The translations under genes were made by a program, and so were the position numbers. Source: Gekko japonicus (Eukaryota). From it: a stretch of DNA of 64,000 nucleotides. Below, in pieces: positions 1 to 64,000 of this stretch (position 1 is the stretch's first letter; each line of letters opens with the position of its first letter). The stretch spans positions 1 through 64,000 of the forward strand of contig NW_015165300.1 in assembly GCF_001447785.1 (NCBI RefSeq), written 5' to 3'. The notes beneath the pieces were generated by a model that had not been told where the DNA came from, made no database searches, and saw nothing but the letters and a program-made list of their open reading frames with translations.

Positions 1-1949
1 AGACACACACCCCAGTCGAGAAGCCAGGGCAGCACCAGAGCAAAGAGAACTGTGTCCATTCCAGAGTGAGTCAGTCCGACTAGGCCGGGTGCCTGGTGGG
101 CAGCCCAGACAAGGTCCTCCCCCTAGGGACCCCCATCCCTCCCAGTTCTGCAGCTGAAGCCCCCCAGTGGCCAGCCAGGCAGCCCCAGGAGGAGGAGGAG
201 GTGGGGGCCACTGCACCGCCAGGGCTCGGCTGGCTTGAGAGGCGATTGGCATCCCCTCCCGAGGCCCAAGACGTTGCTGGCCGGAGCCGGTGCTGCAGAC
301 TGGCAGCGGCACAAAGCACCTCGAAGCTACAGGTGGGGACGTGCCGAGCCAGCAGGCGCGCTCTGTAGGACGCAAAACAGCCCGTCGTATCTTTTCTGAA
401 GACCCAGCAGCACACGATACAGAAGGGCGTGCCAGTTTTTGAGGTCACCAGAAGTCTTCCTCAGGAAGCTGTTGCAATTCTCGGGCACGCAGGGCTCCTC
501 CTCAGGAAGGACACCTTCCTCCCTTGCGGCAGCCTGGCCACACCAGCGGATCGGGCCTGTGCCTGGGGAGGAACGCTGGAACTCCTCTGAGCGGGCCACA
601 TTCGGATTGCGCTGCCTGCACACACGGGAAAGAGCCGGGTTTGCCTTTGAGTCACCAGCAAGTGGGGACCGATCGCGCCTGTGGACACCCCAGCTGCTTG
701 CAGGGGAGAAATTAACCGGAGGGTTGGACTCCTCGGGCCTGGCTGGTTCTGCTGCAGCACAGCATGGCCACCCTCTGAAACTGTCTCTGGGGTCAGGGAA
801 CTTCAACCCCCCCCCCCGGGTCCCTCCCCCTCCCCGCCTTTCCGGGTCTGGGTCTGCTCTCTGGCCAGCCGGAGAGAACACCACTGTGGCAATCCCCCCC
901 CCCATCCCCCCCAAAGCCCCGCATCTCTTCCAGGGCTCTGCACCAACCCTTGCCCTTTAGGTCTCATGCAAATCCAAGTGACTGTCAGCCAATCAGAGCC
1001 CGGGAACTCCACCAGATGGGAGGAAACAATTCCTTCATAGAGTGGGCACTTCCTCAGATACACTGACTTCCTCGAGCCTTTGTCAAACCTTGCTTCGCCA
1101 CGCCTTCTGGGGTTGCCATAGTTATGGGGGACGGAATTCCTGCAAGTAGGGTGGTGAGTGAATAAGTGAAGTCATAACTTTGCTTTAGAAGTCATAACTT
1201 CCCTTGCAAGATGTGCCTCCTCTCCCTCTTTACCAGGGAGAGGTGTCCTTGAAAGCTTTTTGGTACCAGCTTGAGCAGTAGATAACCAAGCCCTATATTT
1301 TCCCACTTGGTTGAGACGGCAACGCTAGGCGTGGGGTGTCTGAATGACGTATGCTTGAGGAAGGAAGGGGCTTTTATTTGATTTACCTATAATAAGCTTG
1401 TACCCGCCAAAAGTCTTTAGTTCTAACACAAGTGATGTTCTGGATCATGCATACCTCTCAATATCACTGCCAAGGAGAGAGAGAGTTGTTGAGAGTTACT
1501 TGACCAGGGATCTGACAGCTTTACATGTAGGTGTGGGGGGTGTTGGTTGCCAGGAAGGGCTACTTAGAGTAGCTCTGCAATAAATAAAGTAACTCTGCAA
1601 TAAATATAGCTAAGATTGGATTAAGGGAGTTGGTAAGACCTGTGAATAGCAGCAGATTAGCATACTGCAAAACAAAAGTTTACAAACAGATGTGAGAACT
1701 GAATAACATTCGCATGTGTGGTGACTTGAGATAAGAAAGCAATATCTCTAGACAAAATTTACTATGTTTAGAACAATATTAAGTACTTGATGTTATCCTA
1801 AGTTTATCTACATGGGACATGAGGGAAATGCATTGCGGGAAGCCTTTCGGGGGAGGGAGGGAAAAGGGAATATTCAACCAATTGATAAAAAGATGTAAAA
1901 TGTGATAAGAATGGAAAACAAAAAGTCTTTTGACCAAAAAAAAAAGAAA

Positions 1950-2260
1950 GAAAGAAATATCTCTGTTAAGTCCTGGGGGTTCCATTGTCCTGAGTTGTTG
2001 TAACTCAGCAATCTCCTGTTCTAGTCTGTTTCTAAAATACTTTTGCAATAAAACAGCCCCCGCTGAATATCCTGGAAGGCTGAAGCTTTCTCCTACAGGT
2101 TTCTCAGTTTTGTGATTCTTGATATTAGATTTGTGTCCATTGATCCGTTGGTGTAGGGCATCGTTGGGATTTAATAGTATATACCATGTTAGAAGATGAG
2201 CATCAGGACCTAACAATATCAACTACACCATCTCAGGCTCATTCACTTGCTCATTTTCTG
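1950..2260 (-). mobile_element. Penelope-like retroelement fragment (GIY-YIG endonuclease region) with an inverted 5' piece
   Basis: Minus strand encodes LHQRINGHKSNIKNHKTEKPVGESFSLPG...EIAELQ...PPGLNRD. Plus-strand 2205-2258 encodes GPNNINYTISGSFTCSFS, the adjacent upstream motif of reptile PLEs. Confidence 0.75.
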
Positions 2261-2443
2261 AGCAGGTACATGGTCCTCTAAAACAGGCGTGAGAGGTGGC
2301 AGAAGAGAGATTTCTCTCTCACACTTGGAGTGAACTGGGACCCTAATCAGTCAGAGGCCTCATTCACACAGTCTGGCACTCACATGCCTTTGAAAGCCTT
2401 TTAAACTTATCAGGAGTATTATAGTGCTGCTGGCAGGAAGTTC

Positions 2444-2624
2444 CAATGCTCCCTCTTGTGAGCAGAAATTCCACTTTGTGAGCGACTGGCATTAAAGTTG
2501 TTAGCGAGCAATTTGGCTACTGCATCAGTTAGTTTTCTCTGGAGCCCTCCTTCCTGAGCTGAGACAAAAATCTGTGAGCTGGAGGCTAAAAAACTCACAC
2601 TAACTCAGCTTAGAGGGAACACTG
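2444..2624. mobile_element. hAT-type MITE family A (TIR CAGTGTTCCCTCTAAGCT-like)
   Basis: Shares internal sequence and TIRs with the other family-A copies in the window. No clear TSD. Confidence 0.7.
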
Positions 2625-2948
2625 GGTTGGACTAGATGACCCTGGTGGTCCCTTCCAACTCTGAGATTAAATAAAGTAGAGCCCACAAAATAGCAGCCCC
2701 ATTTGGGATATTTATAAAAGGAACCATCTTTATTACAGTTGTCAGCTTCAGAGAAACTTGACTGCAGAGAGTCAGAGAGAATATGGCTTTGGCCTGTCTG
2801 GGGAACAGCTGGCAGATCTTGAAATTGGCCGTAGTCGGGGGAGCGGGGCAAACAGCCAAGGCAGGCATGGAGAGGGTGGCCAAGGCATGTGGCAAGGAGG
2901 CCCAAAGTCAGCAGCTGGGGGGGGGGGGCGGCCTTGGGGCTAGTGCCC

Positions 2949-16925
<13,977 letters not shown>

Positions 16926-17638
16926 CTGCAAAGCCGGCCGCCGTCAGGGTGCCGTGAGAGCTCTGGCCCCGCAGACCAACCCCCTCCCCCCTCCCTTGCC
17001 ATGTGGCTTCCCCTTTGCGTTTCCTGGAGCAGCAGTTCCCCAAACTCCTTCACCGGCTCCCCCCCCCCCCCATCCCCCAGCTGGGAAAGGCTGTCCTGAG
17101 GGGGCGGCCGGGGTCAGTCAGTCGGTCGGTCAGTGGCCAGGGAGGCCAAGACCGGGCAGGTGGCTCCCCCCTCCCCCCGACCTTCCCCTCCTTCCCTCGG
17201 CAAGGGGGCTGTGCCAGGCTGCCTGCCAACAAGTGGGGGCCGGGCAGCATAACTCTCTCCAGCTGGACCCAAGAACTCCCATGAGACTGGGGGGGTGGGG
17301 GGTGTAGGCGCTTTTGAGAGAGCTCTTGGGAACTCCCCCCCCCCCCAAAGATCCTGAGGGTCTCTAAGGTAGGAACGGAAACCGATCCGGCCGTTCTCCT
17401 TCCGAGCGCCGCCGTGGGGACCGTCTGGGAAGGGAGTCCCCCTGGGCCCGCCCAGCACTGCTTGGGAGAGGGGGCCGGCCCCCTCACCCTCACCCCGCCA
17501 CGGCCCCCTCAGTGGAAGAGGGGAGCCCCCCCCAATTGAACCCGTGGCCTGACCTGGTGCTGCTCCTGCATCCTGCCCCTGAGCCCGCGCTGGCCTCCTT
17601 GGCGCCTGGTGGCCGGGTCTCAAAGAAGGAAGAGGAAA

Positions 17639-17669
17639 CCTCCTCCTCCTCCTCCTCCTCCTCCTCCTC
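17639..17669. repeat. (CCT)n/(GAG)n trinucleotide repeat upstream of FES exon 2
   Basis: About 10 units seen directly. Confidence 0.85.
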
Positions 17670-18071
17670 AGCAGCAAACCCTGCAGGCGTTGCGAGATCC
17701 CCCTTCCGCTCGTGGTGTGGCTTCCCCAGGCTGAGGCCGGCGGAGGGGCCGAGGAGCCAGGCGATGGAGGGAGCCAAGCACCTGAAGCGGCCCTCCCCAC
17801 GGAGGACCAGAAGGACCTGTGGCTTGGCAGCTGGCAGCTGCCCACCCCCACCTCTTCCCAAGCCCAGAGACATGACTGCCCAGGAGGTTCACCGGTGGCT
17901 GCGGTGCCGCTAACCAGGTGAGGCGCCACTGACAGGGCTGGCAGGCCTCTGTTCCTTCCCAATCCCAAGAGCCGGACGACTCTACGGTTGAACTGCCCGC
18001 TGAGTCCCTGCCAGCCACCATCCGCCCACCCGGCCCGGCCCAGCCCTGCTCCTCCTGCCCTGGAGAGCCAG

Positions 18072-18750
18072 CTGGAGCGTGTCCAGAGGAGGGCAGCGAA
18101 GACGGTGCGGTGCGGGGCCTCTGGAGACCAAGTCCTGTGAGGGAAGGCTGAAGGAGCTGGGGATGTCTAAGCCTGGAGTGGAGACGACTGAGAGGGGATA
18201 GGATCACCACCTTCAAGTAGTACCTGGAGGGCTGTCGTCTGGAGGATGGGGCGGGGTTGTTTTCTGTTGCCCCAGAAGGTCGGACCACAACCAGCAGGTC
18301 GAGATTAAATCAGAAGAGTCTTCGGCTAAACCTTAAGAAGAACTTCCTGACAGTTAGAGCGGTTCCTCAGTGGAACTGGCCTTCTCGGGAGGAGGTGGTG
18401 GGCTCTCCTTCTTGGGAGGTTTCCAAGCAAGGTGGCCCCACCTGACAGCAAGGCTGATTCTGTGAACCTGGGCAGAGAGGGAGGGCAGGGAGGGTTGCCT
18501 CAGTGCTCAGTTCTCTTGTGGCCCTTTCTGACACGCCCGGGGAAATGCCGATCGCCACTTTGGGGCCAGGAAGCAATCTTCTCCAGGCCATTTTTGGCCG
18601 GGGATCCTGGAGGCTTGTTGCCGTCTTCTGGGCATGCAGCAGGGGTCGCTGGGGGTGTGGAGGGAGAGGTAGTTGTGAAGTTCCTGCCTCATGCAGTGGG
18701 GGGGGTGTGTGTGTGGATTAGACGACCTTTTCAACTCTTTGATTCTGTTT
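18072..18750 (+). mobile_element. CR1 LINE 3' fragment
   Basis: LERVQRRAAK...RRLRGDRITTFK; aagaacttcctgacagttagagcggttcctcagtggaac; ends with ttcaactctttgattctg. Confidence 0.8.
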
Positions 18751-19639
18751 CCTGGGCATGGATCAACCTAGAAAGCGGTTCCAGGCTGGTTGTAATGCAA
18801 AGGCTGAGAGTGAGCAGAGCGGCTGAGCTGAGCTGTCCCAGGCCTCCTCCTCGTCCCTCTGCACGGAGACAACGAAGAAGGCAGACTCTGAGGGGAGACC
18901 TCTTCCTTCCTCCCTCCCTCCTGGCCACAGAGACCATGAATCAGGACTTCTGGGCAATTCATCAAGGCATATTTGACACTGCGTTCACATCGGTGCAGGC
19001 AAAGACCTAGAGCCATGTTAGCACTCATTCACACACCAACCAGTCGAAAGTCTCTCAAATAATCCAAGCTCAGTGAGGGAGAACCACCCTGTCTCCAAGC
19101 CCCACCCCAACGAGATTTCCCCCTCTCTGGTCTCTAGCAGCCATCCCCAGGCCCTGGGAAGCCCCCCTTTCCCCCTTCAACTGACCAGGGAGCTGCCTGT
19201 GAGCTCTCCTGGATTCTACTCCCCAAAGCCCAGGAAAAAATGAAACCCTTTTCTCTTTCAAACACCCAAATCCAGAACCTGCCTCCAAATGAGTGGGTTT
19301 TGTTCTGCCTTGCCAGAAGCGGTGCTCGACTGTGTTGCATTGCCTCCACCCACCCCCTTCGCCGCACTATTGCTTGCCCACCACCAACGCTGTCTTGTGA
19401 GCCGAAACATCCCATTCCTGGCACATGTTGCATCTTTCCTCCTCTGTGCTGCTTGTGGTTTTCCTTTTGGGGTCCTTCATTTGGTAGGCGTTTGAGGGCT
19501 GCACCTGAAACTTGCCCGGAGAGGTAGCCATTCGCCTGGCTTCACTCTCTCGATTCACCTCCTTGGTCTCTTTCCCATTTCCCATTCCTCGATAATACAG
19601 ACTGCCCAGTTTGCATGGAAATAGACGATGGAGCATCTA

Positions 19640-20560
19640 AGAGTGAACATACTGAATCATAATCCCAGGAAGATGAAGGAAATGCTGCTTAGAAAGGCTG
19701 AGGCCTTGAAGGACATCGTACTTCCCCCTTTCGATGGGGTTCAAGCTGACCTTTGTTGACTCAGTTAAGAGCCTTGCGGTTATACTGGATCCTGCATGAC
19801 TGCTGGAGAGAAACAAGTTAATGCAGCAAAAATGCTTTTTCCCCAACTTAGTTTCACCTGGAAGATGAGCTCCCCTCAGCTGACCCAGATTCATGCCATG
19901 GTAAGATCAAGAGTATACTGTAATACACCCTACATGGGCCTGCCCTTGGAGGAAACTCAGAAACTCCAGTTGGTACAAAACGGCAGCTATAGCCATCTCC
20001 TGCACATGACGCCCATTCTGCAGTCATTCTGCACATCGATTCCTTCAAGGTCTGCTGGCAAAGCACTTCAGAGCCCTGGTCCCTGACATCTGCAGCACCG
20101 CTTCCCTTGCCGCACTCTGCACGGACAGGTTCGCATACGTCGGCAGGGCCTTCTGTAGGGGACACCCTTCAGACACGCAAAATCAGCAGCCATCCATGCA
20201 CAGACATCCCCCGTCTTCTGGAACAGGCTCTCACAGGAGATGAGGAAGGCTCCCATCCCGTGCCATGCTCCTGGCATCCTGCAACTTCTCTTAACACAGG
20301 ATTGTTCAGGCAGGCATTTGTTAGAAAGGGAAAGGAACAGTGGACTGGACCACTGTGTATCTTTAGGTGTTAACTGCTTTGCTATTCTGTTACCTTGCTT
20401 GCACTGTTTTTTGCACTGGGGAGCATGTATTGCCTAACGCATTGCTTCAGACTTCTGTAACCCTAGTGCTATTATATTGCTTATTAGATGTCTCAGTCAG
20501 CTGATTGCATTTGCCCTCATGTCATCTTCACGTCTCGGTGTGCTTCCTGAGAACTTGCGC
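19640..20560 (+). mobile_element. Degenerate L2 LINE 3' fragment
   Basis: IHAMVRSRVYCNTPYMGLPLEETQKLQLVQN resembles the L2 RT C-terminal motif SRLDYCNALYxGLP...LQLVQN. Boundaries are approximate. Confidence 0.6.
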
Positions 20561-20861
20561 TAAGAGGTTTGTCACTTTTATTTATTTTATTAGACTTTTA
20601 GCCCACCCTCCCCTGCACAGCAAGGCTCAGGGCGGGTAACAATGTGCGGGTAACAATGTCATAAATTATTTGTTTAAAACAAATTGACATAATAACAAAT
20701 CAAAATTAGAAACACACCGTGACTTAGGCACAAATAGTGTCAATATTATGAAGTTTAACTTGCTGTTCAAGTGTGCCTACCCACTGGGACGGTTTATCTC
20801 CCAATGGTACACGTCCCTCTTTCCTACAAAGTCTTTCCTTTTACTTTTTCCTGCCTCTCAG

Positions 20862-21510
20862 CAATGCTCCCTCTAAGCCAGGGGTGTCAAACAAGCGGCC
20901 CAGGGGGTGGATGAGGCCCCTGGAGGGCTTCTATCAGGCCCGCAGTAGAACTGGCTGTCTTCTGCTGCTTCTTCCAGTTCTGCTGCTGCTGCATCATTGT
21001 AGGTTTGCAGCTGACAGATACACACCTGAGCAGCGTACTCAAGATTGCAACAGCACAGACATTTTGATGCAATAATTCAGAGCAAGAGGTGTCAGTTATC
21101 AGACGCTGTTAAATAAACAAAATATTGCAAGAGAGCGCATTTTTAAGCATGTTTTTATTTTAAGTGAAAAACCCACCTTTGTGTTTGTGTCCTTTATGAA
21201 GTTTATATCTCCGCTATCTGGCGTTACCTTTTATGACACACATGGCCTGGCCCAACAAGGTCTCATTTATGTCAGATCTGGCTCTCATAACAAATGAGTT
21301 TGACACCTCAGCTCTAAGCTGTGGAGTCTTGCGAGCAAAAACTCTCCTTTGTGAGCTACTGGCATTAAAGTTGTGAGCGAACAATTTGGCTGCTGCATAA
21401 ATTAGTTTGCTCTGGAGCCATCCTTCCTGAGCTGAGACAAAAATGTTTGAGCCGGAGGCTAAAAAACTGTGAGCTAGCTCACACTAAACTCAGCTTAGAG
21501 AGAACACTCG
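20862..21510. mobile_element. MITE family A copy interrupted by a second hAT element
   Basis: caatgctccctctaagc | insertion | ctctaagctgtggagtc...agcttagagagaacac. Confidence 0.75.
20879..21311. mobile_element. hAT/Charlie-like MITE (TIR CAGGGGTGTCAAAC)
   Basis: TIRs caggggtgtcaaac / gtttgacacctcag, with a perfect 8-bp TSD CTCTAAGC at 20871-20878 and 21312-21319. Confidence 0.85.
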
Positions 21511-22188
21511 GGTGGCAGAAATCAACGTGTGCGCCTGGAGGTGGCAGGAGGGGTCGTGTGTCGACTGCAGAAAACGCAAGCGCCCCAACCGAAGAAGCGG
21601 ACCCGGACCCTTCCGAGAGCTCGCTCACTCCGAGACTCAAGGGGGGCCGAGGGGGGGCAGCCCTGCTGAAGGCTGCCACGTCAGGAAGGGCGGAAATGCC
21701 TTAATGAGACCAAAGAATACAACTTTACATGCTAACAAAGCGAAGAAAATGCATTTTGTGGTCAAGGCAGCAGAATCAGTTTAGGTTTGATAAGAAAGTA
21801 AGTACTGCATGTATGTCAGTGTCTCCCCCAAATTTGTTTCCCCCCCCCTTGGAAAATAATGGGGGGGGGGAGTTGCCGGCTTTAGTTTCCCAATCTGCAA
21901 AAAAAATTTTAAAAAAAATTACCTGTACCAAAGATACATTTTCTTCCTTATGCTTAGTCTCCACTAATGTGAAGTGGGGACCACACTGGAGAGTCTTTTT
22001 CATATTGACACACACCTGTGTTCTCAGCCGCATTTGGTTAGAAGCCCCCATTTCCAAATGCCTCCTGTACCAGCAAGGGCCGGTCATCAAGCAAGGCTTT
22101 CCCCCAACACGCAGTCCCCGAGGCCACATTTCAAGAGGTGGTGCAGAAACATTTTCCCCTCTCTCCTTCCTCCTGCAGTCGGCCTGAG

Positions 22189-22399
22189 CAAGGCTCCCTC
22201 TAAGCTGTGGAGTCCTGTGAGCAAAAATTCTACTTTGTGAGCTACAGCCATTAATGTTGTGAGCGAGTGATTGGGCTGCTGCATAAACTAATATGCTCTG
22301 GAGAGCCCCATCCTTCCTGAGCGGAGACAAAAATGTGTGAGCTGGAGGCTAAAAAACTGTGAGCTAGTTCACACTAAACTCAGCTTAGAGGGAACACTG
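22189..22399. mobile_element. MITE family A copy
   Basis: TIRs present. Degenerate TSD ggcctgag / ggcataag. Confidence 0.8.
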
Positions 22400-22475
22400 G
22401 GCATAAGCCCTGCTCAGAACGACACAGAGAACTTTTCAGGCACTCCTAGGTTTGTGTTCCAGCAGGCATTTGTGT

Positions 22476-22507
<32 letters not shown>

Positions 22508-22708
22508 TCTTCTGACATCCCTTGATTAGCAACAAGCACTTTCGATGGGTACCTGAAAGATCAATCAAGGGGCGTCACCCAAACAAAAGAAGGTCATACT
22601 AAAGGATTTGACGGTGAAAAGGAGCACCCAAAGCGAGATCAAACTCAAAAGGGCGTGCATCACATGACACGAGGACTACGAAGAGAGCTGATTTGCATAG
22701 TTCCACCA

Positions 22709-22714
22709 TTTAAT
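22709..22714 (-). terminator. Probable FURIN polyadenylation signal (ATTAAA)
   Basis: Minus strand reads gtttATTAAAtggtggaactatgcaaa about 1 kb after the stop, in an AT-rich block resembling the end of the mammalian FURIN 3'UTR (recalled). Confidence 0.5.
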
Positions 22715-23706
22715 AAACTTTAATCTCTCTAGCGTTATATCCACATCCATTAAATTAAAAAAAAATCTGGCCGCAGGAATCGGCTCCTTGCTTAAATTAC
22801 AAGAAATTTCTGTGCACCAAAAAGTCGTTATAGAAAAAGAGTCCTGGGCAGCCCCTGCCCTGCCCCCCCCACTGCAGCGCCGTGGCCGGCAGGAGGGCAA
22901 GTCTGGGGCGGGCAGCAGCAGCAGCAGGAGAGCCCAGGCCTGGCGAAAGATTGTCGTCAGAGAGGAGACGGGCTACAAGGCACATGAGGAAAGATGGAAG
23001 CTCCAGTGACTTCGGGCAGAGACAGGGAGGCGCCACCGAGGGCGGGCGGGCTCAGTGGACCGAGGGCGGCAGAGAGGCCGGGGCTTCTCCAGGGCTGCTG
23101 AGCGGGCAGGCGGCGTCGCTCCTCCGAGCCCCACGTCCAAAGGGGGGGACCCGCTCGCTCATCCGCCCCCTCTCCCAAGGCGGCAGAGATGGTGGCAAGG
23201 ACACACACGCGAGGAGCAGGGGAGGCCCAGAGGCTGGGCTGGGGGGCGGAGGGCACAAGCTCCCGCTCCTTATTGCTGGCAGGGGAGGAGGCAGCCAAGT
23301 CTGGTCTGGAGCTGGGCCTGCCGAAGACACACCTGGGTGTGGTGAGGTGGGGGGGGGCGAGGGACCGGGGGNNNNNNNNNNNNNNNNNNNNNNNNNNNNN
23401 NNNNNNNNNNNNNNNNNNNNNNNNNNNNNNNNNNNNNNNNNNNNNNNNNNNNNNNNNNNNNNNNNNNNNNNNNNNNNNNNNNNNNNNNNNNNNNNNNNNN
23501 NNNNNNNNNNNNNNNNNNNNNNNNNNNNNNNNNNNNNNNNNNNNNNNNNNNNNNNNNNNNNNNNNNNNNNNNNNNNNNNNNNNNNNNNNNNNNNNNNNNN
23601 NNNNNNNNNNNNNNNNNNNNNNNNNNNNNNNCAGAGGCCCCTCCTCCTCCCTGGGCCCCAAGGCCTCCCCCCCCCCGCTGTGCCGGGGCCCCCCCCTGCA
23701 GGCTCA

Positions 23707-26700
23707 TCAAAGAGTGCTCTGGTCCCTGATGAAGGCAGTCCGCTCCCCCTCCTCCTCCTCCTCCGGCCCCTCCTGCCAGGCCTCCGACGGAAGCCCCTTG
23801 TAGGCCACAACGCCGCCGCTCTCCAGCGAGTAGACCTTGACCCCGCGGAGGCGCAGCCCCGACCGCAGCTGCAGCACGAGGAAGACGGTGACGAAGACCA
23901 GGGCGATGAAGGCACAGCTCAGGCCGGCCACCAGGACGGGCAGGTGGGAGGGGCCCAGGCGGGAGAGCCCTGCCGCGCCTTCCCGCAGGGCGGGGGAGGC
24001 CCGGCTGCTCTGGGTCTGGTGGGAGCAGGTCTGCTCCTGGACGTTGTAGTGGGCGTGCGCCGGGCAGGACAGGCACTGGCCGGGCGCCGGCCCCAGGCAG
24101 GTGGCGCAGGACGGGTGGCAGGGCACGCAGAGGCGGGGGCTCAGGTGGGGATCGAGGCCGTTCTCCAGAGGCGGGGGCACCGTGCTGGGGGCGAAGGCGG
24201 GCGGGCACGTCTTGAGGCAGCTCTTCTGGTGGAGGTAGAACCCCTCTTCACACACTGCAAGGGGGGACACAACCAACGAGAGGGGGATGGGGACGAAGGA
24301 CCCGGACTCTTCGCGGCGGCACGAGGGGCTCTGCCGGATCGTCCCCTGTACTCACTAGGGGCAGAAGGCTCAGAGGGCGCCTTTCCACCCAACAGTCCTC
24401 CAGGCAGCCTGTGCACCCGTCGGAAGCCTCCAAAGCACAAAGGCGGCGTAGGTAAGGGCTGGTCTCTCCCCGCCCGCCCCCCCGCCTTCAGACCCACTCA
24501 AAGGCCCTATGGGAAGAGGCCGGTCTTCTGTCTGGTCATCAGAGGCCTGCACAGAACTCCTGGGAGAAGGGAGTCCATTGCCTGGGAGCCATGACGGAAC
24601 CCCCCACACACCCCGAAGGCTACGTCCCCCCTGGAAAGTGCCCAGCATACATTTCAGAGGGCGGGTGGGCTGCTATGGGTGCAGGATTCAAATGCTGCCA
24701 CGTTGAAAGAAAGTGGGCCCGTGTCCCACAGCAGGGTTTTAAAAGCCACCTCCCGATGTGAATCAGTGGGGCTGGGACCAGGGCGGGGCCGGGCTGGACA
24801 GGAGGGAGGCAGCAGCCCCTCCCCAGCAAAGCTATGCGGGGCAGGAGACCCCCCCCTCCCCGACCTTCCCTGCAAGCAGCTGAAAGGGGTGGAGGGGAGC
24901 AAACAAGGCTGGGGCTGNNNNNNNNNNNNNNNNNNNNNNNNNNNNNNNNNNNNNNNNNNNNNNNNNNNNNNNNNNNNNNNNNNNNNNNNNNNNNNNNNNN
25001 NNNNNNNNNNNNNNNNNCAGCCCGCCAGCGGAGGCCATTGCGGGGGGTGGGGGTGGGGCCCCTCAGCAGCCCGCCTCCGCTTCTCCCGACCGGCAGGGGG
25101 CCCAGAGGGTTCTGGGTGGGACAGAACTTACCCACACAAGCCTGGCCGGTAGCCAGCGTTTTGCAGCCGCCACCGCCGCTGCTCTCAAACTGGTTGGGGA
25201 GGTCCGCGGCTGTCCCGTACAGCACCAGCGTGAACTTGGTGAGGGTCCCTGTGAGCAGAACAGGGCGGGTGAGGCGGGCAGCGGGACTGCCCCATTCCCC
25301 CTTCGCCCGAGGTGCCCGCCCCCCGGATGGCGGCCCGAGGGGGGCGGGGGGGTCACAAAGCGGCCGAAAGGAGCCCGAGAGGAAAACGCCTGCCCGGAAG
25401 CTGGCCGGTTTCAGCCTACGTGGAAAGCCTCCCCTGCCCCCCGCAGAAAGGTGGCTCCGGGTGCTCTGGGCTGAGGCAGGGAGGGGGGGAGGGAGGGGGG
25501 GCCACAGCACCCAGGAGAGACAGGCCCGGCTGGCTGGCTGGCTGGCTCTTCCACTCCCACAGGCGGGGAACCGGCCAGGCCGGCTGCTCCACCTGCCCAC
25601 GCTGCCCTGCAGCCTCAGCCACGGGGATTAGAGCAGGAAGGGCTTAGCCGGCTGCCTGCTGGGGAGTGGAGCGCGCACAGCTGGCCCGCCGGAGGGGGGG
25701 CGGGGAAGACAGCAGAGGAGGACGCAGCCTGCCACAGAGCGAGAGAGAGGACACATGGCTGGCACTGCCGGGAACAGGGTGCGCAAAGGGGAGAAGGCGG
25801 ACAACCCGTACCGTAATTATTGGCTTCGCTGGTGTTTTCAATCTCCAGCACCCAGTCCCCCGCTGGGTCCTCGTCCCAGGAATGTGTCGTCATGAAAGCC
25901 CAGTCGTTGAAGCCATCAGCCGAGTAGTCGTGGGGCCTGGCCAGGGGTGGGGTGGGGTGGGGTGGAAGAGAGCAGGTGAGGCTGAGAGGCAGCTGCAAAA
26001 GGGCCGTGGAGCCTCCGTTGCAGGAGGAAGGGAGGGGGAGAGAGGGAGGGGGAGAGAGGGAGAGGTGTGGCGCAGGCAGGGGTCATTTCCCGCAGGAGCG
26101 CACAGGAGGGGAGCTCCGGCTGTGAAGAGACCAGGGGGCGGGCACATGCAAGAAGCCCCGCCCCCTGCTCCCAGCAGGCCCCAGTCAGAGCCAGAAGCAG
26201 CCAGGTCAGTTGCAGTGGGTGTTGCTTTCTGACTCACTTCTGGTGACGTCAGGGGGTGTGGCCTATGCAAATGAGTTATGCTAATGAGCCCCTGCACCTC
26301 TTTTTCTAGGAAATGACCCCTGGGGGTAGGCCTACCTGGCAGCCAGCAGCGTGGAGCGGGTGCCTGCGGGACTGATGAGGTGGATGGCCAGGTCTCCTCG
26401 CCGGTTGTAGGAAAGGGTGAGGCGGGCCTGCACGTGCTCCAGCTGGCCGATGTAGCTCGCCTTCCCCCGGCAGGCGTCCACCCGCTGGCGCACCTCCAGC
26501 CGCTTTCCAATGTCTCTGCAGAGGGAGGGAGGGAGGGAGGGAGACGGGTAAGCGCTGCCCATCAGAGGCCAGGCAGGGGAGTGGCCACGGAGCGGACCCC
26601 TCTCCCTGTGTCTGCACGAGGGCTGCGCAGGGCCTGAAGGGAGGCCCCTCGTGTGGGCAGGGCCAGTGTTCCCCCTCTCAGCTGACTTGGTGTGAGCCAG

Positions 26701-29700
26701 CTCACAGTTTTTGAGTCTCCGGCTCACACGTTTTTGTCTTAGCTGAGGGAGGAGGGCTCCAGAACAAGGCTCCCTCTGAGCTGTGGAGTCTCGTCCCTAC
26801 GGGGGAGGGTGGGGTATAAATTTGATAAATAATAAATTTGATAAATAATAAATTTGATAAATAATAAATTTGATAAATAAATAAATAAAAAATCCTACTT
26901 TGTGAGCTACTGGCCTTAAAGTTGCGAGACAGCACTTTGGCTGCTGCGTACATCAGCTTGCTCTGGAGCCCCACCCTTCCTGAGCTAAGGCAAAAATGTG
27001 TGAGCCGAAGGCTAAGAAACGGTGAGCTGGCTCACGCTAACTCAGCTCAGAAGGAACGCTGCTCCGGAGCAAACTGACTGATGCAGCAGCCAAATGGCTC
27101 GCTCACAGCTTTAATGCCAGGAGCCCATAGAGTAGGATTTTTGCTCACACAAGCTTAGAGGGAGCACTGCTCAGAGCCCTCCTGGCTCACTCCAGCTGAG
27201 GCCTGGAGCCACGGGGGACGGCCACCGCCACACGTCACGGGCCCTTTCCGGGCACACACGTGCTCTGGGAACACTGACCTGCCGCAACAGGCCCCTTTGT
27301 CACTGTGGGCAGGGAAGGGGGGGGTTGGGTGTGTCCCTCTTCAGGACCCCCCCCCCCAGCTCACCCTCAGAGAACCAGCCTGCCAGAGCACAAAACTCCT
27401 CTGCCTGCACACGGAACTTCCCAGCTGAGCATGAGGGTAGACCAGGGGTGGCCAAACCGTGGCCCGGGAGCCACATGCGGCCCTTTCACACATATGGCAT
27501 GGCTCCCGGCCAGGGCCGCTGGGGAAGCGAAGGGGAGGCGTGCCCCCCCTCCCCTCCCCAGTCGGTCTCCCCTTCCCCAGCCAGTGTTCCCCTCCCCTGG
27601 TAGGCTTGAAGCGGGGGGGGGGAAGCAGAGAAAGGAAGCAACTCTAAATGTGTTCTCACCCCCCCCCCCCGAAGCCTACAAATAGCATTGGACAAACCAA
27701 TATCATTATCAATATCTGTTTTTACCCCTTTTGTTTTTATTTTTGGCAGTCTCTTTTAATGTTAATAAAAAGCAAATTCGCATATTTCCCAATTAAAAAC
27801 ATGTCTGTAATATTTGTTCATGTCATGCGGCTCTCAAACATCTGACGTTTCTTCTGTGTGGCTCTTACGTTAAGCCAGTTTAGCCAGCCCTGGGGTAGAA
27901 GAGGGCGGCTGCGGCGGCTGCGCTTCTGTGTCCAGCCCTGTGTCCAGCTCGTCTGGACAAGGGAGGAAACCCCCCCCCCTGCGCTCCCGGGACTCACTTG
28001 GGTTCCAGGAGAATGTCAGCCACGCACTTCCGCTGGGGGCCCACCGAGGTCCAGTTCTTGGCCAGAGACACCATGGCCCCAGCATCCAGGAGACCGTAGC
28101 CGTAGGAGTGGCTCACTGCAATCACACAGACGGGACACGGGTGGAGGTCAGGCCCACCCCGCTCCCAGGCCCACCCACTAAGCCCTCGCCCACCCCCAAG
28201 CTCCCTTGGCCTAGTCACCTTTCCGGCCCACCCCGTTGACGGCCCAGTCGTTGGTGTTGAGGTGGGCGGGCTTCGAGGTCCTCACAACAAGGTGCTGCAT
28301 GTCTCGCCAGGTGAGGTTCTTGCTACAGGGGAGAGGGAGAAGGAGAGGAAGGTTACGGGGTGGGGGCCCCCTCTGACATCCAGCCGGCCCTGAAGAGCCC
28401 CCGGAGGATCCCCCCTGCCCACCCCCTTACTTCGCTTCCAGGGCCAGAGCGATGATGCCGGCAGCCAGGGGTGCGGAGGCCGAGGTGCCCGTGTGTGACT
28501 CCGTGCACTTCTGCCGCAAGTCTGTCGTCACCTGGGGGGGAGGGGGCACAGAGTGAGCCAGTGCTGCTCCGGGAGCACCCAGCCCCTCCCACCCCCCACC
28601 CCCCACGGCGGGACTCACGATTTGCTTCTCGTTCTGACTGCCGCTGCTGTAGGTGGTGGCCAGGGTGGAGGAGCAGGCCTCGCTGTACCAGGGCACGTTC
28701 CCCGACTGGGTGGTGCTGCTGATGGAGAGGGTGTAGATGCTGTTGGTGTAGCCGTCGCAGTTGCAGCTGTCGTGCTCCCTGCCGCCGTTCCCCGAGGCCC
28801 ACACGAAGATGGAGCCCAGCCCGTTGCGGCCCTGCAAGGGAGGCAGCCGGGTTGAAGGGACACAGCCCCACGGCACCACCCCCCAGACCTCCCCACGGGC
28901 CGGCCCCACCCGCTGACCTGGCTGACGCCCCGGAAGAAGGCCTCTTCGGCCAGGTGGGCAGGGCCGTCCACCGTCTTGCCGTCGTCCTCAGGGCCCCAGC
29001 TGGCGCTGTAGACGTGGATGTGGTTGGGGTTCAGGCCCAAGGACTGGGCCTCCACGGCGTCCGTCACCTCCCCGTCCAGCATGCGCACCCCTGGGCAAGA
29101 GACAGGGTTACTCGGACCCCCCTCCGGGCCGGCGGACTCAGAGGCAAAGACGCACCCGCCTCTCCCCGCTCCAGGGGACGAGCAGAGCCGGGCCTGCCTT
29201 CCAAAGACAGTTCATCACAAATTAGGAAAATGGGTAACTGACTTGGGTAATTGCTTTATGCATGTTTTTAACTGTATTTATATATGCATTTTATGCAAGC
29301 TGCCCTGTGCCCTCCTTGGCGGGGAGACCGGGGTATAAATCGAACTAAGGAATAAACAAATGCAGAATAGAACCCCCCCCCCCCCACCAGGGCCACCCCC
29401 TAAGTGGGCCACGGGACGTCCCCGCAGGCCGCTTACCTCCGATCTTGGCGTTGTAGGCCACTCCCGCCCCACAGATGCCGTTGCTGGCCACAGCAGCCAC
29501 TTCCCCCGCACACCGCGTGCCGTGCCTGCAGCGGGAGAGAGCGGAAGCAGCGGGAGTGGGACAGGGGCTGGATCCCACCCCCACGAGCCGCAGGGAACAG
29601 CGGGTGAGGACCGGCTGGCCTGCCCAGTGCCCGGCCCAGAGCCACGGGGGTCTTCCTCAGCACCCAGTGCCGTGCGGGCCGTGCGCAGCGCCACATGAGG

Positions 29701-32092
29701 AAGGAGAGGCCTGGCCCACTCTGCCCCCCCGCCTGCCTCCTGCCCAATTTAATCAGAAAGCCCCCCCCCTCCACACACCCACAGGCAGACAGACAGACAC
29801 ACACCTGTTGTCATTCATCTGCGTGTAGCGCGGCTGGGGATCCGAATCCTGGTCGTTCACGTCGAAGCTGGCAGCAGAGTCCTGGAGAGAAAGGAGGTCA
29901 GTGCCGCCCCCTCCCCAAGACCCCCCCCCCGGGGAACTAGTTGAGGGGAGACCCCCCCCCATTCTGCTCTGTACAGGAAGAGTCCTCTCCTCCACGTCTG
30001 CCAGTCCTGCCCGGAGACTACAGGCACACACAGCCTCGGGCCCCATCCGGCCTGCCGTGCGCGGGGGGGGGGGGGGGGGCTCGGATCTGGGTTTCTGCCC
30101 CGTAACCGCTACACCACCGTGCCTTGGAGTCCCTGTGGCCCCGGGACCCCACGAGGGGCTTCTGAGGGAACTGCGGGGGGGCCTCCTCCCCACAGCTCCC
30201 CCCACAGGCAGGGCAGCTTCCCAGGAAGATCCACCTCCGGGTGCCGAGGAGGAGGAGAAGCGCACGCGGAGGTGGGACCCATGCTGCCCCCCCCCCGCGG
30301 CCCGCGCTGCCCCCCCCCACTATTGGCTTCTAGGTCCGGGTGGTTCTTCTCAATGCCGTCGTCCAAGATGGAGACCACGATGCCTCGGCCAGTGTAGCCT
30401 TGTCGCCAGGCTTCCCGCACGTTCAAGTCCCGCTGGTTCCCGTTGGCCTGGAGGAAGAAGAAGAAGAGATTGGATTTATACCCCTTGCCCTTCACTACCC
30501 GAAGGTGTCTCAGAGGGGCTCACAAACTCCTTTCCCTTCCCCTCCCCACAACAGAAGACACCCTGTGAGTTGGGTGGGGACGAGAGAGCTCTTGAGAGAG
30601 GACTGCTCTTTTTCAAGAACAGCTCTTATCAGAACTAGGGCTTGCCCAAGGTCACCCAGCCAGGTGCAAGTGGAGGAGTGGGGAATCAAACCCGGCTCTC
30701 CCAGATTAGAGTCCATGCACTTAACCACTACACCAAACTGGAGGAAGGAGAACCCCGCAGCCTTCAGAGCATGCGTCTTGGCGCCACAGCCCTCGCCCGG
30801 CTGGCCTGCCTACGGGGGGCCCCCCAAGGTGCCGTCTCCCCACGAGGGAGGTGCGGCGGAGGCCGCTCTTCTCCAGGTCTCTCAGGAGAGACAAGAGACT
30901 GCGGTGGGAGGCATTCTGCTCCGCTCAGCCACGGGCCACTTCCCCGCCCGCTCCAGCACCCCCGCTCTCTGGTCCCTGGTGGGCATTTGGACAATCCGGG
31001 CCACGTGATGCCTGATGCAGCGGCAGTCCCCTGCTGGAAACTCCACGTCTGCAGCCGCTCCGTTCTCATCCCTGACGCCTCCAGATCAAGGAAGAGCNNN
31101 NNNNNNNNNNNNNNNNNNNNNNNNNNNNNNNNNNNNNNNNNNNNNNNNNNNNNNNNNNNNNNNNNNNNNNNNNNNNNNNNNNNNNNNNNNNNNNNNNNNN
31201 NNNNNNNNNNNNNNNNNNNNNNNNNNNNNNNNNNNNNNNNNNNNNNNNNNNNNNNNNNNNNNNNNNNNNNNNNNNNNNNNNNNNNNAGTCCGGACCTCTG
31301 CAGGGGGGGCGGGGGGGCAGCCACAGCTCACATCATCGTCCCAGGGCACTGCTGCCCCTCGCCATGCCCCCAGGAGCCCCCCGCCCTCGCTTCAGGATGA
31401 CAGTCCTGGGCGGGGTCACCCAGAACAGACCGCGAAGAACGGTCCCTGACGGCCCTGCCCTGGGAACCCGCGCGGCCCACCCTCACTCACCAGGTACCAC
31501 TGCTGGGGGTACTTGGGGTCCGTCGGCTCCAGGGAGAGGTCTCTTTTCTTCCGTCTCTTTGCCACCTGCTGCTCCAGCCAGTGTACCTGAGGCAACGGGG
31601 GGGCGCGGGGGGAGAGAAGGTTTTTACGGGAGGACGGGCAGCCTCTCCAAACCCTTTCAGTCACACCAGCCTTATGGGTGCACAGAGCTTTCCTGGCACT
31701 GCGGCCTGGGTGGCACTGCCCAGGAGGCCAGCTGGGTACTCCCAACCCAGCTCTGCTATCCAGAGAGGAATGTAGGGTCTCGCAGCCCCTCCTCCTTCTG
31801 GGCACCAGGCCCAGAAGCGTCTCCGCAGACTCCAGGGCAAGCGAACAGAGGCCCCAGACGCCTCCACGGCAGCCACAGCCCAGGGGCGAATGGCAGGGGG
31901 ACCCGATCACATGCAGCTTTGCCGTTTCCCCATTTCAGCATGTCAAGCCACATGGGAATAAACAGAGCGTGCGGAACACGTACGGACGCCGGCCTTCATC
32001 TTTGAGACCTCCAGACTGGCCGACATATTCCCCTTGCCTGCCCCCCACCTTCGAGGACTGCCAACAGTCGCCATTTTTGCTGTACCCTCCCC

Positions 32093-32134
<42 letters not shown>

Positions 32135-35100
32135 GGAGCTGGAGATGTGGAAAGCAACTTATTCTCAGGGTTCAATGGATCCTCCGGTACCTTGGACCAG
32201 AAGAGGCGGTACCCACGAGAGCTGCCCGGCACGCCTGTCTGCACCAACCCACTCCTGCTCGGCTCAGCAGACTGAGGACTGGCGGGGTCCCTGCCCCTCC
32301 TGGGCCGCTTGGGCCCTCCTCCCTCTTGGACTTTCCCAGCAGCCCTGGGCTGGAGCCCCCCCCCCCGTGCAGGAGGAAGGGGGAGGGAGGCTGGCCAATG
32401 GCCACTGCCCGTCGGGAGAGGAGCTGGACCACAGCTTGGCAGCTGCTGCTGCTCCTCCTCCTCAGGGCTTCCTTCCCTGGCCCCCAAGACAGCCCCATGC
32501 ATCCCCTGCCCCACTGCTTCCAACCCAACCCAACCAAGCCCCTCATCGATGTCCAGGGAGGCACGTTGCCCATTTTGGATGCCCCAGACAGAAACTGGGC
32601 AGGGCCTGAAGCCAAGAGCACAGAGGCCAGGAGCACGAGCACCTCCCCTCCCAGGCACAGGGACCGGAAGCCGCTCCCACCGCCATGGCTGGCAAGAGCG
32701 GACCAAGCCCCCCTTGGTCTAACCCGAACGCACTCACCTCGGGCTCCCTGCTCAAGGAGCTGTGCCAGGATCTGTGGGGGGAGAGCGACCGCTTCGCCAC
32801 GGCCCGGTGGCAGAGGAGGAAATAGTCGTCAAAGATCTGGGGGGGGGGGGGGGGGGGCGGGCANNNNNNNNNNNNNNNNNNNNNNNNNNNNNNNNNNNNN
32901 NNNNNNNNNNNNNNNNNNNNNNNNNNNNNNNNNNNNNNNNNNNNNNNNNNNNNNNNNNNNNNNNNNNNNNNNNNNNNNNNNNNNNNNNNNTCCCTCTCCG
33001 GGCCCTCCCCCCACCTCTCCCAGCAGGCCGCAGGGACTGAATGAACCCCTCAGCAGGCCCCCACATGGACCCCCTGCTCTCCAAGGAAACCTTCCCACGA
33101 CAACGAACCCAGGGCAGTGGGGGCGGCTCTGCTCGGGTCTGGGCCTGGTACTTTTCAATATTTTTATAAATGATCTGGATGAGGGTGTGGAGGGGCTACT
33201 CATTCAATTTGCCGATGACACCAAATTGGGAGCAGCAGCAAATTCAACGAGGTCTGAACACGCTGGAAAACTGGGCGGATGTGAACAAAATGCCATTTAA
33301 CAAGGGTAAGTGTTGAGTTCTACATACGGTAACAAAAATGAGGAACACGTATACTGGATGGGGGGATACACTTCTGGGTAGCAGTGTGTGTGTGTGTGTG
33401 TGAACAAGATCTCGGGGTACGGGTGGACCGGAAGTGAAACATGAGCAGCCAGATTGAGGCGGCGACAAAAGAGGCTACTGCGATCTTGGGGTGTGTCAAC
33501 AGAGGCATAACAGCCAAATTGCAAGATGTGATCGTCCCGCTGTGCACTGCATTGGTCAGGCCGCGCCTGGAGTCCTGTGCGTAGTTCTGGAGGCCTCGCT
33601 TCAAAAAGGATGTGGGCAGAACGGGGCGGGTGCAGAGGAGAGCGCCGAGGGTGATCGGGGGGGGGGGGCCTGGGGGCCAAGAAGCCCACTGAGGAAAGGC
33701 CAAGGGACGTCTTGGGAATGTTGAGTCTGGAGAAGAGGAGGCTGAAGGGGGGCCATGACTGCTCCCATGAAGTATTGGAGGGGCTGTGTCGCTGAGAGAT
33801 GGGCAGGGAGCTGTAACCTGTGGGCAGCAGAGGAGAGGACGCGCAATCATGGGTTTAAACTAAGGGCGGGAAGGTACTGGCTGGGTATTAGGGAAAACCT
33901 TTTGACGGTCAGAGCTGTGCCACAGTGGAATCAGTCGCCCGGGGAGGTGGAGAGCTCCCACTCACTGGCCGTCTTCAAGCAGCGGCTGGACAGACCCTTG
34001 TCGGGGGGATGCTCTGGGCTGATCCTGCACTGAGCAGGGGGTGGGGGCTGGACGGCCTGTAGGGGCCCCCTTCCAACGCTGTGTGGTTCTATGGTTCTAA
34101 GTGAGCTGGTCTGAGGGGGGGAGGGGGCCCAGCTGCCCTCTCGGCCCCCCCCCCCGGTTGAGGCGGACTCCCTCGAACGCTAGCCCTTCCCCGCGACAGG
34201 GAGGGAGGGAGGGGGCTCCAGCGCAGAGGGAGAGAAGGCCCACTGAGCACCTGGGCTGCCCCTGAGCCTGACTGGCCGTGCCTCACCCACGGGCCTGAGG
34301 AGGAGACGGGGAAGGAAGCCAAGAGGAAGCAGAGAGCCAGAAGGACATGCAGCCGAGCACTGCCAAGGGACTGGGGCTGCACGGGCCGAGGGGACCCCTC
34401 CAGAACAGCAGCAGGAGAAACTATTGAGGCAGACTCAGCAGGGGTTCTGTAAAGGAAGATCTTCTCTCACTAACCTGTTAGTGTCCTTTGAGGGGGTGAA
34501 CAAACATGTGGACAAGGGGGACCCAACAGATGCTGTTTACCTTGACTTCCAGAAAGCTTTTGATAAAGTTCCTCATCAAAGGCTCCTAAGTAAGCTCAAT
34601 AGCCACGGGATAAAAGGACAAGTCCTCTTGTGGATCAAAAACTGGCTAATTAATAGGAAACAGAGAGTGAATATAAATGGGAAATTTTTTCAGTGGAGGG
34701 TGGTAAGCAGTGGGGTACCGCAGGGATCAGTACTCGGTCTGATGCTTTTTAACTTGTTTGTTAAAGATTTGGAGTTGGGAGTAAGCAGTGAAGTGGCTAA
34801 ATTTGCGGATGACATGAAGTTGTTCAGGGTGGTGAGAACCAGGGAGGATTGTGAGGCACTCCAAAGGGATATTCCGAGGATGGGCGAGTGGGCGTCAACG
34901 TGGCAAATGGGGTTCAATGTGGCCAAGTGCAAGGTGATGCGCATTGGAGCAAAAAATCCTAACTATAAATACACATTGATGGGGTCTGAACTGGCAGAGA
35001 CTGACCAAGAGAGAGATCTTGGGAGTCGTAGTAGATAACTCACTGAAAATGTCGAGACAGTGTGCAACTGCAATAAAAAAGGCCAACGCTATGCTGGGGA

Positions 35101-38100
35101 TTATTAGGAAGGGAACTGAAAACAAATCAGCCAGTATCATAATGCCCCTGTATAAATCAATGGGGCGACCTCATTTGGAGTACTGTGTACAGTTCTGGTC
35201 ACTACACCTCAAAAAGGATATTATAGTATTAGAAAAAGTGCAGAAAAGGGCAATGATAAAAGGGTTGGAACACTTTCCCTGTGAAGAAAGGTTAAAATGC
35301 TTGGGGCTCTTTAGCGTGGAGAAACGGCGGCTGAGGGGTGACATGATTGAGGTTTATAAGATGATGCATGGCACAGAGCAGGCTGAGAAAGAAGTACTTT
35401 TCTCCCTTTCTCACAAGACAAGAACTCGTGGGCACTCCATGAAATTGCTGAGCGGTCAAGTTAGAACGGATAAAAGGAAGTACTTCTTCACCCAAAGAGT
35501 GATGAACACATGGAATTCACTGCCACAGGAGGTGGTGGTGGCTACAAGCATGGACGGCTTCAAGAGGGAATCGGATAAGCATACGGAGCAGAGGTCCATC
35601 AGTGGCCATTAGCCACAAGATATGGATAGGGGCTCTGGGGCAAGGGGTGCTCTGTATTCTCGGTGCCTGGGGGGGGGCAACAGTGGGAGGGCTTCTAGTG
35701 TCCTCCTGGCCCCACTGCTGGACCTCCTGATGACACCTAGTATCGATGGCCACTGTGTGACCCAGAGTGTTGGACTGGATGGGCCACTGGCCTGATCCAA
35801 CACTGGCTTCTCTCGTATGTCCTTATGTTCAGGGCTGAGGTGCAGGGCAGAGTCCTTCCCCTCCGAGCCCAGAGAAGCAAGAGGGGCGGGAGGGGAGAGA
35901 CGACATCAGCACATGTTCCCCCCCCCTCACTGAGTGACCTGGCTGCACTCCCGGCTCTCGAGACGTCCCAGCACTTGGGTTGCTCAAAGATCTCCTGAAA
36001 GTATGACTTTTCTACAGGGGACAGCGACCGGCTCCCCTGGAGAAGATGGCTACCCCCACTAAGCACCCTCCCCAAACACCAAGCTCCATTCTCAAATCTC
36101 CAGGAATCCCAAAACCAGGAGTTGGCGAGCCCACATCCTGCCCACCATTCCCCACTTCCCAAGACATCCCTGCAGGGAGAGGATACCGCCTAGCATGCAG
36201 CGGGAGGAGGCCGGGGACACCACACCGAGCAGGTAGCGGGAGGAGGCCGGGGACACCACACCGAGCACGTGGAAACGCGAGTAAGATGGGACGGATTTCC
36301 AGGTGGCCCAGATGGATGACAACAGCTTCGAGGGCAACCTGAGTCCAACACGGAAGGAGAAGAGAGGCCTTCGGGGCTCAGGCCCCATCAAAAAGAGTGC
36401 GAGTCTTTGCCCCCTGAAGATACTTGAGGAGGGGCAAGGAGGAAGGGTGTTAGGCACGGGGTGTGTGTGTGCAAACTGACAATCCAAACAGAAAAAGCCA
36501 CTCCCCCGCCTGCCACATCAGCACGGGGGGGGGGGGCCCTGGGCACAGACGCCAGGAAGTTAGGGACATTCTGCTGAAGCCAAAGATTAAAAAACCGACC
36601 CTGCCCCCTTCTTACTGGAAAGCAACGGGCATATTAGGAAACACAAACATATGCAATGTTTACTCATCAAGCCTAAACTTTTTTCCTGCTTTAACACCAT
36701 AAAAAAGCATCATTAATAACATCGTCAGCATAAATGTGCTATTTGACAGAATTATGACAATTTTTAAATATAAATGACTTTGATTTCTGCAACAAAACAT
36801 TCTGACCATGCCCACTACTAAAGGAAGGGGAGGTTGGAAACTGTTGGACTTTCCACTACATTAGCAGATAAATCTTACTTTTTATCATTTGAGAGGTAGG
36901 GGAAAAAATGAAATTTGAACACAGAGAACAGAGAATTTTATCGTACTGGAAGTCTTATCTGGCCAGAAACAGCCTCATTCAGTAATAACAGGCATACAGC
37001 TTATTTCAATGCCAACTTTGTAAAACTGACCGCACTAAACAATGTTTTATCACCATATGCATGTTAATTGTGAAAAATTAGTCACATTTGAACAATAAAT
37101 ATGCTATATACGTAGGAATGATCACCTGCTAATGACACCTAGTATCTAGTATACTTTGTGGAGATTTTTTCCAGGGCTGCCCAAAATGTTAATTTTTCCA
37201 TTAGCAAAATGGGGGGAAAGTCCTCTGAACCCTCCCACCCTTGGGGGGTCTTCGTATCGCCAGTAGGCCGCGTGCCATAACTCTGATCACGAACAGAACA
37301 CAAAGTGTGCCCTCCCGGCTGGCAGGGAACCAGGCGCCACCTCCCTCGCCGCTTCTCCGTCTCTCTCCCTGCAGGAAGAGGCTGGCCTCACCCTGACCCA
37401 GCCCTGCCCACTGTGGGCACTGAAGCCCCAATCACTCCCCTGCTACCTCCCGGTGACATTTCCTGGTCTGAGTGCCAAAAGAGCACCCGTGCGCCACGTC
37501 TTCCTCTCCACAACTCCGGCACCCCAAGGCAGCAAAGGGGGCTGCAGGTGGGAAGAGCCGGCCCTCTGCCGTGGGGCAGGATAAGGGCGCTCCAGGCAAG
37601 CACGGCCCTTTCCAGGGGGCAGGGCCCTCCAGCACCAACCCTGCCAGTGCCGTGGGCCTCGCGATGCCTGCTGCCAAAGCCACACTGGCACGGGTGCTGC
37701 CACAGCACAGGAACCAACAGGCGGGCCCATCGCCCACACCAGAAAACAGCCAGCGGCTGGACTCCCCTACCAGGGTGTCAGCATTGCCTTCTGCTCGTAC
37801 GGGGGATTACGGGCACGCGCACAGCCTGAGCCAAACGTGGAGCAGGCAGAGACTCCACAAGCAGGTGCAGAGGCCGCCACTCCTCCGCTGCGGCCAGGTG
37901 GAAACCGGCTCCGCTCTGGCCACAGAAGCGGGGGGNNNNNNNNNNNNNNNNNNNNNNNNNNNNNNNNNNNNNNNNNNNNNNNNNNNNCGGAGCCCCCCCC
38001 CCCCCCCCGGAAAGAGACTGTGGCAAGCGAAGCCTTGGCCTGAGGTCCTGTTTATCGGAGGCCCCCGGCTGTCTGACTGGACCTTTTTTTAAAGAAAAGC

Positions 38101-38914
38101 CATGCATCTCCAGACCAAAAAAGAAGTAAATTATACAGGCATACATATTTAAAGCTTCCTTATTTGTAAGAGGAAGACAGTTTCATAGAACTAGAGCTGG
38201 AAGGGGCCAAACGGGCCATCCAGTCCAAACTCCTGCTCAGCGCAGGATCGGCCGAGAGCACCCAGCCGCTGCCTGAAGACTGCCAGTTTGGCATGTGTGT
38301 GTGTGGGGGGGGGAGCTCTCACACCTCCCTCAGCAGCCGACTGTAAAAACAATTTTTTCCACCCGAACCCTTTGCACGGGTAACTTAAGCCTGTTACTGC
38401 AAGTCCTGTCCTCTGCGGCTGCCCACAGGGACAGCTCAATGCCCTCCTCCTCCTCCACCTGACAGCCTTTCAAATACTTCAAGAGAGAGAGAGAGAGAGC
38501 GAGCGCAATCCTGTCCCCTCCTCCTCCACCTCCTCTTCTCCAGACTGGACACTCCCAGGCCCCAGAGCCTTTCCTCGCAGGGCTTGAAGAATTCCAGAAT
38601 TCTCTACCTGCAGCCAACCCCCCCCCCCGCCCAGTCCTGCTCCGGAAGGCAGCCCCTCCCCCATGGTCCACTGCCCACCTAGGAGGTTCTCCCCCCACAC
38701 CCAGCCCCGGCAGTCCCGGAGAAGCGGCACTCACCTGGCCAAAGTTCACAAAGCCATGCTTTCGGGCCAGCCTCTCCACTTCCTCGGGCCCCGCAGGCAC
38801 CCGCAGCGCCCAGGTGTTGGTGTAGAGGTGCTGGCCCACCACGCCCCTGACCAGGAGATCCAGAGCCAGCACAAAAGTCCACAGCAAGAGCAGCAGAGGC
38901 GGCCTCAGATCCAT
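23707..38914 (-). CDS. FURIN: Furin proprotein convertase (subtilisin/kexin family); 15 coding exons
   Basis: ATG 38914 ([12 protein letters not shown] signal peptide). Exons: 38914-38735, 32836-32738, 31586-31491 (RRKKR/D prodomain cleavage), 30447-30321 ([13 protein letters not shown]; 2 nt short), 29881-29805, 29525-29437 (HGTRCAGEV), 29090-28918, 28831-28619 (WASGNGG), 28531-28431 (GTSASAP), 28322-28219, 28115-27998, 26515-26336 (P domain RRGDL), 25936-25812, 25248-25132, 24254-23707 (Cys-rich, [16 protein letters not shown]). Lies upstream of FES on the same strand, as in mammals. Confidence 0.97.
26664..27169. mobile_element. MITE family A copy containing an antiparallel family A copy (26765-27061), which itself carries a retroelement tail
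   Basis: The inner copy is flanked by ctccagaa / ctccggag. An (ATAAATTTGATAAATA)n tail lies at ~26817-26890. Confidence 0.75.
27443..27892. mobile_element. hAT-type MITE family B copy
   Basis: Same ends as 3950-4773. TSD gggtagac / gggtagaa. Confidence 0.85.
30458..30741 (-). mobile_element. tRNA-derived SINE (Squam3-like), sense to FURIN, abutting a splice acceptor
   Basis: A-box TGGTGTAGTGG, B-box-like GGTTTGATTCC, tail ATAAATCCAATCT(CTT)n. Direct repeat CTTCCTCCAG at 30747-30738 and 30457-30448. Confidence 0.88.
32095..32132. repeat. (CA)n microsatellite
   Basis: Uninterrupted CA run in a FURIN intron. Confidence 0.9.
33110..34099 (+). mobile_element. CR1 LINE, 5'-truncated, degenerate RT
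   Basis: [31 protein letters not shown] motif and a CR1-type 3' end (ggttctatggttcta). Confidence 0.85.
34420..35830 (+). mobile_element. CR1 LINE, 5'-truncated, relatively young RT (frameshift near 35020)
   Basis: ORFs 34424-35038 ([28 protein letters not shown]) and 35019-35612 ([15 protein letters not shown]), with a ttatgttc-type tail. Confidence 0.92.
36200..36267. repeat. Tandem duplication of a ~36-bp unit
   Basis: gcgggaggaggccggggacaccacaccgagca occurs twice. Confidence 0.75.
38185..38600 (-). mobile_element. CR1 LINE 3' fragment
   Basis: catagaactagagctggaagggg...atccagtccaa tail end and gacagcctttcaaatacttc motif. Confidence 0.6.
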
Positions 38915-39224
38915 GAAAGCCGGGAGGTGGGGGGGGGGGGAGGAGGAGGAGGAGGCGGCCCGGGGAAGCTCAGAGGGGGCCCTTGCTCCGTCTGGCAAGG
39001 CCCCAGTCAGTCCGAGGCAGCATGGGGCAGGAGGTCACGGGTGCAGGAGGAGGGGTGGAAACGGCCGGAGCCTCTCAGCAGAAGGCACCCGCACGGCACC
39101 TGGGGACAAGGAAAGTCGACAGTCAGACTCGGGGGGGGGGGTGGATGTCAAGTTAATCTTGCATCAAAATAAACTGCGCTGGCTCTGGACAGGCCCTGCC
39201 GAGGCACATGCAAGCACATGCAAG

Positions 39225-39714
39225 TGCCAGTTTGGTGTCGTGGTTAGGAGTGTGGACACTGATCTGGGAGAACCGGGTTTGATTCTCCACTCCTGTACTT
39301 GCAGCTGCTGTGGTGACCTTGGGTCAGTCACAAGTTCTCTGAGAGCTGTTCCGTCAAGAGCAGTCCTCGAAAGAGCTCTCTCAGCCCCCACCCACCTCCC
39401 AGGCAATGCTCCCTCTAAGCTGTGGAGTCCTGTCAGCAAAAATTCTACTTTCTGAGCTACTGGCATTGAAGTTGTGAGCGAGCAATTTGGCTGCTGCATA
39501 AATTAGTTTGCTCTGGAGCCCTCCTTCCTGAGCTAAGACAAAAATGTGTGAGCGAGAGGCTAAAAAACTGTGAGCTAGCTCACACCAACTCAGCTTAGAG
39601 GGAACACTGCTCCCAGGGTGTCTGTTGTGGGGAGGGGAAAGGAGTTTGTAAGCCACTCTGAGACTCAGGGTAGTGAAGGGCGGGAGTATAAATCCAATCT
39701 CTTCTTCTTCTTCT
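39225..39714 (+). mobile_element. Squam3-like SINE interrupted by a MITE A copy
   Basis: gccagtttggtgtcgtggttaggag ... tataaatccaatctcttcttcttcttc. Confidence 0.85.
39404..39609. mobile_element. MITE family A copy inside the SINE
   Basis: Perfect 8-bp TSD CTCCCAGG at 39396-39403 and 39610-39617. Confidence 0.88.
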
Positions 39715-41003
39715 ACAGGGCGTTTCCCTCCCCCACACCCCCGGGCCAGCAGCACTGTGCAGCTCCAAAGGGAGCGTGGCCCCCAGCCCCTGTGCTCATG
39801 GGTGCGCCATGGCAGGCCCATAGCTACCGTGGGGCCACTCGGGGCCTTCCCCCCCCCAACTCACTGCCCAGGCCCCCTGACACCTGGCTGGCTGCAGGGA
39901 AGGGCAGGCGCAGGGCTGCTTGCTTGGGGGGGGGGGTGTTCCACGGTGCCCCCCGACTTATGTAAAGGTCCCCAGAATAATATTTTTAAAATCCCGCCTA
40001 TGGGCCTGCGCCATGGCGACATCCACAGCAGAAACACCCTCTTGCCAATCCCTTACTGGGGAGGGGAGGGCCAAGGCTTCCCTCCGAGGCACAAACACAA
40101 GAAGCAGCCTTGCAGGAGCCCGCTGGGCAAGTGACAGTGGATGCCCAGGCTGCAATCCACGCACAGCGTACGCCTGAGCTTCCTTTCTACATGGCGCGCG
40201 GCCATTTTCATGCTCAGTCCGACGCACGTCCAGCGCAACGTGTGATTTCAGTCCCGCGTGCGTCCAGGTACTAGGCCCTGTCTTCACTGGTACAGAAGTG
40301 ACGGTGCTGGGTCTTCCCGACACAGCTGTAACGTGTGAGCAGGCTACTCAGTCAGCCCCCTGGGCAAGAGAGGTCAGCCTCACCTCCGGTGCCTGGTGGC
40401 CGCCTTCCCCACCGCCCCCTTCCTGAGCCCTCTGCCGCCCAGCCAGGGGGGCCGTGTCCCATCACAGAGCGGCATCCCGGAGAGGAAGGCGGCAACAACG
40501 GGTGGCCTGAGATGACTGGCCTCCAGCTAGTCCGGCAGGGAGGGCCAAGGCGAGGTCCCCGGAAACAGCCACCCCCGGCCGCCTCAACAAGCCCTGGTCC
40601 ACCNNNNNNNNNNNNNNNNNNNNNNNNNNNNNNNNNNNNNNNNNNNNNNNNNNNNNNNNNNNNNNNNNNNNNNNNNNNNNNNNNNCCCCCCGGCAAGCAC
40701 CCCTCACCCAGGGAGCATCTGCTGGGCTTGGGGGAGATCTGGACCCGGCGGCCCCCAGAGCCGTAGGAGAGCCGCGCTCGGCCACACCGGTTCTCCCAGG
40801 ATCTGAGTCACGTCCGTCCTTCGGGAACGCAAATCAGCAGCGCTCTGGGCAGGGAGGGAGCCTACCTCACGGGGCTGTCGTGGAACGAAATGCGGCGGCC
40901 CCGGGCGGGGGTGGGGAGAATCGACAGACAGACCGACCGGCAGACAGACAGGGGGGGGCGGGCATCCCTCCCCCAGGGAGAGGCTCTGGGACGAAGCCCC
41001 CCC

Positions 41004-41984
41004 NNNNNNNNNNNNNNNNNNNNNNNNNNNNNNNNNNNNNNNNNNNNNNNNNNNNNNNNNNNNNNNNNNNNNNNNNNNNNNNNNNNNNNNNNNNNNNNNN
41101 NNNNNNNNNNNNNNNNNNNNNNNNNNNNNNNNNNNNNNNNNNNNNNNNNNNNNNNNNNNNNNNNNNNNNNNNNNNNNNNNNNNNNNNNNNNNNNNNNNNN
41201 NNNNNNNNNNNNNNNNNNNNNNNNNNNNNNNNNNNNNNNNNNNNNNNNNNNNNNNNNNNNNNNNNNNNNNNNNNNNNNNNNNNNNNNNNNNNNNNNNNNN
41301 NNNNNNNNNNNNNNNNNNNNNNNNNNNNNNNNNNNNNNNNNNNNNNNNNNNNNNNNNNNNNNNNNNNNNNNNNNNNNNNNNNNNNNNNNNNNNNNNNNNN
41401 NNNNNNNNNNNNNNNNNNNNNNNNNNNNNNNNNNNNNNNNNNNNNNNNNNNNNNNNNNNNNNNNNNNNNNNNNNNNNNNNNNNNNNNNNNNNNNNNNNNN
41501 NNNNNNNNNNNNNNNNNNNNNNNNNNNNNNNNNNNNNNNNNNNNNNNNNNNNNNNNNNNNNNNNNNNNNNNNNNNNNNNNNNNNNNNNNNNNNNNNNNNN
41601 NNNNNNNNNNNNNNNNNNNNNNNNNNNNNNNNNNNNNNNNNNNNNNNNNNNNNNNNNNNNNNNNNNNNNNNNNNNNNNNNNNNNNNNNNNNNNNNNNNNN
41701 NNNNNNNNNNNNNNNNNNNNNNNNNNNNNNNNNNNNNNNNNNNNNNNNNNNNNNNNNNNNNNNNNNNNNNNNNNNNNNNNNNNNNNNNNNNNNNNNNNNN
41801 NNNNNNNNNNNNNNNNNNNNNNNNNNNNNNNNNNNNNNNNNNNNNNNNNNNNNNNNNNNNNNNNNNNNNNNNNNNNNNNNNNNNNNNNNNNNNNNNNNNN
41901 NNNNNNNNNNNNNNNNNNNNNNNNNNNNNNNNNNNNNNNNNNNNNNNNNNNNNNNNNNNNNNNNNNNNNNNNNNNNNNNNNNNN
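41004..41984. other. Largest assembly gap; probably contains FURIN promoter or 5'UTR exon sequence
   Basis: N run with a CpG-rich left flank and a minus-strand donor-like gag|gtagg at ~40865. Other gaps: 23372-23631, 24918-25017, 31098-31286, 32864-32990, 37936-37987, 40604-40685. Confidence 0.7.
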
Positions 41985-42130
41985 TGATTGCTGCCTCCTG
42001 TACAATGTCATAAACCTCCATCCATACTTCTTCAGGCACTCTGTCTATCAAATCTAGTCAAACCTATTGTTCACCTCCACTGTATATTCATCAGTGATAT
42101 GCTCTGGGTCAAACCTGAATGGCCTAGTGG
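41985..42130 (-). mobile_element. RTE/BovB LINE fragment next to a gap
   Basis: Encodes LDLIDRVPEEVWMEVYDIVQEAAI, matching the recalled BovB ORF motif LIDRVPEELWxEVxDIVQE. Confidence 0.7.
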
Positions 42131-42132
42131 TT

Positions 42133-42737
42133 TAAGAACATAAGAACATAAGAGACGCCAATGTTGGATCAGGCCAAAGGCCCATCCAGTCCAACACTCT
42201 GTGTCACACAGTGGCCAGAAATACCAGTGCCATCAGGAGGTCCAGCAGTGGGGCCAGGACATTAGAAGCCCTCCCACTGTTGACCCCCCCCCAAGCACCA
42301 AGAAGACAGAGCATCACTTGCCCCAGAGCCCCTAGCTATACCTTGTGGCTAATAGCCACTGATGGACCTCTGCTCCATATGCTTATCTAATTCCCTTTTG
42401 AAGCCGTCCATGCTTGTAGCCGCCACCACCTCCTGTGGCAGTGAATTCCATGTGTTATAATCACTCTTTGGGTGAAGAAGTACTTCCTTTTATCCTTTCT
42501 AACCCGACCGCTCAGCAATTTCATGGAGTGCCCACAAGGAGTTCTTGTCTTGTGAGAAAGGGAGAAAAGTACCTCTTTCTCTACCTGCTCTTTCCCATGC
42601 ATAATCTTATAAACCTCAATCATGTCACCCCTCAGTCGTCCTTTCTCCAAGCTAAAGAGCCCTAAGCGCCTTAACCTTTCCTCATAGGGAAAGTGTTCCA
42701 ACCCCTTTATCATTTGAGTTGCCCTTTTCTGCACTTC
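42133..42737 (-). mobile_element. CR1 LINE 3' fragment, same subfamily as 34420-35830
   Basis: [20 protein letters not shown]...[15 protein letters not shown], with a (TAAGAACA)n tail on the plus strand. Confidence 0.88.
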
Positions 42738-43074
42738 TGACCCCGGCCGGGCATGCAGCCTGCTCCGGTGTGGAGGCGGAGGAGGCCAGGGGTCTCTCTC
42801 GCTGGCCGGAGGCTTCCCTTCGGGCCGGTGCCAGCAGCCGCCAGGGCGCTTCTCCCTCCAAGGGGAGCAGAGAGCACAGGCAGACCCCGCACCCTGACCT
42901 GGGGCCAGGCGTTGGCTGGTCTGCAGCGCTACTGACAGGAAGCTTCTCTCCGGACAAACGGCCGGCCGCAGAATCCTTCCCTCTCTCCGACGCTAGCCGG
43001 GCTGTCCCAGCCTCACCATGGTCCTGGACTCTGACCTCCTTGTCCTTGGGTCTGGGCGGCCACACCACTAGCAT

Positions 43075-43370
43075 CCGAGAGACCCCCGTTCAGGTCCCAC
43101 TCTGCCATGGAAGTTTGGCGGGTGACCGAGTCGGGCCACTCACACACTCCCAGCCTGACCTACCCCACAGGGTTGTTGCAAGGATACAGTGGAGGAGAAT
43201 AGTTGGTTTATACCCCACTCTTCACTGATCCAAGGCGTCTCAGAGCGGCTTACAAGCGCCTTCCCTCCCTCCCTCCCTCCCTCCACAAGAGACACCCTGG
43301 GAGGTAGGTGGGGCTGAGAGAGCTCTGAGGGAACCGTGACTGACCCGAGGTCCCCCAGCTGGCCTCTACA
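43075..43370. mobile_element. Two partial SINE fragments joined tail to tail
   Basis: Plus-strand gttcaggtcccactctgccatggaag...agcctgacctaccccacagggttgttg is followed by a minus-strand Squam3-like 3' part. Confidence 0.55.
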
Positions 43371-44518
43371 GATCAGAGAACCCACCACGGCACCATGGCA
43401 TGGCTGGCTCCGGAGGGGAGAACGGCGTGAGTGGCTTTGGGTTCCCTTTAGAGAGGAAGGCGGGGTGTGAGGTCACTCACCGGAGATCGGGCAAGGGAGG
43501 GGTGCATGCCTTCCCCTGAGTCTGCAGAGGCAGGGAGGAGCGACTGGCCAAAGCCAAGGAGGGGGGGGTCTCTCTCTCATAGCTTTCAAACAGACTGAAG
43601 ACGCCTCCCCTCCTCCTCCCTCTCACAGGAGTGGGATTTTGCCTTCGCCTCGCAACCAAAGTCAAACCAGAGGACTTTGCTCCTCCGGGCCCTTTTCCGT
43701 GTTCAAAGAGCTCGGCATCCACAGCAACAGTCAGCCTCACAACAGTCCTGCAAGCTCTTCCAAGGGCAGGGGAAGTAGCTTGCCTGAGGCCGCCTCGGGA
43801 GCCTGCGACTGAGATGAGTCCCCGAGGATCGCTGCCCACAGCACGACCCTCAGGCTGGCTGGGAAATGGCTTTGGAGAGCCCCCTGCCCTGTCAGGTGGC
43901 GGGTTGTGCCGGCATCGCTCCATACCAGGACAACGCTTGCCCCCTTGCCCCACATCCTGCCCCCAACACTCGTGCAAGTGCTATGCTGGTGGAAACAATG
44001 GCGCCCCATATTGACAACACTCCCCTGGCACTCCATGGGCCTCCCCCCTACCGGCCTCCACAGCCATGAGCCTGCGTCCTCTGCAACTAACCACAGCTCT
44101 TGAGAGCAGACGCCTTAGCCCCCAGCCGGCAGACCCACTTCTCAGGCAAGAGGGGCTGTGGCACCGAGGAGGTCCAGCTCTCCGGCAGGCTCCGGCCTTC
44201 AGCTGTCCCGTGGGATGGGCTCCAAGCGCCCCCCCCCGCTCCCTTCCCTTCATCAAAAGGGGGGGGGTCTGCAGGAGGGGACCTGGCACATACACAGGCA
44301 GGCACGCCCACCACAGAAGTCCCCGGAGCAAGGGAGGAACAAGTTCTCTCCTTCAGATTTCTCTCCTGAGAGCTTTCATACAGAATCAAAGGACTCTGGG
44401 AGCTGCCCCTCTGCCCAGGCCCCGGCCCCTGCTGCCACTGCCTGCCCCCATTGGTCCGTCTTCTAGCCACTGGACCCAAACTTTAGACCCAAACAACGTA
44501 GGTTGGGATTGTTGAGAT

Positions 44519-44815
44519 GAAGAAGAAGAAGAAGAAGATTGGATTTATACCGTCCGCCCTTCACTACCCAGAGGAGTCTCAGAGCAGCTTACAGATCTCC
44601 TTTCCCTTCCCCTCCCCACAACAGACAGACACCCTGTGAGGTGGGTGGGGCTGAGAGAGCTCTGACAGAAACTGCTCTTTTTCAAGGACAGCTCTTATCA
44701 GAGCTTGTGACTGACCCAAGGTCACATCAGCAGGTGCAAGTGGAGGAGGAGTGGGGAATCAAACCCGGTTCTCCCAGATTAGAGTCCGCCTGCACTTAAC
44801 CACGACACCCAACTG
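44519..44815 (-). mobile_element. Squam3-like SINE with (CTT)n tail
   Basis: Same body as the copies at 30458, 39225 and 49219. Confidence 0.85.
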
Positions 44816-44947
44816 AGGGACCAGGGCCAGAGCCTCAGAGGAGTTCCCAAGCAGACAGCAGTTCATTTTTCATCCACCTCCGGTGTTACATCAGCTTCAC
44901 ACAACTACGGGGGGGGGGGGAAACCGTACTGAACAGTCACTTCAGAC

Positions 44948-45154
44948 CAGTGTTCCCTCTAAGCTGAGTCAGTGTGAGCCAGCTCACAGTTCTTTAGCCT
45001 CTGGCTCACCCATTTTCGTCTCAGCTCAGGGAGGAGGGCTCCAGAACAAACTTAATTTATGCAGTAGCCAAATCGCTCACTCACAACTTTAATGCTAGTA
45101 GCTCACAAAGTGGAATTTTTGCTCACAAGACTCCACAGCGTGGAGGGAGCATAG
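44948..45154. mobile_element. MITE family A copy
   Basis: Perfect TSD CTTCAGAC at 44940-44947 and 45155-45162. Confidence 0.88.
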
Positions 45155-46069
45155 CTTCAGACGTCTTTTATACTTTTGAGTATTGTGTAATGTTACAGAC
45201 TGGTCCTGTAGCATTCTGTGGCCTTTTTTTAAGTACCATCACAACTGTATTTGGGGGAACTCTGCATGGGATACGTCGGAAAGCGTCGATGCAGACACAC
45301 CACAGATGTACACAGTAACCTTGGCTTTTCTTTTTAATCCTTCCCTAATTTATAATACTGCTTTTACTGATGTCTGTTCCACTCAGGTTTCTGGCCATAA
45401 ACTAGATCAGTATAGAACCATGACGCAAGAAGTGACTGTTCCTGGAAAATTTGTGAAAGGGGGACACACAAAACCTCAGACCTCAAGAGACGTATCAGAG
45501 CAGGAAATCAGACAGGTGTGTCTTTGGTGTTACTGAAAACAAGCCAGACAGCCAGACACAATCGCCCCAGCAATTACCTTAGCACAGTACCCAGAATTAG
45601 TCAGCTCTGCTAGGGGAAACTGCAGACATCTGGTAATTTTCTTTGATAAGGCCAGTGTCAGGTTCAAAGTGGTTTTGGGGGAAAGATCTTACTTCGAAAA
45701 CTGCCAGCCTCAGGATTTCCTGTTCTGTGTTGCAGGAAGCAGCGTACTTTTTCTAGGAAAGGTCTTGTTAAGAATTTCCCCATTTCCCAAAGCTTCTAGG
45801 CAGCCCTGAAAAGAATGCAGATTAACTGACTTTTCCTGAAATTGTTACTGCATCATGTATATTCTCTTCGACATTAGCGGTAAGGACAGCACCCAAGCTA
45901 GTCAGTTCTGTGGCCCCTGTGAATCTGTCATCCATAAGGACATAGCTAAACCACACTATGGAATGTTCTTTTTAGTCCTGATTTCCTTACCTATAAAAAT
46001 GGATCTACCCTGTGGCTCTACTTCGTAGAATTGCTGTGCAACTGGATGAAAAGCACTTTATGTGGTGGA

Positions 46070-46280
46070 ACGTGTGGAACGTTAGCCTCGGATGTGGGAG
46101 ATGCAGGTCTGGATTCCCACTCTGCCACATGGAAGCCTGGGGCCACTTCCACTCTCCCAGCCTAGCCTCTCTCACAGGGTGGTTGTAAGGATAAAATAAA
46201 AGACGGGAAAACAATGTAAACTGCTTTGGGTCCCCACTGGGTAGAAAAGCAGGGTATACAGGAGGTAAATAAATAAAATA
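46070..46280 (+). mobile_element. Older SINE copy (Squam3/L2-related)
   Basis: ggattcccactctgccacatggaagc...cagcctagcctctctcacagggtggttgtaagg...gggtatac...aaataaataaa. Confidence 0.55.
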
Positions 46281-48259
46281 TAAAAGTGATCAGTAGAAGC
46301 AGCTAGAAAATTTTAATACTTGCCACGAATGATTAGGGTAGCAACAGAGATGTGAAGGCCATGGGGGGGGGGGGAAGAAAGCAGGGGAGGGCTTTTTTCT
46401 GGGGCTGGAAAAAGAATTCTATGAAAGATTTTTTCTTTCATAATGAGTTAAATGCTTCTTTACGTTTTTTCCCCACACTAAAAAGGTATAGCATAAAAAG
46501 GTTTCCAGGCTCTTTAAATTTTTCCAGTGAAAAACACCTTTGTGACACTGTTGTTGGAAAGGTTTTTTTTAAAAATAATAATAATAAAATAACACAAATA
46601 CACCCTGACCTGGATGGTGGCTGTAACACAGGCCAAGCAGAAGAAATTCCCAATACATCATCTGGTTGGTTTACAGAGCCTTTTGACCCAGCTACCATGA
46701 AGGATATTGACCGGGCCCTGGGATCCATGAAGGCTACCCTCTCGGGCATTTGACCCTCGCCCACCCTGGCTGCTGGAATCACGAAAGGGTCACACAATAA
46801 TGAGCTCTTGGGGTCTAGTGGACATCCGTCACTAAGCCTAGGCACCTTTCCTCAGCCACTCATGCACACAGTTATCGGTTCACTACTTTAAAAACCAGCC
46901 CTGCAGAAAAACCATGTGGCCAACTATCCCCCAGTCTCCCATCTGCCCTTTCTAGGTACAGTGACTGACAGGACAGTGGCAGACCAGCTCCAGGTCTTCT
47001 TGAGTAACTCATCTGCTCTGGACTCTCTTCTCCAGGCTGGGCAATGGGGCAGAGATGGCCCCCGGTGGCTTTAGTTGGGGGCCTCTGTCTGAATGCAGAC
47101 AAAGGCCAGGCCGCCGCTGCTGCTGCTCTTAGAAAAGCTGCAGCCTCTGATACAGAACATCACGACCTCCTCTTGAGATGAGGTGGAAGTAAGGATCAGG
47201 GTGTGTGCCTAGGACTGGTTTTAATTGTTCCTCGTGGATTGTACTCTGAGGGCTGCCATTGGAGACACAGGGCGTAACCTTGCCCTTAACTTGTTCAACC
47301 CCTTTAGGAGAAACCATTTATAGCCTGGCAACTGGACACCATCAAACATTGCCCTGGCACTTTAAGAACTGCCAGGGGCCTCCGCTGGAGGAGGCTCCTT
47401 CGCTCAACGTCATCCCCCTTACACAGCCCCCCCCCCCCGTGCTCACCACAACAATTTCACTCATCCGAGCAGGGCTTTTCTGCAGGTGCCAACCTGCAAA
47501 TGAGCAAAACCAGCCACCGTCCATACATGCGCAGTCTCTGCTGTGGCCCCCACTTTATGGAATGGCCTACCTGATGAGGCCACGCAGGCTCCCATGGTTC
47601 TGTCACTCCACAGACTATGCAAAATTGTTCGGGGGGGGGGGGTTATCAAGGTGAGATGGCTGTAAGAGGACCGTTCAGGGAGACACTTTTATAAGGACTG
47701 TGAACTGTACCACTCTGTGCAGTATATGTTTCTGTAAGACCTTGCTCTCCCTGTACTGTTTTATACTTAATATCGTTTTCTGCCTTGTATCTAGTCTAAT
47801 ATTACCATGCCTTGTTTCAGATTGCTGTACTCCTAGTCCTGTGACACGGCTTATTAGATAGATAGATGACCCTGTTGCTCGCATTGATTTACACAGTGTA
47901 GTCCACCTTGAATCTTCGTGAGCAAGACAGACCAGAGATAAAAGTAAATGAATAAATGGGATGCTTTGTGTCATGCTCACTGGAGGCATACAAGGCAAGG
48001 GAAGGGCTCCCAGCAGGCTGACCAGTTATGCCAGCACCCACCCGTTCCCCGCCCTACAACTTCGGAGGGCCCAGCAGTCCTCCACGGCCTCTCAAGAGGG
48101 GCATTCCCTTTTATGTGTGACTCTTCCCCCCCCCCATCCGTGTGCCTCCTCAGTCTCCTCAAGGACAGCGGGGTTGTGATCCACCTCAGTGCTCCGACAC
48201 CCAGAGCCCTGCCTTAGTTTTCGTGGGGATCCAGCCACCCGGCGGGTCAGACTCAGGAG

Positions 48260-48471
48260 CAGAGTTCCCTCTAAGCTGAGTGAGTGTGAGCCAGCTCGCA
48301 GTTTTTCAGCCTCCGGCACACACACACTTTTGCCTTTAGCTCGGGAAGGGATGGGGCTCCAGAGCAAACTCATTGATGCGGCAGCCCAATCGCTGGCTCA
48401 CCCCTTTCATGCCAGCAGCTCACCAAGTGGAGTTTTTGCCCACAAGACCCCACAGCTCGGAGGGAGCATCG
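48260..48471. mobile_element. MITE family A copy
   Basis: Perfect TSD CTCAGGAG at 48252-48259 and 48472-48479. Confidence 0.88.
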
Positions 48472-48559
48472 CTCAGGAGATGCGAACCAGGCAGAGGGTG
48501 GAAGGGAGCCGGGCTACAAGTCCAGGGAAGCCTCTGCCGCCCCAGGTCCTTGCTGGAAG

Positions 48560-49150
48560 AGGCCGGGCGAGGGAAGCCGCCACAAACCGCTGGGGCCCGA
48601 GGGGGGAGAGGAGACCGGCGGCTCCTCCCCCTGACCCTCTGCCCGGCCTTCGCGCCTCCCCCAGGCCTCGGGGCGCCCCCCCTTCAGCGCGAAGGGCCGC
48701 CCCACCGCGCCATGCTGGGGAGGCCAGAGCGAGCAGCGACTCATGCAGGGTTGCGCCGCCGCTGCCCCCCTTCCCTGCCTCGCGGCCCCCGGGAGGAAGT
48801 CCCGCCTCCGGAAGCGGGCCAGCCCGGCGGCCTCTTCCTGTTCTCGCGGTCTGTTTCCGGAAGTGCGCCGTCCCCTGCCGTAGGACTTCCGGGTCGTCTC
48901 TGGTGGTCGCTCCAGCTGCCGCTCCCTCCCTCCCTCGCCGCCGTTGGGCCTGAGCGCGCACTCGGTCGCCGCCACCGCCGCCGCCCGCGGCCTCTTCCTC
49001 CTCACCATGTCGGGCTCCAGCAGCGCCCTCATGAAGCAGCCCCCGATCCAGTCGACGGCGGGGGCCGTGCCCGTCCGCAACGAGAAGGGTGAGGCGGCGG
49101 GCGAGGGAGGGAGGGGGAGAGGGGCGAGGAGGGCGGCCTGTGTCCCCCCC
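48560..49150 (+). promoter_or_regulatory. CpG-island promoter of MFAP1 with ETS/GABP-type motifs
   Basis: CpG-dense stretch over the ATG, with CCGGAAG (~48808), TTCCGGAAGTG (~48855) and ACTTCCGGG (~48885) motifs typical of housekeeping promoters. Confidence 0.7.
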
Positions 49151-52100
49151 CAGTACCCTCCCCCGCGAGAGAGTTGCCCTGACCGTGGCTGCTGCTGCTG
49201 CTGCTTTCTCCTCCTCCTCCAGTTTGGTGTGGTGGTTAAGTGCAGGCGGACTCTGATCCGGGAGAACCGGGTTCGATTCCCCCACTCGCGCCTGCTGGAT
49301 GACCTCGGGCAAGCCGTAGTTCTGACAAGAGCTGTCCTTGGAAAAAGAGCCGTTTCTGTCAAGAGCTCTCTCAGCCCCACCTACCTCACAGAGTGCCTGC
49401 TGTTGTGGGGAGGGGGAGGGAAAAGGAGTTTGTAAGCCGCCCTTGAGACTCCTTTGGGTAGAGACTCCGGGGTATAAATCCAATCTCTCCTCCTCGCAGG
49501 GGAGATCTCCATGGAGAAGGTGAAAGTGAAGCGCTATGTGTCCGGCAAGCGGCCGGACTATGCGCCCATGGAGTCCTCCGATGAGGAGGATGAGGAGTTC
49601 CAGTTCATCAAGAAGGCGAAGGAGCAGGAGCTGGAGCCCGAGGAGAAGGACGAAGAGCTGACCAGCGACCCCCGCCTGCGGCGCCTGCAGAACCGCATCA
49701 GCGAGGACGTGGAAGAGAGGTCCGCCCTGGCCGGGATCCGGGGGGAGGCGGGTGGCAGCAGCACCACTGCTGCCCCGGGGGTGTGTGTGTGAGGCTCTCT
49801 GGGGCACCCAAAGAGGCTCTGAAGCACCGGGCAGATGAGAGGAGGCACCCTGCAGGGTGGGCATGTTCTGTCTCCGGTAGGTACAGCGTGTAACGGAGCA
49901 GCTGCTTGAAAGGCCCTGGCCTAAGGCTGAGTTTATATTCTAGGCTGGCAAGGCACCGTAAGATTGTGGAGCCAGAAGTGGTGGGGGAGAGTGACTCAGA
50001 AGTGGAGGGAGAGGCATGGCACATGGAGCGAGAGGACACCAGCGAAGAAGAGGAGGAAGAAATCGACGATGAGGTACAAATCTGGTTGTGCTCTAGACTC
50101 CAGCACTGTCAGCGGTTGGGCTTTCGTGTTGCTGCATTCTTCTGAATTTCAGAAGTACGTTTTCCTGTAGGAACAAATTGTTACATGAACATATCTCATA
50201 CCAACTCAGATAATTTGTTCATCTATTCTGACTGGCATGAGTCTGTTCGTGATCCTGTAACTGAAGATTCCAAAGAATGACTGTTTTACCCATTGCCTCT
50301 TTCTGATGCAGCCACAGGGACTCTGCTTCACCCTTTCCCCTTTTACTAGGAAATCGAGCGCCGCCGTAGCATGATGCGGCAACGTGCACAGGAGCGGAAG
50401 AACGAGGAGATGGAAGTGATGGAGCTGGAAGATGAAGGCCACTCTGGGGAAGAGTCTGAGTCTGAGTCGGAATATGAGGAATACACAGACAGTGAGGATG
50501 AGACTGAACCACGCCTCAAACCAGTCTTCATCCGCAAGTAAGTGCCACTGCTGCTGGATGAGGTGGGGTGGTGTAAGTTAATTATCAAGACAACAGAGAG
50601 AGAAGGGGCAGGGAATCTGCCGCGGAAGCATTCCCTGTTTTATAACACTGGCATGGTTTCTTCTTGTTGGTAGCATAAGAAGGTGTGGCCTCTCTCGAGT
50701 TCCCCAGAAGAAGGTAGGGAGGGTACCAGATTCATGCATGGATTCTAGACGGCGGTTTCATGGATGTCTTTCTGGACAGGGCTGGGCTTAAAAAGCGTAG
50801 GGCTCACCAAAAATGTCTTCTGCAGGAAGGACCGAGTCACAGTCCAGGAACGAGAGGCAGAGGCGCTGAAGCAGAAAGAATTCGAGCAGGAGGCCAAGCG
50901 GATGGCTGAGGAGAGGCGCAAGTACACACTTAAGGTAAGAGGGAAAACAAGACTGCTTGTGTGAGGGTGGAAGAGAAGGCTGGACAGCGTCAGGAATTTC
51001 TCCATGTTGATTGACATTGCAGATCGTGGAAGAGGAAGCCAAGAAAGAGCTGGAAGAGAACAGGCGCTCTTTGGCTGCCCTGGATGCGCTCGACACTGAT
51101 GACGAAAACGATGAGGAAGAATATGAGTCTTGGAAAGTGCGGGAGTTGAAGCGCATCAAGCGGGACCGTGAGGAACGGGAAGCGTAAGTGAAGTCAGGCC
51201 AGAGCTAAAGGGCATTTTTTCCTCCAAGTACCTCAGGCCAGGGGTAAAATAGGGAGTTGTGTATGGTGGCTGCCTCCAGATGAGGGAGTCTTCTGGACAG
51301 AGGAGGGGCTGGAAGGAATATCTGTGGTGAATGCTAATGGGATTTGTATCTTTTTTAAAATTCCTTTGATCTACCTGGGAGTTTAGTTTTAGCTGAAAAA
51401 CTTGATAAAAACAGTGAGAGGTATTCTTGTAGCCATAACAAATGATGTGGAAAACAGGTGCAAGTATAAACCAATTTCTAGAGATCAAAAGCTTGCATTT
51501 CTTTTTTAAATTGGTTACTTTATCTTTTAGTCAGCTTTAAAATATCACACAAACATATTAATGCCTACAGTCTTCTAAATGTGAATCAGAGCCTCTATCT
51601 ATACCGAGAAGCAGGTTTTACATGGAGGCTGTACAACAAGCGTTACGTGTGACAATACGAGTCACATTACATTACTGTAAAATACAGCAAGAGTTTTAGA
51701 GTTAGTGTGACGACTCATTAGTAGCAAACAGTTGTCAGGGCAACTTATTAGTATGCATGCTTACTTGGGAAATACATAAATTAGTTGGAAAGCTGATTGA
51801 AAATACTTGTTTTTATTTGTGGTTTTTCTTGCCAAATGTAAGTCACTCCACTATGGTAGATGGGGACATGCACGGAGAGGTCATCTGTGCAGATCCCTAA
51901 ACTGAACTTTTCCTTCCTGTAGGTTAGAGAAGGAGAAGGCAGAGATTGAGCGGGTGAGGAATCTGACTGAGGAGGAACGCCGCGCAGAGCTCCGAGCAAA
52001 TGGCAAAGTCATCACCAACAAGGCCGTGAAGGGCAAATACAAATTCCTGCAGAAGTACTACCACCGGGGGGCCTTCTTCATGGTATGCGAGTGCTGATGG

Positions 52101-52918
52101 GGAGGGGAGGGAAGTCCAGGTTTTGCATGCAGACAGCTCTCGGGTAGCAGTGCTGGGACTGCCCCTTCTCTGCCTGGAGCCCGTAGGAGACAGGACTGAG
52201 CAAGAGGACAGTTTTGTGTATTCATGTATGAAGTTTCTGGAATGCAGTGGGAACTGTGTTGAGAGCTTGGTGTGTGCCTGATGGCATCACAGCAGAGCAT
52301 GGAAAGAGGGCCGCAGCAGAGAATTTACTCTTACGAACAGGTTACTGCTTCAGCTCTGAGTGTTTCCTAAACTAGCCTACCAGCCTACCTTGGAGAGCAG
52401 AAAAGGGGGTAAAAGCCTTGCCCTCTACTCAGCTCTGATTCTCTACTCCCAGGATGAAGACGAGGATGTGTACAAGAGAGACTTCAGTGCCCCGACTTTG
52501 GAGGATCATTTCAACAAAACCATCTTGCCAAAAGTCATGCAGGTGAGAAGAGCCCTTGCTGGGTGGGGGATGGAGTCACTGCCTGGGTTCGTTAGGAAAT
52601 GGGGCCTGTGGCTAACTTGGATTTTTCCATATGTGTCTGTTCCCCCCCCCCCCAATGCCTCTCCTGAAATCTTAAGTGATTCTTTGACCACTGCTCAAAG
52701 TTACCCTTTTCTTAAGATTCTCTTCTGTTCTCCAGGTTAAGAACTTTGGACGTTCTGGACGGACTAAGTACACACACCTGGTGGACCAGGATACCACCTC
52801 CTTTGACTCTGCCTGGGGCCAGGAGAGTGCACAGAATACCAAGTTCTTCAAGCAGAAGGCAGCCGGGGTGCGGGATGTCTTTGAGAGACCCTCTGCCAAG
52901 AAACGGAAGGTGAACTGA
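49007..52918 (+). CDS. MFAP1: Microfibrillar-associated protein 1 (spliceosomal B-complex protein); 9 exons
   Basis: Exons 49007-49088 ([28 protein letters not shown]), 49500-49719 ([20 protein letters not shown]), 49944-50073, 50350-50537, 50826-50934, 51023-51183, 51923-52082 ([13 protein letters not shown]), 52453-52542, 52736-52918 ([15 protein letters not shown]...TGA). All introns GT-AG and phases consistent. Confidence 0.97.
49219..49485 (+). mobile_element. Squam3-like SINE in MFAP1 intron 1, sense, abutting the exon 2 acceptor
   Basis: ccagtttggtgtggtggttaag ... GGTTCGATTCC B-box ... gtataaatccaatc. Direct repeat TCTCCTCCTC at 49207-49216 and 49486-49495. Confidence 0.88.
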
Positions 52919-53237
52919 AGGGGAGAGAGCGGTGCAGAGTGTTGGAGGGGGGCTTGGCAGTTGCCCTGATGCTTGGGAGGGGTCGTGGAATTTTGGCACA
53001 GGTCTGGGCCAGAGCCATTTCCCCCCTCGCTCCATAGAGGCCAGATCTCCCTTGGTGGGGTAGAGCAGCGGACAAGCCAGTCAGCACCAACTGAGTAGGC
53101 TCCTGATCCCCCTGCTGCAGAACTGCTGCCTGGCTACAGGTCCTGGTCATAGCACTGGGGGGGGGGGTGCTTTTTTGACAGATTGTAAATTTTTTTTTTG
53201 TTCTTTATGCAAGCGAGGGAAAGTAAAATGAAACCAT

Positions 53238-53243
53238 ATTAAA
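53238..53243 (+). terminator. Probable MFAP1 polyadenylation signal (ATTAAA)
   Basis: ATTAAA 320 nt after the stop, followed by T/GT-rich sequence. Alternative AATAAA hexamers occur at ~53749 and ~54202. Confidence 0.4.
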
Positions 53244-54338
53244 GGGTTTTTTAAACAATACTGCTGCTGTGCTGCTTGATGGTGGGCGGGAGGAAGCGCT
53301 GTGACAGCTGTAACTAAGGCCTGCGGGTGGCAGAAGTGAAGCTCTGACGATGTGGCCTCTGTGGCTTGATGCAAACACCCAGCTGGGGCTGAGGCCTCAT
53401 CAGTTTTCTCCTTGTCCCTAACAGGGCTGTGCTCATTTCCATAAGATGACTGGCAGTTTTTAAAATAGGTTAACAGTCAGATGATGGGGACTGCTGGTAT
53501 GTCCTCTGTGCCCATAGTTTAACTGTCTTCATACCACAACATGCCAGCCACGGCCTGCCACAGAAACTGAAAGCATAAACTTGAGTGACAGATGGAAGTC
53601 AGACTCTCCATGCACAAGTTAGTAGGGAAAACGTAGTCGGTAAAATCCAAAACTAAAAGCAAAATCCACATAATACCTTTCACTCCACACAACTGTCTGC
53701 AAGCTGTCAAGTTATCCAGAACCCTTCAGCAAACAGGAAGTAATGAAAAATAAAAGCAGGTGTGAGCTTCAGAGCTGGTCCTGTGTAAAATGCTGAGCAG
53801 CTCTGCAAGGTTGCAGCCATTGCACTTAATGCTGGAGATGATGAAGCAAAGGTGATCCATTGGCATTAGTCAACTGGAGCCACCTTTGGGCAGTTTTGCC
53901 CAAAGACCACCAAGTGCTTCTCCGCTCTCAGCCATCAAAGGATCTGCCTACCCGTCCTCCTGTTAAGAGACATTTGGTCTATTACTGGCCTTTATGTTTC
54001 CTATCGCAAGAATCTTTTTGTTTATTACTTGCTCCCAGAATGCCAACAGTGCATCAAGGACCAGCTCACGACCTGCAAAAATCTGCTGCCCCAGCCCCCC
54101 TTTATATATTGTTTTTGTAACATGCAGTCTGATTAAGCTTGTACACTGTTTTGTGTTATAGTATGTTTTATTAAGCCAACAAAAATGTTATTTTGGACAT
54201 TAATAAAGATGTTCCATTCATGTGGAAGAGCTAATAGGTCTGTTTCTAACACCAGTCTTACCCCACAGAAGGGGTAGAGGTCATACAGTGGATCCTGTTC
54301 AATCCCATGTAAACCACATCGTGTTGCAAATGCCACTT

Positions 54339-54344
54339 TTTATT
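54339..54344 (-). terminator. Probable HYPK polyadenylation signal (AATAAA)
   Basis: Plus-strand tttatt about 85 nt downstream of the HYPK stop codon. Confidence 0.45.
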
Positions 54345-54427
54345 CCAGTAGCTTTAATGTGTTGAGGACAGTACACCACATGCTGAAAAAAAGGCAACAT
54401 TCTTTCTCTCCCTTGGTAAATCAGCTC

Positions 54428-56549
54428 TCAATTGGTAAGTGTGATTAGTGCCTCCACGACATTTCCCATGTGTTCCCGTAAGCTGCGCTCAGCCGCTGCC
54501 CTGGATATCTCCATCTCGTTCATCTATCAGGAAAACAGAAAAAAAAGTTGGGGCTGCACCTGCCAAGACGTGCACCTGTAGAGAGGTGTTCCCATAAACC
54601 ACAGACAAAACTAAGCCTCACAATCAGCTCCAAATCTTCTTTCTTGATAGTAACTTTGGCCAGTTCCTTCTCTCTGAAAGCAAAAGGAAAAACTATTCAG
54701 GGCCCCCAGGCAACATCCAACTCCACAATTAATTCCCTGCAGGGATGCTCGACAGTCTTACACTAGCATTTGTGCCTGCAGCACAATGAACAGAAGCAGA
54801 ATTCTGGTGTTGAATTAGCAAATTGAAGTTTCTTCTGCTGCTACTGTAAAGCAAGCGACAGAACTCAAAGATGTAATAAGGATTTAAGGCTAAATCTTTT
54901 CTTAACATTTGAAACAGTCAAAACAGTTTTAAATTTGCTGCTGCTTTATGAAAAAAGCCAAATGCGGTCTCAAACTTGGCTGTAGCTATAGGAATCTGTT
55001 TTGGCACCAAGCCATGTTCATAGCCTGTGGCTGACACACTTAGCAACTCCTACAGGCGTGGCTGTGAAAGCGGCTGATGTGTCTGTCCAATGACAAGAAG
55101 AACTCACCGTTCCTGCTTTGCTTTCTGCTCTCTGGATCTTCGGTCTCCTATCACAGACATGGCCTGTCAGAGGGAGGTAATTCCAGAATATGTGATAAAT
55201 TCATCAAGTGCCTACCAAACTATCCACATGATATACTTTACACATAAGATCCTATAGAGGAGCCATGCTGGATCATACACACAATCCATCTAGTCCAGCA
55301 GCCTCTTTCCTTACTCAGATGCCAGCCCACATGTGGGCCTGCAGATTTCTCCCCAGCATGGCATGATCAGAGGTATGCTGCATCTGAACCTAAAGACCCC
55401 ATTTGGCTACCATGGCTAATAACCAACAGATCTAGTTCATGGCAATGAGCCCTACAAGTCAGCCACACACTAGTAATATGGGAGAAGTTGAAAAGTTATT
55501 TCTCTGTGTGTATCATAAATTCTGTAGACTTCCATCACGTCATCCCTCAATCACCTTTACTTAAACTAAAAAGCAACAAGTGACTTTTTCTTTAATTTTC
55601 CCAGCTCTTCAATTTAAAAATGTGTCATCCAAAACTGTACACATGATTCCAAATGAGGCCTCACTGGGAGATGGTATAAGGGTGGACTTACTGAATTTAT
55701 TGGAAAAGACAACAACCCTCTTAAAAACAGATCAGAATGGGTAGTTGTGCTAGTCTATAGCAGTAGAAAAGAGTAAGAATCCAGTAGCAGCTTGAAGACT
55801 AACAAAAATTGTGGAAGGGTATGAGTTTTCATGAGACACGGCTCACTTCAGATACAGCTAGAATGTGAGTCCATCTGTCCTTATATCTTGGAGTGGAGTG
55901 ATTTTAGATGCCAAATGACAACAGGAGGTGTGATTGGATGAGGTGTGATATGCAGGGGGATAGTAGGTGTTGAGAAATCAACATTGGTAACGAGACAGGA
56001 AACCTAGGTCTCAATTCAGTCCAGGAGGATGCATTGTCTGGACCTGCATTATCAGTGGCAATTCAGCAGTCTGAATCCAGCTTCATGTGTGTTGTTGATT
56101 TGAATCACTTGGCAGAGCAGGGCTTCCCTGTACAGAAGCCACACTTTAGCAACATTCAGTCGGCTATGTATTAGCACTTGGAGCAGGTCCAGCAGGAAAA
56201 TGACCATGCTCACAAATGGAAATAAAGCAACAGGCTGGCCAAGGATCTGACCTGGGAATGGATCTACTGAAAGTGATGGGGGGTGGGGGGGTTGCGGCAC
56301 GGCCGCTGCTCGGGAAGGTGAGAAAACCAGCTGAGCCAGAAGGACGGGCAGCGTAATTAACTAGGGAGCGTCCCGCCTTCTTCGCCGCGCGTCATGGCTC
56401 AGAAGCGGCCAGACAGAGCTGCCCCCGTGCCTGCACGGCCGGCTGGACGGCCTGGGAATCTCCCCGCGGGCGCCGCCGGCCACGGCCAGACCCCGGCGGG
56501 CCCTCCCACCCCCCTCCAGCTCCAGCTCCACATCGCCCTCGGCCGCCAT
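54428..56549 (-). CDS. HYPK: Huntingtin-interacting protein K (NatA-associated chaperone); exon 1 partly garbled
   Basis: ATG 56549 (MAAEGDVELELE). Intact exons 55163-55108 (AMSVIGDRRSREQKAKQER), 54673-54622 (EKELAKVTIKKEDLELI), 54523-54428 (MNEMEISRAAAERSLREHMGNVVEALITLTN*). The 3' end of exon 1 cannot be resolved. Sits between MFAP1 and SERINC4, as in human. Confidence 0.9.
55250..55700 (-). mobile_element. Old CR1 fragment in HYPK intron 1
   Basis: Degenerate motifs gccatgctggatca...tccatctagtccagca and ccaaaactgtacaca...ttccaaatgaggcc. Confidence 0.45.
55722..56075 (-). mobile_element. Penelope-like element 3' end (pLTR) in HYPK intron 1
   Basis: Minus strand TAELPLIMQ...PPGLN matches the fragment at 1950. 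Typical terminal sequence ...ttgttagtcttcaagctgctactggattcttactcttttctactgctatagactagcac. Confidence 0.7.
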
Positions 56550-56830
56550 CGCCCCGCCGCACGCCGCTTCCGTCGCGCGAGACTGCGCGTTTCCGGAAGC
56601 GACGCTTCCCCTCGGGGGCCCCGTCTGATAGGACTTCCTCTTCCCGTCTCAGGGCGGGGCTTGAGAGACAGCCCTGCGATGACGACTTCGCCTTCTGCGT
56701 GGGTGGGGCGGGCGGGCGGCCGCGGCGGAGGAGGAGGAGCTGACTCAGCGGCGCAGAGCGTCTTCCTGGCGCAGGCGCAGTGCCAGTTGCGGGGACATCG
56801 TCATCTTGTTGTTGATGTTGTTGTTGTTGT
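56380..56830. promoter_or_regulatory. CpG-island promoter of HYPK, possibly bidirectional toward SERINC4
   Basis: CpG-rich. Contains TTCCGGAAG (~56591), GGGCGGGG GC-boxes, an NRF1-like GCGCAGGCGCA (~56769) and TGACTCA (~56741). Confidence 0.65.
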
Positions 56831-57104
56831 TTCTGGGTCGGCCAATCCCTGACAAGCCTCTGGGCGATCTACAAAGGGGTTAAAAACAATAAAAAATTAC
56901 CGACTGAAGCCAACAAATCAGCTATTCTTAGTTTCACAGTCTCCAGGTGGCCTCCCTGATTTAAATTCCAAAAGCTGCTCTGGGCTGTTCTGCCTCCTGG
57001 GCAGGCCAAGGAGGAGGCCGGAGCGAGGGGAAGGGGCGCTCCCAGCCCCCACCCGCCTCCCCCTCGCTGGAGGCCGGCGCCTGGGGCCCCTTTATGCCGC
57101 TCAG

Positions 57105-57312
57105 CAGGGTCCCCTCTAAGCCGAGTCAGTGTGAGCCAGCTCACAGGTTTTTAGCCTCCAGCTCACCCCTTTTTGCCTTCGCTCAGGGAGGATGGGGCTC
57201 CAGAGCAAACTGGTTTAGGCAGGAGCCAAACGGCTCGCTCACAAGTTCAAGGCCAGTAGCTCAGAAAGTAGGATTTTTGCTCACAGGACTCCACAGCTTA
57301 GAGGGGGCATTC
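57105..57312. mobile_element. MITE family A copy
   Basis: cagggtcccctctaagccgag ... ccacagcttagagggggcatt. No clear TSD. Confidence 0.75.
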
Positions 57313-58281
57313 CTCCCCACCCGTGGTGGCTCATTCGCAGCTGTTGTCTGTGGATGCCCTGGAAGTTTCCATGCCCACCTCCCCAAAATAAACCAGAGGG
57401 GCTGCTGTCTCTGTCACAAGTTCACTGGGGTGGCGGCGGCGGGGCTGGAAGGTGGGATTTTAAACACACACAGCATCTGGATCCCCAGTGATTTTGGTGC
57501 CTTGTTGGATCGTAAGGGGATGGCGGTCTCTTAGGGACACCATTATTTCTAGGGTTCTCTGAGTTCATTATTTCTCTGAGTTCTCTGCGGTGCAGTGCTT
57601 TTGATTTTGTCACCCGCTTTGGGCACCAATTGTCTGGGAGAAAGGTGGACCCGGAAGTGTCTTAAAGAAAGAATTGCTGCAAAAAGAGGGAAACACCACT
57701 AACGCTTGCCTGATCCAAGCCAGCACCAAGGCCTGTGGGGGGGGGGGGCCTGCAGATCTGCGGGGGGGGAAGGGTTGTGGGGGCCTTCCCTCCTGCCCTC
57801 CCTGGAGGGTCTGCATTCAGACCCCCCGCCCTTGGTCTTCAGCGGCTGGCCGTGCCTTTTGCCTCCAAGGTGACTTCGGGTAAGAAGGGCCCTTGTCACC
57901 TGCCCCCAGGGGCACGGCTAAGCGCTCTATTTCTGCCGGCTAAGAGGGTTAACGGGCAGCTTTGGCTCCTGGCCTAATCAGGCACGATGGCCGGTTTCAC
58001 TTGGGGGGTCGGATGAGGAGGGAAGGCCTTCCCCTCCCCCCTGGCCAGTTGCAGGGCTGGAGCGGGCAGGAGGGGGTCCGCCAATCCCTCTGCCTGTTGA
58101 CCGAGGCAGGGAGAGGTCGTGGTGGGAGCCCCCGTGGACTTGTTCTGCTCCTTGCACTCGACAAGCACTAGGCGGAGGGGGGGCCCTGGACCACCGACCC
58201 CCAGGACCCATGACCAGGGGTCCAGACCAGCACACCCAGGCTCTCCCGTGGGGAGCCGGGGGCCTCGGGGCCAGGGCAGGG

Positions 58282-61200
58282 ATGGCGCCCACCTGCTGCG
58301 CGGCTCAGGTAAGCGTGGGGGTGGGAGGCCTCTGGAGGAGGCGGGCCGGGCAGGGATGGGCCCTGACTGCAGGGCGAAGGATGGCGCTGCTCCTGAGCCA
58401 GGCGGCTGCCTTGAGGGTGGGCTCCCAGGACCTCCACTGTGGGGGAGGCAGGAGAAGGGAAAGCTTGCTGGAGAGAGAGAGAGAGAGAGACCGATCCTTC
58501 AAGCAAGGGCTCCCCGGAGGAGACTGTGCAGCTGTGGAGAAGCCTGAGCGGAGAGAGCCAGGGGAGGCTCCTCGCCTTCTGCCAGAGTGGGGCTGGGGCC
58601 TTTGGTGGCTGGCCTGCCCCTGGGCCCTGGCAGCAGGCAGAGAGGGAGGGGGCAGGAAGCCCCCCTCACAGGCGGAGGGGGGAAGCCTTTCTCAGCCGTG
58701 GCTCGGTGGCAAACAGAGGTCCCCAGGGTGGTCTTGCGGGCCCAGAACAAACTCCAGCCGCCCATCCGGCACTCTTGCCTTCCCCCCCCCCCGCCATGGG
58801 CGACCAGATGCTCCCGGAGAGTGAGTTCATTTGCCAGGCCAGTGGGGAAGGGTGTGCCCCGTGGTGCCCCCCCCCCCCCCCGTGCATCCTTTGGCTTCCT
58901 TGGGGGAGAGCAGCGGAGGCTGGGGGCTCAGGGGAGGGAGGGTCACAGTGGCCCCCTAAGGCAGGCAAGGTGCCCGGTCAGCCTCATCCTCTCCCTCCGG
59001 TCCAGGGAAAGGGGGGAACCGGATGCCTCGGGCAGATGTTTGTTTGTTTTAGCTGTATTTATGAATCGCCCCACCCCTGCTACTGCAGGGCTCTGGCCGA
59101 TGTACAGCCACAGATAAAACAAGATAAAAGCAGTTAAAACGTTAATACAACATTAAAGACAGTCAGAGGGTGTCGGCCTCGCAGGAACTCTCAGACGCAA
59201 TAAGTTCCCATTCCGACTCCCGCTGCCGGCAGAACAGATGTGAACAGCAGAGGACGGGAAGGGGGCCAGCCAAGACTGAACCACCGCTGTCCTCAGCCAG
59301 AAACCTGACAGAGCATCTCTGCCTTGCCAGCCCCGCAGAATCGCATCAGATCCCGCAGAACGGCCCTGGTGGGATTTGGCAGAGCGTTCCACCAGGTCAG
59401 GGCCAGGGGGAGAAACCGGGTGGAAGAGGGCAGCAGGAAGCCAGAACCAGGGTCGTGCCACGCCCTGCAGCAGTGTCAACCAGTGAAACAACAGGTCTCT
59501 GGAAGGCAGAGCCACCCACCACGTTTGTTCCGCAGCCCCCGGTCAGTGGAGATTGCGCTGCTGCTGAGCTCTGGCCACCATTCGCCACTGGGCTTCCCCG
59601 TATGGACAGGACAATCCACCGGCAAACAACTTCCGTTGTGCAACAATCATTTGAGATCCAAGGGTGTGTGCACGGAGCCTTAGACAGGTCTCGGGGCAAG
59701 TGTGGGGTGCATTCCAGTCATCTGTACGGCTTCTCTTCCTGACAAGGTGTGGCGGAACAGGCCTGCCCTGACTCACAGACCCTGTTCCGCCAGTCCCCCC
59801 ACCCCTTGGCTCGCCCCAGTTCCTGGAGGGTGCTCTTCCACTTCCTCCCACTAGGGTACCGCTGGCACCCCTGTCCCATGGGGGGGGTCTTCCTGCCAGG
59901 AGGGACAGACTCCTGACCCCCCTCCTCAGACCGAGGCCCTGCCTTTGGTCTCCTGCTCCCCAGCGCCTGCTTACCACAGGGACCAAATCCCTTCTTAGGG
60001 GCGGGGGGCTGGAGGATTGGCAACGGGTACCTGGACTGCTTATTTTTACTTTTTGAAATAAAAGTTAGACCACGCTACTGTAAGAGGGGAGTCCCGGGAA
60101 GGGACAGTGGTGGCAGCGATGCCCTAGTGGGAGGAAGTGGAGGAGCACCCCCTCCAGAAACTGGCGGGAGGAGGGGGGGGGGCTGGCGGGACAGGGTCTG
60201 TGAGTCAGGGCAGGCCTGTTCCGCCACACGAGGTTTTCCCAACGCTGGGCTATGGAGACCTTCCCTGGCCAGTTCCTGCCTTATCAAAACTTCCGTGTAC
60301 AACCAAGGTGGGGGCCCTGCTTGCGACATGTGCCCCAAACAGCAGCTTCCTGGGCCTGCTTCAGTGGGAGAAAGCTGTGCAGGGGAGACGGCTGAGGCGC
60401 TCACGTGCCGCCAGAGTTCCAGTGCGGATTCGGGCACTCTGCCCTCGGGAGGCACCTTCCAGCCTGCCCCCTCCCGGGGCTGTACCTGCCAAAGCGCCCC
60501 GTGTGGCTAGACCCTCAGGTGACTCTTCCTGCTTCTTTGGCCTCCAGGACTCTGACCGCCCCCGCCCCACCTCATGCCTCCCGGCTCAGGTTTCCCTCCG
60601 GCACTTCCTCCCCCCCACCCCCAACTGGCTGCCTGCAGAAAGTGTTGCCAGAGTGTTGTGCCGCTTATGCGCTACCTTTGACAGGGACAAGTTCAGATCG
60701 GCCCGATTGGTCCTCTCCTCGTGGACAACTGGGTTCTCTGGCCTTGCAGTCTTTGGGGTGCTTGGTGTTTTCCAGGCCTTGGCTCTGCATGGGAGGGTCT
60801 CCATTTCCCCCATCCGATAAGGGGAGCATTGGGGTCGCTCAGTGGCTGACCACTGTGACCCGAGAGCGCCTCCCCAGGGCCCAGTTTCATCACACCACTC
60901 AGCGCGGCCTGAGGCAAGCCTCCCTCTTGCAGCCTCAGCTCCCATCTGCAGTAGGGGGATAGCCCTACCCTGCTGCCTCATGGGGCTGGTGTGAAGACTG
61001 TGACTACAGCCGCTTGTGCCTCCAACTCGGGGCCAGGACAGGGATGGGCTATAAGGAACTCAGGTTCGGGTGCAGGACAGGCCTCCTCTAAGGCACTAAG
61101 GGTGGTGACCATTGTTCCCTCTAAGCTGAGTTAGTGGGAGCTAGCTCACAGCTTTTTAGCTTCTGGCTCACACATTTTTGTCTCAGCTCAGGAAGGAGGG

Positions 61201-62498
61201 CTCCAGAGCAAGCTAATGCATGCCGTAGTCAAATCGCTTGCTCACAACTTTTACACCAGTCGCTCACAAAATAGAATGTTTGCTCACAAGACTCCACAGC
61301 TTAGAGGGAACATTGGTGGTGACTGGCCCAAGTCCCAGCAGGCTACAGCTCTGGGCCCGGGCCTCCCCAGTTCTCCTCTAAACCACCGGTCCATCAGGAT
61401 GGCTTGGACTCCCCAGAGCTTTGCCCCCAAGGGGTCTTCCCCCGCCACTCTTGGCAGCCTCCGTGGTGGGCCCAATTGCAGACGGGCCGGAAGGGCTCCG
61501 CTCCCGCAGAAGGGAGGCAGGAGCCATCACGTGAGCCCACCGGCAGAGCCTGAAATCCTCCCCTCGGCAGCCAGATGGATTGGGGGGGGGCGCCAAGGCA
61601 GAGCCCTTTGGGCAGGTCTGCTGACTCTCACGTTGCCGTCTGGCCCAGAGGAAGGGGAAGTGTGTCAGGTTCCAGGAAAGCAGGAGGAGGAGGAGGCGCA
61701 CCGGCTGCGCACATGCGGAGCAAGCATGGAGACCTGCCCGCCAGAATAAAGCAAGTCCTTTGGTTTGCCCAGGCAGGGAGGGCAGGCAGGGAGGGCAGGC
61801 AGGCAGGCACACCGAGCATCGCTTGGGTGGGTTCTCAAAGGAGGGCTGAGCACTAACAGGGTGGGACGCCACGCCAGCAGTACCCACAGATGGCTGAGCT
61901 GCAGGGCACTTCTTTTTCTAAGAGGGTGCTTGATTTCCAGCCCCTGGCATTTCAGGCTCTCCCAGCCCATTCCCTCCCCCTGGCTCTTGCCGAGGCATTG
62001 CCCTCTGCTGTGCTGTGCTGTGCATGGGACAGAATGACAGACCGGGCGAGGGAAACCTGGGCAACCTTCTCCCGCGGCTGCTTGTGTGTGTTTGCCTGAT
62101 CAGCACAGAGCCCTGTAGCAGCTGGTGGGGGGGCGTGCTGGGCTCGGTGGGGGGGGCCTTTCTTGCCCACCCCCCCCCCCCCCCCCGCAGGGGGGGGGGG
62201 GTGGGGGCCGGGGGGGGGGGGCCTTTTTTCCCCCCCCCCCCCCCCCCAGCAGCAGGTGGCAGCTGAGCCTCCCAATCCCCCCTAATCCTTGAGGAAGAGG
62301 CGGTGGCACCACGGGGCTCTCCCCTCACCGTCCAGGGCTGAGATGCTGAGCCCGGGAGGCTTGCCGGGTGGGCTGACCGGAGTCCCGTCCCGAAGGCACC
62401 GGATTCCCACCCGGGCCCCGTCTCCTTATAGTCCAGGTGTTGAGGCACAAATCCCCTGGCAAGATGTGGTGTCGCCAGGTAAGCCTCCCAAGTCCCAA

Positions 62499-62530
<32 letters not shown>

Positions 62531-64000
62531 AGGGAGGGGGAGGCCCTGTCGTTTCTCCCGCGGAGAAGGACTGAGCAGAACCAGTGCCCCTCCCCCCGCT
62601 CAGATCTGCTGCTGCTGTGGCCCGGCTCCCTGCGGCGCCTCCTGCCCCTGCGGCGCCCGCCTCAAGGTGTCCACGGGCACGCGGCTCCTCTACGTGGCCT
62701 TCCACCTCTTGGCCTGTGGTGTCTGCTGCCTCGCGCTCTCCCGCACTGTGGTGGAAGCCATCAGAGAGAACGTGAGTGAGGGAAGAGAGGTCGTGGGGGT
62801 GAGAGCGGGGGGGTGGGGGCCATTGGGAGGGCAGATTGGCTGCTGTCCCCAACAGCGGCCCTCTGCTCATGCCCGGGGACCCCTTGCTCTTCACTGCACC
62901 TGATTGTTCCAGGCCCCTTTCTGCCCAGAAGCCCTGCCCCTGCCAGGTCCCTGGGATACCGCGGAGCTCGCCTCAGGCAGCCTCTCCCCAAATCCTCAGG
63001 TGCCTTTTTACGCGCTGCTCTGCGAGCCTCTCCCGGGGGGCACCAGCTGCAACCTCCTGGTGGGCTACTCGGCCGTCTACCGGGTCTGCTTCGGCACCGC
63101 CTGCTTCTACCTGGGCCAGGCCGCTTTCCTGGTCAACGTCACCTCCAGCACCAGCTTCCGGGCCCTGCTGCACAACGGGTGAGGGGCAGAGAGAGGGGGA
63201 GGGGGGAGGAGGAGGAAGACTCTGGGCAGAGGGGACCCCCAAGCCCTCGCAGTGGGGAGGGGCGAAGACCTGAGTTCCTCTAATCCCAGGGTCAGCCGGC
63301 TCCTTCATGGCCTGGGGGGGGGGGGGTCTCTTGCAGGTTCTGGTTCCTAAAGCTCCTCATCTTGGTGGGTCTGTGGGCGGCAGCCTTCTTCATTCCCGAC
63401 CAGCGATTCATCTATGGTATGCTCCCCCCCGTCCCCCGGCGCACGCAGTGCCAGGAACGCCTGCCGCGTGTCTCCTGGCAGGGCACGCCAGAGTCTAGCA
63501 GGGCCGCTCTCTGACCCTGGGGGACTGGGGGCAGGGGAGAGGGGCAGACGGGGGGGGGGGCTGAGCGGTGCTGCCTGTGGCTTTGCCCCCTGCAGCCTGG
63601 CACTTGGTTGGGGTCTGCGGAGGCTTCATCTTCATCCTGGTGCAGCTGGTGCTGATCACCGCCTTTGCCCACACCTGGAACAAGAACTGGTGAGTCCCGC
63701 CCCAGAGGGCCGCCCGGCCCGACAGGAGGAGGAGGCCGCCGGGGAAGGGGGAGGAAGGGGCTCTGGGGGTGCTGGACGGGGGAGGCCCTCCTAACAAGCT
63801 TTGCCCCGGCAGGCTGACCGGCGCCTCCAACGACAAGCGCTGGTGCCTGGCGGTGCTCCTGGCCACGCTGGGCTTCTACACCATGTCCTTCACGGCTTAC
63901 GCCTTCCTGTACAAGTTCTACACCCACCCTGGCGGCTGCGCCCTCAACAAGGGGCTGCTGGCGTTCAACGGCAGCCTGTGCCTCCTCCTGTCCTTTGTCT
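58282..64000 (+). CDS. SERINC4: Serine incorporator 4, 5' part (runs off the window)
   Basis: Clear exons 62604-62771 ([10 protein letters not shown]...TRLLYVAFH), 63000-63178 ([11 protein letters not shown]...LHNG), 63337-63416 (FWFLKLL), 63596-63689 ([31 protein letters not shown]), 63813-64000+. Putative upstream coding exons 58282-58308 (MAPTCCAAQ|gtaagc) and 62437-62478 are less certain. Paralogue assigned by synteny with HYPK/MFAP1 and by peptide similarity. Confidence 0.85.
59130..59740 (-). mobile_element. Degenerate L2-like fragment
   Basis: Motifs gcagagcgttccaccagg...ggccagg and ggaaggcagagccaccc, typical of lizard L2 3' ends. Boundaries are approximate. Confidence 0.4.
59747..60229. 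repeat. Fold-back inverted repeat (~130-bp arms, ~220-bp spacer)
   Basis: gtgtggcggaacaggcctgccctgactcacagaccctgt...ccacttcctcccactaggg (59747-59878) is the imperfect reverse complement of 60101-60229. Confidence 0.8.
61110..61315. mobile_element. MITE family A copy
   Basis: TIRs cattgttccctctaagct / agcttagagggaacattg, with a perfect TSD GTGGTGAC at 61102-61109 and 61316-61323. Confidence 0.9.

Follow-up and report, generated by a model that had tools for sequence, protein, structure and literature searches.

A sense-oriented Squam3B3 SINE at the 3' splice site of a FURIN intron in Gekko japonicus

A SINE of the Squam3B3 type was found in sense orientation exactly at the 3' splice site of a FURIN intron, between the ancestral intron end and the catalytic-domain exon, in a 64,000 nt stretch of Gekko japonicus DNA (positions 1 to 64,000 of contig NW_015165300.1; hereafter the window). 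This arrangement had been proposed in an earlier note made from the sequence, and the anatomy of the locus bears it out. The (CTT)n tail of the SINE likely forms a new and stronger pyrimidine tract for the host AG, with the exon spliced as before and the insertion tolerated. It is probable that the SINE entered the acceptor by L2-type integration involving microhomology at its two ends, and that the 3' end of the SINE contributes the branch point and tract, and the host the AG, while the old acceptor loses the competition. What is new is that the same SINE-at-acceptor arrangement is also present at two other exons, one of the GRIN2A type and one of the ecto-ART type; the closest known cases, the SINE of the dog merle allele and Alu insertions in NF1, both disturb splicing.

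Anatomy of the FURIN acceptor

The exons in the window were matched by an NCBI protein (P0121, 'PREDICTED: furin [Gekko japonicus]') in which the catalytic exon starts at position 30447, and a genome search with the catalytic-domain exon gave a single 100% match in genome G000, with paralogues at 49-68%. As there is a single identical locus and the P0121 exon starts at 30447, the gene was identified as FURIN (PCSK3) and the annotated acceptor as the downstream of two AGs (Table 1). The position of the intron is common to the genomic read-throughs of other vertebrates.

The acceptor AG lies inside a 10-bp direct repeat, CTTCCTCCAG, the two copies of which place the AGs 290 nt apart. When read in the frame of the phase-0 donor, the upstream AG leads to a TGA located ahead of the DDG catalytic motif. 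Both of these features had been read from the sequence earlier and were found to be correct.

At the 3' end of the catalytic-domain exon (30322-30320, minus strand), the assembly is without two codons' worth of sequence, which includes the last Tyr and the usual GT donor, whereas relatives read LEANYV at this exon end (comparison with P0002 and P0005). The P0121 model extends to 30235, adding ~29 extra residues to the catalytic domain and so compensating for the missing donor. The missing exon end is likely an assembly error beside a run of G.

Table 1. Features of the FURIN acceptor region in the window and of two further coding acceptors with a SINE
Feature	Position	Strand	Evidence or remark
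FURIN upstream exon (prodomain end, RRKKR cleavage site)	31491..31586	-	tblastn of P0121; RNA depth
Phase-0 GT donor of FURIN upstream exon	31490	-	
FURIN intron, 1043 nt as assembled	30448..31490	-	contains N gap 31098-31286
Ancestral intron end, FURIN	30738..30770	-	P0002 empty site, 8/11 residues; motif scan, score 3.4
Old branch-point candidate A, ancestral intron end	30764	-	A at -27 from upstream AG; short pyrimidine tract
Upstream repeat copy, ending in now cryptic AG	30747-30738	-	
Squam3B3 SINE, sense orientation	30454..30741	-	starts at own CCAG, ends with (CTT)n tail
TGA ending frame from upstream AG	30510..30512	-	189 nt ahead of expected next junction
Branch-point candidate A (-29), conserved 3' end of SINE	30476	-	motif scan; putative
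Unbroken 20-nt pyrimidine run	30450..30469	-	SINE tail into downstream repeat copy; sequence
Downstream repeat copy with coding acceptor AG (30449-30448)	30448..30457	-	score 13.7
FURIN catalytic-domain exon, DDG motif	30321..30447	-	Pfam Peptidase_S8; RNA depth
Internally deleted SINE copy before open 238-residue ecto-ART exon	L198, G000:C6963		8-bp repeat
Full SINE copy before 161-nt GRIN2A-type exon with GT donor	L312, G000:C6765		PDB GluN2A, E 8.6e-27

The inserted element and the empty site

Squam3B3 has been described as a SINE with a tRNA-derived head, a B3 insertion, a length of ~271 nt without the tail, a (CTT)n tail and rare duplications, and its consensus head carries CCAG at positions 6-9 (PMC7983390). 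The head and B3 insertion of the FURIN copy agree by eye with the published consensus, as given in the supplement row of that report. The match to the Squam3 consensus begins at position 6, the first 5 nt, which are present in other copies, being missing. The body of the FURIN copy is ~272 nt (30741 to 30470) and is followed by the (CTT)n tail (30469-30454), and reads of other SINE copies match it up to 30741 and down to 30454. As the FURIN copy shares only 91-93% identity with the 39 full-length copies that match it best in G000, the insertion is not recent. Across G000, the G before CCAG is kept in 37,669 of 46,305 exact heads. Squam3A, unlike Squam3B, ends in a (TAAA)n tail. Another Squam3B copy is located in the window (49215-49494, plus strand), with its head CCAG following a pyrimidine run that is echoed by its tail.

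A genomic read-through open reading frame from a relative (P0002) reads ALKVAGAFFLQ directly ahead of the FURIN exon. The flank upstream of the SINE in the window, in the same register, matches 8 of these 11 residues, and this was the sole match of 8 in ~928,000 positions of window and random DNA. The read-through indicates, at codon resolution, that the ancestral intron end adjoined the exon with one acceptor and that there was no deletion. A relative with an empty site and a single acceptor, which the earlier note had predicted, is thus available at the protein level from one organism, and the comparison with P0002 also confirms that what was the end of the ancestral intron now leads into a second AG, located 290 nt 5' of the coding one. 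A second protein search, with P0002, revealed no closer read-through.

Strength of the two acceptors

The sequence supports the proposal that the coding acceptor takes its pyrimidine tract from the SINE tail. Ahead of the coding AG lie 20 uninterrupted pyrimidines and, at -29, a branch-point candidate; no other AG occurs for 36 nt, and G follows at +1. As SINE sequence fills the whole 290 nt before this AG, and no AG lies closer upstream than 36 nt, the branch point, also assigned to the SINE in the earlier note, most likely lies there too, with the A at 30476 as the candidate. The SINE 3' end would bring the adenosines around -29, the pyrimidine run and the AG-free interval, and the host the AG and the G at +1.

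Using an acceptor matrix of general vertebrate frequencies that was not trained on gecko sequences, the coding AG scored 13.7 and the upstream AG 3.4; the ancestral context, when given a G at +1, reached 5.5. The value of 13.7 is the highest among the FURIN acceptors scored, the best sites of the other exons scoring 1.9-10.1. The old acceptor probably loses because it has T at +1 and a short tract, and because its use needs an exon of 417 nt (compared with 127 nt). The first residue of the exon (30447-30445, minus strand) is Ala in P0121 and P0005, both from Gekko, and Ser in P0032, P0036, P0122 and P0002. The change from Ser to Ala gives the G at +1, and thereby strengthens the coding acceptor over the upstream one.

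Origin of the junction repeat

Overlap between the tail of an element and its target has been reported for L2/CR1/RTE elements (PMC6007223). In target-primed reverse transcription of the L2 type, the CTT tail would pair with the pyrimidine tract of the acceptor, and the CCAG of the SINE head would then join the CCAG of the host, leaving a 10-bp repeat that is mostly microhomology. Consistent with this, 8 of the 10 repeat bases are the SINE's own, CCAG being from the head and CTTC from the tail, and duplication is needed for the central two bases only. As the head and tail can supply these bases, a 10-bp duplication is indistinguishable from a 0-2 bp duplication with two 4-bp microhomologies. 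Hence, of the 10-bp target-site duplication claimed previously, the repeat itself is real and 10 bp long, but the case for a full-length duplication is weakened, and the length of the repeat is no proof that 10 bp were duplicated.

It is possible but somewhat doubtful that the acceptor was copied by a complete target-site duplication of the classical kind, as in dog merle, and that the match to the head and tail is incidental. The FURIN repeat is the longest among 64 scored copies with a tail ending in six pyrimidines and CAG, where the next longest is 7 (84 copies were selected by their tails, and 20 were without a head to score), and among 25 copies with six pyrimidines flanking the head, none had a repeat of at least 7 that includes CCAG. 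The single FLQ in the relative (P0002) also argues that no deletion occurred, as a full duplication would have it. However, full duplication and microhomology give an identical sequence and splicing outcome, and only the history differs. Among copies with pyrimidines and CAG at both ends (93 copies, from which 25 flanked by SINE were dropped to leave 68 that are non-tandem), the repeat reached 10 bp in 3 and 8 bp in 9, with FURIN included. Integration with microhomology at both ends is retained here as the probable history.

Occurrence at other coding exons

G000 was screened using five patterns, namely a tail followed by six pyrimidines and CAG (84/84 examined), both ends acceptor-like (93/162 examined), a purine before CAG (10/10), TAG (21/21) and shorter copies (19/19). 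Once FURIN, duplicates and sites that run on into SINE sequence had been removed, the screened set consisted of 181 sites. Exons were detected by comparing open frames with Pfam and by reading by eye; Pfam missed the GRIN2A-type exon, which was caught by eye. The tail-plus-CAGG pattern gave 4,007 matches, mostly SINE-derived tandem arrays, and was left out of the counts. Many of these matches (L103-L127) are tandem arrays of the 3' part of the SINE with a period near 115 nt, and the arrays are likely the SINE-derived satellites of PMC10702118.

Further coding acceptors with the SINE at the AG were found at 2 of the 181 sites (Table 1). The GRIN2A-type exon has a tail-fed AG that scored 11.7, compared with 4.9 for the upstream AG, use of which leads to a stop. 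Three exons paralogous to it have no SINE at this acceptor. The GRIN2A-type exon is assembled twice (L364 and L365, in G000:C6765 and C14572), with 98.3% identity over 1,383 nt. L365 is joined to other sequence inside the SINE, and is a haplotig, a mis-join or a duplication. It was considered as a GRIN2A-type empty site and rejected, since the SINE tail is present.

The second exon, of the ecto-ART type, matched the Pfam ART family (E 1.5e-15) and an ecto-ART2 entry in the PDB (E 6.7e-37). Its tail-fed AG scored 14.2 and the upstream AG 9.5, and here too the upstream AG leads to a stop. Adjacent to this site is a second copy of the ART intron end without the SINE; it belongs to a local duplication (L241, G000:C6963, 3210-3480) in which the SINE-free copy leads into a short segment with GT at its end. 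An upstream exon of the ART gene was looked for and not found. By eye, the ART exon is apparently without the usual first catalytic Arg motif.

A donor score of at least 7 was obtained at four sites, compared with 0.6% of 1,500 random CAG sites, suggesting that some of the four may be real non-coding or fast-evolving exons. At L282, L292 and L221, a strong donor lies 105-143 nt beyond the SINE tail and CAG, and these are possible tail-fed exons. As coding acceptors these candidates were rejected: L282 has a strong donor but had no homologues among 167 candidates, L292 had 3 matches that were all tandem-repeat artefacts, and L221 and L125 had a donor score alone.

That three coding acceptors of one architecture, all with CCAG, carry the element might indicate that Squam3B targets splice acceptors, with pairing of the tail and microhomology of the head CCAG directing it to pyrimidine-tract-CAG sites more commonly than chance would. 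At the GRIN2A-type site the head match spans 7 nt across the splice junction, and six pyrimidines precede 944 of the 8,636 heads without the G (10.9%), compared with a background of 7.2% at other CCAG sites. However, this enrichment is only ~1.5-fold with tandem SINEs included, the searches selected for CAG, and no coding exon was detected by Pfam or by eye at the 10 purine-CAG, 21 TAG and 19 shorter-copy sites. By hand arithmetic with computed site densities, 0.2-1.0 coding acceptors would be expected by chance in 181 sites, against the 2 found; the expectation assumes ~190,000 coding acceptors, 65% of them with CAG and 13% with six pyrimidines and CAG. With incomplete detection, 2 of 181 shows neither depletion nor significant excess, which fits tolerance and not targeting. 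Targeting of acceptors is therefore considered unlikely, and a strong preference for pyrimidine tracts was dismissed, an enrichment of 1.5-fold being no proof of it. The tolerated arrangement would instead recur at the GRIN2A-type and ecto-ART exons at about the rate of insertion that is untargeted but not purged.

RNA reads and use of the upstream AG

Three raw RNA runs from one study (X21, X23 and X24) were analysed over 30378-31552, a stretch to which many reads of other SINE copies also matched, with 3-12% of each run read and mates counted separately. The depth in the three runs was 37, 82 and 11 at 30430 and 24, 63 and 3 at 31521, and was 0 in all bins of the unique intron (30778-31457). 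Neither FURIN junction was present among the 15 of 57 read joints listed, and the use of the FURIN acceptor was therefore deduced from depth together with the NCBI model. In X23, the deepest run, for which there is no matched DNA, all reads differ from the assembly at two exonic sites, 30430 and 31521 (C>T on the plus strand). The same change is seen in some X24 reads and in no X21 reads, X21 agreeing with the assembly at both sites, a pattern that suggests divergent populations under one species label.

The earlier note had also suggested an NMD-coupled poison isoform, and this part of it was not supported. A transcript that uses the upstream AG must cover 30570, where the SINE has a private base, and none of the 4 reads covering this position in the three runs carried the base at an exon depth of 90-130, indicating that the poison isoform is below about 3% at steady state. 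The pooled 95% upper bound is 3.3% (n=90), and for X21 alone ~12% (n=24; hand arithmetic), both at steady state with NMD active.

Use of the upstream AG at a meaningful and perhaps regulated rate, with an NMD-coupled poison isoform tuning the dose of FURIN, is accordingly regarded as improbable. Neither the old branch-point candidate (A at -27) nor the old tract has been lost, and NMD would mask the product in ordinary RNA-seq. NMD is triggered by a premature stop >50-55 nt ahead of the next junction, and the stop at FURIN is 189 nt ahead. A premature stop follows from the upstream AG in all three genes; however, a stop within an exonised SINE is the default expectation, and the absence of the private base and the difference in score between the two FURIN acceptors (3.4 and 13.7) also count against this isoform. 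The regulatory poison-exon reading is without support at present. Any leak via the old acceptor would meet the premature stop and be removed by NMD, and would be noise and not regulation.

Support from DNA reads

The presence of the SINE was supported by raw reads, as independent DNA contigs from run X1 cross both junctions with no mismatch. Contig record 1 (30378-30478) spans the joint between the exon and the SINE tail with 31 letters on the SINE side, and record 4 (30721-30803) spans the 5' joint and extends 27 letters into the SINE, which is below the 31-letter criterion. As the depth of record 4 (87.9) equals that of the adjacent haplotype contigs combined (37.1 + 48.7), the SINE is likely present on both haplotypes. 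In the ~130 nt immediately upstream of it (30774-30901), one X1 haplotype contig departs from the assembly at 3 sites and the other at 5 sites plus an indel. An artefact of assembly, with a repeat joined wrongly at a microsatellite, is hardly credible, because although there is an N gap in the same FURIN intron and the next donor is absent from the assembly, X1 contigs cross both junctions without mismatch and the second assembled copy of the GRIN2A-type exon also has the SINE tail.

Comparison with known systems

In the dog merle allele, a SINEC_Cf is inserted at the PMEL intron 10/exon 11 boundary in antisense orientation, with the complement of its poly(A) as the tract and a 15-bp duplication (PMC7349775). 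Merle and FURIN thus share a tRNA-derived SINE in a 3' splice site, a repeat holding the acceptor on both sides, a SINE tail serving as pyrimidine tract, and a second acceptor that competes. They differ in that the FURIN SINE is in sense orientation, with a (CTT)n tract and a repeat that is probably mostly microhomology, whereas the merle SINE is antisense, with a poly(T) tract and a duplication. Merle, as reported, is polymorphic and mis-spliced with a phenotype, whereas the SINE in FURIN is an old copy that showed no sign of mis-splicing; reads with its private base were absent at steady state, so that no use of an alternative acceptor of the merle type was detected.

Four de novo Alu insertions in 3' splice sites of NF1 all caused exon skipping and disease (PMC3219598). 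These resemble FURIN in that a SINE lies in the acceptor AG or pyrimidine tract, and one of the NF1 Alu insertions is in sense orientation. However, a sense Alu places poly(A) before the AG, whereas Squam3B places pyrimidines there. Introners, which are DNA elements bounded by inverted repeats, generate new introns within exons (PMC11282704). Like the FURIN SINE, they are mobile elements made harmless by supplying some of the splice signals themselves, with an AG from the target site. The FURIN SINE, however, is a retro-element, and it has substituted for the 3' end of an intron that was already there, with no intron gain.

Mammalian introns are reported to have few SINEs in the 100 bp next to exons, with a bias to donors among those within 20 bp (PMC3088655), whereas in gecko introns old SINE copies are at distance zero from the acceptors of conserved genes. 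In the available part of the Squam3B3 description (PMC7983390), no discussion of splice sites or of insertion at acceptors was found, and a literature search that covered few subscription papers returned no report of a sense microsatellite tail serving as a pyrimidine tract.

Significance

The 3' end of Squam3B has a putative branch point and a tract lacking only the AG, and the head carries CCAG, so that a sense copy landing precisely on an acceptor may be tolerated and might even be favoured. It is tentatively proposed that Squam3B is pre-adapted to acceptors, and that tens of gecko genes, FURIN and GRIN2A included, may splice on SINE signals. If so, tail length would be a mutable dial on the strength of the acceptor, and a latent poison acceptor would lie 290 nt upstream.

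In mammals, a SINE that lands on a splice acceptor usually breaks splicing, as in NF1 and merle, and is then purged. A SINE with a pyrimidine-microsatellite tail may escape this purging, as in the three conserved gecko genes in which it is at distance zero from the AG. If this is general, the chemistry of the tail would set where an element survives, and transposon sequence can replace the core splice signals of essential genes.

What the first reader, a model, noticed from the sequence alone, without database searches (positions are those of the whole stretch)
30448..49500. Candidate system: a pyrimidine-tailed SINE family that targets splice-acceptor tracts and restores them
Two of the four near-full-length copies in 64 kb (30458 and 49219; the others are 39225 and 44519) end within about 15 nt of a coding acceptor, both in sense orientation. 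That seems unlikely by chance, although n is tiny. A plausible mechanism (inference): the (CTT/CTC)n tail anneals to CT-rich targets during target-primed reverse transcription, so polypyrimidine tracts are preferred. The tail plus TSD then rebuild a working 3' splice site. This is the opposite geometry to antisense Alu exonisation in primates.
Basis: inference. Interest (0 to 1): 0.8.

Follow-up and report, generated by a model that had tools for sequence, protein, structure and literature searches.

The report
SINE tails serving as splice acceptors
Two old copies of a known gecko jumping element (a Squam3-type SINE) sit, pointing the same way as the gene, inside the 3' splice sites of FURIN and MFAP1, and their pyrimidine tails now act as the working splice signal; a real preference for such sites is plausible but was not proven here.

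Summary
The window carries four near-full-length copies of one tRNA-headed SINE with a (CTT)n tail, plus one old 3' fragment. Two copies lie in sense orientation with their tails running into the AG of conserved coding acceptors: a FURIN exon starting at 30447 (minus strand) and MFAP1 exon 2 at 49500. Matches to solved human proteins leave no residue missing at either junction. RNA reads show MFAP1 exon 2 beginning at about 49500 and the SINE spliced out.

By length (266-279 nt) and tail the element fits the published Squam3 subfamily 3B3, whose partner is an L2 LINE. It is not Sauria, whose tail is (ACCTTT)n.

Both acceptor-adjacent copies have all-pyrimidine 5' flanks, so they entered existing polypyrimidine tracts. 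A close relative's FURIN ORF has no SINE there. Under uniform placement, two such hits among five copies has P of about 4e-4. If insertions seek CT-only runs, about 15% of those runs are acceptor tracts (P about 0.02). The other three copies are not in CT runs.

"Restores the acceptor" is supported. "Targets acceptors" is best read as a by-product of tail-to-target pairing at CT-rich DNA. This scan's unchecked notes list about ten similar loci on other DNA of this genome. The genome-wide test could not be run.

The parts
30468..30740 (-). SINE body (273 nt), sense to FURIN. The head is CAGTTTGGTGTAGTGGTTAAG; the 3' end is GGTATAAATCCAATC.
30450..30467 (-). Tail tcttcttcttcttcctcc, running into the acceptor AG (30448-30449). 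It now serves as the polypyrimidine tract of the FURIN exon.
30325..30447 (-). FURIN coding exon ([10 protein letters not shown]...[14 protein letters not shown], includes the catalytic Asp region). Its acceptor abuts the SINE tail.
   Evidence: furin chains, E 1e-16; one search shows the upstream exon ends at chain residue 17 and this exon starts at residue 18
30741..30767 (-). Old 3' splice region left upstream of the SINE: CTGAA (A at 30764) and tract ttctccttcctc. Together with the SINE's first CAG (30738-30740) it forms a decoy acceptor.
31491..31586 (-). Upstream FURIN exon ([16 protein letters not shown]...[10 protein letters not shown]). Its donor opens the intron that holds the SINE and the gap 31098-31286.
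49220..49485 (+). SINE body (266 nt), sense to MFAP1. It fills about two thirds of the 411-nt intron 1.
49486..49499 (+). Tail tctcctcctc plus gcag: the polypyrimidine tract and AG of MFAP1 exon 2.
49500..49719 (+). MFAP1 exon 2 (matches human residues 28-99).
   Evidence: E 7e-34; depth step at 49498 and the downstream junction joining 49719 to 49944
49007..49088 (+). MFAP1 exon 1 coding part (ATG at 49007; donor GT at 49089).
49179..49219 (+). Old branch-point-like CTGAC (A at 49182) and old pyrimidine tract, left upstream of the SINE. With the SINE's CAG (49220-49222) they form a decoy acceptor that is almost unused.
   Evidence: (X23 depth 0-0.4 over 49228-49281)
49473..49479 (+). TATAAAT in the conserved SINE 3' end. 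Its UAA core (A at 49477, 22 nt upstream of the exon) is the only UnA motif in the 34-nt AG-free zone. The matching site in the FURIN copy has its A at 30476, 28 nt upstream. This is an inferred branch point.
   Evidence: motif scan only; not mapped
39228..39714 (+). Older copy lying upstream of FURIN coding exon 1. It is split by a nested element with inverted ends (39403-39610). Its 5' flank is not CT-rich.
44519..44815 (-). Copy with an 18-nt (TTC)6 tail. Its flanks are not CT-rich, no target duplication is recognisable, and no known exon is nearby.
43192..43326 (-). Old 3' fragment of a related copy.

Best explanation
These are two independent, old, fixed insertions of a known squamate SINE. 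By length and tail it fits Squam3 subfamily 3B3: tRNA-like head, MIR/Ther1-like core, L2-type 3' end and a (CTT)n tail.

Each copy went, in sense orientation, into the existing CT-rich polypyrimidine tract a few bases upstream of the acceptor AG of a conserved exon.

Shown:
- the positions and orientation of the copies
- the pyrimidine flanks on both sides
- exact protein continuity across both junctions
- at MFAP1, use of the exon-proximal acceptor with the SINE removed from the mRNA

Inferred:
1. During target-primed reverse transcription by the L2 partner, the (CUU)n RNA tail pairs with the nicked purine-rich bottom strand. CT-rich runs are therefore favoured and the copy ends up in the same direction as the tract.
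2. After insertion, three parts together make a complete 3' splice site, so the insertion was nearly neutral and could be fixed. The parts are the conserved SINE end GGTATAAATCCAATC (a UAA-core branch-point candidate 22-28 nt upstream), the pyrimidine tail, and the remaining bases of the old tract with its AG.
3. Acceptor tracts make up about 15% of CT-only runs in this gene-dense region, so acceptor hits are a by-product of a CT-run preference. No mechanism that recognises acceptors is needed.
For: - Copies and boundaries.
- Family fit: bodies of 266-279 nt with a (CTT)n tail, against 267-271 nt and (CTT)n for Squam3 3B3 in geckos (PMC7983390 Table 1). Sauria ends in (ACCTTT)n (PMC13295347).
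- Acceptors exact.
- RNA depth step at 49498 and no SINE in the mRNA.
- All-pyrimidine 5' flanks at both loci: (runs 30740-30752 and 49204-49220).
- Short repeats of 4-5 bases (cctc) on both sides, in line with the roughly 5-bp target duplications of an L2-clade LINE (PMC4245944).
- A close relative's FURIN ORF, P0110, is 41/43 identical over the exon. Upstream it reads ...GHGSVPSSLFQ (codons rich in pyrimidines) with no SINE-derived peptide in any frame. This is an empty site that already had a pyrimidine tract.
- Uniform null P = 4e-4; CT-run null about 0.02.
- The same AG-free zone (34 nt) and the same single UnA core in both copies.
- Pairing of the L2, CR1 or RTE 3' end with the target is described in PMC6007223.
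Against: - Only two events, chosen after the fact.
- Three of five copies are not in CT runs, so any preference is partial.
- Published 3' microhomology for these clades is only one to several bases, much less than a whole tract.
- The MFAP1 tail is CTC-type rather than CTT-type. I cannot tell whether it is a mutated tail or target sequence.
- The intron-1 junction row itself was not listed, because joints from other SINE copies swamped the table. Use of the acceptor therefore rests on the depth profile.
- No RNA was laid on the FURIN site.
- The branch point is a motif guess.
- P0110's species is unknown and its DNA could not be fetched.
Confidence: 0.6

Rival explanations
1. Chance plus survivorship. 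The SINE inserts without regard to CT content. With roughly 10^5 copies in a gene-rich genome, some land at acceptors. Only the sense copies whose tails keep the 3' splice site working survive, and the first reader picked a window that happened to hold two.
For: n = 2. The window was selected after the fact from many (the scan has notes on 764 windows of this genome). Three of five copies are in ordinary sequence. The family is very abundant. The antisense strand carries a strong cryptic acceptor (a 21-nt pyrimidine run followed by ACAG), so sense bias inside genes is expected from selection alone.
Against: Uniform placement gives P = 4e-4 for this window. Survivorship can only remove insertions near splice sites; it cannot enrich them over neutral intronic positions. 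Both copies that lie between coding exons sit at acceptors. The scan's notes list about ten more such loci, although these are unchecked.
Confidence: 0.25
2. True acceptor targeting. The L2 machinery or the SINE RNP is drawn to 3' splice sites as such, for example through factors bound at the tract or through transcription-linked accessibility, beyond simple CT pairing.
For: Even under the CT-run null, both CT-run insertions being at acceptor tracts has P of about 0.02. The scan's notes report many similar cases.
Against: No known mechanism exists. Integration acts on DNA, whereas splice factors act on RNA. The P value comes from a window chosen after the fact. The CT-run definition is arbitrary, and poly-C runs inflate the denominator.
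Confidence: 0.07
3. Assembly artefact. Repeat copies were misplaced next to exons in a gap-rich draft assembly.
For: The region has five gaps. The SINE is highly repeated, so reads from other copies pile up on it (depth up to 2,300 in the DNA run).
Against: Neither junction touches a gap. The two copies differ from each other (87% identity) and each has a unique flank on both sides. RNA depth drops to zero in the unique part of intron 1 and rises at 49498 exactly as the assembly predicts.
Confidence: 0.03

Closest known systems
Squam3 SINE, subfamily 3B3 (Vassetzky et al. 2021, PMC7983390)
   Same: tRNA-like head with A-box-like and B-box-like motifs. Body of 266-279 nt, against 267-271 nt published. 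(CTT)n tail. Few recognisable target duplications. Density of about one copy per 13-16 kb, similar to about 180,000 copies in Gekko japonicus. Reads also show SINE-derived tandem arrays like those described for that gecko (PMC10702118).
   Different: The papers I read do not mention any association with splice acceptors.
Sauria / Squam1 SINE (Bov-B partner)
   Same: A similar tRNA-like head (CCAGT.TGGTGTAGTGGTTAAG), which is why first readers call it a 'Sauria head'. This similarity is from my memory and was not tested.
   Different: Sauria ends in (ACCTTT)n with a Bov-B-type 3' end and shows the Tn-TA target signature (PMC13295347). The copies here end in GGTATAAATCCAATC(TTC)n.
L1-driven Alu insertions into 3' splice sites (NF1 hotspots, PMC3219598) and the canine merle SINE at the PMEL intron 10/exon 11 boundary (PMC7349775)
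   Same: The sequence preference of a LINE enzyme makes polypyrimidine tracts frequent landing sites: 4 of 14 de novo NF1 Alu insertions hit the AG or the tract. In merle, a SINE tail becomes part of the tract.
   Different: Those insertions are L1/poly(A)-based and break or shift splicing, causing exon skipping or disease. Here the tail is itself pyrimidine in the sense direction, and the normal junction is kept.
Antisense Alu exonisation in primates
   Same: A SINE tail supplies a polypyrimidine tract for a 3' splice site.
   Different: With Alu, the antisense poly(T) creates a new, usually alternative exon inside the element. Here the sense tail serves an old, conserved exon and no SINE sequence enters the mRNA.
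Tail-to-target pairing in TPRT of the L2, CR1 and RTE clades (reviewed in PMC6007223; ZfL2 data in PMC4245944)
   Same: The 3' repeat of the RNA pairs with the nicked target strand. Target duplications are short, about 5 bp.
   Different: Reported overlaps are one to several bases. A preference for whole CT-rich tracts has not been described, as far as my searches reached.

Membership tests
Squam3 SINE (3B3) | tRNA-derived head with Pol III A and B boxes | tested here: inconclusive
   Read directly from the sequence, the head has TGGTGTAGTGG (A-box-like) and GGTTCGATTCC / GGTTTGATTCC (B-box-like). ARAGORN and Rfam report no tRNA, as expected for a decayed head.
Squam3 SINE (3B3) | Body length of about 267-271 nt without the tail | tested here: met
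   266, 273 and 279 nt, against Table 1 of PMC7983390.
Squam3 SINE (3B3) | (CTT)n tail | tested here: met
   The copies at 30 kb, 39 kb and 44 kb carry (TTC)4-6. The 49-kb copy has tctcctcctc.
Squam3 SINE (3B3) | CORE/Ther1-derived body and L2-derived 3' end; alignment to the published consensus | not testable with these tools
From memory, TGACCTTGGGCAAG and ACCTACCTCACAGGGT..TTGTGGGGA resemble MIR/Ther1; this is a lead only.
Squam3 SINE (3B3) | [quoted passage not shown] | tested here: met
   No recognisable duplication at the 39-kb and 44-kb copies. The two acceptor copies show only 4-5 bases (cctc) within CT-rich DNA.
Sauria / Squam1 SINE | (ACCTTT)n tail and a Bov-B-type 3' end | tested here: not met
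   All tails are (TTC)n or CTC-type. The defining feature is taken from PMC13295347.
   Within the window, P = 4e-4 under uniform placement and about 0.02 under the CT-run null, with n = 2 chosen after the fact. The other loci noted by the scan are unchecked.
   Two of five copies have all-pyrimidine 5' flanks of 12 nt or more. Such runs cover 2.6% of strand positions. The other three copies do not have them.
   MFAP1: RNA depth and residue continuity. FURIN: residue continuity only.
   There is only a motif: one UnA core (aUaAa) in the 34-nt AG-free zone of both copies. No lariat data exist.

The most novel reading that the evidence does not exclude
The L2-mobilised, (CTT)n-tailed Squam3 SINE of geckos integrates preferentially into CT-rich polypyrimidine tracts. 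This would make 3' splice sites genome-wide hot spots. Because the element's own end (a UAA-core branch-point candidate plus a pyrimidine tail) replaces what it displaces, such hits are tolerated and accumulate. That would be a naturally splice-safe insertion geometry. It also leaves a decoy acceptor (old branch point, old tract and the SINE's CAG) that the cell largely ignores.
Probability: 0.3. Interest if true: 0.7.

Novelty: new variant of a known kind. Interest (0 to 1): 0.5.

Why it matters
Retroelement insertions next to splice sites are normally harmful and depleted there. A common SINE that can sit inside acceptors of essential genes without changing the mRNA would matter in three ways. 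FURIN encodes an essential protease and MFAP1 a spliceosome component.

- It would show how an element's tail chemistry shapes both where it lands and whether the landing is tolerated.
- It gives a natural test bed for 3' splice-site choice. A canonical old branch point, tract and CAG decoy lies 277 nt upstream of the acceptor actually used, yet it appears in under 1% of reads.
- It warns annotators of squamate genomes that repeat-masking these SINE tails removes real splice signals.

If the excess is not confirmed genome-wide, the finding reduces to two tolerated insertions of a known SINE.

Tried and rejected
- **Orthologous empty sites as DNA.** Only the protein-level reading of P0110 was possible.
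- **More copies from public collections.** Pattern scans of metagenome and viral contigs for the SINE end plus tail found nothing.
- **The MFAP1 intron-1 junction row.** The joints table of the single read-laying run was filled by joints from other SINE copies and SINE-derived tandem arrays. The 49088/49500 joint was not listed, so I used the depth profile instead. No second call was available for FURIN.
- **Rfam and ARAGORN on 30-50 kb.** No hits.
- **Rejected: Sauria SINE.** The tail and 3' end are wrong.
- **Rejected: 'duplicated acceptor' as a target duplication.** The CAG is the SINE's own 5' end in 4 of 4 copies.
- **Rejected: acceptor shift or new exon boundary.** Residue numbering is continuous with the human proteins.
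- **Rejected: insertion into an older SINE's tail.** No SINE 3' motif lies upstream of either copy.
- ORFs P0002, P0003, P0008 and P0028 carry the human MFAP1 exon-2 sequence and may be human or other mammalian, so I set them aside and did not search them further. No N stretch was filled.


Full report
**What is there**

The window is from a squamate, very probably a gecko. The run tool codes the organism, and an earlier follow-up note of the scan calls it a gecko.

blastn of the 49-kb element against the window finds five places. An alignment fixes their limits:
- minus strand: body 30468-30740 with tail 30450-30467
- plus strand: 39228-39714, interrupted by a nested element with 20-nt inverted ends at 39403-39422 and 39591-39610
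- minus strand: an old 3' fragment at 43192-43326
- minus strand: body 44537-44815 with an 18-nt (TTC)6 tail at 44519-44536
- plus strand: body 49220-49485 with tail 49486-49495

Every copy begins CAGTTTGGTGT.GTGGTTAAG and ends GGTATAAATCCAATC followed by the tail. The 15-mer and a core 19-mer each occur far more often than in shuffled sequence. Bodies are 266, 273 and 279 nt. Three copies are 84-87% identical to one another, and the 39-kb copy is older at 72-78%.

**The assembly gaps**

None of the five N stretches touches a copy or either splice junction. The gap at 31098-31286 lies inside the FURIN intron, 357 nt upstream of the SINE head. The exons on both sides of that intron are consecutive in the protein, as shown below.

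The gap at 32864-32990 ends 27 nt upstream of another FURIN acceptor (32836), so what precedes that acceptor is unknown. Gaps at 40604-40685 and 41004-41984 could hide further copies. I filled no gap.

**The two acceptors are real and exact**

I searched exons one at a time by reference and did not join them.

MFAP1:
- Exon 1 (49007-49088) matches human MFAP1 residues 4-26.
- Exon 2 (49500-49719) matches residues 28-99, E = 7e-34.
- Residue 27 is the codon split by the intron.

FURIN:
- The upstream exon ends ...[10 protein letters not shown] at furin chain residue 17.
- The exon that abuts the SINE (30447 down to 30325) starts at residue 18.

RNA reads of the same species label were laid on 48850-50450. 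In run X23, depth is 0 over 49120-49227 and 0-0.4 over the SINE head. It is about 2 over 49444-49497, and 40-55 on one strand class plus 12-22 on the other from 49498 onward. The next two junctions (49719 to 49944 and 50073 to 50350) are listed as GT..AG joints.

The intron-1 joint itself was not among the rows shown. Joints from other SINE copies crowded the table. So use of the 49500 acceptor rests on the depth step and on protein continuity. I had only one read-laying run, so FURIN has no RNA evidence.

**What the element is**

It is not a Sauria (Squam1) SINE. Those end in (ACCTTT)n and share a Bov-B 3' end (PMC13295347).

Squamates have three described SINE families. The (CTT)n tail belongs to Squam3B (PMC10702118; PMC7983390). 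Table 1 of the Squam3 paper lists subfamily 3B3 only in geckos: 271 nt, 81% mean similarity and about 180,000 copies in Gekko japonicus, and 267 nt in Paroedura picta. Length, tail, divergence and density here all fit.

The reads also show joints that run from a SINE tail back into the SINE body, with 23-32 extra letters between (tables 5 and 5c). That is the pattern of the Squam3-derived satellites described for G. japonicus.

Membership therefore rests on architecture.

**Where the two copies landed**

Both 5' flanks are all-pyrimidine runs: ttctccttcctc at FURIN and ctttctcctcctcctc at MFAP1. Both 3' sides read tail, then cctcc-AG or ctc-gc-AG.

Natural acceptors of these two genes carry the same kind of C/T-rich tract. 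So each copy sits inside a former polypyrimidine tract, a few bases from its AG.

The 4-5-base repeat (cctc) on both sides agrees with the roughly 5-bp duplications of an L2-clade LINE (PMC4245944). In such sequence, though, it could also be chance.

There is one proxy for an empty site. A word search with the ORF that spans the SINE end and the FURIN exon found P0110, from a public read assembly of unknown species. P0110 is 41/43 identical over the exon. Upstream it reads ...LAWGHGSVPSSLFQ and contains no translation of the SINE end in any frame. The last codons (P, S, S, L, F, Q) are what a CT-rich tract ending in CAG would give. So a close relative lacks the insertion and already had a pyrimidine tract there.

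**Is it more than chance?**

I located 22 acceptors of FURIN and MFAP1 in 23.7-53 kb.
- With uniform position and orientation, a copy's tail ends within 15 nt upstream of one of them with p = 0.0063. P(at least 2 of 5) is then 4e-4.
- If insertions instead seek pyrimidine-only runs of 12 nt or more with at least four T, 8 of 54 such runs (15%) are acceptor tracts. Two acceptor hits out of two CT-run insertions then have P of about 0.02.
- Such runs cover 2.6% of strand positions, so two of five copies lying in them is itself unusual, at about 0.006.

All these numbers come from a window picked because it looked odd. Three of the five copies (39, 43 and 44 kb) are in ordinary sequence.

They name ACTL6A, DMAC1, TUBG1, CENPA, a DNase gene, TMC8, MMS19, CHERP and two others. 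I could not read those windows, so they are leads and not evidence.

My rough arithmetic assumes the published G. japonicus copy number, about 200,000 acceptors in 2.5 Gb and 49 Mb scanned. It gives 2-6 such cases under uniform placement. The notes, if correct, would therefore point to an excess.

**How it most likely works**

Shown: position, orientation, pyrimidine flanks and an unchanged mRNA junction.

Inferred: the (CUU)n RNA tail pairs with the purine-rich nicked strand of a CT-rich target when the L2 partner starts reverse transcription. That favours CT runs and fixes the orientation so the tail reads as pyrimidines on the tract's strand. Pairing of the 3' end with the target is an accepted feature of the L2, CR1 and RTE clades, but only over one to several bases (PMC6007223).

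After insertion, the acceptor is rebuilt from SINE parts. In both copies the AG-free zone upstream of the acceptor is 34 nt. It contains a single UnA core, the UAA in GGTATAAATCC, at 22 nt (A at 49477) and 28 nt (A at 30476) upstream of the exon. A tract that is 80-100% pyrimidine follows. The branch point is a motif-level guess only.

**An unexplained point**

The old signals are still there upstream of each SINE, and the element's own first three bases are CAG. This makes a decoy acceptor at the 5' junction.

At MFAP1 the decoy has a perfect CTGAC 40 nt upstream and a 47-nt AG-free zone. Using it would add 277 nt and shift the reading frame. Yet X23 shows 0-0.4 reads over the SINE head against 52-77 in exon 2. 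Nonsense-mediated decay may hide some use, but the exon-proximal site clearly wins.

This corrects the sibling note that the FURIN acceptor was 'duplicated'. The CAG is SINE sequence, present in all four copies.

**Orientation**

The antisense strand of the element carries a 21-22-nt pyrimidine run followed by ACAACAG (for example 30527-30547, 44596-44617 and 49407-49428). That is a strong cryptic acceptor. Selection against antisense copies in genes would by itself give a sense bias, which weakens the weight of 'both are sense'.

**Comparison with what is known**

The family is known. The idea that a LINE's target preference makes polypyrimidine tracts frequent landing sites is also known for L1/Alu. 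Four of 14 de novo NF1 Alu insertions hit the AG or the tract, and all disrupted splicing (PMC3219598). The canine merle SINE at the PMEL intron/exon boundary is another case (PMC7349775).

What differs here is the geometry. A sense copy whose own tail is pyrimidine leaves the conserved junction intact. My literature searches found no description of this for Squam3 or any other squamate SINE.

**Verdict**

- Observation: confirmed.
- Interpretation: partly supported. 'Restores' holds. 'Targets acceptors' is best read as a CT-run preference that remains to be shown genome-wide.
- It is a new variant of a known kind, of moderate interest.

Some ORFs returned carry the human MFAP1 exon-2 sequence. 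I left them aside.

Noticed in passing
window 49179-49222 and 30738-30767: There are decoy acceptors at the SINE 5' junctions: the old branch-point-like motif (CTGAC at MFAP1, CTGAA at FURIN), the old tract and the SINE's own CAG. At MFAP1 the decoy looks at least as good as the used site by motif, yet it is seen in under 1% of reads (X23). Use of the FURIN decoy was not tested.
   Followed up: partly
window 49400-49488 (reads of runs X21, X22, X24): Many reads join a SINE tail back to the middle of a SINE body, with 23-32 extra letters (e.g. TCTTCTTCTTTTACCTCACAGGGTGT). Elsewhere in the genome, therefore, part of this SINE forms tandem arrays with a unit of roughly 115-130 nt. This resembles the published Squam3-derived satellites of Gekko japonicus.
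   Followed up: partly
window 39403-39610: A small element of about 210 bp with 20-nt, 90% complementary inverted ends (GCAATGCTCCCTCTAAGCTG / CAGCTTAGAGGGAACACTGC) is nested inside the 39-kb SINE copy. It is probably a MITE.
   Followed up: partly
window 30527-30547, 39629-39644, 44596-44617, 49407-49428 (the strand opposite each copy): The antisense strand of the SINE has a 16-22-nt pure pyrimidine run followed by ACAACAG, a strong cryptic 3' splice site. This could explain a sense-orientation bias of the family inside genes.
   Followed up: no
window 29320-29372 (+): There is a fragment ending GGGGTATAAATCGAACT followed by an A-rich TAAA-like tail (aaggaataaacaaatg). It looks like the 3' end of a Squam3A-like or L2-like element. 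It lies antisense to FURIN, about 60 nt downstream of the donor of the HGTRCAGE exon.
   Followed up: no
window 30075-30125 (-): A second tRNA-like head fragment (GGTGGTGTAGCGGTTACGG...) lies in the next FURIN intron, sense to the gene. Its family was not identified.
   Followed up: no
window 38743-38950 (-) and 48900-49088 (+): FURIN coding exon 1 (signal peptide, ...[30 protein letters not shown]) and the MFAP1 start lie head to head about 10 kb apart. The 39-, 43- and 44-kb SINE copies sit in this shared upstream region.
   Followed up: partly
window 32836-32990: The FURIN acceptor at 32836 is preceded by a 19-nt poly-C tract and then directly by an assembly gap (32864-32990). What lies upstream of that acceptor is unknown.
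   Followed up: no
window 48924, 48960, 50410: RNA runs X23 and X24 differ from the assembly in all reads at 48924 (C>G) and 48960 (A>T). At 50410 (A>C), X24 differs in all reads, X21 in about half and X23 in none. These are probably differences between individuals.
   Followed up: no
window 35397-35412 (+) and 42554-42569 (-): The same 26-nt string (cttttctccctttctcACAAGACAAG) occurs on opposite strands 7 kb apart. It likely marks two copies of another repeat family.
   Followed up: no
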